Positions 1 to 64,000 of a DNA stretch of 64,000 nt are shown here, in pieces (position 1 is the first letter of the stretch; the number at the start of each line of letters is the position of its first letter). The DNA is from a virus. The stretch spans positions 32,001 to 96,000 of the IMG/VR virus record IMGVR_UViG_3300045684_000009, one strand, 5' to 3'. The position numbers were made by a program, and so were the translations under genes. The notes below the pieces were generated by a model. That model was not told the DNA's origin. It did no database searches and saw only the letters and a list, made by a program, of their open reading frames with translations.

Positions 1-1731
1 GACATGTGTCCTATAGTAACTCCTACTCAGAAAGAAGACGACTGTGTCATTATAGGTGGTACACCTGCGTCTACAGTTGTTTCTAACTTAACAGAAGAAT
101 GCGATGTTGTGGGAGACCCATTAGACTTGTGTGCTCCTTTATTGGTAGCATTAGCAGGTAAACCTGAACTTTGTTTGGCTTGTAGAGAGACAAACGGAGC
201 ACCTGAAGTATATTGTACTTGTACAGGAAATGAAGAATGTTTTGAAATTGATGGAGCATACCAATGTTGTGAAGAAACAACTTGGACTCCTGCGATTGAC
301 CCTTCATTGGTTTGCGATACAGTGTCTATTACAGAAACATCTAATTGCGGAACGACAAGAATGACATTTGGAACTAAGAGTTCTACAGAATATACCCTGT
401 TACAAATCGCAGAAGACGTTTGTTCAGGAGAAGTTATTTATGAACAAAACGAATGTGGAGACGCTAGAGTGTCTGCTATTGTAGGTACTAAAGATTGTAC
501 AGAACAATGTGATTGCGAGGATACAGTTTGGACACCTGACGTAGACGTTATGTGTTTAGGCGAGTCGTATTATCAAACATCTAATTGCGGAAACAAACGA
601 ACTGCAGTCGGTACATATGAGCCACAATGTCCACCACTTGATAACTTCTTTGAAGGAGTCGAAGTATTAGATTACTGTGGTAATTCGTGTGGAGAAGGTA
701 CTAAATGTGTACCAGGCGGAGACACTCTTTGTGAAAATGAAGCAGCATGTAATAATGGACAAATAGGACCATGTATATTCCCTAACTCAGGTGAATGTTT
801 GGATTGTGACGGTTTAACTACTTGTGCAGGAAACGAAATATGTGTTGGTGGAGATTGTGTACAAAATACTGAAGATTGTACTGACGATTGTTATGAAGAA
901 AATGGTTTATCAGAACCGTGTGTTACATTGATAGCAAATGATTGTGATCTCCCTGCTGCTGTAACTTGTGGAGACCCATTAACTTCAGCTAGTGGATGTC
1001 ATGAATGTATGGGAACAGGAACAATGGCTGATGCCCTTCAAGTAGAAGACCCAGGTGATAAACCTTGTGGAGAAGATTTACTTGACCCTTGTGGAAATGT
1101 AATAACCGTTGGCGGTGGAACAGGTCCAAACCCTAGTGGTTTAAATCCTGCAGATTTCGCTTGTGGAGATGACGTTGTAGATGGTTGTGGTAATGTGATT
1201 ATTGTAGGTGGAGGTACTGACGGTGTTGGTGACGCTTGTGATGATTTAGATGATTGTACCGAAGGTTCAACTATCCAATCTGATTGTAATTGTGGTGGAG
1301 GAACACCAATAGCTCCTGATGATACTTGTGCAGCTACAACTTGTATAGATGAAACTTGTTTAGATGATTGTGGAAATGTAATTGACGGAACACAAGAACC
1401 TGTGATAGGTGATTTGACTGGTGCAGGAGATGCGCAAGTAACACCTTTAATATTTGGTACATTCCCTAACGGTACATACAATTTAGACTTAACTGCGAGA
1501 TTAACATGTAAATGTGATGCGGTCACTTTCCCAATAACTACTACCAACTTACAGATACTTGACGACCCTAGTAATTTTATAGGAACAGGCGTAGTAAGAA
1601 TGACAATAGATGGTGTAGGTGGTTTAGAGATAGTAGTTACAGGACCATTAGTTTCTGGTGATTTAGTGTTCTCTATAGATGTAGAATGCGGAGGTGTGAT
1701 AACCACTGTGTATTTCCAAATTAGCATATAA
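1..1731 (+). CDS. Cys-rich repeat structural protein (probably 5'-truncated by the window edge)
   Basis: The frame is open from position 1. Very high Cys/Asp/Gly content, with repeated C..WTP..C..SNCG..R..GT and CG...D.CGNVI..GGGT modules and a beta-rich C-terminal domain. Lies in the virion module. Confidence 0.7.
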   Translation, partial: DMCPIVTPTQKEDDCVIIGGTPASTVVSNLTEECDVVGDPLDLCAPLLVALAGKPELCLACRETNGAPEVYCTCTGNEECFEIDGAYQCCEETTWTPAIDPSLVCDTVSITETSNCGTTRMTFGTKSSTEYTLLQIAEDVCSGEVIYEQNECGDARVSAIVGTKDCTEQCDCEDTVWTPDVDVMCLGESYYQTSNCGNKRTAVGTYEPQCPPLDNFFEGVEVLDYCGNSCGEGTKCVPGGDTLCENEAACNNGQIGPCIFPNSGECLDCDGLTTCAGNEICVGGDCVQNTEDCTDDCYEENGLSEPCVTLIANDCDLPAAVTCGDPLTSASGCHECMGTGTMADALQVEDPGDKPCGEDLLDPCGNVITVGGGTGPNPSGLNPADFACGDDVVDGCGNVIIVGGGTDGVGDACDDLDDCTEGSTIQSDCNCGGGTPIAPDDTCAATTCIDETCLDDCGNVIDGTQEPVIGDLTGAGDAQVTPLIFGTFPNGTYNLDLTARLTCKCDAVTFPITTTNLQILDDPSNFIGTGVVRMTIDGVGGLEIVVTGPLVSGDLVFSIDVECGGVITTVYFQISI

Positions 1732-1746
1732 TAAAAATAATATAAA

Positions 1747-3633
1747 ATGAGTGATTGTAAATCATTTGACTTAGTAAAAAACGGACAAGTTTTCACGTTT
1801 GAATATGACTTTAAAGTTCCTGAAAATGTGATACTTGAGGATGCGGAGCTAACAGCCTCCGTACCCTCTGGGTTATCGTTGGTGGGGGCTTACTACTTCA
1901 TAGCGGGCAAACCTTCTGACACAATGACTGCTACAGTAAACGGTGCTGTGGTTTCTTTTGGTAATCTAAAAGAAGGATGTTACGTAGTTAGAGTTAAATA
2001 CTCAGTTACAAATAAGAATGCAGTAGTTTGTCCTATTAATTTTAATAGTGAATTTACGTATATTAATTGTGGAGCAGCTCCTCAAATATTCACTTCATAC
2101 GCTTGTTGTAATTCGTGTTTGGATATTTTAGATTGCTCAGATGCTGTTGCAATATTTTATGATAACACTTATAATGTAACACCTACTGGTAGTGATAGTA
2201 CAGGAGAGAGGGGTTTTTTAAACTACCCTTTCAAAACTATACACGGAGCGAATACTGACTTAGCTGTAGAGGATGGTGACCACTTTATTATTAATAAAGG
2301 TGAATATTATCCAGTTATTGTTGCGAGTGGTAGTAATAGAAAAGATGTATTAGGCGGTGACGCTAATAATGTATCTTATCATATTGTGCCAGGAACAATA
2401 ATAAGCACTTCAGGAAATGTTACTTACGGGCTATTTACAGATGTAGATGAGCAAGCAGTGTTGACTCCTGTTAATCCTTCTTTCTATAAAGTGGAAGCGC
2501 CTTATACAGAGTTGTCATCGGGCGTAACAGAGGATTTACCTATACTGATAGGTATGTATCATGAAGACTCTGAATTTTCAGGAACTTTTGGAACATTAAG
2601 CCAAGAGTATGCTGGAAGAAGTTGGTTTGTACAAACTAGTTCACAACATTTTGATCTAAAAGCGGATAGATTCATAGGTGGTTCTGGAGATGTTGTTGTC
2701 TCTTTCAGCTCTGTACCTGGATATGTTGCAGATGGTAGATATAACAATGTTGAAGTAGATTATATTGAGACTAGGGGCGATAGCAGTGTAAGTAGAGGGG
2801 CTTTAAGAACTCAATTTACCAAAACAGATAATATTCAAAATTCTACATTCAAAATAAATGTAGGAACATTACATCAGAAAAGCGCAACATCCACTGTTCA
2901 GGGTTCAATCTTGATAAGTGATAGTGCGATAGGTACAGGAAGTGTTATTGATATAGATGTAGACAAAATTATAGATGAAACTCCTGCAACGGCTTTTGGA
3001 GATACATCAGGTCCAGACAGTGATGGAATAGGTAGTATACTTATAGCAGGACTTGATACAGTAGATGCTGACCCATTGGGTGGTATAGAATACACTAATA
3101 TAAGAGTTGGAAATATAACAACAAATAAGTGTCTAATTTATTTCCCTTCTATCTCGGTCAACCCTGGTGAACATATAGAAAATATAAATAAGATTATAAA
3201 CTTAGACGTAAGTGGTGTCACAACTGATGGAAACTGTGTTAAGTTCACAGGTAGCGGTACATCTAATAGGAAGTTGACAAACACCAAAATACTTATTACA
3301 GGAGATATGATGTCAGAAGGTGCTAAATGTATAAACCTATCAGACATAGATTTAGACGTTGATTCTGAAATCAGATTCAAAAACTGTAGATTTGAAACTC
3401 AATCCATAGGAGACCCCGTAGTAATAATTGATAACGTAATAGGTGCAGGGGCTGATAATATCATTTTTGAGAATTGTATATTTATAAATGACGGGGTTAC
3501 TGAAACATTTGAAGCTACGGATGCCATCCCTCATAATATAAAAATTATAAATTGTTATGCTAATTCATTAGCAATTGATGCTAACGTTACAGAGCAGGTT
3601 GAAGCAGTGGTGAGAGACACTAACGTAATATAA
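1747..3633 (+). CDS. Tailspike/depolymerase-like protein (N-terminal Ig-like domain plus right-handed beta-helix)
   Basis: GSDSTG..G.LNYPFKTI.GA motif typical of the start of pectin-lyase-like beta-helices. I/V/N/D-rich strands with FKNCRF, FENCIF and IINCYAN rungs. Confidence 0.65.
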   Translation: MSDCKSFDLVKNGQVFTFEYDFKVPENVILEDAELTASVPSGLSLVGAYYFIAGKPSDTMTATVNGAVVSFGNLKEGCYVVRVKYSVTNKNAVVCPINFNSEFTYINCGAAPQIFTSYACCNSCLDILDCSDAVAIFYDNTYNVTPTGSDSTGERGFLNYPFKTIHGANTDLAVEDGDHFIINKGEYYPVIVASGSNRKDVLGGDANNVSYHIVPGTIISTSGNVTYGLFTDVDEQAVLTPVNPSFYKVEAPYTELSSGVTEDLPILIGMYHEDSEFSGTFGTLSQEYAGRSWFVQTSSQHFDLKADRFIGGSGDVVVSFSSVPGYVADGRYNNVEVDYIETRGDSSVSRGALRTQFTKTDNIQNSTFKINVGTLHQKSATSTVQGSILISDSAIGTGSVIDIDVDKIIDETPATAFGDTSGPDSDGIGSILIAGLDTVDADPLGGIEYTNIRVGNITTNKCLIYFPSISVNPGEHIENINKIINLDVSGVTTDGNCVKFTGSGTSNRKLTNTKILITGDMMSEGAKCINLSDIDLDVDSEIRFKNCRFETQSIGDPVVIIDNVIGAGADNIIFENCIFINDGVTETFEATDAIPHNIKIINCYANSLAIDANVTEQVEAVVRDTNVI

Positions 3634-3653
3634 TTAACCTAAAACAATAATAA

Positions 3654-4046
3654 ATGGGACATCCTATAAAAACTCCTTTAAACGGGAGTGAAAGTATACA
3701 ATTAATAAATGAAGTAGGCGGTAACAAACAGATCACTACTCAAGATATAGCTGACTTAGCTACAGGACCAACAATTGTTGAAGATTTAGAAAACAATGAA
3801 AGTATTGTTATAGAGAGAGCTAGAATACAAACTGGAGTCTTTAATTTAGCAGATGGAGGAACTCTACTCTTTCCTTATGCTTTTAAAACTGGTGGAACAA
3901 TTAGTTTTTTTGGTACTTCTGAAACTGCAGGAGCTATAGTAAGTGTAAACGCTATGACTACTAATGGGACAATTTTAGATCATAAATTACACGATGGAAC
4001 TCCAGTCACTGGCCAAATAAGCTGGCTTGCTATAGGTTTAGAATAA
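3654..4046 (+). CDS. Small tail-fibre-associated protein (gp53-like/H-lectin-like C-terminus)
   Basis: FPYAF...ISWLAIG C-terminal signature common in phage fibre tip domains. Confidence 0.55.
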   Translation: MGHPIKTPLNGSESIQLINEVGGNKQITTQDIADLATGPTIVEDLENNESIVIERARIQTGVFNLADGGTLLFPYAFKTGGTISFFGTSETAGAIVSVNAMTTNGTILDHKLHDGTPVTGQISWLAIGLE

Positions 4047-4105
4047 TTAAGATTTTAACAACTACCAATAAAACATGGGAGGACATCTAATAAAATCAAA
4101 TATAA

Positions 4106-5209
4106 GTGAAGAATTTAAAACCTACAAGCTCTAAATCCAATAACAATGGAGAATCACATGAAGAAAAGAAGCCCAATGTGATAAAGGATTTAGCTGCCAC
4201 AGGTCTTAAAGCTAAAAAGAAGAAGAAAGAAGTTAAATCAGTGTTTGTTGAACCTTCTCCTAAACCAGTTAAACCAAAAGCTGATTCTAAACCTGTTTCG
4301 ATTAAAGACATGTATGTTACAGGAGTTGACGGTGTAGAAAAGGTAGAGTGTGATAAACCTGTTTTTAAAAATAGTGAGCATAAACCTGCGGAGAGGAAAA
4401 GAATACATAAAGTTACTGATAATAACTTTACAGATAGTGCAAAGACGAAGTTAGATGGGATTGAAGATGGTGCTCAAGTAAATGTGCAAAGCGATTGGGC
4501 GGCGGATGAAGGTCCTTCCAGTATTTTAAATCAACCAAACATAATATCGAATCATAAAGATTTAATATTAGATGATGGAACTAACCCTCACAAAACAACA
4601 AAAACTGATGTAGGGTTATCTAATGTAGATAATACATCTGACAAAGATAAACCTTTAAGTTTAGAGGCAATAAAAGCATTAGAAGAGAAAGAAAATGCAT
4701 TCTATAAAAGTAGTGCGTTTAATAAAGACTTTGGGAAAACTGAAGGTACTGTATCTGAAGGAAACCATCGACATGATGGTATTTATGAAATTGCAGATGG
4801 TAGTATTTTAAAAAAGAAAGATATAGGTGTAACTGTTCAAGAATACAATTCTGATACGGTTATAGACGCAAATTACGTTGCAACAGAAAATAATTTTACA
4901 ACTTATTATAAAACAAAAATAATAAGTTTAATAAATAGCGTACAATCTTTATATAATTCTTTAGTATCGACTTTTTTAGGATTGACTGATACTCCGAATA
5001 ATTATACAGGGGAGGGGGGTAAAATTGTTGCAGTAAAAGGGGACGAGACAGGTGTTGAATTTATAACACCAACTGCAGGAGTCACCAACCATAGTGCGTT
5101 AATATTAGATGATGGAAATAATCCACATAACACAGATACGGCTGATATACCTGCTACAACTTTATCTGATGATTTTTTAGCAATATATATATTGGCAAAA
5201 AATACTTAA
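4106..5209 (+). CDS. Tail fibre protein (true start possibly ATG 4075 via a frameshift)
   Basis: Classic fibre repeats: TDNNFTD..KTKLDGIEDGAQVNVQSDW, NPHKTTKTDVGLSNVDNTSD.DKP.S, FLGLTDTP.NYTG.GGK.VAV. Confidence 0.7.
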   Translation: MKNLKPTSSKSNNNGESHEEKKPNVIKDLAATGLKAKKKKKEVKSVFVEPSPKPVKPKADSKPVSIKDMYVTGVDGVEKVECDKPVFKNSEHKPAERKRIHKVTDNNFTDSAKTKLDGIEDGAQVNVQSDWAADEGPSSILNQPNIISNHKDLILDDGTNPHKTTKTDVGLSNVDNTSDKDKPLSLEAIKALEEKENAFYKSSAFNKDFGKTEGTVSEGNHRHDGIYEIADGSILKKKDIGVTVQEYNSDTVIDANYVATENNFTTYYKTKIISLINSVQSLYNSLVSTFLGLTDTPNNYTGEGGKIVAVKGDETGVEFITPTAGVTNHSALILDDGNNPHNTDTADIPATTLSDDFLAIYILAKNT

Positions 5210-5219
5210 TAAATAAATA

Positions 5220-6065
5220 ATGAGTTTACAATCAAGATTAACCTCTGCATTTCAAGCAATAGGTGATGACATACAAGCCTTACTGGCCCAGGACGGTACT
5301 TTAACTGGGTTAAATACCGCAGATCAAACTAGTCTAGTAAACGCGATTAACGAAGTACACGATGACGAAGCGACTGCCATTCATGATAATGTGGCGGGAG
5401 AAATATCAGCAATTACTGAAAAAATTACGCCAGTTTCAGGAGACCATATACTAATTGAAGACTCCGCAGCAGCTAATGTTAAAAAGAGAGTTCAAATTGG
5501 CAATTTACCTGCGGCTTCAGAAGTTAATGATTTAACAGCATCAGTAACTTGGGCTAATGTTCCAGATGCCAATATCACACAATCAAGCGTTACTCAACAT
5601 CAAGCCGCGTTAACAATTACAGAATCACAAATTAGTGATTTAATACATAGAGATGCGGATGCTATTCATGGCAATGAAAATGGAGAAATTGCGGCTATTA
5701 CTGCCAAGGCAACGCCAGTAGACGGAGATTTTCTAATTATAGAAGATTCAGCAGCAACCAACGCAAAGAAAAGTATAACGATTGGCGATCTACCTTACTT
5801 GAGTCAAGCAGAAGTAGACGCGCGTGTGCAGTTAGTTGTTGATTCAGCGCCAGCGGCATTGGACACATTAAACGAATTGGCTGCAGCATTAGGGGATGAT
5901 GCAAACTTTAGCACAACGATAGCAAATCAAATGGCTAAACGTGTCGCAGTTGATGCGGTGCAAACATTTACAGTAGGGGAAAAATTACAAGGGTGTACTA
6001 ATATAGGAGTAGGAGACCCAGAACACGATTTCGTAACTGATTATACGACAGCCAGGGATAGTTAA
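5220..6065 (+). CDS. Tail fibre segment protein
   Basis: SLVNAINE and DSAPAALDTLNELAAALGDDANFSTT fibre motifs, plus an internal duplication (AIH.N..GEI.AIT.K.TPV.GD...IEDSAA.N.KK...IG.LP twice). Confidence 0.7.
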   Translation: MSLQSRLTSAFQAIGDDIQALLAQDGTLTGLNTADQTSLVNAINEVHDDEATAIHDNVAGEISAITEKITPVSGDHILIEDSAAANVKKRVQIGNLPAASEVNDLTASVTWANVPDANITQSSVTQHQAALTITESQISDLIHRDADAIHGNENGEIAAITAKATPVDGDFLIIEDSAATNAKKSITIGDLPYLSQAEVDARVQLVVDSAPAALDTLNELAAALGDDANFSTTIANQMAKRVAVDAVQTFTVGEKLQGCTNIGVGDPEHDFVTDYTTARDS

Positions 6066-6068
6066 TAT

Positions 6069-7997
6069 ATGGCTTTAAAAGACAAAATAGTATTATTAGC
6101 TCAGGAGATAGCGGCGGACGTTAAGACATTATTAGCACACGCTGCCAATACTTCAAACCCACATTCAGTAGATAAAACTGATGTAGGTTTAGGTAATGTT
6201 CCAAATGTGGATGCGACAGATGTAGACAATCACAGTAGTGGAACTACTAATAAAGTGTATACGGCTGCCGAACAGACTAAAGTGGGATTTATCAGCGTAA
6301 CGCAGGCAGTAGACCTGGATGCAATGGAATCTGACATAGCTACTAATACAGCTAAAGTAGGAGTAACCACTGAGATATCAGATGTAGTTGAAGATTTAAC
6401 ACCACAATTAGGTGGAGATTTAGATCCAAATGGATTTGGAATAGGAGCTACTAGAGAGCTTTTAACTTTTGTCGAAGATGCTTCTGCAGTAAATCATTTA
6501 GAAATAGAAAATGAAGCTACAGGAGGTGGACCAATATTAAGAGCAACGGGTGATGACGCAGATGTAGACCTTACTTTAGAGACCAAAGGTGATGGTAGAA
6601 TAAATTTAGCTGACCATGTTTATGTAAAGGATTCAAGGGCTATAACAGCAGCAGATTCATCTGCATTAAATATTGATGCAGATTGGACAGGAGTTGGTGG
6701 GAGTTTTTATCGTAAAGGAGTTTTTTTAGATCTTAATTCTACTGGGTCAAATGCAAATGTTCTTGGACTAGATTTTAATTATAATGTAACAGGAACAAAC
6801 AGTAAAGGGGAGTTTATACGAGGGGTTGCAAGTAATAATGGTAGATTGGGATCAACAATGGTTGATTTATCTACTACAAATACTGAAATACTTTTCACAT
6901 CCTATAGTACATACTTTAACAAACAAGTCCAAAATTGGACAGGAATTACAAATAGCGATAGGTATAACCAAAAAGTGTACGGGTTATATAATGAGATAAA
7001 TGTAGATACAGCTTGGAACTCTGCGGCCAACGTAAATAAGCCTGAGTTCTATGGTTTGTGGAGTCAGATAGACACTCCTAGTTCTACTAACACAACTGAG
7101 TATGGTTTGTACCTAAATTCAGTAAATGGAGGGACAGATGATTTTGGAGTATATTCTTTAGGAAATGGTGCTAACATTTTTGAGGGTAATGTAGGTATAG
7201 GCAGGTTAACCGCAAGCTACCCATTGCACGTACAAGGATGGATAGTTAATGCTCAAGATGGTATACGAACTAGAACAGGAACTGCAGCAGAGCCTGCTCA
7301 TGGGTTTATTGATGATATTGATATGGGTATGTACCGTATTACTACGAATACAATAGGGTTCAGTACAGGAGCTGCTGAAAGAATGAGTATCAATGGATCA
7401 GGGGATGTAAAGGTATCTACAGGAAATTTAGGTATAGGGAGAGATCCTACAGAAACCTTAGATGTATACGCCAGTAGTCATGCTACATTAAAATTAGAAT
7501 CTGATACAGGGGATGCTATATTAACCTTAAATTCTAATAATGGTAGTGGAGACCAACCTGAAATATGGTTCAGAAGAAATTCAGGAGCAACAATGACGTT
7601 TAGAACGTTAGCTGCTTCAGATGACACAGAATTAACTACTTTTTCAAATACTCAAGAGTTACAACTACAAACTAGTGGAGGATTAACTAGTATGGGAGGA
7701 GGAGTTGCTTACACAACTACTACAAGTGCAGCAGGAAATTACACAGTTTTAGTAACTGATAAAGTAATATTTAAATCAGGAATAACTGGCGGAGGAGATA
7801 CAGTAACATTACCTAGTGGAGCTGCCACTGGACAAGTGTTTATAATAAAAGATAGTGGAGGAAACGCAAGTACAGATTCTATAACTATAGCTACTGCAGG
7901 TGCAGAAACTATAGATGGCGTTAGTACATACTCTATAAGACAAGATTATCAAAGTGTTACTGTTATTTTCGATGGTACAAATTATAATATAATATAA
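6069..7997 (+). CDS. Tail fibre / receptor-binding protein
   Basis: NPHSVDKTDVGLGNVPN, DLTPQLGGDLD and GNVGIG..P...L.V repeats, with a C-terminal TVTLP...GQVFIIKD..G.A....ITI......TIDG domain. Confidence 0.75.
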   Translation: MALKDKIVLLAQEIAADVKTLLAHAANTSNPHSVDKTDVGLGNVPNVDATDVDNHSSGTTNKVYTAAEQTKVGFISVTQAVDLDAMESDIATNTAKVGVTTEISDVVEDLTPQLGGDLDPNGFGIGATRELLTFVEDASAVNHLEIENEATGGGPILRATGDDADVDLTLETKGDGRINLADHVYVKDSRAITAADSSALNIDADWTGVGGSFYRKGVFLDLNSTGSNANVLGLDFNYNVTGTNSKGEFIRGVASNNGRLGSTMVDLSTTNTEILFTSYSTYFNKQVQNWTGITNSDRYNQKVYGLYNEINVDTAWNSAANVNKPEFYGLWSQIDTPSSTNTTEYGLYLNSVNGGTDDFGVYSLGNGANIFEGNVGIGRLTASYPLHVQGWIVNAQDGIRTRTGTAAEPAHGFIDDIDMGMYRITTNTIGFSTGAAERMSINGSGDVKVSTGNLGIGRDPTETLDVYASSHATLKLESDTGDAILTLNSNNGSGDQPEIWFRRNSGATMTFRTLAASDDTELTTFSNTQELQLQTSGGLTSMGGGVAYTTTTSAAGNYTVLVTDKVIFKSGITGGGDTVTLPSGAATGQVFIIKDSGGNASTDSITIATAGAETIDGVSTYSIRQDYQSVTVIFDGTNYNII

Positions 7998-8554
7998 TGA
8001 CATATATACCAGTAAATAACACAGGATATGGTGTATCTTGGAATGCAGACCAAAGTGCAGCAAGTAAAGATGCTGTTTATGATAAAATAGAAAGCTTAGG
8101 CGGTGGAACACCTATTTTCCAAGGGTTAATGACTACTGAGGTCACAACAAATTTAACGAGTTGGACAGATGTAGATTCTTATAATGTGTCGGAAACTATT
8201 GAAGATGCGACATATTTTACTTTCAATGAAACAACGGGCGTTTTAACATTGGAAGAAATAGGAACTTACCTTATAACGGGGTTTTCTTCTATGCAATCAG
8301 AAAGTTCAAGTAATAGTAATGCGATCGGATCAGTTAGGGCGGTTGAGGGTACAACGGCGATTCCATACGCACACGCTGGAATAACATTTAATAGAGATTT
8401 AACAGGTCAAGATATTACGACAGAATTTTCAAATTTCATTTTTGAAACAACGGCGATAGATACAGATATTAAATTACAAGTTAAAATAGAGGGGCCAGGG
8501 GCGTCATTTGTAAAATTGATATTTGTAAGGTTTTCAGTTACTAAAATAGCGTAA
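7997..8554 (+). CDS. Fibre tip protein (C1q/BclA-like beta-sandwich)
   Basis: WNADQSAASKDAVYDKIESL N-terminus and a G.LTL.E.GTYLI beta-sandwich pattern. Translationally coupled to the upstream fibre gene. Confidence 0.55.
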   Translation: MTYIPVNNTGYGVSWNADQSAASKDAVYDKIESLGGGTPIFQGLMTTEVTTNLTSWTDVDSYNVSETIEDATYFTFNETTGVLTLEEIGTYLITGFSSMQSESSSNSNAIGSVRAVEGTTAIPYAHAGITFNRDLTGQDITTEFSNFIFETTAIDTDIKLQVKIEGPGASFVKLIFVRFSVTKIA

Positions 8555-8594
8555 GCTAAAAAGAATACGGTTAAACACATACTAAAACTAAAAA

Positions 8595-9521
8595 ATGTCT
8601 TGTAAGACAAAACTTATATCAGAAGAGTACGAATTTACTTCAAAAGAGGAAAACAACCCTTGTTTTTGTGGAAGATCAAACTGTAAAGATGTATGTTATT
8701 CTTTTGATTACAAAGAGTTAGATGACTTGCAATATTCTATAAAGAATACAGTTTGTAAATTAGGCAGAAAAAAGATAGATAACTTATTTTGGGGGTACGG
8801 TTGTGAAGAAGATATAGATGTAAAAGTAGGTAAACTTAGAATACTAGATCAAGTAGTAGAAAGATACAAGACTGGTATATATTATGAAACGGCTGGTTGT
8901 TTATGCGCGTCTCAATTTCAAGATATAAAAGAACAAGTTATAGATTTGGTAGATGTGATTCCATGTGATATTGATTGTCGATTGGATTTAGGAATATCTG
9001 ATGAAAACTTGGCTCAACATATAATGGATGGTAACACTTGTATATCTTATGATAGATATGAGAAGTTTGCTAAACAATTGTGTCAAGATTTAAATATAAC
9101 ACTGACTAGTACTAAAGAGATTTGCGATTTAACATTATCGTTATCTGCAGATATAATAAGTTGTGACGTTTTGTTTGCAATAAAAGTGTATAAACAAATG
9201 TGCGACCTAGGTTACAGCGTCTCTAGAAATATAGATGAGTGTAAACTTGATTGGACGCTATTGCTAGAAAAAACTGATTGTAATTTAGATTTTGATTTAT
9301 ACAAAGAGTTAATAGATTGTAATTTAAGTTACGATATAATAAAAGAAATATATAGTTGCGGCTTGGAGTTAGAAGTTATTAACAATAACCCCGAACTAGT
9401 AACACCAATAGGTCGATATAAACTTTTTAATCTCGCTGAGAATAAATATGAAATATTGACAAAATACGGATTAGAAACAATATTAAAAGAAGAGGATTTA
9501 ACCTCTGATTACTGTAAATAG
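8595..9521 (+). CDS. Cys-rich structural protein with a 13-aa periodic Cys repeat
   Basis: Seven Cys at exact 39-nt spacing (9123 to 9357). Lies in the virion module. Confidence 0.65.
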   Translation: MSCKTKLISEEYEFTSKEENNPCFCGRSNCKDVCYSFDYKELDDLQYSIKNTVCKLGRKKIDNLFWGYGCEEDIDVKVGKLRILDQVVERYKTGIYYETAGCLCASQFQDIKEQVIDLVDVIPCDIDCRLDLGISDENLAQHIMDGNTCISYDRYEKFAKQLCQDLNITLTSTKEICDLTLSLSADIISCDVLFAIKVYKQMCDLGYSVSRNIDECKLDWTLLLEKTDCNLDFDLYKELIDCNLSYDIIKEIYSCGLELEVINNNPELVTPIGRYKLFNLAENKYEILTKYGLETILKEEDLTSDYCK

Positions 9522-9528
9522 ATAAATT

Positions 9529-12500
9529 ATGTCAGGAGTACCAGTTACTTTGAAGATACAAAATGTAAAAAACGGGGACACCCCTTGTAAGAATCCTATT
9601 GTTGAAGTGGTATGTCAGCAAGGGAATTTGGCATTTCCATGTTCTAGAAAAGTTAAACCAAATGGGGAACTAGAAATAGTTATACCTACTGAAGCTTTTG
9701 AGCAAGGAGACTCTTGTGTTACATTAGCGGTCAAATGCGAAGAGTGTGACAGATGCCCTGCTAAAGAAGTAGAGGTATGTTTTTGCGACTCAGACACCGA
9801 TTGTAAAGACTGTCAATTATGTATTGATGGTATTTGTATAGACCAATGCCCTGAAGAATTTTGTATAAACGGCGTTTGTGCAGAGTGTGCTTCTGATGAA
9901 GATTGTCCTGAAGGTTTTGTTTGTCTTAACGGTAGATGTGTATGTCAATCTGGACTTATAGATGACAGAGGACATTGTGTTGATTGTTTAGGCGATGAAG
10001 ATTGTGGTCTTTGTGAAGTGTGTATTGGTGGAGACTGTGTACCTAAAGATTGTGGAGACCAAAAATGTGATCCAGATACAGGAGACTGTGTAGATTGCTT
10101 GACTTCAGAAGATTGTGGACCAAACCAAATATGTATAGACGGAGAGTGTGTATGTAAGGAAGGTTTTAGACCAGACCCTGTAACAGGTGAATGTGTAGCA
10201 GACTGTTTCAAAGATTCAGATTGTGGACCATGTGAAATTTGTGTAGGTGGACAATGTCAATCTAGATGTGAAGAAGGTGAGAAGTGTATAGACGATAAGT
10301 GTGTACCTTGGCCATGTAACGATGTAGCTTGTGATGATGGTGCAGATTGTGGTGTAGGTTGCGGTTGTGTAAATGGTGAATGTGTACCGTGTGCTTTATT
10401 AGGTTGTGCATCCCCGACAGAGTTTGGAGGTTGTGAAGCTGCTAATGTTTTAGGTTGCGAATGTAACGCTGCAGGAGATTGTGTTGGTGTAACTGACCCT
10501 TGTGCTAATTACGCTTGTTCTCAAGATTGTGGAAACAGACCTGATTGCGAATGTGTTGGCGGAAAGTGCGTATCTAAAAACTGTAAGTCTGATTTTAAAT
10601 TAAATAAAGAAGGTTGTTCATTAAAGGCTACTTTGTCTAGTAACGAATGTTGCCCATGTGGACCTCATACTATAAATAATAGAATAGACAACGCTACAAG
10701 ATTGTCTAGCCAAATTGATGTAATAGAAGGTACTCTTTTCATAAGAAAAGGTATACAAGCTAAAGTAACTAAAGAGCCTACGGGCGCAAGTGGTTTAATT
10801 TTGGATTCTATTCCATTAGTGGATGACTCGGTTGCATATTCTGTGGCGGGGAATGAAGAACCTATTTCAGGAAAAATAGGAATATATATAACATACGAAT
10901 TAGAAACTCCAACAGGGTCTATAATCGAAGATGATACTTACGGACCTGAATCAGACAATCCGTTAGTACAATTAGATGTTTTGTCTTCTTCGGAGGTTTT
11001 GTGGACGTTGAATAATACAGTAGGTTATGTACCTGTAGGTTCAGTTATAAATGGAAACACTGTAAAATCTGCAAATGTAACATTTAGAGTATACGAAACT
11101 ATTGTATTCTTAAGTGGTTGCAAATATGAACCACAATATCTATTCAGATATAAAGTGGACAGTCCTGCATACTTTGATGTAGCTACTACTCCTATTTCAG
11201 AAGATGTATTCTTCCATAGGTCAACTCTATTAGTGACTGACAATTGTGCTAACCCAACATTCTTTTGGTTTAGAGGTCATGAGTCTGTAGATGGTGTACA
11301 GTTTGACCAACTACCTTTCAGAGTAACATATGTTAGTAAAGATTCAACTTCTGACTTTGTAGACATAATCGATTCAACTGAAATAAATCAATTACATAAT
11401 GTAAACAACAATATAGACGACCACTCTGAATTGTGGTCAGGACATTATTATAAAGTAACTACGAATTGTGGTTGTGGGTCTAAAACAGTAAACTTAGAAT
11501 CTTGCGGAAGTGAGCCAGGCATTGCTGTATTTTGTGATCCTACAGAAGCTAAAGTAGATTGGCAGTGTGGTTCAGTCACGTTTGCTAAAGACTTTGTAAC
11601 TGGATGTCCAATTAACTTCAATTTAGGTAATGACTTAGATTCTCAAAATACACCATTCCCTTATGCGTCAGGTGACCCTGACAGTTCTAATCAATCTGAC
11701 ATCCACGAAGATGCTCAAGTGTATTGGGCTATATATGCTAACGGTATTGATATTATACCTGACAGTATTCAAAGGGCAAAGAGTGGGTCAAACGTTGATT
11801 CTAATGGAAATCCTATACAAGTTATTTACAAAGAAAACGACGAGTACGAATTTGATAATTTAAGCTCGATAGTTATTAAGTGGGGTAGATGCTTAGAGAA
11901 AGACTCTAATGGTAACTGTATTACGTTCCAACCTTATAAGTGTGACGAGTGTAATATTACTTTAGTTAGTAACGTACCTCCAATTTCGACACCAGGTTAC
12001 GATATTGAATGTATAGACGATGGTGGAGCAAGAAGTTGGTTAGTTACCTTCAAGAGTTTACAAAACTATCCTGACTTAGCTAGTATCGTATTTAACGGAG
12101 TTGAAAAACCTATTGGTAATTCAACAGAAGCTGCTTTTTCAGTAGGTGTTCCTCAGTCTTATGACGTTACGTTTAAATTTAATGAGAAATGTCAAGCTAC
12201 TGAAGAGGTGGTAGTTACTGCCAATTGCGATTGTCCTGATGTATTTATTACTTCGGGTGTTGATTGCGATAACGACACTACTAGTATTAATTTAGTACTT
12301 AGTAATTCATTGAATTATTCAGGAACATATACTTTTACAAATTCAAGCGGTGAGGTTGTGGAAGTTGAAGGTGATACTGTATCATATTTAGACACATATG
12401 TAAGTGGATATACTTATACTGTTAGATTTACTAACGCATTTTGTGATAAGTCTAATTCATCAACGCCATTCTTAAGAGGAAGTTCTGTTATAGAGTCTCT

Positions 12501-14589
12501 TCAAGATTCTGAAATCAATGTTTGCGGAAATAACGCAGGTGATATTGTTTACAATACTCCTAATTTGACAGGTGACGTTGTTTATTCAGTGGACGGTGGT
12601 GCGGATTTATTCGAATCAGTATCGTCTGGTTCTGTGAATATAACAATACCTACGGGTGCTCAAACTGTTGTAATAAAAGGTAACTCTTTAGCTAACGCAG
12701 AAGGAGACCAATGTGTAACGTTAACACCTAGTACTTTTAACATCAACTATTTAGATGAACTTGTATCAGGTGCGTTAACGGTATCTGATAATGATATATG
12801 TGAAGGAGAGTCTGTTACACTTACGATAACGGGAGCATCTCCAAGCACATCTGCTATCATAGATGAGATAGCACAAACAATTGAAATAAATGGAAGCGGA
12901 GTGGGTACTTTAGTACTTACACCTGTAGAGGGTGTTCAAACATACACTTATTCTGCACTTCAAGGTGGAGAATGTGATGATTTAGTTGTAGGTCAATCTG
13001 TTTCTGTAACCGTTAATGCGGGTATAGTTGTGGAATCTATAACTACGAATTGTTCTGCTGATTTATCTACATATACTGTAACAGTGGACTTAGGTTCAAA
13101 TGCTGACTCAGTAACTGTAAATGGAAACGCAGTAACACCAGGTTTTGGTTCGATATATAATTGGGACGTACCTTCGGGGAATGTTGCTACTATTATTATA
13201 ACTACTGGAACGTGTGTAATAACTGAAGAGATTTCTGAAGATTGCGAATGTGGGGATGTACCTCAACCAACTGTGTCTCAAACTTCGGTTGATTATTGTT
13301 CAGGAGCAAACCCTGCAGTGAATGTTACATCACCTAGTGGTTCTTTATATAACATCGTAACTACAAATGGTACTGTTACACCACCTATAGACCCTGACAC
13401 TTATGTTGGTGGAGTTTCTATAACGGGAGGTTCAAGTACTACTTTAGATGCAGATGGTTTCCCAGGATGGTATGCTGCGTGGTTAGTAGCCGACGATGGT
13501 TCAGATTGTACTTCAGAACCTGTGTATGTTGAATTTACTGAAATAACACCACCAACAGTTAATATATTAGGTCCATCAACTGTATGTAACAACGAGACAG
13601 GTTCAGTGTCTGCCGTAGTTTCAAATGGTTCAGGAACTTACTCATATGAGTGGTCAACTAATCAAGGTTCGGTAACAGGAAGTAGTTCTAGTGTGAACTT
13701 TGATCCTCAATCTACAATAGGTACAATGACTATCACTGTAATAATTACAGATTTAATAACTGATTGTACAAACACTGCCAATATCAATATTACTCTTGAG
13801 GATTGTACTACTCCTTGTGATGAAGTAACTTTGGAGTTAGGCGATGTTTCTCAAGATTGTCTAAACTATACTGTTGAATGGCCTATATTAGGTGGAATTG
13901 CTCCTTATACAATAGGTTCAGTTACAGGAGGTGTGATAAATGGAAACAACGGTACGAATATAACTTATCCAGCTTGTACTGCAGGTAACTGTATCAGCAT
14001 AGTGGGTGGTGACGTTTTAACTATAGATTTTGCAGAGGCTGAATTAGGTGAAGTATTTGATGGAGGAAGAGTGACAATAGTTGACGATAACGGTTGTGAA
14101 CGAACATTCGTAGTAAATTTCGGAGGATGTTCAATACCTGACTGTGATGTAACATTATCAGGTTCAGGACCGTCAGGGTTGATATTTACAAGTACAGAGT
14201 ATAATGGTGAGGATATATTAATCAATACATTTAACAATTCTCAAGAACTTGTAAATAGTGAACGTTTTGTTATTAAAGTGACTAATGACGGAACAACTAC
14301 TACGTTAGTTGATACAGGGTATACTTATCAGATATATAACGCAGGTGAGTGTCAAGAGGATAATGGTTACCCAATTGTAGATTTAAGTGCTACACCTGTG
14401 GGTACAATTATAAACGGATTATTACCTACGGTTGCCGCAGGTGTCGATGTTGAATTTGAAAGTACGGTGAACACCGAATTGTTGATAACTTACACTACTG
14501 CACCAGGGGATGTGATTACGATCGAGCGTAATGATCCAGGCTGTTCAGGTTTAACTGGGGGGTTTGTATTGAAAGTGACGTGTCCTTAA
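9529..14589 (+). CDS. Giant Cys-rich adhesin-like virion protein (C..D.DC...C..G.C repeats plus tandem Ig-like domains)
   Basis: N-terminal tandem repeats such as CASDEDCPEGFVCLNGRC and CLTSEDCGPNQICIDGEC. C-terminal ICEGESVTLT and PTVNILGPSTVC...SGTYSYEWS Ig-like units. No signal peptide. Confidence 0.7.
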   Translation: MSGVPVTLKIQNVKNGDTPCKNPIVEVVCQQGNLAFPCSRKVKPNGELEIVIPTEAFEQGDSCVTLAVKCEECDRCPAKEVEVCFCDSDTDCKDCQLCIDGICIDQCPEEFCINGVCAECASDEDCPEGFVCLNGRCVCQSGLIDDRGHCVDCLGDEDCGLCEVCIGGDCVPKDCGDQKCDPDTGDCVDCLTSEDCGPNQICIDGECVCKEGFRPDPVTGECVADCFKDSDCGPCEICVGGQCQSRCEEGEKCIDDKCVPWPCNDVACDDGADCGVGCGCVNGECVPCALLGCASPTEFGGCEAANVLGCECNAAGDCVGVTDPCANYACSQDCGNRPDCECVGGKCVSKNCKSDFKLNKEGCSLKATLSSNECCPCGPHTINNRIDNATRLSSQIDVIEGTLFIRKGIQAKVTKEPTGASGLILDSIPLVDDSVAYSVAGNEEPISGKIGIYITYELETPTGSIIEDDTYGPESDNPLVQLDVLSSSEVLWTLNNTVGYVPVGSVINGNTVKSANVTFRVYETIVFLSGCKYEPQYLFRYKVDSPAYFDVATTPISEDVFFHRSTLLVTDNCANPTFFWFRGHESVDGVQFDQLPFRVTYVSKDSTSDFVDIIDSTEINQLHNVNNNIDDHSELWSGHYYKVTTNCGCGSKTVNLESCGSEPGIAVFCDPTEAKVDWQCGSVTFAKDFVTGCPINFNLGNDLDSQNTPFPYASGDPDSSNQSDIHEDAQVYWAIYANGIDIIPDSIQRAKSGSNVDSNGNPIQVIYKENDEYEFDNLSSIVIKWGRCLEKDSNGNCITFQPYKCDECNITLVSNVPPISTPGYDIECIDDGGARSWLVTFKSLQNYPDLASIVFNGVEKPIGNSTEAAFSVGVPQSYDVTFKFNEKCQATEEVVVTANCDCPDVFITSGVDCDNDTTSINLVLSNSLNYSGTYTFTNSSGEVVEVEGDTVSYLDTYVSGYTYTVRFTNAFCDKSNSSTPFLRGSSVIESLQDSEINVCGNNAGDIVYNTPNLTGDVVYSVDGGADLFESVSSGSVNITIPTGAQTVVIKGNSLANAEGDQCVTLTPSTFNINYLDELVSGALTVSDNDICEGESVTLTITGASPSTSAIIDEIAQTIEINGSGVGTLVLTPVEGVQTYTYSALQGGECDDLVVGQSVSVTVNAGIVVESITTNCSADLSTYTVTVDLGSNADSVTVNGNAVTPGFGSIYNWDVPSGNVATIIITTGTCVITEEISEDCECGDVPQPTVSQTSVDYCSGANPAVNVTSPSGSLYNIVTTNGTVTPPIDPDTYVGGVSITGGSSTTLDADGFPGWYAAWLVADDGSDCTSEPVYVEFTEITPPTVNILGPSTVCNNETGSVSAVVSNGSGTYSYEWSTNQGSVTGSSSSVNFDPQSTIGTMTITVIITDLITDCTNTANINITLEDCTTPCDEVTLELGDVSQDCLNYTVEWPILGGIAPYTIGSVTGGVINGNNGTNITYPACTAGNCISIVGGDVLTIDFAEAELGEVFDGGRVTIVDDNGCERTFVVNFGGCSIPDCDVTLSGSGPSGLIFTSTEYNGEDILINTFNNSQELVNSERFVIKVTNDGTTTTLVDTGYTYQIYNAGECQEDNGYPIVDLSATPVGTIINGLLPTVAAGVDVEFESTVNTELLITYTTAPGDVITIERNDPGCSGLTGGFVLKVTCP

Positions 14590-14614
14590 TAGAAATTTAG
14601 AAATATAGTAATAA

Positions 14615-16702
14615 ATGGAAAACTGTACAAACTGTGGGTCTAATTGTTTTGAAAAACCTAATAACTGCATATATCATGCAGGTAAATCAGAAGGTGTTGT
14701 AAAACAAGGAAGTTCACAAGCTATAGTAAATGAAGAACTAGGAAAAGAGCTTAATCGAGTCGCCAATAAGGTGGACTCGTGCTCTTTCTGTTCAGGTGGT
14801 ACATCAAACTCTAGTAGTTCTGATGTTTCTACGAATTCCGTTGTAAACTCTAATCCAATTAGATGCAATGTGGCGGGCAGTTTTTCTGAAACAGCTAAGA
14901 TAAAAGTTGAAACTATACCTGACGCTAATGGTGTCGGTGTAGTATATGATTTAACAGATGCATTACCTGAAGGTAAAGTGATATCATCTAGAACGTGTGT
15001 TGAGGGAAAAGTAGGTGGAGAAGATAGAATACTAACGGAGTCCGATAGTCTACGTTCTTCTTTTTCATTAAAACCTAATCAGTTTCCTGCAACTCTAGAC
15101 GTTAGCACTCGAGTGATGACAGATAGTGGGGAAAAGGTGATAACAGGACGAACTCCTTTGGATTCCAATGGAAAAGCAGATACACCTATTGTAGAAATTA
15201 AATCAATTGGTAGAGATGCTACTAACTTTCAATCTGATGTAAATAAAGTATTTGATGATAAACTTTGTTCTCTAGAGTCTAAAGTAGATTCTGTATATAG
15301 TTCAAGTTTATTTGCGGAGATAGAAGCCTTAAAACTTCAAGTAGCCTCATTACAAACTACATTAGCTAATGTATCGAATCTTAAAGTAACATACCAAGAC
15401 AACTGTGACGATTGTGGTGGTGGAACAACTACAAGCACATTAGGTGCAGCACTTACGAGTATTAACCAAAAGGCTTGTACAAACGCTGCAGGAGTGCTTG
15501 AGAACCGTTCTACGGGTACTTCTCTTACTGATCGATATAATAGTATACCTGTAACCTTAAATGCGTTATCGGGAGCTTACACAACACCTGGCGGTACAAT
15601 TACGTATCCTAATACAACAGGTGGTGGCGGCGGTGGTGGAAGTACAGATGGTAATGGCGGTGATGATGGAGGTACAACTCCTACAACCATTACTTGTCCG
15701 ATAACTATCACATACTATAATAGAAAGAATTGTGGTGGAAATATTTTATCTGAAGTACAGAGTGCATTAACTGCTGAAATAGGAACTATCGACCCTAATT
15801 TTACATTAGTGTGGAAGTCTGACAGATCTGGTACAATATCTACACCTAGCGTGTGTCCTGGAATGAATTTTACAGTAACTTGTGGGGAAAATACATCACC
15901 GCTAATTAGTGCGTTACAAACTACTGTCCCTACTGCTGTACAATCAGCTAGAGACTTTGTTGCATCTAATTGTGAATGTGATGTGGATACTCAAGATACA
16001 GACTGTGGAAACTTCGAAGACTTATATGAAATCATATGTATAGCTCCAGATAAAGTGAGCGTAGTACCTACTTCTGCAGGTTATGTAGTTAGTTGGGGTG
16101 GTAATAAAACAGGTAATCCCTCTTATACTCAGCAGTCAGAGTTTGGTAATCCAGACACTATAGGTTTCAATGACGGACATGGTGATACTATATATTTAGC
16201 ATTTAGAGTGATTAGATTGTCTGATAGCACTGTATGTGGAGAAGGAACTGATGAATTGAATCAAGTTGAATTCTTTGCAAACTGTACAAGTGGTGACGGT
16301 GGCGGCGGTGAAAATGGTTGTATCTATCAGAATATACCTTACGTGGGTAACTTTAATCTATCAAATGGTATTGTAACAATGATATCAGAAGATGGTGGAG
16401 ACATTGCTATAACTGGTAGTGGATTTACGGATTTAATACAAAGTGGTGTACCTACAGAAGTTCCGACTTGGAATCCTACTGTAAGTGCTACAGCTTATGA
16501 TCCTGATAATTGTTTCGCACCTTATTTCTTTGAGATTCATCCTAATGACTTATCTACTGATCTAGTACCAGGCGAAGAACCAGACTGTTGTGCACCAGGA
16601 GAGTCGTGTTGTCAGTACAGTAATGGCTCGTATGATTGTGATGACCCAGCTACATGCGCTGCGGGAGGCGGACAAGCAGCTTCAGATGGAGATTGTTGTT
16701 AA
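14615..16702 (+). CDS. Cys-rich structural protein with coiled coil and Gly/Thr linkers
   Basis: N-terminal CxxC motifs, a heptad segment (EIEALKLQVASLQTTL), poly-Gly linkers and a Cys-rich C-terminus ending CC. Confidence 0.6.
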   Translation: MENCTNCGSNCFEKPNNCIYHAGKSEGVVKQGSSQAIVNEELGKELNRVANKVDSCSFCSGGTSNSSSSDVSTNSVVNSNPIRCNVAGSFSETAKIKVETIPDANGVGVVYDLTDALPEGKVISSRTCVEGKVGGEDRILTESDSLRSSFSLKPNQFPATLDVSTRVMTDSGEKVITGRTPLDSNGKADTPIVEIKSIGRDATNFQSDVNKVFDDKLCSLESKVDSVYSSSLFAEIEALKLQVASLQTTLANVSNLKVTYQDNCDDCGGGTTTSTLGAALTSINQKACTNAAGVLENRSTGTSLTDRYNSIPVTLNALSGAYTTPGGTITYPNTTGGGGGGGSTDGNGGDDGGTTPTTITCPITITYYNRKNCGGNILSEVQSALTAEIGTIDPNFTLVWKSDRSGTISTPSVCPGMNFTVTCGENTSPLISALQTTVPTAVQSARDFVASNCECDVDTQDTDCGNFEDLYEIICIAPDKVSVVPTSAGYVVSWGGNKTGNPSYTQQSEFGNPDTIGFNDGHGDTIYLAFRVIRLSDSTVCGEGTDELNQVEFFANCTSGDGGGGENGCIYQNIPYVGNFNLSNGIVTMISEDGGDIAITGSGFTDLIQSGVPTEVPTWNPTVSATAYDPDNCFAPYFFEIHPNDLSTDLVPGEEPDCCAPGESCCQYSNGSYDCDDPATCAAGGGQAASDGDCC

Positions 16703-16720
16703 CATAAAAAATAACAAAAG

Positions 16721-17101
16721 ATGGAAGATAAATATACTATAAAACAGGTAGCAGATAAAATTGAAACTGCGTTATTACTAGACACTACAATATCTAGAAC
16801 TAAATGTTGGATGACATTTTTAACTGTAGAAGAATTAAACAGTGCAGATATAGAGGATATGGCTGTAGAGCTAGTGAATAATATACACGAACATGTTGAC
16901 ACTCAATATCCTGACGCTAAGAGCGTAGAATATGCAGAACTACCAGTTTGGATAAAAGAATACGACTCAGAAAACTCTTCGAGGCGAATTATAAGAGAAA
17001 ATGAAGAGATTGGACACGAGTTTTATTATACAATACAAGATGCAGGAGACAACGTGTGGTCGTTTCAAGTTTGTGTAAATGCAGTAATAACTTTACCATA
17101 A
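16721..17101 (+). CDS. Hypothetical protein
   Basis: 126-aa ORF with an A-rich leader, co-oriented with its neighbours. Confidence 0.6.
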   Translation: MEDKYTIKQVADKIETALLLDTTISRTKCWMTFLTVEELNSADIEDMAVELVNNIHEHVDTQYPDAKSVEYAELPVWIKEYDSENSSRRIIRENEEIGHEFYYTIQDAGDNVWSFQVCVNAVITLP

Positions 17102-17899
17102 ATGAAATATATTATAATATTTATGATAATGCTGTTCACTTTTGGTTGTACAAAAGATGATAGAGTGTTTCATAGAACTCCTGTAGTTCTTCCACAAGTG
17201 TCGAGTGAATATAGAGAGTGTTTGATACGGTATAAGAATTCATATTATGACAACAGTGATCTTGTGAATATTCGAATTAGAATAATAAACATACATGACG
17301 CAGGTATATCTTCTCTAGTGTCAACTAAGGCATCTTATACAAAAACGGTTGAAGACAGTTTAAATGCTAATTTTTACGAAGCGGGGTTTAAATTTTATGT
17401 AGCTAGTGAAGAACACAAATACACTGGTGAGACTATAAGTAGTTTTGCATTAAACGGGAATAAGTACAACAAATTAGGTGTCATAACTATTCTTGTATAT
17501 CATACTGAGCAAAGATTATATAATGGTATAGCTATGGGTGCACCGAGTACTTTAATAGGTGTACACGCTTCTAGGATGGGTTCTAAGACTTTACCACACG
17601 AAATGGGTCATGCCCTTGGTTTATTTCACACATTTGAACCAGATTCTTCAGACGGCAGTGGTGCAACGCTTGGTGACGGTATTTGTGATACACCAGCTTA
17701 TAATTTGATGGATTTATCAATCAACGATGACTGCGAACATGACGGTGGTACAATGTACACAGAAGAAGAATTAGAAATTATAATCCCAAACTATTTATCT
17801 TATACGGGTGAATGTAGAGAAAATCTAACACCCGTTCAAATACTTGTAACTAGGTGGTATATAACAAACGCTCCAATACTTACAGCATGCGTATATTAA
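17102..17899 (+). CDS. Lipoprotein M43 (pappalysin/ulilysin-like) zinc metalloprotease
   Basis: HEMGHALGLFHTF (HExxHxxGxxH), the DGICDTP motif and a Met-turn region NYLSY. N-terminal hydrophobic stretch with lipobox TFGC. Confidence 0.85.
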   Translation: MKYIIIFMIMLFTFGCTKDDRVFHRTPVVLPQVSSEYRECLIRYKNSYYDNSDLVNIRIRIINIHDAGISSLVSTKASYTKTVEDSLNANFYEAGFKFYVASEEHKYTGETISSFALNGNKYNKLGVITILVYHTEQRLYNGIAMGAPSTLIGVHASRMGSKTLPHEMGHALGLFHTFEPDSSDGSGATLGDGICDTPAYNLMDLSINDDCEHDGGTMYTEEELEIIIPNYLSYTGECRENLTPVQILVTRWYITNAPILTACVY

Positions 17900-18486
17900 T
17901 TTATATTTTATGTTTATTTGTTTTAGTAAGTTGTGCCGATAAACAAGCAGTAGATACTGTAGAGTTTGAGGATATGGCTTTCGATTATGCGGTGAACGGA
18001 TTTGACTCTAATGAAGAATTAGATGAAAGTTTGTTGATGCTGTATGATATGGCAAATAAATTACCAATAGATTATATATTTATACATTGTGCCGCAACAC
18101 CAGAAGGATTTGACGCTGATGCTGCGTTTTTTGAAAGAGTGTGGGAGAGTAGAGGTTGGAGGAATCCAGGATACCACATTATAATTCGATTAGACGGCTC
18201 TATTATATGGGCAGGAGATATAGAATGCGACGGTTTGTCATGGGATAATATAAGAAATGGAGTGAAAGGTAAGAACACTAGGTCGTTCCATATATCGTAT
18301 GTGGGTGGTGTAGATAAATATAGACGACCAAAAGATACAAGAACTCCTGAACAAAAACAAACTTTAAAGAATTCAGTAGACATACTTAAAATGTTATATC
18401 CAGATGCTGAAGTGTTAGGTCATAGAGACGCACCAGGTGTGAATAAAGCATGCCCTAGTTTCTCAGTAAAAGATGAATACAATTAG
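17887..18486 (+). CDS. N-acetylmuramoyl-L-alanine amidase (T7 lysozyme-like endolysin) with lipoprotein signal
   Basis: IFIHCAAT, GYH, ISYVGG, GHRD and KACPSF motifs. The likely start at ATG 17887 gives MRILIYILCLFVLVSC (lipobox LVSC). Confidence 0.85.
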   Translation: MRILIYILCLFVLVSCADKQAVDTVEFEDMAFDYAVNGFDSNEELDESLLMLYDMANKLPIDYIFIHCAATPEGFDADAAFFERVWESRGWRNPGYHIIIRLDGSIIWAGDIECDGLSWDNIRNGVKGKNTRSFHISYVGGVDKYRRPKDTRTPEQKQTLKNSVDILKMLYPDAEVLGHRDAPGVNKACPSFSVKDEYN

Positions 18487-18529
18487 TAAAAACTAATTTT
18501 ACTAGAGGTAAATATTAATTTAAAATTCG

Positions 18530-18537
18530 TATATTTG
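18530..18537 (+). promoter_or_regulatory. Candidate Bacteroidota sigmaA -7 promoter element (TATATTTG)
   Basis: Matches TAnnTTTG in the longest intergenic gap of the plus block, upstream of the tail/cargo genes. No clear -33 element was seen. Confidence 0.45.
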
Positions 18538-18639
18538 TTCTATTATTTTAACAAATAAACTTAATACATGTATAGAAGAGGAGGTATTGGGTGTGAATAA
18601 TAATAATAAACATATCTGTATAGGATATAAACTTAGAAA

Positions 18640-19362
18640 ATGGCTGATATTCGTAGTTATAGGGACTCAGTTGAGTACTTCAAACATGTACCTTTAGATT
18701 CATCGGGCTACCAGTCTGACGACTTGGGGTGGAGCGATAGAGTGATAGTAGAGCACCTATTAGATGTAAGAACTTCTGAGATAAAACAAAGACAACTAGT
18801 AGGTATACCTATCGATAAACACAACGAACAGACATTACCTTGTATTGAATTAGAAGAAGTAGACGCTGTAGATTGTCCTTGTCCACCTCCATCGGGGTGT
18901 ATTTGGTTAAAATCTAATGATATATTACCTAGAATGATATCTTTAACTTCCGTAAGTTCTATAGACGGAAGTATAAACTTTAACCCTGTGGATTGGACCA
19001 AGTTAAAGTATAAAGTTAATAGTAGAATTAAGTCCAATCAAAAAAAGAAATATTACACCACTAGAGACACAGGCGAAGGTACATATTTGTACATATTAAA
19101 CGATGATTTTCTTAAAGCGGTATCTCTTACTGCAATATTCGAAGACCCGTACTGTGCGTTTTCATTCCCTAAATGTGGAGAACAAAATATAGAAGCGTTG
19201 TGTAATCCTTGGAATGTTGACATCAAAACAGATAGGTCAATATTCGAGGCAATTATAAGAAAAGCGTGGCAAATATTGCTTTCCATAAGGTCTGCGGCTG
19301 GATCAGACACATATAATGATTCTCAAGACAATACTAAAAATGTGATTCAGCCTAAATTCTAA
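18640..19362 (+). CDS. crAss-like tail ring (tubular) protein
   Basis: SDD...SDR.I...L, QTLPCIELEEVD..C.C...GC..LKS and YLYI..........AIFEDP patterns recalled from crAss-like ring proteins, with matching synteny (ring, HU-like, ring, muzzle). Confidence 0.65.
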   Translation: MADIRSYRDSVEYFKHVPLDSSGYQSDDLGWSDRVIVEHLLDVRTSEIKQRQLVGIPIDKHNEQTLPCIELEEVDAVDCPCPPPSGCIWLKSNDILPRMISLTSVSSIDGSINFNPVDWTKLKYKVNSRIKSNQKKKYYTTRDTGEGTYLYILNDDFLKAVSLTAIFEDPYCAFSFPKCGEQNIEALCNPWNVDIKTDRSIFEAIIRKAWQILLSIRSAAGSDTYNDSQDNTKNVIQPKF

Positions 19363-19365
19363 AAC

Positions 19366-19830
19366 ATGGCTACCAATCCCGTAAAAAGTAGATACACTTT
19401 CACTCAGAAAGACTTCTATAAGAATTACAAAAAGAAATCAAACAACCCTGTAACATGGAAACAATATACAGGGTTTATTAGCGATTTCTTTGCTGAAATG
19501 CTTCGACAAGTTATATACGATCGTACTGACTTTAGATTCCCAATCAACTTAGGTTATATAACTTTAACTTCTAGGAAAATACCTATCAAACATAGGCATA
19601 TTAACATGCCGCATTTGAAAAAAACAGGTGAGAAAAAGCGTATACTTAGTTTAGAGACAGACGGTAGGTTTTATTCGTTAAAGTGGCGGACGTTTAGATG
19701 CAATCTGAAGAATAAAAGTTTATACCTACTTAAAACACCTCAGACTTCATGGACACGTAAGAATGCTAAGACTTCAATAAAGGAGTATATAAACACCACT
19801 CTTACTACTAACCAAAAACTATTACCATAG
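19366..19830 (+). CDS. HU/IHF-like DNA-binding protein of the crAss-like tail operon
   Basis: Basic protein with FRFPINLGYI and TDG.FY..KW....KNK..Y motifs, located between ring genes. Confidence 0.6.
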   Translation: MATNPVKSRYTFTQKDFYKNYKKKSNNPVTWKQYTGFISDFFAEMLRQVIYDRTDFRFPINLGYITLTSRKIPIKHRHINMPHLKKTGEKKRILSLETDGRFYSLKWRTFRCNLKNKSLYLLKTPQTSWTRKNAKTSIKEYINTTLTTNQKLLP

Positions 19831-20891
19831 TGAGTAAACCTAACCAAAGATATATATCATTATCCACCGCAATTTCGGATTGGATAGAAGATTATCAGTT
19901 TGATGAACCAATCGAAGAAGAGATTCTTACGAAATGGATTACTGATATACTTCGACAAATGCAGGTAGAAAACTTGCTAAACAATAAAATAACAATATTA
20001 GATGTAGATGGTTATAAAGCTGTACTTCCTGAAGACTTAAGAATGGTTTGTGAAGTTGCTTATAGATTAGAACCCCCAAAATGCGGTCCTAAAGAGAGAC
20101 TTGATAAAGTTACTCAATGGGTGCAGGGGACTGATGAAGGTTGTGAGTTAGAGATTAACGTGAATTGTCCTGATTGTCACAAAACAGGATGTAAAGAAGT
20201 TGGGCAAAACTATGTTGAAGTTAATGTAGACAAGCTGTGGGAGTTACAAAATCCTCACATGTTCAGTCAATATTCTTCTAAATTTGCAACTGTATCTAGA
20301 TTTGGATATGGTAAAAGTACATACACCCCCGATTTCAAATTACTAAAGTATGGGGGAGGTAATCCTTGGAATAATTCTAAATTACATTTATCTGATTGTG
20401 CAAATGTGCACTGTCATGATTGTGAGCACACTTATGATTTTAATACTAACAACATCGAGGTAAGTTTTAAGAAAGGTGAGGTGTTAATAAGTTACATGGC
20501 TGTAGCTCTTGATGAAAAAGGTGATATGTTAATCCTTGATGATTCGGATGTATTAGAAGCGGTATCTGATTATGTATTATATAAATACATGAGAAAGATG
20601 TATTTTAAAGAAGTAAAGAGTAGAGGGAATAAAGATTCTAACTTCTACAGGGCGTATAAAGACTCTGAACAGTCTCATTATAGGTCTTTAGCTAGAGCTA
20701 GGTCTAAACTCACTATCCCTTCTTATTTGGATTGGATAGACTTCTTAAAATCTAATAAATACCACAAAATAGATAATGCTTATAGTAATATATTAGATGG
20801 TAAGAGTTATCAAAGTAGGTCTGGTAAACATTATGGAAGAACTACGGCAGGGTTAACTAATAGAAACGTGTATAAAGATAAAAGAAACTAA
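19830..20891 (+). CDS. crAss-like tail ring protein (P22 gp4-like tubular protein)
   Basis: YKAVLPEDL and SFKKGEV.ISY.A...DE.G...I.D....EA...Y...K motifs, immediately upstream of the muzzle gene. Confidence 0.65.
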   Translation: MSKPNQRYISLSTAISDWIEDYQFDEPIEEEILTKWITDILRQMQVENLLNNKITILDVDGYKAVLPEDLRMVCEVAYRLEPPKCGPKERLDKVTQWVQGTDEGCELEINVNCPDCHKTGCKEVGQNYVEVNVDKLWELQNPHMFSQYSSKFATVSRFGYGKSTYTPDFKLLKYGGGNPWNNSKLHLSDCANVHCHDCEHTYDFNTNNIEVSFKKGEVLISYMAVALDEKGDMLILDDSDVLEAVSDYVLYKYMRKMYFKEVKSRGNKDSNFYRAYKDSEQSHYRSLARARSKLTIPSYLDWIDFLKSNKYHKIDNAYSNILDGKSYQSRSGKHYGRTTAGLTNRNVYKDKRN

Positions 20892-23800
20892 TGGGTTCAC
20901 CCAAACTAACTAGAAATGGATTTACAGGTAGCATGGTACAAGATAGTGCTCCTTGGATGGCGTCTCCTGAATCGTGGGAGTACGCTTTAAATGCTTTACA
21001 CAAGAGTAGAGACTCTAAAGGTTTTGGGTTAGTTAACGAAGAATCAAATGAACTTTGTGCTAGTTTCGGAGGTAGAATAGTTGGAGCAACATTTATTGAT
21101 GAAAGAAATCAAACTCTTATATTTACTGAAAATGATGAACTTTGGTTGTTAGGTAATGACACTTGTAAAAGTAAATTCGTAGTAAGTGCAGGTGAATTTG
21201 GATGTGAGTGGAATTTAGGAGCGTGTGAGTATCACTATGCTGAACTAAAACCACAAAATGCGTGTAATGAGTTGCATGCATATTTCAGTTCAAAGTGTGA
21301 GTATTTTGTAGTCAACATCGATGAGATGTTAGACAGTGCTAGAAAAGAAGCTATAAAAGCTAATTTCAAAGAAATTGAAGACGCTAACAGTTGTGAATAC
21401 AGTTGTGAGTATTTTAAGCTTTTCAAATGTGTATGTACTCCAAAGTTGAGTCCGATAGTAAGACAAAAAGGTGGTCATAGGTTGCAAGCTGGTGCTTACC
21501 AGTTCGCTGTACAACTAGAAGATAATCACGGTAATACAAGTAATTGGAGTTTTATATCTGAACCTACTTATGTATCAGGACCAGATAATATCGCGGGGGA
21601 GCTTTCTTCAGACGCTATATCTGTAAATATAAGTTGCTTAGACTGTAGATACGATAAAGTACGTATAGCTGTTATTAGTAATGTAGGTAACGTACAAGAT
21701 GTTACAATATTACCGTCCCAACACTATAACTCAAAAGGTATTGAGTTCATATATTATGGGCAACAAGGTAAGACTGTAGATTTAGATGAAATAACTACCA
21801 AGCATAAGAAATATTTAAGAGGTCAGGATTTAGTACAAGAAGACGGTAGACTTTGGTTGTATAACATTAGACAAGAGAGAAATCTTCACTACCAACCTAG
21901 AGCTTGGGGTATTAATGTTGAAATACAACCGTACGAAGTTACTGCAGAACAGCAAGCTAAATATCAATACCGATCGTTAATGAGAGGTGAGAGATATATG
22001 TTTGGTATTGTTTGGCAATATTGTGACGGTACGTCTTCTGTAGTATTCCCACTCTCACCTACAGGTGGCGGTGGAGCAGAAGGTTATGGAAACGGACAAG
22101 AACAATTTAGAAGTATAGACGATGACCCTACACCACCTAGTCAACCAGATCCTGAGAATCCAGATATTGGAGATGGGGGAGCATCTGAGAATGGTGGCGG
22201 TATAGGTTCTACATTTAATATATCAGCGTTCGAATTTATAGAACCTGAATATTGTAGAAAGAAAGGACATCAAACTCGTACAGAAGGACAAGATGGAAAT
22301 GTGCAGGAGTACCCCAATAGTGGAACTACTCCTATACCCGATAGTGATATAAACAATCAGATCATTGAGATGGAGATTTACGAACAAGTGCAAGCTTGGG
22401 CTACCGATCTTAAAGATTACGAAGATTCTACTAAATGTGATGATTGTAAAGAGTGTTATTGCCCTGATTTTGAAAGGGATGAAGATGGTAACCCTATATT
22501 CCCAGAAGACTGTTGTACAGGATGTTGTGAGGGTGGAGATTGTTCAGGTTGTTTTGAGGACACCGAAGCTGTAAATAGTGATGGTCCTAGATTTGAAGAA
22601 GTAGTAGACACTTGGTTAGATAATGTTAGTGAATTAGCTAACGAGAAAATGATAAAACCTGATGAGGTCGATTCTAGATGTCCAGATATACCTGAGACAG
22701 ATGCTCACCCTACATCAAGTCTTAAAGCTGCAGCAGAGCAGTTGATAAGAATAGGTGTTAATGAAGCTGAGTATTTTGAACCATTGAAGGGTAGACTAAT
22801 AGGTGCAACTAAAAGTCAAACAACACCTTCAGGTGCTCAAGAAACAGTTATATCAGCTCGAGTTACTGGCGAAGACGGATCGTATAGTGGCGACGATGGT
22901 ACTGTAAGAGGTCATCAATATACTGACTGTAACGGTCATAACCTCACAGAAGAGTCACCTAGAGCGTTGTCTCCTATGAGTTTTATACCTTATTTTACAG
23001 CAGACACTATATATCCTGATACAATCGATTGCGGTGGTAATCCTCTGTGGGGTTCTAAAGCTAACAGTAATGTAGAATTATTTGAAGTACCTGGTGAAGA
23101 TGTCTTACCTTGTTTTAGAGGTTTTCAAGACAGTGCAGTCGGGCCTTGGACAAAAGATGGTGATGAACTATCTAATGGTTACGTAATATTACTAGGGTTA
23201 AAGGTTTCAGGTATTCCTATTCCTGACCCTGAAGAATTACCTAAACCGTTGTGTCCTACTCAACCATATAGAATAGTAATGATCCCTCGCGATCATATAA
23301 ATAAAAGAGTGGCGGCTAAGGGATTGGCAACTTCTACATTTATAGGAAATGTAAGGGGAGCTGCTCACGCTGTACCTAGACATGGTGTTAATTCAATGGA
23401 GACTATAGATGCTCACATTGACGATAATGGTTCAAGATTGGGTAGTGGAAATGCGCCTGGTTATAACTTCCATTCATTAGATACATCTATGCAAAGTATA
23501 ATGTTAGATGTTGATACCGTAGTTGCTGAAAGGTTTAGGTCTGGTAACGGGTCAAGACATGGTTTATACGCCATAGGTCGAGACCCTGAAGATTCTTATA
23601 ACGGTAGTAGAGTAGATCAAAGGGGTGCTCGTACATCGATTAATTTAAATATGTCAACTGCAGCAGGAGCAGAACAAAATGTAAACGGTATAACGTATGC
23701 ACCTGCAAACAGTGTTGTAACAAATCCTTTAGGTATAACTTATCCACTCTTAAACATGATGAGGGAGTCGAGTGTGTATTTTGAGCCTGGAGGAAGTCTA

Positions 23801-26173
23801 CCTGGGTTACCTTATAATTTAGGTAAAGGTGGTGGACAAGCGGATGTATCTTTCGTGGGAGACGGGATGCAGCATGCAGTTCCTGTAACTCACGCATCAG
23901 CTTGGTATGTTTCATTACGTAGAAACGTTCCAAATCAATATGGGGATATTGCTGGTGCTAGGTTTATAGATACGGGACTTGTAGCAGGGAAGAATAATAG
24001 AAATCAAATCGCAGGTATTTGTGGTGATATATTTATAGGACCACATAGTTTTAAAAGAACGGGATATGTATCGAATAAAGTAGGGGACTTTCACGATACA
24101 GCAAGAGGTCCACGTACAGTGTGTGACCCACCTGATGATAAGATATTTCAACAACTCGGTCAATGGTTTCATACGAAGTTACCAATAGACAGAGACTTAA
24201 CTGATGCAAAGAATTATTGTAGTTTACATCGAGGTAAGGATTGGCAAGACTCTAGAGCTGCGGATGGTCCAGAAGAGGAATATTACTATCCAAGAACTCA
24301 ATCCACTCTAATAACATATTGGGGTGAATTTGAAGTCAATCCGTATAAAAGGGCTACAGGGAAAGGAGACCCTCAACAAACGGGTGAAGTTTATTACCCT
24401 AAATTGAAAGGTCTCCACCTCGATTCTAACGCACCTACCCAACAACCTTGGGAAGACAGTTGGATGAATAGGTTTTATTGTAGAGTACAACAACCTTCTT
24501 TAAGAGCGAAAGCACTTAAAGTTTTGATTCGCACCGCTTTAGATATAATACTTCCAGCGATAGGTGTATCTCAAGTTATAAATATGGAGGGTGTACCTGA
24601 TATTACAGGTGGGTTCTTCGTAGCACCTATTTTGATTGCATTGTGGTGGTTCGCTAATCGAGTACTATTTAGAGAAGATAGAATCGATAACATGTTAGGT
24701 ATTCCTAGATGTAAGACAGATTCCGAGGGTGGTGAAATGGAAGATTGCGTAACGGGATTTGAGGATAATTACTACTCATATTCTATGGATTTCAATAAGC
24801 AGAATGATGAGAATATATGGTTCAGTATGAATGACCTGTATAACACTTGTGATTGTGATGATTGTGAATTAGGACAAACAACCAACGAAGTGTTCTATTC
24901 TAATAAACAATTATTAGGAAGTGATATAGATGCTTATAGAAACTTTCAATCAGAAGCTTTTGTAGAAATACCAGCGCATGCAGGGCAACTTAAGAAGATG
25001 TTCAAGTTTAATGGTCAATTCTTTGCCCACACAACCGAAGGTCTTCATATTATAAAGTATCAACCTAAGAATATAGATAACGCAAGTGGGTTTTCATATT
25101 TAGGTGGTGACTTGTTAATCAGACCTTTCCAATTATTAGAAGGAGTTCCTGAAGGTTTTGCGGGGATATCAGACCCTAACAGTGCTATATTAACTAAGTT
25201 TGGTTATTTCTTTGTAGATAATGAAGCTAGAAAAGTATATCACTATAATGGTACGGGTATACCTAAAGATATTACTACACAAGGTATGGAGTTATTCTTT
25301 AAGCAAAGTTTAGACTTCTGTGATAAAGTATCATGTAGAGATGAGAAAACACCAGGTGGTATGTATTATTCACTAGGTTACGACCCTAGATATGATCGAA
25401 TATTACTCACTAAGAAGGACGGAAGTGGTTGTAATAGTTTTACTATATCGTATTCTCCTGAGATTAATCAAGGAAAAGGTGGATGGGTTAGTTTCCATTC
25501 ATACATGCCTCAAGCTTATTTGTGGGATAGACATGATATGTATTCTATAGTTGGAAGTGAAGTTTGGAAACATAACGTTGCAGGAAGTTATCAAACTTTC
25601 TATGGCGATTATAATCCTCACTTAATCCAGTTTACCGCTATACCTTCAGCTAAAGGTCTTCAAATGAAACCTTTTACATATGAGAGAACTACGTTAAGAA
25701 CTGAAGTTGAGAAAGCATCAGGTGGTGACTATATAAGAGATATAGATGACACATTTAACAAGATGGCAATGTTCAATCATACACAAGGTACAGGTACAGT
25801 ATGGTTAGAAAGAATAGGTGATAACTTTGGAGATGATGAAAATCAAAGAAATAAGTTAATGGAAAAAGAAGCGTCAATACGTGCGCAGAAGAACCATAGA
25901 GAGTGGGATATAAACCAAGCTCAAGATTATAAGTTAATAGACTGTAGAAGAGACCCTTCTGTGGTGAGGGATTGTGAGTGTCAAGCTATTCCTAATATAA
26001 ACGAAAACGTATACGATTGTAAAGTACCAATTACTAACAATCACTTTAGAAATAAGAATTTAAGCGACGATCATTTGACATATAGGTTTATTAAAGATGA
26101 TAATAAATCAGATCAGAGAATCAAGACTATTTACGTAGAAACTTATGGCAACTCAACGGAAAAAGAAGATTAA
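20891..26173 (+). CDS. Muzzle / tail stabilisation protein (P22 gp10-like, crAss-type)
   Basis: YALNA...NEESN.LC, GAYQFA, RSLMRGERY.FGIV, YS..Q......D.YRNF, GYDPRYDRILLTKKD and WVSFHSY.P motifs. 1760 aa. Confidence 0.75.
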   Translation: MGSPKLTRNGFTGSMVQDSAPWMASPESWEYALNALHKSRDSKGFGLVNEESNELCASFGGRIVGATFIDERNQTLIFTENDELWLLGNDTCKSKFVVSAGEFGCEWNLGACEYHYAELKPQNACNELHAYFSSKCEYFVVNIDEMLDSARKEAIKANFKEIEDANSCEYSCEYFKLFKCVCTPKLSPIVRQKGGHRLQAGAYQFAVQLEDNHGNTSNWSFISEPTYVSGPDNIAGELSSDAISVNISCLDCRYDKVRIAVISNVGNVQDVTILPSQHYNSKGIEFIYYGQQGKTVDLDEITTKHKKYLRGQDLVQEDGRLWLYNIRQERNLHYQPRAWGINVEIQPYEVTAEQQAKYQYRSLMRGERYMFGIVWQYCDGTSSVVFPLSPTGGGGAEGYGNGQEQFRSIDDDPTPPSQPDPENPDIGDGGASENGGGIGSTFNISAFEFIEPEYCRKKGHQTRTEGQDGNVQEYPNSGTTPIPDSDINNQIIEMEIYEQVQAWATDLKDYEDSTKCDDCKECYCPDFERDEDGNPIFPEDCCTGCCEGGDCSGCFEDTEAVNSDGPRFEEVVDTWLDNVSELANEKMIKPDEVDSRCPDIPETDAHPTSSLKAAAEQLIRIGVNEAEYFEPLKGRLIGATKSQTTPSGAQETVISARVTGEDGSYSGDDGTVRGHQYTDCNGHNLTEESPRALSPMSFIPYFTADTIYPDTIDCGGNPLWGSKANSNVELFEVPGEDVLPCFRGFQDSAVGPWTKDGDELSNGYVILLGLKVSGIPIPDPEELPKPLCPTQPYRIVMIPRDHINKRVAAKGLATSTFIGNVRGAAHAVPRHGVNSMETIDAHIDDNGSRLGSGNAPGYNFHSLDTSMQSIMLDVDTVVAERFRSGNGSRHGLYAIGRDPEDSYNGSRVDQRGARTSINLNMSTAAGAEQNVNGITYAPANSVVTNPLGITYPLLNMMRESSVYFEPGGSLPGLPYNLGKGGGQADVSFVGDGMQHAVPVTHASAWYVSLRRNVPNQYGDIAGARFIDTGLVAGKNNRNQIAGICGDIFIGPHSFKRTGYVSNKVGDFHDTARGPRTVCDPPDDKIFQQLGQWFHTKLPIDRDLTDAKNYCSLHRGKDWQDSRAADGPEEEYYYPRTQSTLITYWGEFEVNPYKRATGKGDPQQTGEVYYPKLKGLHLDSNAPTQQPWEDSWMNRFYCRVQQPSLRAKALKVLIRTALDIILPAIGVSQVINMEGVPDITGGFFVAPILIALWWFANRVLFREDRIDNMLGIPRCKTDSEGGEMEDCVTGFEDNYYSYSMDFNKQNDENIWFSMNDLYNTCDCDDCELGQTTNEVFYSNKQLLGSDIDAYRNFQSEAFVEIPAHAGQLKKMFKFNGQFFAHTTEGLHIIKYQPKNIDNASGFSYLGGDLLIRPFQLLEGVPEGFAGISDPNSAILTKFGYFFVDNEARKVYHYNGTGIPKDITTQGMELFFKQSLDFCDKVSCRDEKTPGGMYYSLGYDPRYDRILLTKKDGSGCNSFTISYSPEINQGKGGWVSFHSYMPQAYLWDRHDMYSIVGSEVWKHNVAGSYQTFYGDYNPHLIQFTAIPSAKGLQMKPFTYERTTLRTEVEKASGGDYIRDIDDTFNKMAMFNHTQGTGTVWLERIGDNFGDDENQRNKLMEKEASIRAQKNHREWDINQAQDYKLIDCRRDPSVVRDCECQAIPNINENVYDCKVPITNNHFRNKNLSDDHLTYRFIKDDNKSDQRIKTIYVETYGNSTEKED

Positions 26174-29100
26174 AAAATACCAAAAGGGGAGTAATGTATA
26201 TAGCTCTAAAGGTCAACCTAACATTGTACCTAACACAGATGGTATATATGTTTTAGGACATGAACCTCTCAAATATCCTCCAAACACTACTCCTGATAAA
26301 GTTGCATTGGCTAACTTAGAGAGTTTTAGTCTTAATGGTTATCATGATTTAGGTATGTTTGACCAACCTAGTATTGCCAAATGGATAAGTAGTCTTCCTC
26401 CAGAAGAACGGTATCTTTTCGAAAAAGACAGAAAAGGATATATAGCAAAGAACTTCGATAATTTTAAAAAGTCACTACCTTCTTCAGAAAAACAACCAGA
26501 CCCTACATTTAGAAACGAGTTTAACAGAGGAAAAGGTGCGCTTGAAAAGTTATACGGGAAAGCGAATTATATTCCAGTTAGCGATAATGGTCTTGAAGAT
26601 AGGTTATCTGAAATACCTGAAGGAGCTAATGTGATGTTTATGGACCATTCAGGTAGTCACTTGTTTGGAGTTCCTAGACAAGATTTCTACTCAATGTTAA
26701 GTAAAAAGAATCCAAAAACATGTATAGGTGGTTCTTGTTCTCTTGGACATTTTATTCCAGACAATGTTCAAGAAAAAATAGGACACGGTACTATTATAAA
26801 CGATGCTTTTTTTCAATCTCAATTTCCAAATACAAATGTTATTTTGGACAAGACTAAATGGGACGGATTTAAACCTGAATTGAGTGGTATAAATTCAATT
26901 ATAGGGGTGGATGCTAAAACCCCCCAATATATATATCAACAAGGCGGACAAATGAAAAACAAGAAACAACAAGGTGGATTTGGCGACATATTCACGCAGA
27001 ACCCTAACATGTTCGGCTCATTTACACAAGATTTATTAAATGATAATAAAGGTCTTGACTTTGCTGCTAACATGCCTGAGTTTAACATAGGAGGTAGCGA
27101 CCTACTAGGTGATGTTAAATTACCCGCACAATTGGGTATATTAGCGAATCAATTCTTAGGAATTAATGAACTATCCAACGACGGTAGAGAAGCTGCTTTT
27201 AATAATAGATTATCTTCACCTGATTATCTTAGACAATTTACAGTGTCTCCTTCAATAGGGCCATTGAATTATTTACAAGGTGGCGGACCAGCTTCACCTA
27301 TTAATTCGAGGTCTAGCGTAACAGATCAAGCAGGTTATCTCACCTCAAACTTAAACAATTTTACACCACAGAAGGTAATACAAGGAAGCGGTGGACAAAC
27401 TAATATAACAACAAACGGAATGGCTTTTCCAATATTTGCAAACGGTGTACCCTTACAACCAAACTCAGGTAACTACATCTTCAACGGAAATGAGGTGTTA
27501 GAAACACCTATGAGACAAGGAGGAGAAGTACCTAAGATGTTCTTGGGTGGTCTTTGGGATGGTATCAAGAGTGTAGGTAAAGGTGTAGCTGATGCAGCGT
27601 TAACTCCTTTTGGTGGTGGTAACTTAATAGAATCAGGGTTCGATAAGATTCCTGTACTATCTGATGCGCTAGGTTTCTTTGGAGACAGTACATTAGGTGC
27701 GTTTGATGGCGCTACCAATTTATTTGGATTTGATATACTTAAAGACGGAGCATTCAACACTGGGTTAGGTAAAAGTGTTTACTCTAATGCTGATAATTTA
27801 GCATCTATGGCTGCTCCAGCAGTAGGTGGTGCTTTGTTTGGTCCATTGGGTTCTCAAGGCGCTTCTGCTCTGCAAAGCTTAGGTCATGGTATAACTGGCG
27901 GACCTCAAACATCGGCTAACCAAGGTTATGCAGGTACACCTGGTTTTAATCCTAACACTGGTGGAATGGGAAATGTGATGGGTGGATTAAGTCAATTAAT
28001 ACCATTACTTCAAATGTTTACTAAACTACAAGGTTATAAAGAAGGTGGTTCTGTATTTAGAGGTAGACAAACAGACTTAGCAATGCCTTTAACTAAATTT
28101 AATCAAGCGGGTAACATAGGTCTTGGTGGTTTAATTGGTGCGTTCCCAGAAGGAGTACCTATCCAAACTGAGAAGTTTGATAAAATACCTGAACAGATTA
28201 TATTCGGAAATGCGATGATAGCAAATGTTAACGCTCACGACTCTCACGAAGATATGGTGAAAGATGGTAATTCCGACATGGTGACAGACATGTTACCTGA
28301 AGGTGCTTATGTGACTTCTGCATATGGTGGTATAAAGATACGAAAGAAAAAGGCTGAAGATTTTGTGGTGGGTATTAAAATACACCCATATCATGAGAAT
28401 CAAAAAGGTTTACTACCTGAAAGAATGACGGTAGCTGATGTATTCCCTAAAAAAGTGGATGAGTTAACTCCTGCAGAATTATCAAACGAAATTAAGAAGA
28501 AGTTTGAAGTTAGAGATCGTGTAGATATATTTGGTAACGCTACTAATGAGATAAACTTAGAAAGTAGAAAACCTTATCTTCAATTCTTAATTCAAGAATC
28601 AGAAGAACAAAAGATGAAAAAAGAAATGGCGTCTCAGAAAAGAAAAGCAACTAACGCTATTAATAAAGTAGCGAAAGAAATAGGAGTAGACAAGGCTGAA
28701 TTAAAAGCAGCATTTGGGTTTAGAAAAGGTGGAAAGGTAGTTAAGAAGGATGTAGTTAAAGCTCAGAATGGAGTATATGCTACCCCTTATTCTGGATTAC
28801 AACCTTTATCTACTAACCTTTATAGTTTACCAAGTCCTCAGTTTTCAGTTCCTGAAACTGCACCTTACGCTCATGTGAATGGTCCGTCTCAGGGGTTCTC
28901 TATAAATAACTTATTAGGACAAGTTGAACAATCGCTTCCTTTTGTAGGACAAAGCTTAGGTATAGTAGGTAATACTAGAGATTTTCTAAGAGCACCTGGT
29001 GTTGAAAATACAATAAATAATATTCAGGGAGGTTTGTTCAATCAGAACTCTCAATTAAACCAAGCCAACTTACTTGGAAATATTGGAGCGATAATTGCTC

Positions 29101-29642
29101 AAAACCCTGACATACAATTTACAGATAGACCTTTGGGTGCGTTTGATACAGCACTCGGTAACGTGCGAACAGCTAGACAGACTTTACCTAATCAAGTGTT
29201 CTCAAGAAGTTTGAGACAGTTAGGTGATATATCTGGTTTATTAGATAGGGGCGTATCGATGAACGGAATTCAGTCTTTATATAATAGAGCAATTCAAACG
29301 GGATCAGATGCCGCATTGAGTACTAATTTAAACTTGTTAGGTCAAGAGAACAACTTATTGTTAGGAAAACAAGCAGGAGTTGCGGGTAACGTTGCAGGAC
29401 AAGATAACAAAGCCAACGTAGGTACAACAAATAGAAATAATCAATTGGCGGGTATAGGTACTCAATTTGGACAGTATACTAACAACCAAGGTAACTTAAA
29501 TAGTGCTTTAGCTAATTCTCAAATAAGAGCGATGTTAGCCAAAGAACAACAGCAGTCTTCTGCTATTCAAAGTGGAGCACAAAATCTATTTAACTTAGGA
29601 AACATAGACGCACTAAGTTCTATACTTGGAATGTTTAGTTAA
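26145..29642 (+). CDS. Virion cargo/ejection protein 1
   Basis: Directly follows the muzzle gene. Repeated [YFM]xxGG motifs, Gly/Ala-rich hydrophobic segments, an SHE...LPEG.YV.S domain and a Q/N-rich tail. Confidence 0.65.
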   Translation: MATQRKKKIKKYQKGSNVYSSKGQPNIVPNTDGIYVLGHEPLKYPPNTTPDKVALANLESFSLNGYHDLGMFDQPSIAKWISSLPPEERYLFEKDRKGYIAKNFDNFKKSLPSSEKQPDPTFRNEFNRGKGALEKLYGKANYIPVSDNGLEDRLSEIPEGANVMFMDHSGSHLFGVPRQDFYSMLSKKNPKTCIGGSCSLGHFIPDNVQEKIGHGTIINDAFFQSQFPNTNVILDKTKWDGFKPELSGINSIIGVDAKTPQYIYQQGGQMKNKKQQGGFGDIFTQNPNMFGSFTQDLLNDNKGLDFAANMPEFNIGGSDLLGDVKLPAQLGILANQFLGINELSNDGREAAFNNRLSSPDYLRQFTVSPSIGPLNYLQGGGPASPINSRSSVTDQAGYLTSNLNNFTPQKVIQGSGGQTNITTNGMAFPIFANGVPLQPNSGNYIFNGNEVLETPMRQGGEVPKMFLGGLWDGIKSVGKGVADAALTPFGGGNLIESGFDKIPVLSDALGFFGDSTLGAFDGATNLFGFDILKDGAFNTGLGKSVYSNADNLASMAAPAVGGALFGPLGSQGASALQSLGHGITGGPQTSANQGYAGTPGFNPNTGGMGNVMGGLSQLIPLLQMFTKLQGYKEGGSVFRGRQTDLAMPLTKFNQAGNIGLGGLIGAFPEGVPIQTEKFDKIPEQIIFGNAMIANVNAHDSHEDMVKDGNSDMVTDMLPEGAYVTSAYGGIKIRKKKAEDFVVGIKIHPYHENQKGLLPERMTVADVFPKKVDELTPAELSNEIKKKFEVRDRVDIFGNATNEINLESRKPYLQFLIQESEEQKMKKEMASQKRKATNAINKVAKEIGVDKAELKAAFGFRKGGKVVKKDVVKAQNGVYATPYSGLQPLSTNLYSLPSPQFSVPETAPYAHVNGPSQGFSINNLLGQVEQSLPFVGQSLGIVGNTRDFLRAPGVENTINNIQGGLFNQNSQLNQANLLGNIGAIIAQNPDIQFTDRPLGAFDTALGNVRTARQTLPNQVFSRSLRQLGDISGLLDRGVSMNGIQSLYNRAIQTGSDAALSTNLNLLGQENNLLLGKQAGVAGNVAGQDNKANVGTTNRNNQLAGIGTQFGQYTNNQGNLNSALANSQIRAMLAKEQQQSSAIQSGAQNLFNLGNIDALSSILGMFS

Positions 29643-29660
29643 TAAGAAAGTAAGCAAATT

Positions 29661-32462
29661 ATGATAGACTTTAAAGATTACGTAAATTATCCTTTACAAC
29701 TCTTCCAAAATGGAGGTTTAACAACCTTCAATATTGGAAACGAAGCACCCACCAACGGGTTAGCTGCGCAGATGGCGGCTAACATTCCAATAGCACCCAT
29801 CGTACAAAATCCTTTAGATATCTCTAGTTCATTTAGAGATAGAACATTGGATTTACAAGAAGATGCTTTTTCGTATAGAAAGACTAAAGACATCATGGAC
29901 TTTACTTCTAAGCTATATGATAAAGTGGGAAAAGGTGTAGCTACGTCTACAAGTGACGCTACAGGTTTGTATCTCCCTATATATGGAGAAGATGAAGCCC
30001 AGTTTAACAAGACGTATGGTGAGATGCAGTCTAACATGACGAATGCTATGTTTTCAGGTGACACACAGACAGCAATAAAATTGTTTAATGAGTTAAATCA
30101 ACTACCCAAAAGTAGGAACTTTAGAGTGGCGGGTGAAAATAGTGCGATATTAAATTCCATAACCAACTTTAAACCTGAGTTAAAGACTGGTCAAGCATTC
30201 GATACTCAAGGAGCTTTAAGTTTTTCTAAGAAAGCTGAAGATTGGTTAAGACAAGATGATAATAAGTACAGGTCGTTGACTGATTTTATGCGACAAGAAG
30301 GAGTTAGTAATTTAGAAGACTTCGTGTATAATGAGAATGAGGCTGTAAAAGAAATAGACACATATATAAAAGCAGATGCTGACTTCGAATATAGACAATT
30401 AATGGCTGAGTCCATTGGTGGTAATCCTGCATTAGCTGAATTAAGAGAGAGGTTAGTAGACGGTGGAGACATATCTTCACAAGATTTAGCTAAATTCCTT
30501 ATGTCAAATGGAACTACAAAGCAACATATTGCTAACACAATTGGTGGTGGAGAAAAAGGTTTAACTAAATACATCGATCAAAGAAGACAAAACACTACTA
30601 TAAATGAAAAACAACTCAACAAAGTCATAGATGTAGCTACAGAACTTAATCCTCAACTATATGAAGTGGAGGTTGATGGTAAGAAGTATGAGGTGAAGTT
30701 GGATGCGTTAGGTCGAATAGTAGAAGATAGGGTGGAGACAATAGGTAATATTGAGCAAGCCGAAGCCGAGTTTGGTTTTGACACTCAATTAGCTACTCAG
30801 AAAAACGAAGCGGCGGTTCAGTTAGAAAAAGAGAAGACAACTAGAAAAGCTACAAAACAAACATACGAAGCTAATAGAACTTCTTCAAGTAAAAATACAT
30901 ATGAAACTATAAATAATTCTGGACTAGTTGATAATGAGCTAGATGCCGATTCAATGTCTAAAGATATGTTGAATGCGTATGAGGATGGGAAAGAGATGGA
31001 TGTATTGTTTGCTGAAATAGTAGAGACATATGAAATAGAGGGCGACGAAGCTAAAAAAGAATTAGCAGACACTATAGAAAAGACTTATAGAAACTATAAA
31101 TCTAATGGTCTTGAGGCGGGTATTAATAAAATAGAACCTATTAAAGAATCAACAAGTACCGACTTTATAAAACCTTCGGGAAATGAGATATTAGATATGG
31201 GTGAATTGTTCCATAAAATTGAAAGCCCTAATAAAGGTTTTGGAGCTACCAATGATGAAACAACAGCTTTAGGTAATTGGCAATTCTTATACACTGACTT
31301 CAGAGACCAAATATCGGCAGCTATAGACGATAGAGGTTTGGAGTGGGAAGGTATACAACTTACAGATGAAGAGGAGGATTACTTCAGAACTAATAACATA
31401 TGGGGTTCGGCTAAACGACGTAAGGCTAATAATCTTACAGAGGATGATAAGAAGAAAGCTGCGGCGTTTTTAAGAAGCCCAGAAGCTCAAAAAGACTTAT
31501 GGGGAAGTAATTACGAAGAATATAAATCAAACTTACCACAATTAAGAGAGTTAGACACTGAAGGTAAATACAGTGATGCTCAACTTATGTATATGTTACA
31601 TCACCAAGGTACATTAAAGTCAGCTAGTGAATTTATCAAAACAGGTAAATCTCCTATAACGGCTGCAGGTAGAAATATAACTAATGAATTAAATAGAGCA
31701 TTATCTAAGATGGCTAAGGTTTCTAGTAATAGTGGTTTTACAGGGTTTATAGATGAGGACGGTATGAGTAGAGGTTCTAGTGATACCGTAACTCCACAAA
31801 CAGAGTTTGATCCTAGCATATATTACGATATAGATTCGAAAACAACTCTTACAGAACCAACCTCTGTTGACCAAGGTTCTACAACAGAACCTGTAGATTC
31901 TACATCTGAAGTTGCACAAAGTCAACCACAATCTCGATTGGAGAAAGTATTAACAGATACTCAAGAAGAAAGAACTCAGGTATTTGGAGAACTGGCTACA
32001 TTAGACACCGAAATAGGTAAATATGAGGAAGTTATAAATACATTACCAGACACCGACGAGTTTGGTAGAGACAACCAAGAGAAAATAGACTTATTAGAAT
32101 CGCGAAGACAAGCAATCAATAAAAAACTATCTAAAGAGAGAGCTTTTGAAAGGCTTAATAAGAAGAATGACGGTGCGTTTACTGAAATGAATGACAGAGA
32201 AGAGGTCGCTAATTTAATCATAGAGAAGATGGGTCAAGTAGGTCCAGGAAAAGAACATGAATTCGATGAAGTAAGGCGAGTGTCAGGTAACGCCAAAGTT
32301 AGAGGTAATTTAAAAGTAAGAATGTCATCAGATGGTGAGACTTATGTAATTACAGCAGGTCAAGGTAGAGTCACAAATCCTAAAACAGGTGGCGAAGTAT
32401 TTAACAAAACAGATCTTGTTGATTATTTAAGAGTGGCGGATGATATTAAATTAAAAAAGTAA
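29661..32462 (+). CDS. Virion cargo/ejection protein 2 with lysozyme-like domain
   Basis: Largely helical. Contains IES..GF.A.N..TTALGNWQF...YMLHHQG, resembling lysozyme/transglycosylase folds. Confidence 0.6.
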   Translation: MIDFKDYVNYPLQLFQNGGLTTFNIGNEAPTNGLAAQMAANIPIAPIVQNPLDISSSFRDRTLDLQEDAFSYRKTKDIMDFTSKLYDKVGKGVATSTSDATGLYLPIYGEDEAQFNKTYGEMQSNMTNAMFSGDTQTAIKLFNELNQLPKSRNFRVAGENSAILNSITNFKPELKTGQAFDTQGALSFSKKAEDWLRQDDNKYRSLTDFMRQEGVSNLEDFVYNENEAVKEIDTYIKADADFEYRQLMAESIGGNPALAELRERLVDGGDISSQDLAKFLMSNGTTKQHIANTIGGGEKGLTKYIDQRRQNTTINEKQLNKVIDVATELNPQLYEVEVDGKKYEVKLDALGRIVEDRVETIGNIEQAEAEFGFDTQLATQKNEAAVQLEKEKTTRKATKQTYEANRTSSSKNTYETINNSGLVDNELDADSMSKDMLNAYEDGKEMDVLFAEIVETYEIEGDEAKKELADTIEKTYRNYKSNGLEAGINKIEPIKESTSTDFIKPSGNEILDMGELFHKIESPNKGFGATNDETTALGNWQFLYTDFRDQISAAIDDRGLEWEGIQLTDEEEDYFRTNNIWGSAKRRKANNLTEDDKKKAAAFLRSPEAQKDLWGSNYEEYKSNLPQLRELDTEGKYSDAQLMYMLHHQGTLKSASEFIKTGKSPITAAGRNITNELNRALSKMAKVSSNSGFTGFIDEDGMSRGSSDTVTPQTEFDPSIYYDIDSKTTLTEPTSVDQGSTTEPVDSTSEVAQSQPQSRLEKVLTDTQEERTQVFGELATLDTEIGKYEEVINTLPDTDEFGRDNQEKIDLLESRRQAINKKLSKERAFERLNKKNDGAFTEMNDREEVANLIIEKMGQVGPGKEHEFDEVRRVSGNAKVRGNLKVRMSSDGETYVITAGQGRVTNPKTGGEVFNKTDLVDYLRVADDIKLKK

Positions 32463-32469
32463 GTAAGTA

Positions 32470-35400
32470 ATGAACGAAGAATTATTACAATTAATATACG
32501 ACAATGAAGGTTTTGAAGATAGAGGTGTCAGCTTTGATAAGTTTAAAACTGACATGTCTAACCCTGAACTACAATCTTTAATATTTGAGAAAGCTGGTTT
32601 TGAAGATAGAGGTATAAGCTTTGATAAGTTCCAACAAGACTTAGGAATGTCTCAACCTCAACCAACACAAATTGCAGAACCTAAAAAGGAACTCACAGCA
32701 AAGGAGAGAATGAGAGCGTTGGTCAACCAAGGTTCTGAAACAGAAGTAGAGGGTGAAAAGGATATAAACAATCCTTTAAAATCTTTTGGTAAGAGTTTTT
32801 ATAATTCAGCAGTGTCGTTACCTTCTCAAGTTATAGATGGTATAGATATACTTAGTAATCAAGGAGCGATGGGTATTATAAAAGGGGCTAAGGTTTTGGC
32901 AGACGTGATAGGTGCAGAAGATACTTCTGAATTCTTAGAAGAGTCTATAGGTCGTGGTGAAACAATGAAACAAGTTACGTTAGATAGAATGCTCGAAAGT
33001 GCGAACAAGCGATCAGAAGCTAACGAAGGGCTTACTAAATCTATTAGAGACGTGTTTGATGACGACCCTTTAATAGATAACATCATAGATGGAGTGAATT
33101 TAGTGGCGGGTTTTGCAGGAGATGCTTTACCTACGATAGCAGCAAGTGTTCTATCATATGGTACAACGGGTTTTGCTCAAATGACTACAGAAGGTTACAC
33201 TAGTGCTGTGATGGCTAAAGCAGAGGTGTTAGGTATAACCCCCGAAGAAGTTATAGATCAAGGTTTAGATCAAGACGCTTTAATAATCTCTATGGCTGCA
33301 GCAGGTGCTGCGTTAGAATTCTTAGGTGCTAAAGGTGTGGCGAAACAAGCTATGAGTAATTTATCTAAGAAGAGTTTCACAAACGAAATTAGAAAAAGAG
33401 GAAAAGGATTCCTTAAGAGTCCTGTTAACATAGAGGGTGTCACGGAAGCAGCTCAAAACTTATTAACATCTATATCTACAGCAGCAGAGTCAGGTCAAGA
33501 ACTAGACGAAAACTATTTTAGAGAATTAGGTATAGACTCTGTAGATGCGTATATTGGTGGTGCATCAGGTGCGGCAGGTGCTAACGTTATAACTAGTCAA
33601 TTAGGAAAGTTAAATCAGAAGTTGTTTAAACAAGGTACTACTGCACAAGCTGTATCAGAAGCTGCTCCTAATTTATCACAAAAAGACCAAGATAAAATAA
33701 TAGATTTACAAACAGAGTTAGAAACGTTAGAAGATAACGACACTGAAGCTGGAAAACTACGTAAAGCTGAATTAAAGAATGAAATCAAAAGTATACAATT
33801 TCCTGAAGAAGATACTACTAAGCAGACTGAGAAGTCGGATGCGGTGGTAAAAGACAAACCTAAGAAAAAGACAGATACCAAGACGAAGATACCAGACTTA
33901 ACTGATGACCAATATAACACATTTGTAGATACAGGTGATGCCTCACAAGATATAGTAGACGGTATCGCTGCAAAGATTGCAGATGATGCTCCACTCACAG
34001 ACCGTGAGAGAGCCGTACAACAAGCTAAAGGTGTAAACATAGAAGAAGCTCTCCAAGCTGTAAAAGACCGAGACGTAGCTTCTGATGACCTCTCAACGCC
34101 TGTTGTAGAGCCAATTGAAACATCTGAGGCGGGATTAAAGGTTCAATTTAAGAAATTCTTCTCTTCTAGAGCGAAAGGTAAAGAGAAATCAGGTATTAAA
34201 AGCGAACAAGACGTTGAAAACAACGCTTCTTTTGCAGCTACAATACTTAGAGCTGTAGCTGAAACTAGAGCAAAGCAATTAGGTATCACTCCTGAAGAGT
34301 ATATATCTAATACATTTAGCGGTGGAATAGGAAAGATGAAAACATCAGACATCGATGAGGCTCAATCTAAAAAGCAAAGTGATGACGACATAATTACGTT
34401 CACTAAACCTTTAAATGGTGAGTTATATTCTAAGAGTAAAGAGTCTGAGTTTGAACAAGTACCTGTAAAGTTAGGTGACATAGGTGTTGAACAAACATCG
34501 TCACCCGATGACGGGGGTAGGTCCACGTATACTATAAAAGCAAAAGACCAAGAACTAGGTACAATAGAAGTGTTAGAAGATGGTGACACTGTTAGAATAG
34601 ATTTATCTAATCTGTTAGGTACAGTATATGGTAAAGGTGATAATGTAATAAACCTCGCCAACACACTAGCTAAGGCGGCGAAACACACTAAACTAAAATT
34701 AGATAAACTAGGTAACACATTAACTACTGTAACTGCAGACACTTGGGTGACTGGTAATCTAAATTCAGGAAAAGGTATAGGTAAGAAAGCGTATATCGAT
34801 TTAGGTAACAAGTTAGCACTAGAAGGTGTAACCTTACAGTCAGATAGAGAGGGTAGTAGAAGCGACGCTGCTAACGCTATGTGGAACAACCTCGTTAAAG
34901 ACGGTAAGGCTGAATTGATTGATGATACTTATAATACACCCGACGGTGTAAAGAAAACAAATAGATATCAATTCATACCAGATGATGGTGGTATTAATAA
35001 CATACAAGATGCGGTAGAGTACTTAGATAGAAGAATACCTGAATTAGAGAAGCAAGGTGCTAACAAGTCGCGAATAGCTAGATTGAAGGAGTATAGAAAT
35101 GCTTTAGATAAGGATTCTAAGTTCCAAAACGACAACTCAATAAATAGAGGTGCGGTTGTAACTTTGGCTAATATGGATTTGTTAATAACGTCATTAGAAC
35201 AACCTAATGCTTTTACAGCTATCCACGAATTCTTTCATGGGTTTATGAAGGATGCTACACCTGCTGAAAAGCAATTATTCGTAGATGAATATAATAAATC
35301 GTTTAAACCTACGGATAAAAGAGAGTTAGCTAAAAGCTTTAAGAACAGAGATGTTGAAGAATTTGGAGCTAGAATGTTTGAGAAATACATCGGTAACGGT

Positions 35401-38400
35401 AGAGTTGTTGATGGTAGATTGAATGCAGAAAAGAAAGCTAGATTCCAACAAATATTTGATGCATTCTCTGAATGGATGGGTGATGTATACAATCGTATTA
35501 TAACGTACACAAATAAAAAAGGACAAACTGCGGAGGTAAAAGTATCTCGTGAAGTTAAAGACTTATTTGATAATCTTTTAAATATAAAAACAAATGTCAA
35601 AATCAAAAATGACCAAAAACCCAAAAGGAGCAACAATGACCAAAGGGTTCGGGAAACGCAAGAAGAAGATGATGGGCAAATCTCCGAAGATGAGATAGTA
35701 AATGATGGGGATCGAGTAAGATCCCCCACTCAAAAGACTATAAACAATGCAGATGCCCCTACTCAAAGTGATGAGGAGTTCTTAAAAAACTTAGATGAAG
35801 TGTATCACTCTGATAAGTCTATAAATAGAGAGATAAACTCCACCATAAAGTCGATGGGTTCTGCGGGGTTCACCAATATTGAATCTTTATCTTTTTCGAA
35901 TGCTTTAAAAGAAGCAGCCAAAGCTGGTAGAATAAGCCCTGACGGTTCTAAAGAGCGTCAGATAGCTCATGATGTGTTAGATGGTGCAGGTGTAGATGAG
36001 TTTGATGAAATCGCTTTACAATTTGCTCTAGCTAATACTCAGAGAAAATTAGTAGAATATATAGGTGAGGCACAGTCGTTACCAGATGTTAACGCTGAAT
36101 TATCTCAAAAGATATTAAGTACCAGACAAGATTTAGATATATTTAATTTAGCCTTACATAGAAGTGGTCAAATTGGTGGTAGAGTTCTTAGAATGCGTCA
36201 GGTTTTATTAAACGATCTTAACAGTTTGGGGTCTATGATTTCTAAGATTGAGTCATCTTCTATACCTGTGAATCAGAAGAAAGCATTGAGAGATTTAGCT
36301 AACAAAATCGATCAAAATTCTAAAGACATTCAACAAAAAGTGTCAGATTCTACAGATACAATTAGGTCCAAAGCTAAATCTGAAACAGGTAAGTTTATTA
36401 AAGAAAATAAGAAGTCATCAAAAAGAGCTAACAAAGACGCTAGAACCAACTTTAAAGATAAGTTTTCTAAAAAGAACGATAAGAAGGGAAAAGGAGATGT
36501 TAAGTTTTCGCAAGATGGTTATGACAATGGTTCTTCGTCAATTGTCGAGTATGCAAAGTATTTAATCAAAAGAGATTTAAAACTTACAGACTTGAATAAA
36601 TTAGCAATAGGTAAATCTATAGATATAGGTAAAGATGATTTTAAAAAGGTGGAAAGTAATAAATTCATAGATTCTGAAGGTTCTGAATTTAGTACTAAAC
36701 AGTTGGCTAATAAGATTAAAAACTATAATAAAAAAATAGAGACTATTGAAGGTGTGGTGGACGAGATATTACAAACATACAACCAACTACCTAATAAAAA
36801 TCCTAACTTCATAGTAACAAGAGACGATATACTTCTTAGTATGTCTAACGGGATTAATCAGAACATACTTAAATCTAGAGAAAGGCTTACCAAGGATTTA
36901 ATTGAATTAAGAAAGATAAACTTACAACTCACTAAACTTAAGAATAGTGTGGAGGGCGTGGTTACTCAAGCTAAGGCTAAAAAGATAATAGACTATTCTA
37001 AACCTTTATCTGATCTTAAAGCTGCAGTGAAAGCTATCAACAGTGTATACACTAATAAAGACAAGTTGTTTTCAATGTCTGAAGATGAAAAAGGTAGGGT
37101 TGCTGAAATGACAGCAGAAATATCTAGGCTATATTCTGCAATATTTATGAACGATGGTGCGGGTATAACAGATGACCAAGTCAAACAACTAATGAGTATA
37201 GCTAATAATCTAAATCACGACAAGAAGATTGATAGATTAACTAAAAAGAGAGATAGCTTACTTGATGGTAGTTACACACCACCAAAACAAAGAACTAAGA
37301 AACGAGTAGAAGACGACGATATAGCGCAACTTATCGATCAAAACATCGAATTGAGGGGTGAATTTATGGACAAACTTAGGAGAGCAGAAGTTTATTATTC
37401 AATACTTGTTGAAGAGATAAAGGCTGTAGATCCTGATAACCCTACTGAAGCTGAAATTAAGAAGGCTAACTGGGTGTGGGATAAGAAGATTCTATTTAAC
37501 TTTAGGAACTGGTTTGAAGGTTTTAGAACTTATAAGTTGGGTCTCGATTTCTCATTTGGGTTTATGCAAGGTGGTCCTATGATTTTTAAAACTTTAGCTG
37601 AGAATACTGCAGGTAGAGGTGTAGATATAGTCACAGGTCGAGATAGGTTTACTACTAGAGGTAGTTTGAACTATGAAGGGTTGAAAGATGCGTTACATAA
37701 AGCTGTATCAATTGGGTTGAAAGCAGGTTCTGATAGAAACTTAGATGCTGCTGTGGATGATTACAAATCTCTTATGACTCTATCTTCAAATAGATTAGGT
37801 AAAGCTATGGGTGTTAAAATGGAGAAACCTGGACATAGTAACGATGATATGTTTAAAGGTAGGACTGCAGCAGACTTTATAAGTGACACGCCTGTATTAA
37901 AATTCATGAAAGTTATAGCATCAACGTTTGAGAATTTCTCAGAGGCTAGTTATACTGTATTTATTAACAGACTTGCGGCCACCCAATGGAACACATTTCT
38001 TAAAGTAAATGAAAATGCGTCTGTTGAGGAAATGAAGGAATACGCAAAAGTTATAAATAACAATGTAGGAAGGTCTAATCTTAAAGTTACTGGTCCTATG
38101 AGTGATATAATATTAGCTCCTCGATTTTACACATCTAGGATTCACATGTTAGCAGAACCATTTAAGGTGTTAGGTAGAGGTATAAAAAAGAAGGGTAAAT
38201 TAAATCTTGCAGATAAAGAAAGACTTAGAGATTTAACATCTACTGTTACAGGTTATACAGCGTTGATAGCGTTGATGGCAATGGGTGGATGGGATTATGA
38301 AGAAGACCCAAGAGCTAAAGGGTTTGCTAAATTCAAAAAAGGAGATGAAACTATAGATTTTACTGCTGGAATGGGTAAGTGGGCAGATGTAGCTGTTAAG

Positions 38401-39111
38401 TCTTTGGCTTTTACAGATTCAATATCTGGTGTTGAGGCTTTTAGTAAGTTGTTTGGTGAGAGACTAAAATCAGAAGAGTTCAATAAATTTACAGACGCAC
38501 CTTTGACATTAGGTCTTAGAAAGATAGGAACATCGCTTAACGTACCATTTTTATGGTTAAACTCGTTAATGACAAATGAAAACGTAATTGGTCAAAACTT
38601 AGGAGTAGAGTGGTATCAGAGATTACCTAACACTATAGTTGCTGCAATATCTCCTATTGTTTTTCAAGACTTTATTACAGATGCTATTAATCAACCTTTA
38701 GATGAGAAATATCCATCCCCATTTTGGGCGAAAGAATATAGTAATACTTTATCTATCTTAGGTATAGGTCATATAGATTATGAAAATAACTTAAAACATA
38801 TACATGTTATAAAACATTTAGATAAGTTAGAAATATCACCCGATAGGTCTATTGACAGAAGTGTTGTTACTAAAAGAATACCCGAAGTAGATAAGGCTAG
38901 TTTTAGAAACGAAGCTATTATAGACAACGCTAAAGCTGAAATAAAACACGCAGTTGGTAGTAGAATATTGGCGGACTTAAATAAAGGTAAAAACCCAAGT
39001 AAAGAAGTTATAGCTAAATATACAAAAGATGAGGCAACTAGAATTCTAAGAATATATTCAAAACACTACGGTCTTAAGTTCAACTCATCAGGTAAAGCTA
39101 AGAAGAAGTAA
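32470..39111 (+). CDS. Large polyvalent ejection protein (GNAT-like and zincin HExxH domains)
   Basis: 2213 aa. GKGIGKKAY...LQSD...SDAANAMW (GNAT-like), TAIHEFFH...EEFGARMFEKY (zincin), and a C-terminal APRFY.SR...DPR...F.K.K.G region of the kind seen in phage internal virion proteins. Confidence 0.65.
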   Translation: MNEELLQLIYDNEGFEDRGVSFDKFKTDMSNPELQSLIFEKAGFEDRGISFDKFQQDLGMSQPQPTQIAEPKKELTAKERMRALVNQGSETEVEGEKDINNPLKSFGKSFYNSAVSLPSQVIDGIDILSNQGAMGIIKGAKVLADVIGAEDTSEFLEESIGRGETMKQVTLDRMLESANKRSEANEGLTKSIRDVFDDDPLIDNIIDGVNLVAGFAGDALPTIAASVLSYGTTGFAQMTTEGYTSAVMAKAEVLGITPEEVIDQGLDQDALIISMAAAGAALEFLGAKGVAKQAMSNLSKKSFTNEIRKRGKGFLKSPVNIEGVTEAAQNLLTSISTAAESGQELDENYFRELGIDSVDAYIGGASGAAGANVITSQLGKLNQKLFKQGTTAQAVSEAAPNLSQKDQDKIIDLQTELETLEDNDTEAGKLRKAELKNEIKSIQFPEEDTTKQTEKSDAVVKDKPKKKTDTKTKIPDLTDDQYNTFVDTGDASQDIVDGIAAKIADDAPLTDRERAVQQAKGVNIEEALQAVKDRDVASDDLSTPVVEPIETSEAGLKVQFKKFFSSRAKGKEKSGIKSEQDVENNASFAATILRAVAETRAKQLGITPEEYISNTFSGGIGKMKTSDIDEAQSKKQSDDDIITFTKPLNGELYSKSKESEFEQVPVKLGDIGVEQTSSPDDGGRSTYTIKAKDQELGTIEVLEDGDTVRIDLSNLLGTVYGKGDNVINLANTLAKAAKHTKLKLDKLGNTLTTVTADTWVTGNLNSGKGIGKKAYIDLGNKLALEGVTLQSDREGSRSDAANAMWNNLVKDGKAELIDDTYNTPDGVKKTNRYQFIPDDGGINNIQDAVEYLDRRIPELEKQGANKSRIARLKEYRNALDKDSKFQNDNSINRGAVVTLANMDLLITSLEQPNAFTAIHEFFHGFMKDATPAEKQLFVDEYNKSFKPTDKRELAKSFKNRDVEEFGARMFEKYIGNGRVVDGRLNAEKKARFQQIFDAFSEWMGDVYNRIITYTNKKGQTAEVKVSREVKDLFDNLLNIKTNVKIKNDQKPKRSNNDQRVRETQEEDDGQISEDEIVNDGDRVRSPTQKTINNADAPTQSDEEFLKNLDEVYHSDKSINREINSTIKSMGSAGFTNIESLSFSNALKEAAKAGRISPDGSKERQIAHDVLDGAGVDEFDEIALQFALANTQRKLVEYIGEAQSLPDVNAELSQKILSTRQDLDIFNLALHRSGQIGGRVLRMRQVLLNDLNSLGSMISKIESSSIPVNQKKALRDLANKIDQNSKDIQQKVSDSTDTIRSKAKSETGKFIKENKKSSKRANKDARTNFKDKFSKKNDKKGKGDVKFSQDGYDNGSSSIVEYAKYLIKRDLKLTDLNKLAIGKSIDIGKDDFKKVESNKFIDSEGSEFSTKQLANKIKNYNKKIETIEGVVDEILQTYNQLPNKNPNFIVTRDDILLSMSNGINQNILKSRERLTKDLIELRKINLQLTKLKNSVEGVVTQAKAKKIIDYSKPLSDLKAAVKAINSVYTNKDKLFSMSEDEKGRVAEMTAEISRLYSAIFMNDGAGITDDQVKQLMSIANNLNHDKKIDRLTKKRDSLLDGSYTPPKQRTKKRVEDDDIAQLIDQNIELRGEFMDKLRRAEVYYSILVEEIKAVDPDNPTEAEIKKANWVWDKKILFNFRNWFEGFRTYKLGLDFSFGFMQGGPMIFKTLAENTAGRGVDIVTGRDRFTTRGSLNYEGLKDALHKAVSIGLKAGSDRNLDAAVDDYKSLMTLSSNRLGKAMGVKMEKPGHSNDDMFKGRTAADFISDTPVLKFMKVIASTFENFSEASYTVFINRLAATQWNTFLKVNENASVEEMKEYAKVINNNVGRSNLKVTGPMSDIILAPRFYTSRIHMLAEPFKVLGRGIKKKGKLNLADKERLRDLTSTVTGYTALIALMAMGGWDYEEDPRAKGFAKFKKGDETIDFTAGMGKWADVAVKSLAFTDSISGVEAFSKLFGERLKSEEFNKFTDAPLTLGLRKIGTSLNVPFLWLNSLMTNENVIGQNLGVEWYQRLPNTIVAAISPIVFQDFITDAINQPLDEKYPSPFWAKEYSNTLSILGIGHIDYENNLKHIHVIKHLDKLEISPDRSIDRSVVTKRIPEVDKASFRNEAIIDNAKAEIKHAVGSRILADLNKGKNPSKEVIAKYTKDEATRILRIYSKHYGLKFNSSGKAKKK
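32509..32630 (+). repeat. 35-bp imperfect direct repeat within the CDS (32509-32543 and 32596-32630)
   Basis: ggttttgaagatagaggt(gtc/ata)agctttgataagtt, encoding a duplicated GFEDRG.SFDKF peptide. Confidence 0.8.
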
Positions 39112-39116
39112 TAAAA

Positions 39117-39150
39117 ATAACCCCTCCAACACTTTTGTCAGAGGGGTTAT
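39117..39150. terminator. Probable bidirectional terminator between the convergent gene blocks
   Basis: Perfect 10-bp inverted repeat ATAACCCCTC...GAGGGGTTAT directly after the last plus-strand stop. The upstream A-tract gives a U-tail on the minus strand. Confidence 0.75.
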
Positions 39151-39172
39151 ACGAAATGCTAGTAACTTGTTC

Positions 39173-39427
39173 TTAATTATCGTTTATATCGTCTAGTAAA
39201 TCTTTAATAGCAACGTCTGAGTTGAAATTGTTTATTAAAGGTTCTACAGTTTCATTGAATACTTTATCAATGTCATCTAATAAAGTAAACAACATTATAT
39301 CATCTGTTGTTGGTTTTTTATTCGAACTCTGTATAGACATATTAATACCGAACGCTATTTTGTGCGTGGTCATAAGGGTACTCAATATTTCTATATTTTT
39401 CAATAACATATCTTTTTTGTCATCCAT
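39173..39427 (-). CDS. Hypothetical protein
   Basis: Last ORF of the minus-strand block, tightly packed. Confidence 0.55.
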   Translation of the reverse strand: MDDKKDMLLKNIEILSTLMTTHKIAFGINMSIQSSNKKPTTDDIMLFTLLDDIDKVFNETVEPLINNFNSDVAIKDLLDDINDN

Positions 39428-39429
39428 AT

Positions 39430-39744
39430 TTACTTAGATTTATAAGCTACAACCTTCTTACTATCATCACCACCTGTGATAAATATGTTAAAGGTTTGAG
39501 AACTAGTTGTAATAACTTCAATATCGAAGTCTTTAATTAGATTATTGATTAAGGCGTCTATATAAAACAACCCACCATAATCAGTTGTCAATCTTAACGC
39601 TGCATGCATTAAGTTTATTGGTGGTGGCGATTTACCTTTATAAATGAAATAATCATTCATAGTAGTTATATCTACATTACCATACTTAGTCGGTGGATGT
39701 TGCATCCTGTAATTCAGGTATTGTAAGGTTCTCTTCTGATTCAT
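39430..39744 (-). CDS. Hypothetical protein
   Basis: ORF overlapping the end of recA, co-oriented. Confidence 0.5.
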   Translation of the reverse strand: MNQKRTLQYLNYRMQHPPTKYGNVDITTMNDYFIYKGKSPPPINLMHAALRLTTDYGGLFYIDALINNLIKDFDIEVITTSSQTFNIFITGGDDSKKVVAYKSK

Positions 39745-40723
39745 TCTCTATATTTATACGTTCTTCAATAATAGATTCATCTATCCTTGCTCTAATTTCA
39801 GCTTCAAGACCTTCATTATCTTTAATGAACTCTTTAACTTTGTTTGAGCCTTGACCTAACTTTGTACCATCATACGCGTACCAAGAACCTGATTTGTTGA
39901 TTATATCAAAATCAACAGCGTTGTCAACAACGTCTTGAAGTATATCAAACCCCACACCATTGTAATAATACAAAGTGAATCTTTTACCTCTATTTCCTGA
40001 TAGTTTGTCTTTGTTAACAGTTACGTTAACCTTCTGACCTATCACTTCTGTACCGTCTTTTGCGTTAGCCAAGCTAAGTCTTAACTTTTGTGCGGGATAA
40101 TATCCTACACCTTTACCGCCTGGTTCAACTATAGGTTCGAATGTGTTTCCAATATTATCATAGACCTTGTTGGTCATGAGTAACGCTGTATCAGTCTTAT
40201 ACACTCTACCTCTAAACTTCTTAAAGAACTTGTTAATGATTCTAGCATCTGTTCCCATCTTAGTTGACTGCATGTCATCTTGGAACTCGGCGGCAGAACC
40301 AATGGAAGTTAAACCATCATGTATAATGATATCACATATGTCACACATATCATATACTATATTAGCAGCTTCCTCTAAGTACTCAGGTTGTAATACGTGT
40401 ATTCTTTCACGTTCTATACCAAAGTAGTCGTATACCCACTTATATGAAGCCTCAGTCCACTCAAACTCACAGTCTAAGAAGCCAATATCTGCGTCTTTGT
40501 TATATCCTGCCATCTGCAAAGCTAAACTAGTTTTACCCGTAGAATATTTACCTGCATATGTTGTAATCTTTCCAATTCCTGGACCTCCACCAAGATATCT
40601 ATCGAATGAGGGGAATGGGTTGTCTAATCTCCTAACACTATCATTGAGTTTAGGCTTTTGTCCTTCGTACTTTTTATAAAGAGCGTCTAACGAACCTAAC
40701 GCTTTATCCATCTTTTTAGCCAT
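39686..40723 (-). CDS. recA: RecA/UvsX-like recombinase
   Basis: DRYLGGG, Walker A GKYSTGKT, FLDCE, EPGGKGVGYY and INKSGSWYAYDGTKLGQG (RecA C-terminus). Confidence 0.92.
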   Translation of the reverse strand: MAKKMDKALGSLDALYKKYEGQKPKLNDSVRRLDNPFPSFDRYLGGGPGIGKITTYAGKYSTGKTSLALQMAGYNKDADIGFLDCEFEWTEASYKWVYDYFGIERERIHVLQPEYLEEAANIVYDMCDICDIIIHDGLTSIGSAAEFQDDMQSTKMGTDARIINKFFKKFRGRVYKTDTALLMTNKVYDNIGNTFEPIVEPGGKGVGYYPAQKLRLSLANAKDGTEVIGQKVNVTVNKDKLSGNRGKRFTLYYYNGVGFDILQDVVDNAVDFDIINKSGSWYAYDGTKLGQGSNKVKEFIKDNEGLEAEIRARIDESIIEERINIENESEENLTIPELQDATSTD

Positions 40724-40724
40724 A

Positions 40725-41126
40725 TTATTTAGTTAATGAAATTCGTGAACTAATTGCATTTAATATCTGATTAACTGCATCTACCATTATCTTTACTTTG
40801 TAATACTTTCTACCTGCTTCTAACCAATCGTTTTCAGCTTCCGCACATTCAAGTCTAGCGGTATTAGATAACTCTTCACGAGCTATGTTCCTACCTGTTT
40901 TCTCTGATTTAGAACCTCGCAACCTTTCCTCTACTTCGGCAATACATCGTTTACGTCTGTAATCTGCTGCTTCATGTCCGTGTCTTATATCTGAATAAAA
41001 GTCTGACATCAAGAATAATTGATGACTTATATCTTCTCTCATTGATACTAGATCGTCAGGGTCATACGTTTCTTTTTTAGCATTGTATCTGTCTATTAAT
41101 TTTGAAATTGCTTCTACTGGATGCAT
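40725..41126 (-). CDS. Helical protein, possibly a UvsY-like recombination mediator
   Basis: All-helical 133-aa protein adjacent to recA. Function inferred from context only. Confidence 0.4.
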   Translation of the reverse strand: MHPVEAISKLIDRYNAKKETYDPDDLVSMREDISHQLFLMSDFYSDIRHGHEAADYRRKRCIAEVEERLRGSKSEKTGRNIAREELSNTARLECAEAENDWLEAGRKYYKVKIMVDAVNQILNAISSRISLTK

Positions 41127-41129
41127 TTG

Positions 41130-41426
41130 TTATGTTTTTTTAAGAGTCATGTAATTAGAAAAATAGTTTGGATTGTCAGCATATAAAACATCTAACGCCA
41201 TTTTAAGTTGTGCAAATTCATAAAATGCGAAGTTGATTTTTGTACCAAGTATATTCATAAACACGTCGTCATCATTTATCTCTATTTTTAGAAACTTAGA
41301 TTTAGGATTTAGATAACCACCTGCTTCATTAAATGTATATTTTGTGATATCATTTTTTAATTCTTTAGTGACAGTATAATCAATCTCATTGGTACACTTG
41401 TTCACTATAAATAGTTTATCTTTCAT
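41130..41426 (-). CDS. Hypothetical protein
   Basis: Likely start ATG 41426 (MKDKLF), coupled to the upstream ORF. Confidence 0.5.
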   Translation of the reverse strand: MKDKLFIVNKCTNEIDYTVTKELKNDITKYTFNEAGGYLNPKSKFLKIEINDDDVFMNILGTKINFAFYEFAQLKMALDVLYADNPNYFSNYMTLKKT

Positions 41427-41709
41427 AATTTTTATCTTTATAAACGTGATGTAAAAACTCACCTACTTGAATTACAGGTGTGTCGTTGATTTTCCAAATG
41501 CCATTTTGTACAACTAGATTGGTGAGAGATTTACATGGGAATGTGAATGAGTTCCCATCCACTTTAACATCACCTAATATTACAATTGAGTACATGTCAC
41601 CACCATAATAATAAGATAATATATCCCCATACTCATACCAATCTACATCTAAACGTATAACATCTGATTCTTTAGAGTTAAACAATTCTAAACACATTGA
41701 TTTAGCCAT
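41416..41709 (-). CDS. Hypothetical protein
   Basis: Packed co-oriented ORF. Confidence 0.5.
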   Translation of the reverse strand: MAKSMCLELFNSKESDVIRLDVDWYEYGDILSYYYGGDMYSIVILGDVKVDGNSFTFPCKSLTNLVVQNGIWKINDTPVIQVGEFLHHVYKDKNYER

Positions 41710-41713
41710 ATAT

Positions 41714-42382
41714 TTATTGTTTATTTAAATTATGTATTAAATTGACACTCTCAAGAACTTCCTTGCACAATTCGTTTGGTATCTTACTTCTATTGTAATT
41801 ACCTTTTAAACCTTGAGTTCCTGTCCTACTACCTCTAGGTGCGGGTTGGTGGTGGCAATTCTTATTACCATTAAAACACTCCTTTCTCGGTTTCCAACCA
41901 TCCACATTGAACATACTATATAGGTGGTTAGTCCATATATCAGTTGGTTTTGCTCTAAAATCACCATAAGTACAGTACCAAACTGTAGTTCTTTCTAAAT
42001 CAGCAACGACTGGTAACTTCCGCAATTTACCTCTAGGGTTTTCCATAAACCATTTTAAATTAGGGTTTAAATTCAAGAAGTGATTTATAATATTTAAAGT
42101 CGATTGTACGTACTCAACACCTTTTAAAGCGTTCTCACTTTTAGGAGTGTGGTCTTTATTCCAATGCTTTCCTATACTTGCAACACTGAAGTACGTGCAT
42201 GGTGGTGATGCCCATATAACATCAGGTATAAACGGCACTTTAGATACATCAAAAGAGTTAATATCTACAGAGTAGTCTATATCATCAAAGTCGTTAATAT
42301 CAGAAGAGAATACGTTGAAACCTTGTTTCTCAGCCTCTTTTCCAACACTTCTAGACCCTGCAAATAATTCTAATAAATTCAT
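41714..42382 (-). CDS. Short C5-cytosine DNA methyltransferase
   Basis: Motif I LELFAGS, motif IV WASPPC and motif VI ENP. Confidence 0.85.
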   Translation of the reverse strand: MNLLELFAGSRSVGKEAEKQGFNVFSSDINDFDDIDYSVDINSFDVSKVPFIPDVIWASPPCTYFSVASIGKHWNKDHTPKSENALKGVEYVQSTLNIINHFLNLNPNLKWFMENPRGKLRKLPVVADLERTTVWYCTYGDFRAKPTDIWTNHLYSMFNVDGWKPRKECFNGNKNCHHQPAPRGSRTGTQGLKGNYNRSKIPNELCKEVLESVNLIHNLNKQ

Positions 42383-42384
42383 AA

Positions 42385-42732
42385 TTATTGTTTTAATTGG
42401 TTAGCGTATTGTTCCATTATTTCTTCCAATGTTATGTAATCACCATCACCATACCAAAAAATAGGCTCTATTGGATTTACTCCTTTGCTCTTCAAAAATT
42501 CCTCTGCGCTCTTTGTCTCTTTAATATGGTGTACATTCCCGATAATATGACTCACCACTTCACTATCGGGCTGCTCTGATTCGATTAACTCAAGTAGTTT
42601 GATTGCTTCACACTTAGCACCTTGATAGTGATTATAAATAGGACGTCCTAGCAATGGGTTGTCTCTCACTTCTATCATTTTAGCTTTTAACTCTACAATC
42701 CTATCCTTTATCTGTTGTATTAAGTATTTCAT
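42385..42732 (-). CDS. Hypothetical protein with KSA..L...ME.YANQLK C-terminal module
   Basis: C-terminus is paralogous to that of 43155-43427. Confidence 0.55.
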   Translation of the reverse strand: MKYLIQQIKDRIVELKAKMIEVRDNPLLGRPIYNHYQGAKCEAIKLLELIESEQPDSEVVSHIIGNVHHIKETKSAEEFLKSKGVNPIEPIFWYGDGDYITLEEIMEQYANQLKQ

Positions 42733-42741
42733 ATTATTGTT

Positions 42742-42882
42742 TTAATTGGATACTGCGAAAAGAATAAGCATACACACAAAAGATACTACTATAATTATAC
42801 CTAAGAAGAAAAGTACATTCTGTAATGTGCTAGGTGATTCTTCTTCCATAATTTCCCAAAAATAATCATCTTCTATTTTCAT
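42742..42882 (-). CDS. Small membrane protein
   Basis: Likely start ATG 42882 (MKIEDD), with a C-terminal hydrophobic helix. Confidence 0.45.
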   Translation of the reverse strand: MKIEDDYFWEIMEEESPSTLQNVLFFLGIIIVVSFVCMLILFAVSN

Positions 42883-42898
42883 CTTACTTGTTTTAGTT

Positions 42899-43117
42899 TT
42901 AGTTATTTTTTTTAATTTTCTTAGATTTTTTATTAGGCTTGTATCGTTTTGTAGTGGTAACCTTCCATGTATCATTGCCTAAATTTTTCCAAATAGGATT
43001 TTCATAATGCTTCTCAAATACCGCGTACCATTTCACAACAAGTAATATCATAAGAAATATAGCTGCTATTACGCAAAAGAGTAATATTGATACTAATAAT
43101 GTGTCTAATGTTTCCAT
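42899..43117 (-). CDS. Small membrane protein
   Basis: N-terminal TM helix and a basic tail. Confidence 0.5.
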   Translation of the reverse strand: METLDTLLVSILLFCVIAAIFLMILLVVKWYAVFEKHYENPIWKNLGNDTWKVTTTKRYKPNKKSKKIKKNN

Positions 43118-43154
43118 ATTTTGTTTTTCAGTGATTCTTCTAATAAATCCATAA

Positions 43155-43427
43155 TTATAGTTTTAACTGGTTAGCGTATGCTTCCATCGCATCTAAAATA
43201 TGTAAAATCATTTCAGTTTGATTATCGTTATCGATTGCTATAAAAATATCATCTTCGTATAGTTTCAAAATTTGAGCTGCACTTTTCTCAGCGATAAATT
43301 TCACCTTCCAATATTCTTTATCATAGTATTCTAACACTATTGGACGTTCGTCACCTACTTTAAATTCAATAGATGGGTCGTCTTCGTGTGTATATGATTT
43401 AATACAAATACCTGTAACTGTTTTCAT
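43155..43427 (-). CDS. Hypothetical protein with KSA..L...MEAYANQLK C-terminal module
   Basis: C-terminus is paralogous to that of 42385-42732. Confidence 0.55.
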   Translation of the reverse strand: MKTVTGICIKSYTHEDDPSIEFKVGDERPIVLEYYDKEYWKVKFIAEKSAAQILKLYEDDIFIAIDNDNQTEMILHILDAMEAYANQLKL

Positions 43428-43891
43428 AATAATTCTTTAATTAACTCAATATAATCATTTCTAAATGTAATGTCAAGTGTTTTAGACCTATTTAACAAAT
43501 CATTAACAAGTTCTTCACCTAATACTTCTTCGAACTTTTGGTGGTGTAAAGACCTAAAACCTTCGACAGCCACCTGAGCATCCCAACAATTAGATTGTTC
43601 ACTACATATTAAACAATTATCGAAATCCCACCTCAATCCTAAATGTGCTCTATCGATATAATGACACACTTGTGCTTTGTTAAGTCTCCACCACTTGTTA
43701 GTTAAAGGACAATGGAACTTACCCCCTGAGAAGTCATCAGATGACATCTGAAGGAGTTTCTCTCTAAAGAGATAGTCTAAGACCTTTTTGATGTCAGAGT
43801 TGCTTAAAGGAGCTGTAGTAGCTTCTGTATCTATAACTAACTTGTCGTAATTATCGTTAGTCCATTTTTTGGGGTTGAAGTATTTAGTCAT
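43424..43891 (-). CDS. NinG/Rap-like recombination endonuclease
   Basis: LD.LF..., CHYIDR.HLGLRWD.DNC...SN pattern of the NinG family. Likely start ATG 43891. Confidence 0.7.
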   Translation of the reverse strand: MTKYFNPKKWTNDNYDKLVIDTEATTAPLSNSDIKKVLDYLFREKLLQMSSDDFSGGKFHCPLTNKWWRLNKAQVCHYIDRAHLGLRWDFDNCLICSEQSNCWDAQVAVEGFRSLHHQKFEEVLGEELVNDLLNRSKTLDITFRNDYIELIKELL

Positions 43892-44069
43892 CGTTAAACT
43901 TATAAGGTGAATAAAAATCACTATCAAGAGGTAAGACATTAATAGCCTCTCTTAATGCTTGAATAACCATCTCAGGTTTAACTGTTATAGCCCCGAGGGC
44001 TGGGGAGGGCGTGAATTGCACCTCCCCAAATGTTGTGTAAATTTTAATTGCTGACTTGTCTTTGTTCAT
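43884..44069 (-). CDS. Hypothetical protein
   Basis: 61-aa ORF filling the gap between the RNR and NinG-like genes. Confidence 0.45.
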   Translation of the reverse strand: MNKDKSAIKIYTTFGEVQFTPSPALGAITVKPEMVIQALREAINVLPLDSDFYSPYKFNDD

Positions 44070-44071
44070 AT

Positions 44072-45988
44072 CTAATATATTAGATCACATGAACCGCCTG
44101 CACAAGCCAACTCTCCTTTAAGATTTGTATTGTCATGCTTTTCTGTGATTTTGGTTAAATCAATAGGGTTATCTCTAATGTACTTCATACGTTTATTATA
44201 TTCGTACTCTGTACAGTTCTGAAAAGGAGCATCTTTATAAGTACCGCCATCATACGGTAATACAGATAACCCATTATAGTTATCTCTATGTTTCCATAAC
44301 CATTCTCCTACATCGTCCCAATCACCTTCTTTCACGCTACAAGTAGCTGATACGTTATTCGTATTTGGTCCTGATACATGGCCTTGATGTACCCATTCTA
44401 AATTGAATCTGTCAACTCTTTCTAAGAAACCTAACCAGTCCTCATTCTCTCTCAATGTAGCCGTTTTAGGTGCTTTTTGAGGGATACCGATTACGGCAGA
44501 ATTAGGTTGATAGTCCATCACTTTAATTAGTGAGGGATGATTCTTTACAAAATAATTATACAAATCATCTCCAACAGTACATTGCATGTTTCTAATGTAG
44601 AATTCAGAATGCCAAGCATGTATACCGCTAGAACTACCTACTACACAACTTGTTGTACCGCTAGGTTTGACTGTGGTGGTTCTAGCCGCAGGGTTAATAC
44701 CTATAAGATTAGCCACTCTTACATTCTCATCTTTGACTATTGCGGCGGCTTCTAACAAGTCCATATCGTATATATTGCCATTACATATACCCGTAAGACC
44801 TACACCAATTAACGCATCCTTTTCCGTATTATCCTGCCAGTCAGGACGAAGATAATGGAAATCTGTAAACCCTGCCTGTAACGTACCAAAGAATGCTGCG
44901 ACCCTAGACCTCTCATTGAAATCTTTTTGATCTCTTAATGTACCTGCATTTAGCTCTGTTAAGTTACAGAATGTACACCATCTTAATGATATTTCACAGC
45001 ATGGGTTAGTACCGTAATTGGGGTCGTTCGTGAAGTAAATACCAGGCTCTCCTGAACCTGAGTCTTTTACTATCTTCCAAAAGTCAATAAAGTCTTTCTT
45101 CTTAACTCTACCTCTCACAAACACTGCAGAATTATTGGCTCTACCTCTTTGTGGGTTATTCTCCCACCAATTCCCATGTTTACATGTAGCCATATCTTTC
45201 GAGTCCATAGAGAATAGAGAGATAAGAGCTGCGCGACGAATTCCACCAGCTAATACAGCATCAGCAATGTGACAACATATATCGTGACATTGAAGGTCAG
45301 TCAATTTATCTCCATTATCCATGCTATTAAGAATCGATTCTATATTTACTAATGCAATTCTTAAAGGGTCTGGTCCAGGAGCTTTACCTCCTGCGGTGAC
45401 TAAAGCCTCACCTTTTTCTCTAATGTCTGAGAAGTCATATCTAGGTTTATACTTACGTAACCCCATATAAGACTGTATAAGTACTTTAATAGCATCAGAC
45501 CATCCTTCTATAGAGTCTGATATAAGATACTTTCGCTCTTTCAGGGGTTTCTGTATCGATGGTAACTTTCTGATGTGGGAGAATTGAACAGAGTAACCTA
45601 CTCCCGTACCACCCAATAACAAGAACATGAGTTCACTAAAAGCATGCACATCATCTATAGGTAAATACCCGCAATTATATACTCTACTTTCGGTCTTTTC
45701 AATTGCTGGCCCTGCAAACTGTAATGCTCTCATACTAGGTAACAAGTCTCTATTGTATAAATACTTAGAGTTAGTTACAATTTCATCTGCTAATGATCCT
45801 TTCTCTGTTGTTAATACCTTAGTTTTGAATTGGGCATATACATCATCTCCACAATACTTCTTTAATAGCATTGCTATATATCTGTCAATAATCTCATCCC
45901 AATTCTCTCTTCTTTTTAAATCAGGTCTATATCTCGCATACTTGTTATAAACGACAATATCTGATAATAGTTGTTGTGATTCATTCAT
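44072..45988 (-). CDS. nrdJ: Class II (adenosylcobalamin-dependent) ribonucleotide reductase
   Basis: LPSMRAL, YNC, GGTGVGYS, GGIRRAALI, TNPCCEI, VKPSGT and a C-terminal ACAGGSC. No beta-subunit gene is adjacent. Confidence 0.9.
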   Translation of the reverse strand: MNESQQLLSDIVVYNKYARYRPDLKRRENWDEIIDRYIAMLLKKYCGDDVYAQFKTKVLTTEKGSLADEIVTNSKYLYNRDLLPSMRALQFAGPAIEKTESRVYNCGYLPIDDVHAFSELMFLLLGGTGVGYSVQFSHIRKLPSIQKPLKERKYLISDSIEGWSDAIKVLIQSYMGLRKYKPRYDFSDIREKGEALVTAGGKAPGPDPLRIALVNIESILNSMDNGDKLTDLQCHDICCHIADAVLAGGIRRAALISLFSMDSKDMATCKHGNWWENNPQRGRANNSAVFVRGRVKKKDFIDFWKIVKDSGSGEPGIYFTNDPNYGTNPCCEISLRWCTFCNLTELNAGTLRDQKDFNERSRVAAFFGTLQAGFTDFHYLRPDWQDNTEKDALIGVGLTGICNGNIYDMDLLEAAAIVKDENVRVANLIGINPAARTTTVKPSGTTSCVVGSSSGIHAWHSEFYIRNMQCTVGDDLYNYFVKNHPSLIKVMDYQPNSAVIGIPQKAPKTATLRENEDWLGFLERVDRFNLEWVHQGHVSGPNTNNVSATCSVKEGDWDDVGEWLWKHRDNYNGLSVLPYDGGTYKDAPFQNCTEYEYNKRMKYIRDNPIDLTKITEKHDNTNLKGELACAGGSCDLIY

Positions 45989-45991
45989 ATT

Positions 45992-46330
45992 TTAATTTAA
46001 TTTATCTAAAGCTTCTTCTAAACATTCATTCATACTTGCACCACCGTTGTAATATACAAGGTCAAAAGAATATACTCCTTCCCCTATTTCATTTGCCATT
46101 ATTACTTCATAGGGATCGTGTTGATCTAACTTTACGAACTCGTACAGCTTACCTGTACTTTTATGAAAGAAGTATTCTTCATACAGTTCGTCAGTTAATG
46201 CGTGAGTATTGGACTCGTGATAACTAGCTACATTTATTTTACGTTTTAAAATAATATCTCTACAATATTCTTCAATATCGTCTGTAATCACTTCTCGAAT
46301 AACTCCTTTGTAATACACTGTTTCGCTCAT
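45992..46330 (-). CDS. Hypothetical phage protein
   Basis: MSETVYYKG...YYNGG...E.LEEAL. Packed ORF. Confidence 0.6.
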   Translation of the reverse strand: MSETVYYKGVIREVITDDIEEYCRDIILKRKINVASYHESNTHALTDELYEEYFFHKSTGKLYEFVKLDQHDPYEVIMANEIGEGVYSFDLVYYNGGASMNECLEEALDKLN

Positions 46331-46332
46331 GT

Positions 46333-46512
46333 TTATTCTAATTTGTCATTTAAGAAATCTTCAAACTCTCGGTAATCAAACCTATAGTCCGAAATGTATT
46401 GTTGCAACATGTCGAGTAACATTTGTTCGATAAGGTTGTCAGGTATTAATACTAAAGCCTCTGATGGAACAGATTCTAAATCCGCTAAATCATGTATGTA
46501 TGGTATTTCCAT
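46333..46512 (-). CDS. Hypothetical 59-aa acidic protein (not in the ORF track)
   Basis: Manual translation MEIPYIHDLADLESVPSE...FEDFLNDKLE*. Fills the gap between its neighbours. Confidence 0.55.
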   Translation of the reverse strand: MEIPYIHDLADLESVPSEALVLIPDNLIEQMLLDMLQQYISDYRFDYREFEDFLNDKLE

Positions 46513-46516
46513 TTAC

Positions 46517-46858
46517 TTATGTTTTAGATTCTTCTCTATCGTCACCACTTCCGTGTAACGTGTTAGTCTCTCTTCTTTTTGTTAATTTATTAAAGTTAGC
46601 TTCTAATATTTCCTCTAAAGTTAATTGTAACTCATTTGCAATTGCGGTACAGTACCAAATAACATCTCCAATCTCTTTTTTTATCTGATCTCGATTCTCT
46701 TGTACTACGTGACCTCCTTGGTCTCTGTAAATCTTTTTAACTTTTTCAGCAACTTCACCTGCTTCACCTGTAAGTCCTAGAGCGCAATATGCTAGTCCTA
46801 TTTCTTTAGGATATATTGCAGTCATTCCTATTATTGTTTGATATTCAGCTAATGTCAT
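46517..46858 (-). CDS. mazG: MazG-like nucleotide pyrophosphohydrolase
   Basis: LGLTGEAGEVAEKVKK..RD, KEIGDVIWY and N..KL..R......GSGD.R motifs. Confidence 0.9.
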   Translation of the reverse strand: MTLAEYQTIIGMTAIYPKEIGLAYCALGLTGEAGEVAEKVKKIYRDQGGHVVQENRDQIKKEIGDVIWYCTAIANELQLTLEEILEANFNKLTKRRETNTLHGSGDDREESKT

Positions 46859-46868
46859 ATTATTTGTT

Positions 46869-47450
46869 TTAAAAAACGTAAGTTAATGCGAAGACTCCAC
46901 CTGCTCCTACAATAGTACCCATCAGAGGAGAACCCTCACGGTTTCCTATAAAGTAACCAACACCACCACCTAATACTGTGGCGAGTAGTCTAAGCTTCTT
47001 TATCTTTGAGTTTGTTACATTGGTGAAATAGTCTTCAATGTTTCCTAGACTCTGAGTAGTCTGATTAGTAAGCTTGAGAGTCTCAGTGTGTACCTCCCAA
47101 GCATCTTGAATGATTTTCTCATTATTCCTTACAAGTAGTTCATTTGATTTAGATACTTGAGCCATAGAACCTGATAACAAACCATTCTTCTTCATTATCA
47201 AATTGTTCTCAGTCAGAGATCTTTCTAATTCTGATATCTTTAGTTTATAATCAGAATTAACATCTAACAGATGGTCAAATACTTTCAGTTGCCAAGTGTT
47301 AATTACATGCAACGTGTCGTGACCTTTGTTGACCAATGTTATTGGAAAACGAGTATCACTTTTAACCTCAAATATGAACTTCTTAGAAGCTTGACCACTT
47401 AAAGTCAAAGCTAAGAATACCAAGAGTACTAAAGCTATTAGTTTCTTCAT
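46869..47450 (-). CDS. Exported coiled-coil protein with C-terminal glycine-zipper TM (spanin-like?)
   Basis: Signal peptide MKKLIALVLLVFLALTLSG followed by Q, then a coiled coil and LGGGVGYFIG...GTIVGAGGVF. Confidence 0.55.
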   Translation of the reverse strand: MKKLIALVLLVFLALTLSGQASKKFIFEVKSDTRFPITLVNKGHDTLHVINTWQLKVFDHLLDVNSDYKLKISELERSLTENNLIMKKNGLLSGSMAQVSKSNELLVRNNEKIIQDAWEVHTETLKLTNQTTQSLGNIEDYFTNVTNSKIKKLRLLATVLGGGVGYFIGNREGSPLMGTIVGAGGVFALTYVF

Positions 47451-47812
47451 TGTTCTTCTTTAAATTGTTCATCTAATTTATGTCTAATAATCACGTTAAG
47501 TCCATCTAACTGAGTGTCAGAATTAAACTTAGGAGATGCTCTTTGAGGTTTCCTCTTTAATAACGTAAGTTCGTCTGTTAAAGCTATTATTTCCTCCCTA
47601 TATATAGAGTCTTGTGCAGAGAACATTTCTATTTCTCTGATTACACCATTTAGTGAATCTATCTCGGTGCTCAACTTAACAACAGTTTGTTGTTCGATAA
47701 CTAGTTTGTTTTTAACGTTACCGTACTGTACAGTGTAGTAAGTTAGACTAGCGATTAACATTGCTATTAAAATTAAACCGATTTTATCCACTTCACTTAA
47801 GTTAATTTTCAT
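47447..47812 (-). CDS. Membrane-anchored coiled-coil protein (i-spanin-like?)
   Basis: N-terminal TM helix followed by a coiled coil. Overlaps the next gene by 4 nt. Confidence 0.5.
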   Translation of the reverse strand: MKINLSEVDKIGLILIAMLIASLTYYTVQYGNVKNKLVIEQQTVVKLSTEIDSLNGVIREIEMFSAQDSIYREEIIALTDELTLLKRKPQRASPKFNSDTQLDGLNVIIRHKLDEQFKEEQ

Positions 47813-48779
47813 ATGTTATGTTTTTTAATATGTGACAAATAGTATCTATATTCCACCCATTCCCTAACATCTTGTAACGTTGAGTGTTTGATACTGACTC
47901 TGTAAAATTATCAGGAACTGTTTGCAATCTTTCACACTCAAGGGGTGACAACCTTCTACAATATTCTTCAATGACACCATATGGAACTCCTTTAAACATG
48001 TTAGCAGTTAAACAAGCTGCTTTACCGTCTAAAGGGTTTCTATGGAATTCCCATCTAGGTTTACCGTTTCTAAGTCTATCCATATAACCGATAGCTTTAT
48101 CAGATAATATTAGATAATCTTTAGACACAGTTGTTATAGCGTTAGACTTCTGAGTACCGTTGACTTCTATACGTTGTTCAATAGTACCGTTGTCGGTGTA
48201 TCGACCTCTTTTGGCAGCACCCCAATAAACAGTTTTATCTTCAACTATGTCTTTCAATAAGATACCTTTGTCTTCAGGATTCCAATCTACACCTTTGATG
48301 TTGGTCCAATAAATCCTTGGTCTATTTTGTGCTGAAAACAACCTAGAGTTTAATAACTCACCCTCTACTCCAAACAAATCGTCTAGTACATTTTTATTAA
48401 CCTTAGACATTTTGACATTCTCAAATAAGAACTTAACGTTAGGGTTCTTAGATTGTACATGTTTAAAAATATCTCGAGTTACGTATGCAAGTTGACCTCG
48501 TTCGTCATCGAAACCTTTATTGAGTCCTGATAGTGAGAACGACTGACATGGGAATCCCCCGATTAATAAATCTATGGTGGACCAATCTAAATCCCAATCC
48601 TCCCACTTCGTCACATCTCCTAATCTGATAATGTCAGGGTAGTTAACCTCAGACACTAAGGTTGCAAATTTATCAACCTCACTTGCATAGTAATTGCCTA
48701 CTGAAATGTCAGACCTTTCAAGAGCTAACCTTCCACACGACATACCATCGAAGAGTGATAATACATTTAATTCACGCAT
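47802..48779 (-). CDS. C5-cytosine DNA methyltransferase (Dcm-like)
   Basis: LSLFDG, GGFPCQ, FENV, QNRPRIYW, RRLSPLECERLQ and YKMLGNGW motifs. Confidence 0.92.
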   Translation of the reverse strand: MRELNVLSLFDGMSCGRLALERSDISVGNYYASEVDKFATLVSEVNYPDIIRLGDVTKWEDWDLDWSTIDLLIGGFPCQSFSLSGLNKGFDDERGQLAYVTRDIFKHVQSKNPNVKFLFENVKMSKVNKNVLDDLFGVEGELLNSRLFSAQNRPRIYWTNIKGVDWNPEDKGILLKDIVEDKTVYWGAAKRGRYTDNGTIEQRIEVNGTQKSNAITTVSKDYLILSDKAIGYMDRLRNGKPRWEFHRNPLDGKAACLTANMFKGVPYGVIEEYCRRLSPLECERLQTVPDNFTESVSNTQRYKMLGNGWNIDTICHILKNITYEN

Positions 48780-49681
48780 TCAAAATAGTTTTGTTTTTCA
48801 TTGAAATTTGCTAATACCACCATATCCTTTTTAATAGGTTTGGAACTCTTAACTGTGTAATCTTCGTTATCGTCACCTTGAATTTGATACATCTGTTTCT
48901 TACCTTTAACCTTTGAAACCATTACAACTGTAGTTTGCAAGTCAGGTGCAGATGGTGGTGGTACATTAAGGAGAATATCATCATACAACACTATATTCTC
49001 TAACCTAAGTCTCTTAACTATATTAAAGGTAGCTAATACATCATGAGATACATATTGAGTTATATCCTCTAATCTACCATCGTAATATGCAGCATTTACC
49101 ATAGACCCGTCAATATCTCCTTTTGGTGAGGGAATGTCAAGGTGGTAACATAAAGCTATCAATGATGAACCAGGACCTGTGAACGCAGACTTATACATCT
49201 CGTTAGTATCGAGAAGGTCAATCTCCCAAGGTTTAGCACCTAGTACATCTAACATCTTAGGTACTTTTAAAGAGTTAGATTGATAAGCTTTTACCAATTG
49301 GGGATAATCAAAGTATTTACCTGCATGCGCACACAATGTGAATTTATTGTCGTATAGTTTTTCAAGTATTTCTCCTAGTTCAACCAACACTTCACTTTCA
49401 CTGTCTGATGATATTGTCTTAATTCTGAACGTTTGGTCGGATTGTGACCAATATCCAATACCTACCGCTATTATTTTATTGAACTCTGCATATAATGCGG
49501 CGGTTCTTTTAAATAAACTGTTTAACTCATCTGAGTCAGGTATTTCACCTTCGTTCTTGTTCTTATACTGCCATGCTAACTTACCTGCTTCAGATAAGTC
49601 GTCATAGTTTTCTGTTTTAGCACAAGTCTCTATATCGATGAATGCTATCTTTGTTAAATCTAATCGTTTAATGTAATTCAT
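48767..49681 (-). CDS. 3'-5' exonuclease (DnaQ/PolB-exo-like)
   Basis: Exo I DIET, Exo II H.GKYFDYP and Exo III Y...DV motifs, plus KPWE..LLDT. Confidence 0.85.
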   Translation of the reverse strand: MNYIKRLDLTKIAFIDIETCAKTENYDDLSEAGKLAWQYKNKNEGEIPDSDELNSLFKRTAALYAEFNKIIAVGIGYWSQSDQTFRIKTISSDSESEVLVELGEILEKLYDNKFTLCAHAGKYFDYPQLVKAYQSNSLKVPKMLDVLGAKPWEIDLLDTNEMYKSAFTGPGSSLIALCYHLDIPSPKGDIDGSMVNAAYYDGRLEDITQYVSHDVLATFNIVKRLRLENIVLYDDILLNVPPPSAPDLQTTVVMVSKVKGKKQMYQIQGDDNEDYTVKSSKPIKKDMVVLANFNEKQNYFECVN

Positions 49682-49682
49682 A

Positions 49683-49928
49683 TTATTGTTGTCTATGTTC
49701 GTTTGAATAACTTACTTTAATACGGTTGCGTCCTAATATATACGCCACACCATCTATAAAACCTTCTGCTTTTTCTTCGCCTTTATCATGATAATAGTCA
49801 CCATAAGATTTAACAAGTTTACCGTCAATATATATATCTACACCTTGGCAATCACCACCAAAATCCTCATCCTTATCTTCTTCATCATAATATCCGAACC
49901 ATGTTGTTACTGTTATTTTTGTTTTCAT
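49683..49928 (-). CDS. Hypothetical protein
   Basis: 81-aa packed ORF. Confidence 0.55.
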   Translation of the reverse strand: MKTKITVTTWFGYYDEEDKDEDFGGDCQGVDIYIDGKLVKSYGDYYHDKGEEKAEGFIDGVAYILGRNRIKVSYSNEHRQQ

Positions 49929-49956
49929 ATCGTACTATTTTCGTAATGTTTAATTT

Positions 49957-49986
49957 AACCCCCACACCTGAATTGATGCGGGGGTT
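49957..49986 (-). terminator. Stem-loop / probable terminator after the SSB-like gene
   Basis: On the minus strand, AACCCCCGCATC-AATTCA-GGTGTGGGGGTT forms a 12-bp stem with G-U pairs. The U-tract is weak. Confidence 0.6.
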
Positions 49987-49995
49987 GATAGTCAA

Positions 49996-50673
49996 TTAAA
50001 ATAAAAGCTCATCAGAAGTTTTTTCACTTACTTCGTTTTCAACTTCATCGTCATTTGTTTCTGATCTGTTACCTGCAGAATCGAACCAATCTTGTAATGT
50101 CACATCTAAATCAGTACAAATTTGATCTGCTTCAGGTGTTATACCTGAGCTTTCTAATACAGGAACTCTAAAGGTTACAACACCTTTCTTCCTCTGTTCG
50201 AAGTCGGTACAAGTAACTGAACCTTCAGTCACTGGCTTGTCTTTTGAGAATTCTATCCAAGAACCTAACGCAGAACCCGAAAGTTCTAATGTTCCTATTG
50301 AATACTCACCATCTTCATTCTTATATGCTACGTATAAATAGTTAGCATACTTTCCTCCGTTGTCTCTAATGGAATCTTTTATGTCAGCATATAAACCTTT
50401 ACATACTGTCTTCTTTCCACATCGAACTGTAAGAACTTCTGACGATTGGTCTATAATGTGGTTAGACCACAATCTACCACCAATGGCGTCATTCCACCCC
50501 GTAATACCGCTTCGTTCGTCTAATACAACAAACGTGAATGGGTTTTTTACTAACTCATCTTCGTCTCCGTTGTAAAACTTGAACACACCGCCATCTGCGC
50601 CTCCCTTCCATATAAATCGTCTAGTTACTGGTGAAGGTCTAGACATACCTTGGTTTGGTCTTGATCGACTCAT
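49996..50673 (-). CDS. Probable single-stranded DNA-binding protein
   Basis: Beta-rich core with aromatic residues and an acidic tail ending ..SDELLF, as in SSBs. Followed by a hairpin. Confidence 0.55.
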   Translation of the reverse strand: MSRSRPNQGMSRPSPVTRRFIWKGGADGGVFKFYNGDEDELVKNPFTFVVLDERSGITGWNDAIGGRLWSNHIIDQSSEVLTVRCGKKTVCKGLYADIKDSIRDNGGKYANYLYVAYKNEDGEYSIGTLELSGSALGSWIEFSKDKPVTEGSVTCTDFEQRKKGVVTFRVPVLESSGITPEADQICTDLDVTLQDWFDSAGNRSETNDDEVENEVSEKTSDELLF

Positions 50674-50706
50674 AAAATATATATATTTAAAAAGTTAAAA
50701 AATCAA

Positions 50707-51534
50707 TTAAAATAGCTCTATAATTTCTAAATTCTTTGGTTGCACTGCGTTCTTACCCCACCCCTTCTCTACCGTAATAGAGAAGTACTTTTCAAACACA
50801 CTATTAGTAGTAAACACTTTGTCAAAATAATCAGTAACAGGGTCTTCTCCTAATCCTTGAACCGTTATATGAGACACTGCTAAATACTTCTTTCCCACAT
50901 TCGCACTATCTAACAATGCAGATAATCCCTTAAAAGTTCCCCCACCAATCGAAATGTCATCAATAATCAACACATCTTTCCCTCCAAAGTCATCAATAGG
51001 TAATTGTTGCTTCAATTTAGTCTTACCATTTACATACGTTCGTACTTTTGAGGCGGATAAAACATCACCTTTCCAACCCAACGTATCCATAGTCTTATTA
51101 ATCCATTTGTAAGCACCTGCGTCAGGAGATAGTATACTTACACTTTCATCAATGTGATCGCCTATACTCTTTAACACCTTATTAACAAAAAGAGTATTAT
51201 CCATAATCTCCACCTTATCACCCATATAAGCCTCCACGACTTCGGGGTTATGTGGGTGGAAGATGACGAAATCAGCATCCATACCATTTAAGAACTTACA
51301 TACTTGCTTTAAACCGCTAGATTCATCATCATTGAATCTCTTATCAGCTTGGCCATCAATTAACCAAGGTATTATGATAGCAGGTCTTTCTGCGTACTTG
51401 TGATTATGTGCATCAACATATTGACCTAACTGCCATAACTCTGCATAGTCTCCTATTCTGTATACTACTTGAGGTTCATCTTCCTCAATCTTCCAATAAG
51501 TAGTACCGTCTGGGTGTGATATTAGTTTATTCAT
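50707..51534 (-). CDS. PRPP-synthetase-like protein (candidate ADPR-PP synthetase Adps of NARP1)
   Basis: IPW....QADKRF, HPH, SPDAGAYK, KVR, IIDDISIGGGTF and LAVSH motifs. Likely start ATG 51534. Confidence 0.85.
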   Translation of the reverse strand: MNKLISHPDGTTYWKIEEDEPQVVYRIGDYAELWQLGQYVDAHNHKYAERPAIIIPWLIDGQADKRFNDDESSGLKQVCKFLNGMDADFVIFHPHNPEVVEAYMGDKVEIMDNTLFVNKVLKSIGDHIDESVSILSPDAGAYKWINKTMDTLGWKGDVLSASKVRTYVNGKTKLKQQLPIDDFGGKDVLIIDDISIGGGTFKGLSALLDSANVGKKYLAVSHITVQGLGEDPVTDYFDKVFTTNSVFEKYFSITVEKGWGKNAVQPKNLEIIELF

Positions 51535-51910
51535 TGCCGTTAATTTTATCGTATACTCGACCCAACATTGAGAGAGCGCCATCTAACCCAGCTCTATCGT
51601 CAAGTAATATGTTGAAATAAGGTTTAGACTCTGTTCCGAACTTAAGATTTGGAATTGCGGGAGTATTAACTCCTACAATATTCAACCCAACTTCCTTACA
51701 ATACCTCTCTATAAATGGATATCTTTCAGGAGCAGAAGCTGTCCAAATAATGATGATCATTTGATCTTGCATTCGTAGTAACTCACCTATTGTAATCATA
51801 CATCTACCCCAACTCGACATTCTATATGGAAATATAGTGTCATCGAAATCTACAGCAACTATTAATTTACCGTGAGTTACCCACTCATCTGTTAATCTCT
51901 GTTCTATCAT
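51527..51910 (-). CDS. Small HAD-superfamily phosphatase
   Basis: IVAVDFDDTI (DxD), IWTA and KPY...LDDRAG motifs. Confidence 0.8.
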   Translation of the reverse strand: MIEQRLTDEWVTHGKLIVAVDFDDTIFPYRMSSWGRCMITIGELLRMQDQMIIIIWTASAPERYPFIERYCKEVGLNIVGVNTPAIPNLKFGTESKPYFNILLDDRAGLDGALSMLGRVYDKINGNE

Positions 51911-53670
51911 AATTGTTCATTTATACGTTGTCTAATAGTATCCAATGACTCGTCAATCAATAACTTACCATCTCTGAATACTTCTTTTAATTCTCCTGCA
52001 TTTTCTACTGACCAAGTGACTCCATCAAAAGCTTTAATCTTGTCATCTTGTCTGCCTACAGATATCAAACCTTTCAAACTCTTCTTATTCATTCCACCCT
52101 TTGTTTTAGGGTCTTTGAATATCTCTTTACCTCTTGTTTCATATTCAACATGTTCTTGGTCCATACTGTGTCTAGGTAGTTTAACTGATTGCTCAATATA
52201 CGTAGCTTTCATAGCAAATCCAAATGTATCTCTAGTATTCATCTGATAAGTATAAGAACCTATACCTAGAACTAGATTGTTAGTAGAGAATCCTTTAGCG
52301 ACTAATCTCTCACATATTTTATTAGCAATAGGAATAGTTACTGAGTCACCATAGATAAGACCTATGTGAGTATCAAGGTGCTTGTACATGTTACCATCGC
52401 TTCCTTCTACTTCTGTTCCTCCAAATGCATCCCACAATACTTCGATTGAGCCTTTGAATTCAGGACTATTTTCTAACTTAGTAAATGTGGACTTATCAGA
52501 ATCTTTACCGTAGTTGTCTATGTAGTAATATTGTTTATCGTATCTATTCCAATCAGGTGAGTATTTAACTGAATATAATTCACCTTTATAACTTATCACC
52601 TTAGTTATATCCCCACCACATTCACCATGAGGCGTATCCTCTCTCAACTCTGTATCTAAATACTCAGTAGCCCATTCCTTAAACTCTTCAAAAGTTTCAG
52701 GCTTGTCAAATCTTTTGTAGATCTTACCACATATCATATCCACAATATCACCCGAGTCAGGGCGAACCACCACTCTACCATCACGAGCCATTATCTCTGC
52801 TTTAAACTCAGTACATAATAAGTTAAGCAATGACCAATAGTCATATGTATCAGCTACTATCGACACTATACCTGTAGGGTATAAGTCCAACATGTGGCGG
52901 ATATAAGCTCTCTCATCACCCTCTCCTTCATAATGTGAAGATGCTACTGAATGCTCACTGGCAGGTACTGAACCTGCGATAAGTCCGTTTGCGTTATAAT
53001 ACTCCTTAGCAGCTAAGAATGCAGGAATAGTGTCTGTACCTGTAAATGATGTTAAATGGGCTAAACCACATACTGACGAGTGTCTACCAAATAAACCTCT
53101 CATTGCAAAACTGTGACCTTGCCAATCAACAAAATCAACAGGAGTTCCCGTTAATCTAGCATATTTCATAAGTATTTGCTTGTATTCTCTAGCTATAGTG
53201 GCGTTAGTCATATATGGCCACAACTCTGCAGAAAACAAAGTCTCTAAATAATTAGTTAACCAAAAGCATTTAGGGTCAGTGTTGTAGACTGTAACTGCAG
53301 GAACGCCTATCGGACACATTGTTCCTTCAGGTAATGCTTTAATTACCAAAGGTAAGTATCCTAAATCGTGCAGGTAACCTATGTGGTCAGCATCGTATTC
53401 TGAACCCATAAATTCTGACATCAATGCTGAATACTCTTCTACCATTAACTCCTTATCTGCGCTGAAGAAGTGGTCTTCAAAGTCTGCAATTAACTTCTTA
53501 AGCACTATCTGAATTCCAAACACCACCACTCCATCAGTGTTGTTACCTTGATAATGTCTGCTTGAGCGTGGAGTCCAATTTGAATATACTAACGTAGTAT
53601 TCTTTGGATACTGAGCTCTGTGTGACAACTTGTAGGCATCAGTTGCGTAAATCGGATTTTCATGTATCAT
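51907..53670 (-). CDS. Nicotinamide phosphoribosyltransferase-like protein (candidate Namat of NARP1)
   Basis: TDAYKLSH..QYP, WLTNYLET, F.GTDT, SVPASEHSV, SIVADTYD, VVRPDSGD, GLIYGDS, GIGSYTYQ..TRDT.GFA.KAT and KDPKT motifs. Confidence 0.92.
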   Translation of the reverse strand: MIHENPIYATDAYKLSHRAQYPKNTTLVYSNWTPRSSRHYQGNNTDGVVVFGIQIVLKKLIADFEDHFFSADKELMVEEYSALMSEFMGSEYDADHIGYLHDLGYLPLVIKALPEGTMCPIGVPAVTVYNTDPKCFWLTNYLETLFSAELWPYMTNATIAREYKQILMKYARLTGTPVDFVDWQGHSFAMRGLFGRHSSVCGLAHLTSFTGTDTIPAFLAAKEYYNANGLIAGSVPASEHSVASSHYEGEGDERAYIRHMLDLYPTGIVSIVADTYDYWSLLNLLCTEFKAEIMARDGRVVVRPDSGDIVDMICGKIYKRFDKPETFEEFKEWATEYLDTELREDTPHGECGGDITKVISYKGELYSVKYSPDWNRYDKQYYYIDNYGKDSDKSTFTKLENSPEFKGSIEVLWDAFGGTEVEGSDGNMYKHLDTHIGLIYGDSVTIPIANKICERLVAKGFSTNNLVLGIGSYTYQMNTRDTFGFAMKATYIEQSVKLPRHSMDQEHVEYETRGKEIFKDPKTKGGMNKKSLKGLISVGRQDDKIKAFDGVTWSVENAGELKEVFRDGKLLIDESLDTIRQRINEQL

Positions 53671-53681
53671 ATTGTTGTTTT

Positions 53682-53960
53682 TTAATTTATTTTATCATAA
53701 GTTTTATCAAATATTATGGGGTCACAAGGATAATACTCACCCTCAACTCCCCTAATAATTACGTAACCGTGAGGTACTTTATATGAATCGCCTTCTAAAG
53801 TTCTAACCCAAATCTCATTTTCAAAGCCAAGTTGAGATACAATAAAGTGGTCCTTAATTAGATCATCCATATTGCCTAACCAATTGACAAGTTCGATATA
53901 GTCACCATCCCAAATGTGATAATTAATTTCTACTGGTTTCTTTCTTGCTTTCATGAGCAT
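53682..53960 (-). CDS. Conserved phage protein (KKPV...TLEG...IIRGVEGEYYPC..IF.KTY; PGDYG-like)
   Basis: Recognisable widespread phage motif pattern of unknown function. Confidence 0.7.
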   Translation of the reverse strand: MLMKARKKPVEINYHIWDGDYIELVNWLGNMDDLIKDHFIVSQLGFENEIWVRTLEGDSYKVPHGYVIIRGVEGEYYPCDPIIFDKTYDKIN

Positions 53961-54154
53961 ACGAATTCTACGAATTTATTAATATTGTTATCATTATGGA
54001 AAGGGTCGATACTGTCATCACCCCTACACTCTTCAGCCTTTATTGGAAATAATTGTAACGCATAGTTAAAATAGGCTTGACCCCATCTCCACTCTGAAGG
54101 TTTATTATTTACGTCCATGACTAATTTATTAATTCTTTCTAGTTTTGTTTTCAT
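53951..54154 (-). CDS. Hypothetical phage protein (R.GQ.YFN...DPF)
   Basis: Common small phage protein pattern. Confidence 0.6.
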   Translation of the reverse strand: MKTKLERINKLVMDVNNKPSEWRWGQAYFNYALQLFPIKAEECRGDDSIDPFHNDNNINKFVEFVCS

Positions 54155-55041
54155 AATATATCGTTTAAATGTTTAATTCTTTTATGTCCCACATCATACT
54201 GTTGATTGTGTGGTGCATCCATCAAATAACAACAAACACCAGCTCTATTTAAATCTATAAAGTTATGATAACTGTCATCTACAAATATATCCAACTCTAA
54301 TTCTAAAGCAATATCGACCTTAGACCTACCTACACCAACAGTATGTACGGGTTTGGTGGGGAATCCCGAATCGAATAACCACTGTTTCGTTACGTCCGTA
54401 TCAACTGGACGGGACGTGATGTAACAGTGGGGTTCGAATGGGAGGGTATAATCTACTTTCTTAGGAAGAGATAAGTAAAACTCAGTAAGAGTATCTTGGT
54501 CTGTCATCCTATCAAAGTGATCTCTAGTCTTATAATCAAAGTACCAATATTTAGGATCTGGATCAAGCCCATGTAGATTGGTCCAAGGTCCAACCCAATC
54601 ACACAACACCTCATCGATATCTAGACCTATCTTAAAGTCTCGAAGGTATTCATGTTTTCTATCATCACCTTGAGGATATATCTTATAATAAGTTATTAAA
54701 GACGCAAGACCCCAGGCAGCATTCCCTAAATGTAAAGTTCCCAAATCGGGATCAACATCTTCACCTTTAACCCAAGATGATATATGTCGTTTAACGCTTG
54801 CCATAGACCCCATCCAATTTTGTCCTAATCTCCAATTGTCTGCACCATCGTCTACAATAGTCATACTTGCAGAATCTTCTAGCGATATGTTAGCTCCTTT
54901 ATGTTGAACACCTTTTGCATCTTCATATATTGTGTATTTATGTGCACCTAAAGTGTACACCTTAGCTAACTCATCTAGGAACTCTTGAGGTATCAATTCG
55001 TACCTTAATTTTCCTTTATTGTATCTTTTTGCTTTACTCAT
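54151..55041 (-). CDS. dATP/dGTP diphosphohydrolase-like (DUF5664) domain fused to a HAD 5'-nucleotidase-like domain
   Basis: N-terminus RYNKGKLRYELIP..L.KV.T.GA.KY...NWR.G...RH..W..GED.DPD.G..HL..AAW. C-terminus LDIDEVL.D, ITSR, K and FVDD. Confidence 0.8.
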   Translation of the reverse strand: MSKAKRYNKGKLRYELIPQEFLDELAKVYTLGAHKYTIYEDAKGVQHKGANISLEDSASMTIVDDGADNWRLGQNWMGSMASVKRHISSWVKGEDVDPDLGTLHLGNAAWGLASLITYYKIYPQGDDRKHEYLRDFKIGLDIDEVLCDWVGPWTNLHGLDPDPKYWYFDYKTRDHFDRMTDQDTLTEFYLSLPKKVDYTLPFEPHCYITSRPVDTDVTKQWLFDSGFPTKPVHTVGVGRSKVDIALELELDIFVDDSYHNFIDLNRAGVCCYLMDAPHNQQYDVGHKRIKHLNDIL

Positions 55042-55186
55042 GTTTATCTTTTTTTGTTTCTGAACCTTGGTTAGCCGAGGCTTCTAATATTGCGTAATAT
55101 GCTTTACAATGGTCACATTGATACATACACTTAGGTTTGTCGTCTATGTCTCGTTGACAGTAGTTAAAATTCGATTGGTTCGTCAT
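55034..55186 (-). CDS. Small 4-Cys protein, 50 aa (not in the ORF track)
   Basis: Manual translation MTNQSNFNYCQRDIDDKPKCMYQCDHCKAYY...KDKHE*. Overlaps both neighbours and fills the gap. Confidence 0.45.
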   Translation of the reverse strand: MTNQSNFNYCQRDIDDKPKCMYQCDHCKAYYAILEASANQGSETKKDKHE

Positions 55187-55394
55187 AATAAGTTTCTTGT
55201 TGCATTATTGTTTTTAAAATTATGATATCTTTCATATCAAAATAGTGTGCGATAAATATTCCATGATAATATGCACCCCACAACCCATCGTCGTCTGCTA
55301 TAGTCAGCCCATCGTATTCGGGATGTAAACTCCAAGATACATTGTTCGTCCAAACAAATCCAGCTTTAATTAATCCGTTAATTGTTATATTCAT
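55164..55394 (-). CDS. Hypothetical protein
   Basis: Packed ORF. Confidence 0.5.
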   Translation of the reverse strand: MNITINGLIKAGFVWTNNVSWSLHPEYDGLTIADDDGLWGAYYHGIFIAHYFDMKDIIILKTIMQQETYYDEPIEF

Positions 55395-55395
55395 A

Positions 55396-55908
55396 TTATT
55401 CAGGTAATAATTTGTTAATTAGTTCTCTTGCAAATGCGTGAGTGGTCTCCAAGTTTAGTGTAGTCATTAATTCTTCATACTCTTTTCTACACTCATTTTC
55501 AAAATCTTTAGACTTTTTAACTATTGCAGTTAATTGATTAAGAATTTCATCATATTCAGGTTTCCACAAAATCAATTCATCATGTGCGTACTTCGATGTT
55601 AAATTAATCCTTTTTTTATCAGATGAAATGAAATCTTTATCTTTTCTTATACCTACTATTTCTATAAGATTTGTACTATTAGAACCGAACATTCGACCAC
55701 CAAATGAAGGTCTATTCATAACCTTAAAAGGTTTAAATGTAGCATTACGCTTGATGTAATCATCTACTGCTTTTTTAGCAGAAGCATAAGATTGCTTATC
55801 TTTACTTTGCCAATCTCGAGAGTCCTCAACTACTGCGTAAAACTTCTCACGAACTGTATCGAACATTATTTCAAAACCTCGATAATCTTCTATTAATGCT
55901 TTGCTCAT
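55396..55908 (-). CDS. Hypothetical protein
   Basis: 170-aa ORF with an A-rich leader. Confidence 0.6.
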   Translation of the reverse strand: MSKALIEDYRGFEIMFDTVREKFYAVVEDSRDWQSKDKQSYASAKKAVDDYIKRNATFKPFKVMNRPSFGGRMFGSNSTNLIEIVGIRKDKDFISSDKKRINLTSKYAHDELILWKPEYDEILNQLTAIVKKSKDFENECRKEYEELMTTLNLETTHAFARELINKLLPE

Positions 55909-55922
55909 ATTTGTTTATTTTA

Positions 55923-56717
55923 TTAAAATTTAAATTCATCCCCTACTAATCTAATATATCCTCTATCATCATGTTCAAAACATACGGGAGCATATACGGG
56001 TAAGTTCCTAGCCCTATTATTAGTCGCACATGATACGCCAGTTTTAGTGTCATATTCTACTAACCAAGACGAAGTACATTTCTTGTCTATAACCGCACCT
56101 AAATGTCCTAAAGTATCTATACCCCCTCTATTAGCATGTATCACCACACCAATTACACAGTCATATTCCTCTGCAGCGTTAAGTAAGAACGTAGTAACAC
56201 GTTTCACACTACTTTCATCGTTGGGATTCTTCACTAAATCGGCAACTTGGTCTATGAATATGAAACCTATCTCTTTGCCAGATTTAATCATATTGTCAAT
56301 TATCCCTTTTATCAAGTCTAACCTTTCAACAAAGTCAAATTGGCGGAGATGAAACGAGTAATACCCATCTATATTATTATCCTTATGTAAAGAAGTATGA
56401 AACTTCTTTTGATTCTTACCCCACTGATTCTTCGATTCCTCTGTGACAAAATCAAGTATAACTTGGTCTCCTATCTCCATAGAGAATCCTAAGTTTATCA
56501 ACTCATCGTCTGTATAATTAGCAGACTCTATACCTTTAACGAAACCACTCTTCCTAGTTTTCTCTCTTCCATATATTACAACAAGGTCACCAGGACCTGC
56601 TACGCCAATAGGTGTATCTAAGTCAGCGTTTTTATAGTATAGGTAATAAGAATCCTCATCGTAGTGTTTATTAAAGTCGTATTTAATCTCTTCTAATAGT
56701 TCTTTATTTAAATCCAT
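55923..56717 (-). CDS. RecA-fold P-loop ATPase (AAA_25/DnaB-like helicase domain)
   Basis: Variant Walker A GREKTRKS, TEE, Walker B IFIDQVADL..NPND, VIH.N and GHLG..I.KK motifs. Confidence 0.75.
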   Translation of the reverse strand: MDLNKELLEEIKYDFNKHYDEDSYYLYYKNADLDTPIGVAGPGDLVVIYGREKTRKSGFVKGIESANYTDDELINLGFSMEIGDQVILDFVTEESKNQWGKNQKKFHTSLHKDNNIDGYYSFHLRQFDFVERLDLIKGIIDNMIKSGKEIGFIFIDQVADLVKNPNDESSVKRVTTFLLNAAEEYDCVIGVVIHANRGGIDTLGHLGAVIDKKCTSSWLVEYDTKTGVSCATNNRARNLPVYAPVCFEHDDRGYIRLVGDEFKF

Positions 56718-56765
56718 ATATTATGTCATTTGTTTTATTTAATACGTTGTAAATATACAAAATAG

Positions 56766-57053
56766 CTAGTGAACTTCAAAGTTTTCTACTTCTTTTAACA
56801 ATTCATTAACTTCTTCTATTTCTAAACCATCCAAATCATCAGGTGTAACAGGTCTAAATCTTGATAATCGGAAATGAGTGTAAGGGAAATTATTAGAGGT
56901 GTCTATTTCTTCTACAGACACCCCCAAAACTCCCCCCATCATACTCATCTTAACTACTTCTAATATCGTATAAATTCCATCCTTCTTAATCCATTTGGAA
57001 GCAGGAAAGTCAGGAGGTTTATTACTATCGTCAATACATACTATTTGGTCCAT
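56766..57053 (-). CDS. Hypothetical protein (VCIDD..P...W...Y...RF pattern)
   Basis: Small beta-rich phage protein. Confidence 0.6.
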   Translation of the reverse strand: MDQIVCIDDSNKPPDFPASKWIKKDGIYTILEVVKMSMMGGVLGVSVEEIDTSNNFPYTHFRLSRFRPVTPDDLDGLEIEEVNELLKEVENFEVH

Positions 57054-57057
57054 TATA

Positions 57058-57420
57058 TTAATTAGTATTTTGACATTGTTTTAATACAAAGTTGAATAAT
57101 CTATCTTTGTTTCTAAAGTTATACCTCTTTTTAGCTCCTTTAAACCTAACCCAATTGTTTGCAGGATTTACATACATATTCCCATTTACAAACAGTTGTT
57201 GTTGATGATACCTGTATTCAAATTTAATATCTTCATTTTTCTCAAGGCGTTCAGCAAATCTATCGTATGATGCCCACTTCCTACGCTTATGTCGATAGTT
57301 ACTTTCTTCTAAAGAAGATTTAACACATTCACAAAAATCTTTGTGACATTTAGGGTCAAATATTTCACTATCTATGGCCCATTTACAAGTATCTTCGTTG
57401 TGATGTAAGTCTTTTCTCAT
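57058..57420 (-). CDS. Hypothetical protein
   Basis: Packed basic ORF. Confidence 0.55.
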   Translation of the reverse strand: MRKDLHHNEDTCKWAIDSEIFDPKCHKDFCECVKSSLEESNYRHKRRKWASYDRFAERLEKNEDIKFEYRYHQQQLFVNGNMYVNPANNWVRFKGAKKRYNFRNKDRLFNFVLKQCQNTN

Positions 57421-57421
57421 A

Positions 57422-58066
57422 TCAATTAGTATTTCGATTGTGATGAGAGTCTAAGAACGCCTCTCTAATATTACAGAAATCTAGGAACTCGTCAATAGTT
57501 ATAGGTCGGTATTCACCAATCGCGTTATATACGTTGTCAATACCTACATCAAATGATTTACCTAACCCCGCATATGAACCATGAACATGACCAAAAGCAT
57601 GAAATGCTCCCTTATGTCCTTGATGCCATATAGCCATAGGATAATGGTTAACAACTATATTGTTCCCTTTGAATTGGATGTATTGAGTGTCGGCTGCAGG
57701 TAACACATTCTCGAAATAGTGTTTGTGTAAACCTTTAGTTCGAATGTTATGATCGTGATTACCATATGTTAGAATGATATTCTTACAGTTCACTCGTTCT
57801 GCAAACTCTAATATTCTATGTGCACCACCAAATGCAACATCACCTGCATGCATTAATACATCGTTCTCCTTTACGTTTTCGTTGATACCTTTAATAATAG
57901 TATCATTCATTTCTTCTAAGGTGTCGAAGTCTCGCACTGAGTTGTCACCTCCATGTTGAGATAAATCCCAACGAGTAGTTCCTCTACATATGTTGTTGTG
58001 TGCGTAATGTGTATCGGAAGTTAACCATAGTTGGTCAAACTTATTTAATGAGTCAAATCTTACCAT
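57422..58066 (-). CDS. Calcineurin-like metallophosphoesterase
   Basis: SDTH, GD, GNHD, HYP and GHVH motifs. Confidence 0.9.
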   Translation of the reverse strand: MVRFDSLNKFDQLWLTSDTHYAHNNICRGTTRWDLSQHGGDNSVRDFDTLEEMNDTIIKGINENVKENDVLMHAGDVAFGGAHRILEFAERVNCKNIILTYGNHDHNIRTKGLHKHYFENVLPAADTQYIQFKGNNIVVNHYPMAIWHQGHKGAFHAFGHVHGSYAGLGKSFDVGIDNVYNAIGEYRPITIDEFLDFCNIREAFLDSHHNRNTN

Positions 58067-58099
58067 TTTACTGATTTTAATTTCTTATTTAATTATTAT

Positions 58100-58291
58100 T
58101 TAATCGCACCAAGGCTCTCCTTTATCTAATTCTCCAAATAATCTGTTAGATAATCTACGAGCCCTGTTAATAACTTCGTCATCTAATAACTCCTTGTTCT
58201 CGTCAATGTATTGTGTTAATGCAACACATATTATAACTACATCTTTATAGTGTAATTTTGTTGTTACTTTTTCATATATGTCGTATCCCAT
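58100..58291 (-). CDS. Hypothetical protein
   Basis: 63-aa ORF coupled to the upstream gene. Confidence 0.45.
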   Translation of the reverse strand: MGYDIYEKVTTKLHYKDVVIICVALTQYIDENKELLDDEVINRARRLSNRLFGELDKGEPWCD

Positions 58292-59025
58292 TACTTCTTA
58301 TTTGTCATTTGTAATTTCCAGCCTTTAGGAAACAGTTGTTTATATATTTCAAAATTCCACATTTGAAGACATTCTAACCACCACAAAGTATCATACGTAT
58401 TGTGGTTAAACATCTTATTCAATTCAGAGTAAACTCTTTCAGTAGATATTACTGAGAAGTCTCCATTGTAATCTTTGATAGCGTCTTCTATCTCATCTGA
58501 CAATTCAAACTCTTTAGTACATGCAAATCTCAATGCTCTCAATATACGTAGAGGGTCATCGTTGAAAGTCACATGAGCGTCAATAGGTGTTTGTAAAATT
58601 CGGTTAGCCAAATCTTCCATCCCACCAAACAAATCAATAATCTCACCATCCTCCGCTTTAGCCATTGCATTAACAGTAAAGTCTCTACGCTCTAAGTCAT
58701 CTCTCAATGTACCTAGTTCAACTATAGGAGTCCTTGTTCCCTCCACATATCCAACTTCTTTTCGGGCAATAACAAAGTCAGCAACACCACTATGAGTATG
58801 GTCATCGGGAAACAAAGCACGAACAGTATAACAATTTTCCGTAACCAAAAAGATTTCATATCCTTGTGTTTCTAAATGTTCAGCAAATTTGCGTGTAACT
58901 GTATTGACATCCCATTTTGTGGGGTCATCTAATACAACCGAATAATCTATATCCTTAGATTGTAATCCTAACAATTGGTCTCTTATCCGACCACCAACCT
59001 CATATAGTGTATATTTCATTACCAA
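58291..59025 (-). CDS. cca: tRNA nucleotidyltransferase (class II CCA-adding enzyme, compact form)
   Basis: VGGRIRD.LLG...KDIDY, flexible loop ARKE.GY...TR.P, DLERRDFTVNAMA, DDPLRILRALRF and STERVYSEL motifs. No HD domain. Confidence 0.88.
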   Translation of the reverse strand: MVMKYTLYEVGGRIRDQLLGLQSKDIDYSVVLDDPTKWDVNTVTRKFAEHLETQGYEIFLVTENCYTVRALFPDDHTHSGVADFVIARKEVGYVEGTRTPIVELGTLRDDLERRDFTVNAMAKAEDGEIIDLFGGMEDLANRILQTPIDAHVTFNDDPLRILRALRFACTKEFELSDEIEDAIKDYNGDFSVISTERVYSELNKMFNHNTYDTLWWLECLQMWNFEIYKQLFPKGWKLQMTNKK

Positions 59026-59270
59026 CTCACTCTAAATGTAATTTCATCGCCAATATTGACTCGCATTTTACCCCTAACCTTGCGCAAATGCTCACAAGCT
59101 TGTTCACATGCCATATCTAAAGGCATATCATCATCTTCTGTAAATCCAACGTATTCTGAAACTGTATGGTTGTAGGTTTCACCGTCATAAAAGTCTAAAT
59201 CCTTCCATAATTCAATTACGTGTGGGGGGAAACCATCTTGAAATATTTCATATATCCTTGTTTGTTTCAT
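59019..59270 (-). CDS. Hypothetical protein
   Basis: Packed ORF. Confidence 0.5.
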   Translation of the reverse strand: MKQTRIYEIFQDGFPPHVIELWKDLDFYDGETYNHTVSEYVGFTEDDDMPLDMACEQACEHLRKVRGKMRVNIGDEITFRVSW

Positions 59271-59626
59271 TATGCTCCTAATTTTAATACATCAGTAAAT
59301 GAAGGTTCGGATATTGAGATATTCCAACTACCCTTAATCTCACCAGCCTTAGTGATAGTCTTCCACATATCTCCATGCTCCTCACCCTCACCCTCTACGA
59401 AGAAGAAGTGGTTGGGGAATAACTTTGAAAGCTCCTTAATATTTGATTCATGATCGTACCATTTCATGTCATCACCAAGTTCACCTAAATCAATACTGTA
59501 CTCAGATATATCTTCTAACCTACGTTCTATTAGGTATGCCTCGTCAGATGTATAATCCAACTTTTCAAATTTACCATTTGTCTTTTCAGTGTAAACGTTT
59601 ACTATAAATCTTGTGTAATATCCCAT
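59270..59626 (-). CDS. Conserved phage protein (MGY.T.F...KWY......S..FP...F...GEGEE.GD.W)
   Basis: Recognisable phage family pattern of unknown function. Confidence 0.6.
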   Translation of the reverse strand: MGYYTRFIVNVYTEKTNGKFEKLDYTSDEAYLIERRLEDISEYSIDLGELGDDMKWYDHESNIKELSKLFPNHFFFVEGEGEEHGDMWKTITKAGEIKGSWNISISEPSFTDVLKLGA

Positions 59627-59627
59627 G

Positions 59628-60173
59628 TTATGCTAATTTAAATTGTTTTAAAAATGTTCTTAAATCGAGAATACTTTCTCCACCCATTTCTGTTAAATAC
59701 TTTTCCCACGCATCTGGAAAATCAAGAGATAAAGCTGTAGGTTCTTGGTCAGATTTATATACACCTTTAGAATCAGGGTCTAACCACTTATTAAAGTCAG
59801 GATACTTATCATAATCCCACACTCTCTCGTCAGCAAGAAATACTACTGCGGTGAGTGCGTCATTTAAGTCTGGCTCATGAAATGTAGCGTGAGGTACGTC
59901 ATTATTAACTAACCAAGCATGCTGCTGATTTAAAGTGCCGATACTAAACCCTTCATCGTCTATTTTACTATTAGTAGTACCACCATTAAGTATAATGAAT
60001 GTTTTATCATCCTCTGCCCATATATTGCAATCATGAACACAGCCCGCATTCAGGCAATCATAATTGTCCATCATATACTCAACAACAGCATGTCCAAACT
60101 GTATACCTTGTTGAATAGGTGAAAGGTTGTACGGTACGAGTCCGTACATTCTGTATTTTAGTTTATCTGTCAT
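59628..60173 (-). CDS. Peptidyl-tRNA hydrolase type 2 (Pth2)-like protein
   Basis: MY.LV...LS..Q.GIQ.GHA, W....KT.I.L and F.EPDL....TAV pattern of the PTH2 fold. Confidence 0.6.
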   Translation of the reverse strand: MTDKLKYRMYGLVPYNLSPIQQGIQFGHAVVEYMMDNYDCLNAGCVHDCNIWAEDDKTFIILNGGTTNSKIDDEGFSIGTLNQQHAWLVNNDVPHATFHEPDLNDALTAVVFLADERVWDYDKYPDFNKWLDPDSKGVYKSDQEPTALSLDFPDAWEKYLTEMGGESILDLRTFLKQFKLA

Positions 60174-61246
60174 AAGTTATCTTTTCTAATTGTTAATAAT
60201 AAATTCTGTGTAAACTTAGGCTTAACCTCGCGAGGTAAATTAGATGCATCAAATGCTGCTTTAATATCGTCAATCATAGACTCAGCATCGTCAAGTAATT
60301 CGTCATACTTCATCTCACCTCTACGGATTTGAAGTAGATATTCTCTCTCAGGTCTACGCACCACAATACCTTTACCATCTGCAATGTCCTTAGACATATT
60401 TAGAAGTCTCATACAATGCATCATGTTTTTGTGGTCGTATCCTTGCTCTCCCTTTAGATTATCTCTATATCTAGCTTCATTCCTATTCTCTAACCATTCA
60501 GTGTATTCTCTATAATCCTTACAATGCATTGAGTATGCATCTACATCAAATCTAAGATACGTTAGGTGACAAGCGTCTTTAGGTATGCTCACAGTTCTAA
60601 CATTGTTAGAATCGTCACCAATAATACCACCATCCCCGTCATCCATGTCGTACATAGAGTATGTATTTGGGATGTTATTAACTTTAGCTAAACCTATATA
60701 CTTTTGAGCAATTATGGGGTCACCTGCCCCATTAATGTCGCACCATTTTTTAAAATTTACAGTGTGTTCGTTGTACATTAATACATAACAAAAATCAAGT
60801 ACATCCTTTCTAGTCATTGCTTTAGCCTCTTGGTTTATTTTCTTATTTAAACCTTTTGCCTTTTGTATTTGAGAGTACGCGTATCCTGTATACGTATGTT
60901 TTAACTTTGTAGTGATGAATTTGGCTCTAGTTTCTTCAGGGAAGTATTTAACCCAATCATCTGTTGTAATACGTACACAGTCGTCGGGTAAATTAAACAA
61001 CTCCTGCATATTAGGATTACCTTTCGATAATAGTTCTATAAATCGACCTATTTCATAATATGTTTCATCGTTGGTGTTGTCGGATATTTGAGGAATATAT
61101 CTACCCGCAAGTACTTCATCTGTGGGTAGAATAAAAACACCCCTCACGTCAACGTCACTACCTTCTACGTTTGTCCCATAAGCATGTGAACCCGATATAC
61201 CTTCGAATATAATGCGCCCCGAAGTTCTTAATTGTTCAATATTCAT
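60170..61246 (-). CDS. Pol-beta superfamily nucleotidyltransferase (RlaP/YcgL-like)
   Basis: GSHAYGT..EGSDVDVRGVF, YEIGRF..LL.KGNPN..E, GYA..Q and YD.KNMMHC.RLL...LL.IRRGE motifs. Confidence 0.88.
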   Translation of the reverse strand: MNIEQLRTSGRIIFEGISGSHAYGTNVEGSDVDVRGVFILPTDEVLAGRYIPQISDNTNDETYYEIGRFIELLSKGNPNMQELFNLPDDCVRITTDDWVKYFPEETRAKFITTKLKHTYTGYAYSQIQKAKGLNKKINQEAKAMTRKDVLDFCYVLMYNEHTVNFKKWCDINGAGDPIIAQKYIGLAKVNNIPNTYSMYDMDDGDGGIIGDDSNNVRTVSIPKDACHLTYLRFDVDAYSMHCKDYREYTEWLENRNEARYRDNLKGEQGYDHKNMMHCMRLLNMSKDIADGKGIVVRRPEREYLLQIRRGEMKYDELLDDAESMIDDIKAAFDASNLPREVKPKFTQNLLLTIRKDNL

Positions 61247-61821
61247 ATTTGTGATTTAAAATAATTTAATGATTTTACAACCCTGGTGTCAAAAACATCT
61301 TCAGATGTATACCGTTTAATTATGTGGTCCACATATTCTGATTTATGACGCTTCCAAGTACTCACAGCTTCTCTTTTTTCTGAAAATACACCGATATGAC
61401 GCTCCAACCCGTCGTGATTCATTCTAACCCTGTATTTACCATTTTTAATAGTTATTCCTGTAGGTAGTTCTCGATTCAGGGATGAGTGAAGATTTAAGCA
61501 GTTATTAACATATCTAGGTATAAATACGCAAACATCAGGGTCGTATCTTTTATTACCTGGCTTCAATAAATCCTTATCTAAATGATACCCATCTATATAG
61601 TTAGAGTCCCACCATTGTTTAAATTTAGAGAACGATAACCATTCCGAACAGACGGAACAATCAACGTATGTGGGATACTTATTGAGAGATTTAGGTGAAT
61701 ATACTCTAAATAATATAGATTTCCAAATTGCATATTCTTTTAATTTAGACACCCCTCCTCCATAGTCATTCATACCTACGCCGTATACCAATCCCATAAT
61801 ATTATAATGTTGATTCTTCAA
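61243..61821 (-). mobile_element. Free-standing HNH-type homing endonuclease with AP2-like DNA-binding domain
   Basis: Y..W..I..R.Y......PTY....VC.EW..FS.F..W, LDKDLL..GNK.Y.P..C.F.P...N and G.F....EA motifs. Confidence 0.8.
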
Positions 61822-62107
61822 TGAATAAATACTCTCCTGAATCTAACCTACGTCTACAGTCATCTAATCCACAGTTTAGAAACTCATTTCTATATTTACC
61901 TGTAGTTCTTGAATAGTTCCAAGCACCTGTCAAGAAAACTGTATCGCTGTTGTCTTTTATAGCGATTATACTATCATATGATTTGAACATACTACCATTA
62001 TCAAATTCGATAATTATTTGCTTTGGTGTTAAGTTGCGACCACGCGTTCGCATGTTCCTAGCACTCTTAAATGTACCTAACGTTTGTACTACTGTTTTAA
62101 GTTTCAT
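61802..62107 (-). CDS. Conserved hypothetical phage protein
   Basis: F.SY.S.IA......L...WNYSRTTGKYRNEFL pattern. Confidence 0.6.
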   Translation of the reverse strand: MKLKTVVQTLGTFKSARNMRTRGRNLTPKQIIIEFDNGSMFKSYDSIIAIKDNSDTVFLTGAWNYSRTTGKYRNEFLNCGLDDCRRRLDSGEYLFIEESTL

Positions 62108-62586
62108 ATTCCATATTTTGAATAGAGCTGTTTAAACTCTAAGTTACCTAATAAAGATTCTAATTGTTTCTGTTGTTTTCTAATTACTTTCCCTCCCACA
62201 CATCTATCTCTATACATATCACGTTCTAAACATTGGTCAACCGAAGTTTTCATTAAAAATATATGAGGGTCGAAGTTAATGTTACCAATTAAAGGTTTAA
62301 GATAAGATATCTTTAAATTAGTAGCATCTATGATAACATTTCTATCTGCACATGTGGCGGAGTCAAGTATGCCATTAATTACATCAGTAACTAATTCTTC
62401 CCTATAACTTATATCTTTAGAGTTATAGTAATCTTTATGTTGATGGTCTTCTAACCCCCACAATGCACTTCTAATACTATCTCTTGATACTATTATAGTG
62501 TGAGAGTGTTCTTTCATCAACCTCTTTGCTTCTGTAGACTTACCTGAACCTGATACGCCTATAAGTATAAACATTTTATTCATCAT
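62104..62586 (-). CDS. Polynucleotide kinase (PseT-like kinase domain only)
   Basis: Walker A GVSGSGKST, SRD.IR, IIDATN and CLERD..R..VG..VI motifs. Confidence 0.85.
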   Translation of the reverse strand: MMNKMFILIGVSGSGKSTEAKRLMKEHSHTIIVSRDSIRSALWGLEDHQHKDYYNSKDISYREELVTDVINGILDSATCADRNVIIDATNLKISYLKPLIGNINFDPHIFLMKTSVDQCLERDMYRDRCVGGKVIRKQQKQLESLLGNLEFKQLYSKYGI

Positions 62587-63386
62587 TCTGATTTTAAATG
62601 TAAGCTAATATATTGTCTTAATTGTTTCATACCAGTTAACTGGCCACCTATTGATATTTCATGATGTAAATTATCAGCATCTAACTTGTCTTTCTCTCTC
62701 TTTCGAATCCTCTTATCAATCCACGCCAATAACTCATCTTTGTTAACAGAACCTGGCGTACTGTAATCTCCCGACTTAGGTGCTAAACTCTTAAACTCAG
62801 AATATTTGTCTTTAAATAATGTATGGTATCTAGCATGTATAACCTCCCACAATTCATTCCTTTCATGTTTATCAGCCAAGATATATAATTCTTCAAGTAA
62901 CCACTTATACCTTGCTGGTTCTACGATGTCACCATGTCTTATTATCTGAATTCCGAAATCAAATATACGAATGGCGTGGAATATAGACTTTATAGCTAAC
63001 ACCTTGTCATAATCTGCAGATACAGTTAACTTCTTATTTCCCTTAACCCACGCACCGTTGGCAACTGTCGAGAACGACTTCCTAAGTTTTCCTAAATCAA
63101 TATCTATAGGTCCATAATTTCGATCACTATCAAGGTATATACATTCAATCGCCCTAACGTCATGAGCGTCAACTGCTGCATCGAAATCAACCTTAGTAAA
63201 TATATGTATTGTAATATTACCTTCATCTATTAGAGAACCGTAATCGGGGTAAGGCTCACCGTCTGCTAATACTAATATGTAGTCATGGTCAGAACCTTTT
63301 CGTTGAGTACCGTAAGTAAATGAGCCAAACTTAAATATAGAATCGAAGTTTAATGTGGATGTTACTTTATCTAATTTATCATGCAT
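62583..63386 (-). CDS. Pol-beta superfamily nucleotidyltransferase
   Basis: FGSFTYGT....SDHDYI, H....IEC and KSIFHAIRI motifs. Confidence 0.8.
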   Translation of the reverse strand: MHDKLDKVTSTLNFDSIFKFGSFTYGTQRKGSDHDYILVLADGEPYPDYGSLIDEGNITIHIFTKVDFDAAVDAHDVRAIECIYLDSDRNYGPIDIDLGKLRKSFSTVANGAWVKGNKKLTVSADYDKVLAIKSIFHAIRIFDFGIQIIRHGDIVEPARYKWLLEELYILADKHERNELWEVIHARYHTLFKDKYSEFKSLAPKSGDYSTPGSVNKDELLAWIDKRIRKREKDKLDADNLHHEISIGGQLTGMKQLRQYISLHLKSE

Positions 63387-64000
63387 ATCTAAATTCTCTT
63401 ATATTATTTGAATCTAATAATTGTTGTAACAACGGATCATCACAATCCTCAATGTAATAGTTTTCTAACTCTCCTTTATTGTACATATCGTTCATGGTCT
63501 TCCTCAAACCATCGTGTCTGTTCTTAAGGCGAACTACCATTTTATGGTTGTTGTTGTATAACTCTATTTGTTTTCTAACGCCCTCCAATGTGGGAAGTTC
63601 ATTCTTTAGTAGACAACTAGCACAGTATAAACCTCTAGCAGCGTGTCCTAACTTCTTATCGTGTTTCCAATTCCTTATATCTCGTTTAGCGAAACCTAAA
63701 TAAGCCTTAATTACTTTGTAAGTTCTTACGTGAGCTAAAGCTGATTCATCTAACAGGCTACCTTTTTTAAATAAAGACCTATTCCACATAATTACATCAC
63801 TGTTTATAGTGGATTCACCCGAGGTTTGATTGCGGGAGAATTGATCCATTGTTGTCCAAATATAATCAGTGTTATCTTCTGTATATTGGAATTGATGAGA
63901 GTTTGGGAACATCCCTAAGTCATCATTCCACGAAGTTGGTGGTCGATAAACACACAATAAATCCAGATCACTATCTCTACTATTAGTTCCATATAACCTA
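63379..64000 (-). CDS. Pol-beta superfamily nucleotidyltransferase (5'-truncated by the window edge)
   Basis: The frame is open to the window end. Manual translation upstream of the called start reads RLYGTNSRDSDLDLLCVY (YGT..SD.D motif). KAYLGFAKRD and HAARGLY follow downstream. Confidence 0.8.
   Translation of the reverse strand, partial: RLYGTNSRDSDLDLLCVYRPPTSWNDDLGMFPNSHQFQYTEDNTDYIWTTMDQFSRNQTSGESTINSDVIMWNRSLFKKGSLLDESALAHVRTYKVIKAYLGFAKRDIRNWKHDKKLGHAARGLYCASCLLKNELPTLEGVRKQIELYNNNHKMVVRLKNRHDGLRKTMNDMYNKGELENYYIEDCDDPLLQQLLDSNNIREFRYA

Follow-up and report, generated by a model that had tools for sequence, protein, structure and literature searches.

Cysteine-rich putative tail appendages and nearly cysteine-free putative cargo proteins in an uncultured crAss-like phage

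The disulfides of phage tails known so far are a few inter-subunit staples. Poxviruses and other large eukaryotic DNA viruses make the disulfides of their virions with cytoplasmic oxidases of the Erv family. Among the closest described systems is the Bacteroides phage PhicrAss001 (crAss001), where disulfides stabilise the tail barrel and the fibre hubs (Bayfield et al. 2023, PMC10172136). A disulfide-stabilised crassvirus tail is therefore already published; new are the scale and the type of module described below. In the cyanophage Pam3, disulfides tie the tail fibres to the baseplate wedge, and the fibres are detached by DTT (PMC9942802). Pam3 resembles the phage analyzed here as a tailed phage with cytoplasmic assembly and functional (here putative) disulfides in the host-recognition apparatus. 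This myophage has few inter-subunit bonds at one interface, whereas the present phage is a podophage-like crassvirus with hundreds of Cys in putative intra-domain repeat modules.

Genome and arrangement of the Cys-rich genes

The window, the whole stretch of 64,000 nucleotides that was analyzed, comprises positions 32,001 to 96,000 of IMG/VR record IMGVR_UViG_3300045684_000009. It originates from the complete genome (~134 kb) of an uncultured crAss-like phage, which belongs to an uncultured clade of crAss-like phages with genomes of ~120-138 kb. The assignment to a Crassvirales type is based on a Crass-type major capsid protein (Pfam Crass_capsid 5.6e-36; phmmer matches to the capsid proteins of FpV4 and crAss001) and on both paralogous tail ring proteins and the muzzle, each above the Pfam cut-off. 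Most of the 190 ORFs remained without an assigned family in Pfam and PHROG scans, and 23 were common to the present phage and its relative G001. The order-level architecture is that of crAss001 (Crass capsid, ring 1, ring 2, muzzle, then cargo genes).

Table 1. Features of the window, their cysteine content and supporting matches
Position	Strand	Feature	Cys	Match or remark
1..1731	+	C-terminal 576 aa of 959-aa ORF		ORF starts upstream of the window
1747..3633	+	628-aa protein	14 (2.2%)	Cys mainly within N-terminal 130 residues
3654..8554	+	Cys-poor tail-fibre cassette, 5 ORFs, 1605 aa		PHROG tail-fibre and tail-protein matches
8595..9521	+	308-aa Cys-rich protein	21 (6.8%)	Just upstream of giant gene
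9529..14589	+	Giant 1686-aa putative appendage protein	108 (6.4%)	
14615..16702	+	695-aa orphan	32 (4.6%)	
17102..18486	+	M43-type metallopeptidase-like ORF, then N-acetylmuramoyl-L-alanine amidase (lysis)		Between appendage and ring genes
18640..19362	+	Tail ring protein 2	7 (2.92%)	Pfam CrAss_Ring_2 2.6e-15
19830..20891	+	Tail ring protein 1	9 (2.55%)	Pfam CrAss_Ring_1 3e-21
20891..26173	+	Muzzle protein	45 (2.56%)	Pfam crAss_MUZ 3.7e-23
26145..39111	+	Three large cargo-position proteins (1165, 933, 2213 aa)		Directly downstream of muzzle gene

The Cys-rich proteins sit where tail appendages are encoded. In all 12 related IMG/VR viral loci the Cys-rich block adjoined the capsid and ring-like genes on their downstream side, and in G001 it likewise followed these genes. 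Within the fibre cassette the Pfam matches to Gp53-like_C and Phage_depo_C were both sub-threshold. The metallopeptidase-like ORF was recognised by Peptidase_M43 (3.6e-11), the amidase by Amidase_2 (1.7e-12) and the PHROG amidase family (3e-40). Family searches with the 628-aa protein gave no match.

Eight Cys-rich ORFs of the structural module together contained 300 Cys in 4696 residues (6.39%), which is a strong enrichment (binomial p 5e-83) over the minus-strand background of 375 in 22,436 (1.67%, 139 ORFs). Four of these eight ORFs were located just upstream of the window (3.3-6.5% Cys). The original observation of outer structural genes loaded with Cys held for the ORFs at 1-1731, 8595-9521, 9529-14589 and 14615-16702 (4.6-9.1%). 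It did not extend to a uniformly Cys-rich exterior: the genes from TerL to the capsid were Cys-depleted (15/2941, 0.51%), the fibre cassette inside the Cys-rich stretch carried only 2 Cys in 1605 residues (0.12%), and the rings and the muzzle were only moderately enriched. Additionally, the CxxC and CC clusters originally noted for both rings and the muzzle were absent from ring 2.

Ordinary orthologues of ring 2 were about as Cys-rich as the present protein (2.22 and 3.38% vs 2.92%), which was not the case for ring 1 and the muzzle. Two ring 2 residues, C68 and C179, were invariant in all four phages compared (present phage, G001, FpV4 and crAss001) and are candidate bonded residues. The alignment of ring 1 contained no invariant Cys; here a clade-specific loop, C-x7-CPxCH-x3-C, was found. 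The 45 Cys of the muzzle were conserved to a decreasing degree in G001 (24), FpV4 (5) and crAss001 (2), and an acidic insert (residues 516-554) contained 10 Cys in 39 aa. Judged from their sequences, this insert and the CPxCH loop look like metal knuckles as much as disulfide knots. With their moderate Cys enrichment, the rings and the muzzle would continue the inter-subunit disulfide network seen in the crAss001 tail.

Cys-rich components are present in crAss001 as well, where Cys makes up 5.1% of the tail hub protein A (gp38), the cargo is nearly Cys-free and the two ring 2 Cys are shared. Its fibres gp22-26 (0.3-1.3%) and its muzzle (0.73%) differ from the appendages (4.6-9.1%) and the muzzle (2.56%) of the present phage. 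No homologues of the crAss001 tail hub proteins THA (gp38) and THB (gp39) were found by phmmer. When the families of the 169-aa protein, the 308-aa protein and the anchor domain were compared with gp38 by hhalign, probabilities stayed below 2%, so that gene position alone agrees. The virion location of the Cys-rich proteins is therefore deduced from gene position and one weak PHROG match, that of a 169-aa Cys-rich ORF to a 'virion structural protein' family (2.5e-5).

Modules of the Cys-rich proteins

The giant protein is predicted to comprise an Ig-like sandwich (residues 1-87), a Cys-rich array of EGF-like beta-hairpins of ~300 aa, a central beta region and Ig-like (Hoc/SprB-like) repeats at the C-terminus. 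Its AF2 model reached a pLDDT of 73.8 overall and of 80-93 over residues 80-290, where tandem beta-hairpins were predicted. Eight hairpins of the type CxxGxC were counted, and 13 CxxC pairs in the first 420 aa. All 15 homologues contained 5.4-7.4% Cys at only 24-29% identity. In the family alignment 54 of the 68 invariant columns were Cys, and within the N-terminal 400 aa even 29 of 32. The first 420 aa of each of the 13 family members listed carried 11-16 CxxC motifs.

The C-terminal repeats (profile positions 1222-1461) matched T4 Hoc (2.2e-7) and the phage tail protein 9c2d (2.5e-7) in a PDB profile search; a match to the Pfam SprB repeat was below its cut-off. In T4, the Ig-like repeats belong to a capsid decoration protein, here to a 1686-aa Cys-rich putative tail protein, in which they carry Cys pairs.

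In Foldseek searches with the giant protein, eukaryotic tandem EGF-like arrays (Jagged, NELL2, megalin, uromodulin) ranked top, a weak lead with a best E value of 0.024. No fold match was significant (Foldseek, as above; VIA Z about 5, for residues 1-87 only). The best EGF-clan Pfam match was the EB module, whose 19.8 bits fell short of the cut-off (24.3), followed by weaker ones to Dickkopf_N and DUF7107; none exceeded the curated threshold, and no EGF family was returned at E values up to 10. To judge from these weak leads and the model, the modules resemble arrays of EGF-type hairpins, together with Ig-like domains. Predicted short beta-hairpins, the spacing CxxGxC and CxC, a Cys content of about 20% and an elongated rod are shared with EGF arrays. 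The phage proteins differ in being made without secretion, and significant sequence or fold matches were not obtained. The resemblance is probably convergent.

The complete 959-aa ORF contained 87 Cys (9.07%). Upstream of the window it encodes a Cys-rich N-terminal anchor domain of ~160 aa, while the part within the window contains 'W-x-P...C...CG' modules with paired Cys and hairpin repeats that are rich in Cys. Of 104 library matches to this protein, 88 had more than 4% Cys. Each of the six invariant columns other than Met in the anchor-domain family was a Cys, and six further Cys were nearly invariant. An odd number of Cys was carried by 6 of the 20 stand-alone anchor-domain proteins. N-termini resembling signal peptides occurred in 48 of 67 library proteins sharing only the mid-modules and in none of the 33 sharing only the anchor domain. 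The two-Cys 'W-x-P...C...CG' modules are otherwise used by bacteria on exported surface proteins.

The 308-aa protein showed a Cys ladder with a 13-residue period (residues 149-255) and a poor AF2 model (pLDDT 41). Its homologues in two related loci, L006 (BLASTP 2e-22) and L005, are likewise located upstream of the giant gene, an order without exception. For the 695-aa orphan the search found no homologue; its Cys are clustered at both termini, and a heptad-like segment lies between C218 and C264/C267. By the alignments, the Cys of the Cys-rich proteins are conserved structural residues.

Putative cargo proteins nearly without cysteine

In the three cargo-position proteins, exact counting returned the two Cys that had been noticed by eye (2 in 4311 aa; p 1e-28). 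By synteny only, we take these proteins as ejected proteins: their position after the muzzle gene is that of crAss001 gp45-47 and FpV4 gp30-32. The first of them has a homologue in G001 (2.7e-16). An ESM search gave a lead, and a lead only, to polyvalent-protein domains (score 0.88). Searches for a giant RNA polymerase in the cargo found no similarity by Pfam, PHROG or phmmer, and the motif scan matched neither these proteins nor the reference proteins.

It had been proposed that the cargo was selected against Cys to escape crosslinking by the exterior. The broadest form of this proposal would have the whole exterior cross-linked between subunits and the cargo depleted of Cys so as not to be caught. 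The low cargo count, the inter-subunit disulfides of crAss001 tails and the two ring 2 Cys invariant over four phages are in line with it. However, cargo proteins were just as Cys-free in crAss001 (7/7478), FpV4 (2/5617), N4 (0/4294) and T7 (1/2261), all with Cys-poor exteriors, and over the five phages compared the cargo Cys appeared to be unrelated to the exterior Cys. Furthermore, capsid genes and the external fibre cassette are Cys-depleted as well, and in the rich proteins the Cys are spaced as in intra-domain repeats. We therefore consider this coupling very unlikely. Cys-free cargo is general among such phages and thus not a response to the Cys-rich tail of the present one.

The N4 gp50-52 and T7 gp14-16 ejection proteins are large, packaged in the virion, threaded through the tail and essentially Cys-free; the three cargo-position proteins share no sequence similarity with them, and their role is assigned from gene position. 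In all six phages compared, from crAss-like, N4-like and T7-like lineages, ejected proteins had 0-0.1% Cys. This side result amounts to a simple, testable general rule on Cys in proteins which unfold to pass through a tail; a literature search on that point did not find the rule stated.

Disulfides or metal, and the proposed route of oxidation

As originally noted, the Cys-rich proteins appeared to lack signal peptides. None of the 11 Cys-rich, ring and muzzle proteins had a signal-peptide-like or transmembrane stretch in a crude hydropathy test (maximal N-terminal 10-aa value ≤1.23 against a working threshold of 2.3), which is not equivalent to SignalP. A phage-encoded oxidase as in poxviruses, also suggested at the outset, was not supported: a six-frame search of the whole genome for the thiol oxidases Erv/ALR, DsbA, DsbB and VKOR (PF04777, PF01323, PF02600, PF07884) gave no match at E values up to 10. 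The sole redox protein in the Pfam scan of the 190 ORFs was a thioredoxin of the reductase type (WCGPC); the genome also carries a class II RNR-like gene, which does not neighbour that of the thioredoxin. The problem of virion-protein disulfides versus a reducing cytoplasm is shared with poxviruses and other large DNA viruses, the difference being that no Erv/ALR homologue was found here.

The reading which we regard as the best, with a probability of roughly 0.55, is that of disulfide-stapled appendages oxidising at or after lysis. 'Disulfides formed on lysis' had been among the original suggestions, and it is favoured by the conserved Cys, by modules of the disulfide type and by the crAss001 precedent (PMC10172136). 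The Cys-rich genes would code for tail appendages along with the parts that anchor them, built of small Cys-held modules: about eight EGF-like beta-hairpins in the giant protein, Ig-like domains, the 160-aa anchor domain with its 12 conserved Cys and the two-Cys modules. The proteins, which appear to lack export signals, would be synthesised in the cytoplasm. Once oxidising water surrounds the particle, during lysis or later, the Cys would pair into mainly intra-domain disulfides, and rigid, protease-resistant fibres would result. The analysis establishes the counts, the conservation, the synteny, the lack of known oxidase families and the generality of Cys-free cargo; that the proteins are part of the virion, that their Cys pair instead of holding metal, and when they are oxidised we infer. 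Since no recognisable thiol oxidase is encoded, pairing at or after lysis is the most likely.

Metal binding would need no oxidation step at all. The conserved Cys would form Zn(Cys)4 knuckles or hold iron or iron-sulfur, and the modules would fold in the reducing cytoplasm, as is suggested by the cytoplasmic synthesis, the lack of export signals and of an oxidase, the many CxxC motifs of the giant-protein family, the motif DCxxCxxCxxGxC, the 10-Cys muzzle insert and the CPxCH loop. We judge this rather unlikely, as His is nearly missing (0.2-0.5% in the four most Cys-rich window proteins) and Pfam matches to zinc-finger or Fe-S families were missing at E values up to 10, save a Zn_ribbon_LysW fragment (E 0.22) in the 308-aa protein. 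Moreover, the matches and fold ranks obtained point to disulfide-type extracellular modules, one module type is common to exported bacterial proteins and the Ig-like repeats carry Cys pairs.

Another route would be disulfide formation before lysis within the host cell, through a phage oxidase that is not recognised as such or upon a late collapse of host thiol buffering. The many ORFs without family, the existence of several small Cys-rich ORFs and the Erv-type cytoplasmic oxidases of large eukaryotic DNA viruses would leave room for this. It seems quite improbable in view of the empty oxidase search and the reductase type of the single thioredoxin; besides, among the 23 ORFs common with G001 ring 1 was the only conserved small CxxC protein. 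More tentative than the stapled appendages as such is an extracellular maturation, in which particles leave the cell with reduced, loose appendages and become adsorption-competent only after environmental oxidation, or else the action of a thiol oxidase which is not recognised; we hold one of these to be possible. In the former case oxygen or another environmental oxidant would close possibly well over hundred disulfides per copy set.

Under the preferred reading of disulfide-stapled appendages, Cys-stapled modules of extracellular type would make up an entire, conserved group of tail proteins that totals about 4,700 aa in each genome. These proteins appear to lack an export route, and the searches found no gene for a known oxidase. 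Confirmation of this chemistry would mean that crassviruses outside the gut have rebuilt the structures with which they recognise their hosts, using modules in convergence on animal EGF arrays, that virion maturation can hinge on environmental redox, and that binding scaffolds of very high stability could be drawn from these modules. If extracellular maturation proves true, the infectivity and habitat range of the clade would be tied to redox conditions.

Cysteine content of the virion genes

On sequence grounds the window belongs to a crAss-like phage. Ring 1, ring 2 and the muzzle matched their Pfam families above cut-off, a Crass_capsid match (Pfam, 5.6e-36) was found upstream of the window, and TerL, portal and MCP matched Flavobacterium phage FpV4 and crAss001 by sequence comparison and in PHROGs. 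Cultured relatives are distant, since portal identity to the nearest of them was only ~25%. The source record is a single viral sequence of 133,828 bases, of which the window covers bases 32001-96000, and its overlapping ends are classed by the collection as direct terminal repeats. Single-protein scans of IMG/VR gave no close relatives of the MCP or of the giant protein, a 1686-aa putative tail appendage protein, and the latter had no tblastn match in 50,697 phage records. Only 23 of the 190 ORFs were common to this genome and its 124,898-base relative G001 at 1e-5.

Eight Cys-rich ORFs together contained 300 Cys in 4,696 aa (6.39%), compared with 375 in 22,436 aa (1.67%) for the 139 minus-strand ORFs (binomial p 5e-83). 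The original observation that many outer structural genes are loaded with Cys holds for the four of these that reach into the window, but the exterior is not uniformly Cys-rich: the genes from TerL to the capsid (15 Cys in 2,941 aa, 0.51%) and a mid-stretch five-gene cassette with PHROG tail-fibre matches are Cys-poor. For the rings and the muzzle it was overstated, as their enrichment is only moderate (pooled p 0.001). Based on these counts the virion genes fall into three classes, namely Cys-packed, ordinary and Cys-depleted. Gene position and one PHROG match to a virion structural protein (2.5e-5) point to a virion location of the Cys-rich proteins.

Location and Cys content of the features. 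Positions refer to the window unless a contig is given; L001 and L003 are parts of the same genome outside the window.
Feature	Position	Strand	Cys/aa	Cys (%)
243-aa ORF	upstream of window		8/243	3.3
542-aa ORF	upstream of window		28/542	5.2
94-aa ORF	upstream of window		5/94	5.3
169-aa ORF	upstream of window		11/169	6.5
959-aa ORF (whole ORF counted)	1-1731 (C-terminal 576 aa)		87/959	9.07
Five-gene fibre cassette	3654-8554		2/1,605	
308-aa ORF	8595-9521		21/308	6.8
Cys ladder, residues 149-255	9039-9359	+		
Giant protein	9529-14589		108/1686	6.4
695-aa ORF	14615-16702		32/695	4.6
Heptad-like segment	15266-15415	+		
CC-x-CC clusters	16511-16699	+		
M43-type metallopeptidase-like gene	17102-17899	+		
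Ring 2 (CrAss_Ring_2)	18640-19362			2.92
Ring 1 (CrAss_Ring_1)	19830-20891			2.55
Ring 1 loop, residues 105-121	20142-20192	+		
Muzzle (crAss_MUZ)	20891-26173			2.56
Muzzle insert, residues 516-554	22436-22552	+		
Three putative cargo ORFs	26145-39111		2/4,311	
2213-aa protein	32470-39111	+		
NAD-salvage pair	50707-53670	-		
RNA/tRNA-repair set	58291-63386; L003:79-2599, 10645-11466	-		
Matrixin/M10-type metallopeptidase-like gene	L003:6831-7778	+		
Thioredoxin (100 aa, WCGPC)	L001:7411-7713, outside window	-		

When compared with the orthologues of crAss001 and FpV4, ring 2 was ordinary (2.22% and 3.38% Cys), whereas ring 1 (0.85% and 1.86%) and the muzzle (0.73% and 1.07%) were 1.4-3.5 times richer here. 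Two ring 2 Cys were invariant in an alignment of four phages; 24 of the 45 muzzle Cys were conserved in G001, only five in FpV4 and two in crAss001. The muzzle carries an acidic insert with ten Cys in 39 residues (a CxxC/CxC/CC run), which the muzzle proteins of G001, FpV4 and crAss001 lack. Ring 1, the only CxxC-bearing protein below 400 aa common to this genome and G001, contains a C-x7-C-P-x-C-H-x3-C loop that is kept in G001 and partly in FpV4 and that may serve as a metal knuckle or as a redox-active CPxC.

Several further genes were noticed. The M43-type gene adjoins an amidase gene, and homologues of the M10-type gene lie within the tail module of the related viral contigs L022-L026, a few kb past the Cys-rich block. 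The NAD-salvage pair consists of a phosphoribosyltransferase-domain protein and a NAMPT/NAPRTase-like protein. The dense repair set comprises a poly(A)/CCA polymerase head domain, two RlaP nucleotidyltransferases, an AAA_33 kinase and T4 gp30.3-like, RNA-ligase-like and Thg1-like proteins.

Conservation of the Cys-rich proteins

Besides itself, the giant protein had 15 homologues, which are 1,504-2,097 aa long and encoded on contigs of up to 138 kb. At identities of 24-29%, all 15 contained 5.4-7.4% Cys, and in an alignment of 13 of the 16 sequences (three near-duplicates were dropped) Cys formed 54 of 68 invariant columns. When the first 400 aa were aligned with 17 relatives, 29 of 32 invariant columns were Cys. 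The 959-aa protein gave 103 non-self matches among cluster representatives; including itself, 88 of 104 exceeded 4% Cys (median 6.6%). Its N-terminal ~160 aa, here named anchor domain, are mostly found on their own, in proteins of 150-210 aa with ~10% Cys. All six invariant non-Met columns of a 21-row anchor-domain alignment were Cys, as were six nearly invariant ones; for the collection scan a 5-row subset was used since the full alignment was too variable.

The same Cys-rich set was found in G001, with proteins of 571 aa (4.6% Cys), 163 aa (5.5%) and 317 aa (8.5%), an anchor domain of 184 aa (10.3%) and a giant protein of 1,938 aa (7.9%). At all 12 IMG/VR loci found by the anchor domain, the latter is preceded by a fixed block of a capsid gene, a ~322-aa gene, a 240-aa ring-like gene and a ~540-566-aa gene with 3.6-5.3% Cys (called as 493 aa at one locus). 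A homologue of the 169-aa ORF (163-172 aa, 6.1-6.4% Cys) was called between this last gene and the anchor domain in six of the 12. Judged by the alignments, the cysteines are conserved structural residues, and conservation together with synteny makes the Cys-rich genes core tail-module genes of the clade rather than an oddity of a single genome. When the Cys-rich proteins of the phage were compared with one another, BLASTP at 1e-3 detected neither paralogy nor internal repeats.

In crAss001 the hub protein gp38 contains 5.1% Cys and the fibres gp22-26 contain 0.3-1.3%. No homology of the Cys-rich proteins to the crAss001 hub proteins was found by sequence and hhalign comparison: three families aligned with gp38 and one with FpV4 gp18 gave nothing, and gp38 and gp18 lacked a convincing alignment even to each other.

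Word-index searches returned no homologue of the 308-aa or the 695-aa protein; homologues of the former are present on the related contigs L005 and L006. The 308-aa protein carries nine Cys (149, 163, 177, 190, 203, 216, 229, 242 and 255) with a strict period of 13-14 residues, each being the first residue of a repeat unit C-[DNK]-L. The same period is seen in the L006 homologue, in which several units gain a second Cys ~6-7 residues on. This segment may form a narrow solenoid with a Cys ladder; the AF2 model of the protein, for which the alignment had 3 rows, was too poor to use (pLDDT 40.9). The 695-aa orphan has a heptad-like segment between C218 and C264/C267 as well as CC-x-CC clusters at its C-terminus, and recalls extracellular matrix proteins with inter-chain disulfide rings beside coiled coils.

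Module folds and the state of the cysteines

The AF2 model of the first 400 aa of the giant protein (pLDDT 73.8; 80-93 over residues 80-290) starts with a beta-sandwich, after which short two-stranded hairpins are strung together; eight CxxGxC motifs (4-8 in the listed relatives) coincide with the hairpins. Foldseek gave nothing at E <= 0.001 with this model, and the best-ranked entries, led by Jagged2 (0.024) and followed by megalin, NELL2, Delta-like 1, integrin I-EGF and uromodulin, were tandem-EGF proteins. VIA-align found an Ig-like sandwich (Z about 5) confined to residues 1-87. Permissive Pfam searches yielded disulfide-type modules only, all below cut-off (EB at 8e-4, DUF7107, Dickkopf_N). 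In PDB profile searches the C-terminal repeats matched T4 Hoc (2.2e-7) and a phage tail protein (2.5e-7), and the anchor-domain family had a single match, to an EGF-family protein (E 0.16).

In agreement with the original observation, a crude hydropathy test showed no signal-peptide-like or membrane-spanning stretch in any of the 11 Cys-rich, ring and muzzle proteins tested. The mid-modules of the 959-aa protein (W-x-P...C...CG) are all that 67 of its 103 non-self relatives have in common with it. A signal-peptide-like N-terminus was present in 48 of these 67 and in none of the 33 anchor-domain-only relatives, and some of the former bear Ig, cadherin, TSP1 or T9SS sorting domains. This difference between the two groups is the strongest indirect argument that the phage would re-use disulfide-type extracellular modules without export.

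We would favour, at a probability of about 0.55, that cysteine-stapled modules make up the appendages and their anchors and that their cysteines would oxidise at or after lysis. Binding of metal by the conserved Cys would solve folding in the cytoplasm and is in line with the abundance of CxxC pairs as well as with the muzzle insert and the CPxCH loop of ring 1. However, His is lacking (0.2-0.5% in the four most Cys-rich window proteins), no zinc or Fe-S family was matched and the modules are linked to exported ones, so that we regard metal binding as unlikely. An unrecognised oxidase, or oxidation inside the cell, appears more doubtful still. The phage-encoded oxidase originally proposed was not recovered: six-frame searches with E up to 10 gave no match to Erv/ALR, DsbA, DsbB or VKOR, and the sole redox-family protein in Pfam scans of all 190 ORFs of at least 50 aa was a thioredoxin with a reductase-type canonical site and no counterpart in G001 at 1e-5. 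Of the ORFs with a counterpart in G001, ring 1 was the only conserved small CxxC protein. The genome also encodes, at another place, a class II ribonucleotide reductase-like protein.

Putative cargo proteins and known phage tails

The three large ORFs downstream of the muzzle gene are nearly Cys-free as first noted, with exactly two Cys, both in the first ORF (p 1e-28). They are labelled as cargo by gene position, one G001 homologue and a weak ESM lead, which is to polyvalent-protein domains. For the 2213-aa protein the ESM features gave leads (score 0.88) to clusters with the 'polyvalent protein' domains LPD38/LPD39 and MuF_C, and no RNA-polymerase signature was found in it. Scanning the cargo proteins for a DxD[GA]D motif gave no information, as the crAss001 and FpV4 references also lack the motif.

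The corresponding proteins of five comparators contained 14 Cys in 27,310 aa (0-0.1% in each): 7/7,478 in crAss001 (gp45, 46, 47, 49, 50), 2/5,617 in FpV4 (gp30-32), 0/4,294 in N4 (gp50-52), 1/2,261 in T7 (gp14-16) and 4/7,660 in the four ORFs after the muzzle gene of G001. Since crAss001, FpV4, N4 and T7 have Cys-poor exteriors, the depletion is not a response to the Cys-rich tail here. The original coupling, in which the exterior is cross-linked and the cargo selected against Cys for that reason, is contradicted by these phages and is the least probable reading. A Cys content of 0-0.1% may instead be a general rule of ejected or internal, tail-threaded virion proteins; plausibly, stray cross-links would be too costly for proteins that must unfold to thread through a narrow channel. 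The words 'cysteine' and 'disulfide' do not occur in the N4 ejection-protein paper (PMC13434306). The literature searched, which leaves out ~1.7 million PMC articles and most subscription journals, yielded no statement of such a rule and no description of Cys-rich phage appendages like these or of EGF-like Cys-rich tail fibres.

In crAss001 disulfides are described as stabilising the tail barrel and the fibre hubs, and the portal-vertex protein gp57 as forming a disulfide-linked dimer (PMC10172136). The relevant precedent found in the literature on Cys-rich or disulfide phage tail fibres is cyanophage Pam3, whose fibres are reported to be tethered by disulfides and released by DTT, so that disulfides are able to tether fibres in a phage (PMC9942802). 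Disulfide-stabilised phage tails are already known, and the Cys-packed putative appendages found here would be a variant of them.

Follow-up and report, generated by a model that had tools for sequence, protein, structure and literature searches.

The genes between position 57,422 and the end of the window (the whole 64,000-nt stretch that was analysed, taken from an uncultured 134-kb phage) appear to form the downstream two thirds of one tightly packed gene row. On balance, we favour the joint reading that they do so and that the row is an expanded heal-and-seal kit for tRNAs hit by host anticodon nucleases or tRNA-end toxins. The identities of the genes, their catalytic motifs, the packing of the row and neighbourhoods that recur in unrelated phages are the basis for this reading.

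Organization of the gene row

The original prediction placed a metallophosphoesterase, a CCA-type enzyme, a Pth2-like protein, an RlaP protein, a polynucleotide kinase (Pnk) and two more nucleotidyltransferases (NTases) on one strand. ORF, Pfam and PHROGs calls confirm that all the genes it named are genuine, tightly packed ORFs on the minus strand (Table 1), and every gene of the island has homologues elsewhere. In the direction of transcription the order is RNA ligase, AdfN/gp30.3, NT3, NT2, Pnk, two small or mobile ORFs, RlaP1, PTH2-like protein, two small ORFs, CCA-type enzyme, a small ORF and metallophosphoesterase. The 15 co-directional ORFs from ligase to phosphoesterase overlap by 1–20 nt (start/stop) or are separated by gaps of at most 33 nt, and the row may be co-transcribed. 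Scans for promoters (63 found, 63.2 expected) and terminators (6 found, 4.4 expected) gave numbers at chance level.

Table 1. Features of the island within the window
Feature	Position	Strand	Matches and remarks
Metallophosphoesterase, calcineurin-type, 214 aa	57422..58066	-	Last gene of row; PF00149, phrog_547
63-aa ORF, no assigned role	58100..58291	-	Without Pfam or PHROG match
CCA-adding/poly(A) polymerase family class II nucleotidyltransferase, short, 244 aa	58291..59025	-	PolyA_pol, phrog_24229
83-aa ORF, no assigned role	59019..59270	-	Without Pfam or PHROG family match
118-aa protein, PHROG family 6306, no assigned role	59270..59626	-	phrog_6306 (E 6.6e-17)
PTH2-like-fold protein, 181 aa	59628..60173	-	phrog_3668, ESM Atlas structure match
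RlaP1, canonical RlaP nucleotidyltransferase, 358 aa	60170..61246	-	PF10127, phrog_388
HNH-endonuclease-family ORF, 192 aa, TTG start	61243..61821	-	phrog_953 (E 1.2e-61)
101-aa protein, PHROG family 21575, no assigned role	61802..62107	-	phrog_21575 (E 3.6e-15)
Polynucleotide 5'-kinase-type P-loop kinase, stand-alone, 160 aa	62104..62586	-	AAA_33, phrog_505
NT2, Pol-beta nucleotidyltransferase, 267 aa	62583..63386	-	phrog_388, RlaP-type core
NT3, short RlaP-family nucleotidyltransferase, 231 aa in full	63379..64000, on to 64074	-	PF10127

An RNA ligase and tRNA genes were proposed as companions of the island beyond position 64,000. Just past the window end, two genes upstream of NT3, is a predicted ligase of 458 aa, together with the gp30.3/AdfN NADAR gene, and a Thg1-like gene is found about 10 kb further upstream. 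Neither the window nor the 20 kb examined past the start of the island contains a tRNA gene; the whole record has two, both distant from the island. The claim of an RNA/tRNA repair kit is supported by its context (the ligase, the Thg1-like gene and the recurrent grouping of NT3, Pnk, phosphoesterase and ligase) but not by nearby tRNA genes.

Predicted healing, sealing and accessory enzymes

The metallophosphoesterase matches PF00149 (E 6e-5, 24 bits against a cut-off of 21.5) and phrog_547 (E 2.5e-43), and the motifs DxH, GD, GNHD and GHxH are readable in its translation. It is likely to be a healing enzyme for RNA 3'-phosphate or 2',3'-cyclic-phosphate ends. The kinase matches AAA_33 (E 1.5e-19), phrog_505 'polynucleotide kinase' (E 3.4e-25) and, over the kinase part only (positions 10–145), NCBIfam bacter_Pnkp (E 1.6e-10); it has a readable P-loop (GVSGSGKST) and SRDSIR motif and no fused phosphatase. 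The ligase ORF, in which KLHG, EGVVV and FKHK are readable, matches phrog_968 (E 3.1e-56) and RNA_lig_DRB0094 (E 1.5e-4), although it falls under the Pfam (20.7 bits against 27) and NCBIfam cut-offs.

The CCA-type enzyme consists of head and neck only (PolyA_pol, E 9.9e-19; PolyA_pol_RNAbd, E 3.2e-6); the body and tail that complete full-length enzymes are missing. It matches the 245-position profile of phrog_24229 'tRNA nucleotidyltransferase' (E 4e-65), and the NCBIfam CCA equivalogs over their N-terminal ~200 positions only, far under their cut-offs. The 181-aa protein belongs to an abundant phage enzyme family (phrog_3668 'hydrolase', E 4.7e-21; 3,196 homologues). Its predicted fold resembles PTH2 clusters in the ESM Atlas (TM 0.52–0.53 by query, 0.74 by target), which makes it a candidate, unproven peptidyl-tRNA hydrolase. 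As it has no Pfam match, PF01981 being absent in every sequence test, 'Pth2-like' is the weakest of the six labels originally given; similarity of the predicted fold supports it and sequence does not. The phrog_953 match of the HNH ORF covers profile positions 191–382 of 420 only, and this ORF is probably a homing-endonuclease-type insert outside the pathway.

Three separate families of RlaP-type nucleotidyltransferase

RlaP1, NT2 and NT3 are three separate families in which an RlaP-type catalytic core is the only common part. The three GS..YGT..SD.D enzymes had been called mutually divergent, and BLASTP among them indeed finds a 15–24-residue GS..D.D motif alone (E 0.033 and 3e-4) or nothing. 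Profile comparison with hhalign relates NT3 to RlaP1 (91.6% over 111 columns), NT2 to RlaP1 (93% over 70 columns) and NT2 to NT3 (97.4% over 64 columns). The GS, the DxD and a third acidic residue are kept in the families. The motif goes beyond chance, because its residues are invariant columns in the family alignments (30 and 40 sequences) and all the genes have homologues.

RlaP1 and NT3 score above the Pfam RlaP threshold and NT2 below it. RlaP1, a relative of T4 NrdC.11, matches PF10127 at E 4.2e-19 (69.6 bits against a cut-off of 23) and phrog_388 at E 4e-50, with tblastn matches in 1,005 phage records. NT3 was thought to be recognizable only by reading past its called start (RLYGTNSRDSDLD). 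That stretch is real, but the start is not mis-called: the gene runs off the window, and in the whole record it is an ATG-started ORF beginning 74 nt past the window end. At full length it reaches 28.4 bits with PF10127 (cut-off 23), and it has 86 homologues and an AF2 model with pLDDT 92.2. NT2 (AF2 model pLDDT 86.5) is below the cut-off for NTP_transf_2 (18.5 bits against 21) and matches phrog_388 at E 5.5e-9. Its family has 1,301 cluster representatives at E<=1e-3; G21, S22, D33, D35 and E81 are invariant across 40 of its sequences, four of which touch the Pfam RlaP model. Judged by profile and model, NT2 is a separate, unnamed family with an RlaP-type catalytic core and a predicted HEPN-like helical C-terminal domain.

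Neighbourhoods in other phages

In unrelated phages, members of all three NTase families sit beside genes for an RNA ligase or a Pnk. For NT3, 13 of 17 non-redundant viral loci have a repair-type gene within 3 kb, and in 11 of the 17 this is a Pnk (8 loci), RNA ligase (7) or phosphoesterase (6, all homologues of the window's enzyme). These four genes recur side by side on other phage contigs, as in the order DNA polymerase, ligase, NT3, Pnk, phosphoesterase, CCA, RlaP (L009). NT2 has a moderate link to repair genes, with one within 3 kb in 15/72 and within 10 kb in 29/72 non-redundant loci. In a complete 138.6-kb phage (L029), Rnl1, NT2, NT3 and Pnkp (kinase and HAD) follow each other with overlapping ends, and NT2 and NT3 are also adjacent in two further non-redundant contigs (L028 and L014/L035). 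The NT2-like gp154 of Bacillus phage PBC2 is separated by two genes from an RNA ligase and a polynucleotide kinase; a search of PBC2 for PF10127 gave none above cut-off. Another locus (L091) reads NT2, RlaP, RlaP-like, Acb1. We searched 50 NT2-bearing records (50 of the 72 non-redundant loci), 25 of them at least 90% complete. A PF09414 ligase is present in 24 of these 25 and a PF09511 ligase in the other, but since large phages commonly carry RNA ligases, this count has no discriminating power.

The CCA-type, PTH2-like and RlaP genes also form a sub-module in Pectobacterium phage PcCB7V (Vequintavirinae), with the PTH2-like homologue in the middle, and again in coliphage W70 (the two matches ~1 kb apart).

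Proposed function and alternatives

In a heal-and-seal kit, the phosphoesterase would remove the 2',3'-cyclic or 3'-phosphate and the kinase would then phosphorylate the 5'-OH. One of the three RlaP-type enzymes would put back the one or two nucleotides that the 5' fragment has lost at its 3'-OH end, and the ATP-dependent ligase would close the break. The CCA-type enzyme would rebuild 3' ends and the Thg1-like enzyme 5' ends, and the PTH2-fold protein might release peptidyl groups from broken tRNAs. The three NTases may divide the work by nucleotide or by tRNA substrate. A recent preprint (10.64898/2025.12.29.696909) reports that PfRlaP and PaRlaP extend the 3'-OH of cleaved-tRNA mimics by one or two NMPs and show little preference among NTPs, and that after such addition a tRNA short of one anticodon-loop nucleotide can again be aminoacylated.

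AdfN, which removes ADP-ribose from DNA, lies in the row too, so adjacency alone does not prove a shared pathway. It is possible, though distinctly less probable, that the row is a general counter-defence island of independent genes, with NT2 serving in NAD+/ADP-ribose counter-defence rather than RNA repair. NT2 could, for example, be an accessory adenylyltransferase in NAD+ reconstitution, re-joining NMN or ADP-ribose-derived pieces. The accessible text of a 2026 preprint describes NARP1 operons as taking in accessory enzymes, and some defences as splitting NAD+ into AMP and NMN, which NARP1 does not undo. Besides AdfN, the neighbours of NT2 point this way: the commonest within 3 kb is a NAMPT-like gene (9/72 loci), followed by an ADP-ribosylglycohydrolase (7/72), and the end of the NAMPT-like gene often abuts or overlaps the start of NT2 (L042, L104, L083, L033, L036, L040, L046). 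The NAMPT-like gene occurs in two contexts, NMNAT/Nudix-NAMPT-NT2-ARH (L040) and Prs-like, small ORF, NAMPT-like, NT2 (L042, L104). The window's own phage has a Prs-like and NAMPT-like pair 9 kb away, and no PF01467 NMNAT was found in it. However, L040, L046 and L034 carry a canonical NMNAT next to the NAMPT gene or not far from it, so NT2 is not required as an NMNAT there, and four of five complete NAMPT-NT2 records have a PF01467 match. L042, L104 and L070 also have an RNA ligase in the same stretch. The RlaP-like core of NT2 and its places in L029 and PBC2 likewise speak against the NAD+ reading.

The original prediction also considered NTases that modify proteins or make decoy nucleotides, for which we found nothing positive past a generic fold resemblance. 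That at least one NTase is an MNT-type protein adenylyltransferase, AMPylating host HEPN-type RNase toxins as MntA does HepT, is improbable. MntA is the best PDB sequence match of the NT2 profile, but at marginal values (E 0.0037–0.0047) and through the generic NTase motif only; the C-terminal domain of NT2 aligns with HEPN-domain chains, but with Z values (7.5–7.9) common for helical bundles. Characterized RlaPs, moreover, did not label E. coli proteins (the same 2025 preprint). Even less credence is due to HalB-like synthesis by NT2 and/or NT3 of template-free oligonucleotides as decoys or signals (the biology of HalB, of the Hailong system, is summarized in the accessible text of PMC13434031). 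HalB is the top structural match of both models (NT3, Z 8.2, rmsd 4.0, 150 residues aligned; NT2, Z 9.4, rmsd 4.0, 164 residues), but these Z scores are in the tool's 'middling' range and tied within about 1 with those of aminoglycoside NTases (AAD(9), 8.8, the next closest fold to NT2; AadA, 8.6). The sequence match to HalB reaches only E 0.053, and NT2 and NT3 lie among ligase/Pnk or NAD genes, not membrane effectors. PADLOC models gave zero matches, contrary to both the MNT-type and the HalB-like readings. We think it just as implausible that the additional NTases have no role of their own, being paralogues that are redundant or in decay. Outside the motif no two of the three share any identity, which counts for this reading, but each belongs to its own conserved family with invariant catalytic residues, the NT2 and NT3 models are confident, and the NT2-NT3 pairing recurs.

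Relation to known phage systems

The statement that such enzymes side by side are not explained by known pathways was too strong, given the RlaP biochemistry above and the kits of jumbo phages, which combine an RNA ligase, Pnk, phosphoesterases, 'one or more' NTases (RlaP, CCA, Thg1) and PTH2 (PMC7824862, section 3.4.9). The row has the same parts list and appears to be an unusually rich version of this tRNA-repair kit. What is new is the compact triple-NTase arrangement, one member of which, NT2, is often linked to phage NAD+-salvage genes as well.

Organization of the putative repair row

The source record is 133,828 bp long with direct terminal repeats, the window being its positions 32001-96000, and a search of sequencing runs located its DNA in sediment metagenomes only, with no RNA run listed. 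All the substantial ORFs from about 39,700 to the window end lie on the minus strand, and the sign of the GC skew switches near 40 kb. On the plus strand, very large ORFs (1686, 695, 1760, 1165, 933 and 2213 aa) follow one another from 9529 to 39111, with almost no PHROG matches; one belongs to a 'virion structural protein' family, and the matches returned by PHROG scans of these ORFs are to tail and virion proteins only. On the minus strand, 44072-55041 is a block of nucleotide-metabolism and DNA-modification genes, including a class II RNR-like gene, MazG, a C5-cytosine methylase, a PolB-exonuclease-like gene and a 296-aa protein with an N-terminal dATP/dGTP diphosphohydrolase domain (PF18909, E 3.8e-23). 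The content of this block may hint at modified DNA.

The putative repair region consists of the twelve ORFs from 57422 to the window end, which are listed in the table together with genes further upstream; families were assigned using Pfam, PHROGs, NCBIfam and PADLOC. All the genes named in the original prediction were found, on the minus strand, confirming the observation of an island with four nucleotidyltransferases (NTases). Three of these are the divergent RlaP-type or Pol-beta enzymes that we call RlaP1, NT2 and NT3. The HNH-family ORF, which lies between the kinase and RlaP1, is probably what remains of a homing endonuclease, either truncated or limited to DNA binding.

Genes of the putative repair row and upstream genes of the same record. 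Coordinates are those of the window; L002 is a stretch of the record reaching 12 kb past the window end (window coordinate = L002 coordinate + 55,999)
Gene	Coordinates	Strand	Remarks
Thg1-like 3'-5' nucleotidyltransferase	73945-74766 (L002 17946-18767)	-	
RNA ligase		-	458 aa, predicted
gp30.3/AdfN-type NADAR gene	64074-64526 (L002 8075-8527)	-	
NT3	63379 onwards, to 64074	-	231 aa, ATG start
NT2	62583-63386	-	Pol-beta NTase
Stand-alone P-loop kinase	62104-62586	-	160 aa
101-aa ORF	between kinase and HNH-family ORF	-	
HNH-endonuclease-family ORF	61243-61821	-	TTG start; matches phrog_953 positions 191-382 of 420 only
RlaP1	60170-61246	-	Canonical RlaP
181-aa 'hydrolase' (PTH2-like)	59628-60173	-	
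Two small ORFs	between 181-aa 'hydrolase' and CCA-family enzyme	-	
CCA/poly(A)-polymerase-family enzyme	58291-59025	-	244 aa
63-aa ORF	between CCA-family enzyme and phosphoesterase	-	
Calcineurin-type phosphoesterase	57422-58066	-	214 aa

From the RNA ligase to the phosphoesterase there are 15 co-directional ORFs, in which neighbours share 1-20 nt or have no more than 33 nt between them. This packing is compatible with a single transcription unit. Scans for consensus promoters and terminators gave matches at chance level only, and a DNA search of the repair region against the phage collection gave no matches. The proposed search for tRNA genes near the island had a negative result: neither the window nor L002 contains any, and the two in the record are both far away. 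These two, Met(CAT) and Gln(TTG) (genome 9775-9848/111431-111502), are the only tRNA genes in the whole record despite its being very rich in tRNA-repair genes.

The row continues beyond the window end

The original prediction had recognized NT3 only by reading past the called start. This was an effect of the window edge, as the complete gene has its own ATG start past position 64000. The prediction had also proposed a search for an RNA ligase beyond this position, and the search succeeded: there is a predicted ligase gene two genes upstream of NT3. The gene immediately upstream of NT3, with a 1-nt overlap, is of the gp30.3/AdfN type (PF08010, E 3.2e-49; 166.7 bits against a gathering threshold of 36) and is itself preceded, with a 4-nt overlap, by the ligase. 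The ligase matches phrog_968 ('RNA ligase') with an E value of 3.1e-56 but reaches only 20.7 bits against the Pfam RNA_ligase cut-off of 27, and its match to the DRB0094-type model TIGR02306 (E 1.5e-4) is far under the cut-off. When motifs I, IV and V were sought in the translation, KLHG, EGVVV and FKHK were legible. Relatives of the ligase in three viral loci (L017, L104 and L070) are above the Pfam cut-off and have a PHA02142 OB domain. Upstream of the ligase there are three small ORFs and then a DNA polymerase.

AdfN (T4 gp30.3) is described as a NADAR enzyme that strips ADP-ribose from DNA and so defeats DarTG1 (10.1101/2024.07.11.602962; PMC11125620). The gene between the ligase and NT3 belongs to the same family, PF08010, although the known enzyme acts on DNA ADP-ribose and not in RNA repair. 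Its presence inside the row implies that the row mixes counter-defence functions.

About 10 kb further on there is a Thg1-like gene (PF04446, E 1.2e-26, 93.6 bits against a threshold of 29.2; phrog_4717, E 1.8e-76). This is a fifth RNA-end nucleotidyltransferase of the phage.

RlaP1, NT2 and NT3

The original prediction had described the three GS..YGT..SD.D enzymes as mutually divergent and this holds: in pairwise BLASTP comparisons either this motif stretch alone was aligned or nothing was. Judged by their sequences, RlaP1, NT2 and NT3 are three separate families. RlaP1 scores 69.6 bits against the Pfam RlaP family (PF10127; gathering threshold 23) and was matched by tblastn in 1,005 phage records; NrdC.11 is given as the member of the family in T4 (10.64898/2025.12.29.696909). 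Full-length NT3 also passes the threshold, with 28.4 bits (25 bits in a six-frame search), and has 86 homologues of 192-257 aa. Comparison of the NT3 profile with RlaP1 gave an hhalign value of 91.6% over 111 columns.

For NT2 there is no match to PF10127 at E<=0.1, and it is absent from the own-genome matches to this model at E<=1. Among 40 members of its family that were scanned, 32 matched NTP_transf_2, 27 matched Polbeta and four touched the RlaP model, with a best E value of 2e-4. For these reasons NT2 has not been assigned to PF10127 and would be RlaP-like in function at best. Relatives of NT2 numbered none in a locus search with the single protein and five in a word-based protein search; a profile search over 1.84 billion representatives returned 1,301 at E<=1e-3 and 299 at E<=1e-30. 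The family size of about 1,300 for NT2 counts clusters at 50% identity, and NT3 has at least 86 proteins. NT2 and NT3 are two sizeable NTase families that are named only generically or not at all in current libraries.

The catalytic core alone is aligned by hhalign between NT2 and RlaP1 (93% over 70 columns) and between NT2 and NT3 (97.4% over 64 columns). All three proteins have the Pol-beta core of G-S, D-x-D and a third acidic residue, the third acidic residues falling in the same aligned region. In RlaP1, GS is at residues 19-20 and DVD at 31-33. G21, S22, D33, D35 and E81 are invariant among 40 NT2 sequences, and among 30 NT3 sequences G24, S25 and D36 are invariant and D38 and D93 nearly so.

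The AlphaFold models of NT3 (pLDDT 92.2) and NT2 (pLDDT 86.5) predict a beta-alpha NTase domain with a helical domain after it. The best match to a solved structure was the Hailong protein HalB for both models (Z 8.2 for NT3, Z 9.4 for NT2), with aminoglycoside adenylyltransferases at Z 6.5 and Z 8.8, respectively. These values are tied to within about 1 and lie in the 'middling' range of the tool, and the matches indicate a predicted KNTase-like two-domain architecture and nothing more specific. A PDB sequence search returned nothing for RlaP1, the RNA ligase, gp30.3 or the PTH2-like family (the last at E<=10).

The other enzymes of the row

The kinase matches AAA_33 (71.1 bits), phrog_505 (E 3.4e-25) and, over the kinase part, TIGR04075 (E 1.6e-10); GSGKS and SRDSIR are legible, as in a Pnkp-type kinase domain. 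Pfam detects neither a HAD nor a phosphoesterase domain in its 160 aa, so there is no fused 3'-phosphatase. The phosphoesterase is encoded separately, 4 kb further downstream.

Class II CCA-adding enzymes have the head motifs GGxxRD, DxD, RRD and (E/D)DxxR. The CCA-family enzyme of the row has a head domain matching PF01743 (PolyA_pol, E 9.9e-19), in which GGRIRD, DID, RRD and DDPLR are legible. At 244 aa it consists of head and neck only, lacking the tRNA-binding body and tail of the full-length architecture, and it scores 121 bits against the best NCBIfam equivalog (cut-off 438.8), matching profile positions 27-219 of 466. It does match a 245-position PHROG profile end to end. We class it as a short CCA/PAP-family NTase and as a candidate CCA-adding enzyme only. 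A similar short form is present in L009, a viral locus with an NT3 relative.

The 181-aa protein had been called Pth2-like. This description draws on fold resemblance and failed in every sequence test. The protein belongs to an abundant phage family (3,196 matches) with many invariant polar residues, and Pfam has no family for it. Neither it nor 33 members of the family matched the PTH2 family PF01981 at E<=1, PF01981 had no match in the own genome at E<=10, and comparison of the family profile with a true PTH2 from another viral locus (L040) gave an hhalign probability of 0.12%. The ESM Atlas model, on the other hand, matched archaeal and eukaryotic PTH2 clusters with query-based TM scores of 0.52-0.53 and target-based ones of up to 0.74 over 112-115 aligned residues; in related viral clusters, 11-21% of members have PF01981. 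In Pectobacterium phage PcCB7V the homologue, with the annotation 'peptidyl-tRNA hydrolase', lies between a full-length CCA enzyme and an RlaP homologue, and the PTH2-like and RlaP matches are 1-1.4 kb apart in two further phages, coliphage W70 and CR9 of Cronobacter. Because the fold resemblance stands beside failed sequence tests, the protein is labelled a PTH2-fold candidate only, its link with tRNA coming from gene context.

Gene neighbourhoods in other phages

We fetched 19 viral loci with NT3 relatives and the best 80 of 107 confirmed loci with NT2 relatives. Their ORFs were searched with profiles made from the window proteins and from recurrent neighbour clusters, the latter named using Pfam with one representative each. 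Loci whose anchor proteins were at least 95% identical were merged, leaving 17 for NT3 and 72 for NT2.

Of the 17 NT3 loci, 13 have a repair-type gene no more than 3 kb away; in 11 it is a Pnk, RNA ligase or phosphoesterase (ligase in seven, Pnk in eight, phosphoesterase in six). For NT2 the figures are 15/72 within 3 kb, 20/72 within 5 kb and 29/72 within 10 kb, and the commonest neighbours within 3 kb are NAMPT-like genes (nine loci), ADP-ribosylglycohydrolases (seven), RNA ligases (six) and PARP-like genes (four). With no random-gene baseline, these counts are descriptive only. Among the NT2-bearing records, 50 of the 72 were searched for ligases; 25 of these are at least 90% complete, and all 25 have one (PF09414 in 24, PF09511 in the remaining one). 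This does not discriminate, because ligases of these two types are common in large phages.

Single architectures are more telling. The order in L009 is DNA polymerase, ligase, NT3, Pnk, phosphoesterase, CCA, RlaP, which is the order of the window without NT2. In L029, a complete 138.6-kb phage with direct terminal repeats, the genes for Rnl1, NT2, NT3 and a kinase-HAD Pnkp follow one another with overlapping ends. A reverse-transcriptase gene (RVT_1, E 1.5e-16; L029 13937-14911) lies 1.7 kb downstream of this cassette. NT3 and NT2 are also adjacent or near each other in L014/L035 and L028. Three Pol-beta NTases are found in a row in L091 (9905-12928), one of NT2 type, a 229-aa RlaP and a 352-aa RlaP1-like protein, directly followed by an Acb1 anti-CBASS gene (PF23474, E 1.4e-34). 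In Bacillus phage PBC2, which has no PF10127 match above the cut-off, the NT2-like gp154 is followed by two genes, an RNA ligase and a polynucleotide kinase. All three NTase types occur in Vibrio phage 2.275.O, scattered across a 30-kb stretch that also holds NAD-salvage genes, ClpP, PhoH and tRNAs. Genomic association with RNA ligase, a mark of RlaP, is thus seen in the own genome, in L029, in PBC2 and in the locus counts.

NT2 and NAD+ salvage

A NAMPT-like gene directly adjoins the start of NT2 in seven or more loci, in two types of cassette. In one, NAMPT, the NT2-family NTase and an ADP-ribosylglycohydrolase follow one another (L033, L036, L040, L046 and L083, at about 8,200-12,500 in each); in L040 an NMNAT/Nudix gene comes before the cassette, and a UvrD-like helicase and a true PTH2 come after it. 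In the other the order is Prs-like gene, small ORF, NAMPT-like gene, NT2 (L042 6981-11569; L104 7085-10546). The small ORF is a DUF1937 gene in L104, and in L042 the cassette is followed by an HD_4 (RelA/SpoT-type HD) gene. RNA ligase genes are present in the same stretches of L042 and L104. This adjacency of NT2 to phage NAD+-salvage genes is repeated and unreported.

At 50707-53670 on the minus strand, the phage itself encodes a Prs-like protein of 291 aa (phrog_619, E 3.5e-31) and a NAMPT-like protein of 587 aa (phrog_448, E 3.8e-170), the two genes lying on either side of a 127-aa ORF. The pair looks like NARP1, which is described as a phage NAD+ reconstitution pathway of Adps and Namat. 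No PF01467 NMNAT was found in the own genome. The idea that NT2 is the missing NMNAT of the phage is weakened by canonical NMNAT genes beside NAMPT-NT2 in L040, L046 and L034 and by a PF01467 match in four of the five complete NAMPT-NT2 records.

Comparison with known systems

Section 3.4.9 of Iyer, Anantharaman, Krishnan, Burroughs and Aravind (2021; PMC7824862) catalogues the RNA repair systems of jumbo phages. Its parts list comprises ATP-dependent RNA ligase, polynucleotide kinase, phosphoesterase (calcineurin-like in 'a small number' of phages), RlaP, CCA-adding enzyme, Thg1 and PTH2. The section proposes that these kits reverse tRNA cleavage by host immunity and that RlaP, as a prediction, puts back the nucleotides that RloC-type nucleases have taken out, ahead of ligation. 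The same set of parts is predicted for the phage described here. In contrast to the jumbo phages, however, this phage is 134 kb in size, its parts are compacted in one row, it has three mutually unalignable RlaP-type NTases rather than one, its kinase and phosphatase are separate genes and it has two tRNA genes only.

RlaP was reportedly named by Burroughs and Aravind in 2016. Its activity has been shown only in a 2025 preprint, which reports that the Pseudomonas enzymes PfRlaP and PaRlaP add one or two NMPs to an RNA 3'-OH, favour the 5' half of a cleaved-tRNA mimic, have little NTP specificity and are inactive on DNA and proteins (10.64898/2025.12.29.696909). According to the same source, they partly restore aminoacylation of a tRNA lacking one nucleotide, most products would have, in the authors' account, the wrong base, and the crystal structure of PfRlaP has an N-terminal NTase and a C-terminal helical domain that form a cleft. 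The window NTases may share with PfRlaP, PaRlaP and T4 NrdC.11 the predicted arrangement of N-terminal Pol-beta NTase and C-terminal helical domain; shared with known RlaPs are the core of GS, DxD and third carboxylate and the RNA ligase neighbours, and RlaP1 and NT3 are above the Pfam threshold. Whereas the characterized RlaPs are single-copy genes in RtcB-RtcA operons, the three divergent paralogues of this phage adjoin a predicted 5'-phosphate-type ligase, and NT2 is outside the Pfam family.

Phage T4 Pnkp and Rnl1 repair tRNA-Lys cleaved by PrrC. The row has the same heal-and-seal logic of 3'-phosphatase, 5'-kinase and ligase as this founding case (PMC7824862), and in L029 the likeness extends to Rnl1 and a Pnkp with fused kinase and HAD domains, which lie on either side of NT2 and NT3. 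The window phage, by contrast, has a stand-alone kinase and a calcineurin-type phosphoesterase, with neither Rnl1 nor a HAD-fused Pnkp, and its ligase is PHROG 968/DRB0094-like with an N-terminal extension. The Pnkp of Clostridium thermocellum combines kinase, calcineurin-like phosphoesterase and ligase-like domain in one 850-aa polypeptide. The P-loop kinase and metallophosphoesterase chemistries are common to both, and the phage kinase matches the bacterial model TIGR04075, but in the phage the two chemistries are divided between separate 160-aa and 214-aa genes.

Function of the row

The best-supported reading, which we consider probable, is an expanded operon for healing and sealing tRNAs, in which three RlaP-type enzymes, RlaP1, NT2 and NT3, would act at the fill-in step of tRNA repair. 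The original interpretation, RNA/tRNA repair or counter-defence, is supported in part. The NAMPT-NT2 cassettes, the NARP1-like pair of the own phage and its lack of an NMNAT would also suit a mixed counter-defence island with NT2 serving in NAD+/ADP-ribose counter-defence, but canonical NMNATs accompany several of the cassettes and in L029 NT2 is flanked by Rnl1 and Pnkp; we regard this as unlikely. More improbable still is that NT2 is the founding Pol-beta-fold accessory enzyme of phage NAD+ reconstitution and has no part in tRNA fill-in. Encoded immediately after a Namat/Nampt gene in many phages, it would use ATP to re-adenylylate NAD+ breakdown products such as NMN, ribose-phosphate or ADP-ribose derivatives, which are beyond recycling by the two-enzyme NARP pathways. 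If this is true, the reach of counter-defence would include hosts that break the pyrophosphate bond of NAD+.

There is little support for the remaining alternatives. Oligonucleotide synthesis like that of HalB (PDB 9dbh/9dbj; PMC13434031) would agree with the top structural match of the NT2 and NT3 models; however, the NT2 profile matches the HalB sequence with an E value of only 0.053, the gene neighbours are different and PADLOC has no match for any of the NTases, in a 2023 library that may not include Hailong. The same goes for MNT-like protein AMPylation, and the idea that the extra NTases are dead paralogues gains little against cores with invariant residues.

Neither three RlaP-type paralogues in a row nor the NAMPT-NT2 adjacency is described in the RlaP and NARP texts consulted, the figures and supplements of PMC7824862, where multi-RlaP phages may be listed, aside. 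The term 'nucleotidyltransferase' is absent from the NARP and aRES preprints and 'RNA ligase' from the former.

In a milder, still unlikely reading, RlaP1, NT2 and NT3 would be nucleotide- or tRNA-specific fill-in enzymes and, if this is true, would jointly make up for the poor base discrimination that has been reported for cellular RlaP. A phage with three diverged RlaP-type enzymes between a ligase and end-healing enzymes offers a direct test of this specificity problem, and the recurring Rnl1-NT2-NT3-Pnkp cassette likewise tests whether the paralogues divide labour. The compact row is also a ready-made construct for counter-defence assays. Its main use is as a compact test system for nucleotide choice in phage tRNA repair, and it brings with it two under-described NTase families.
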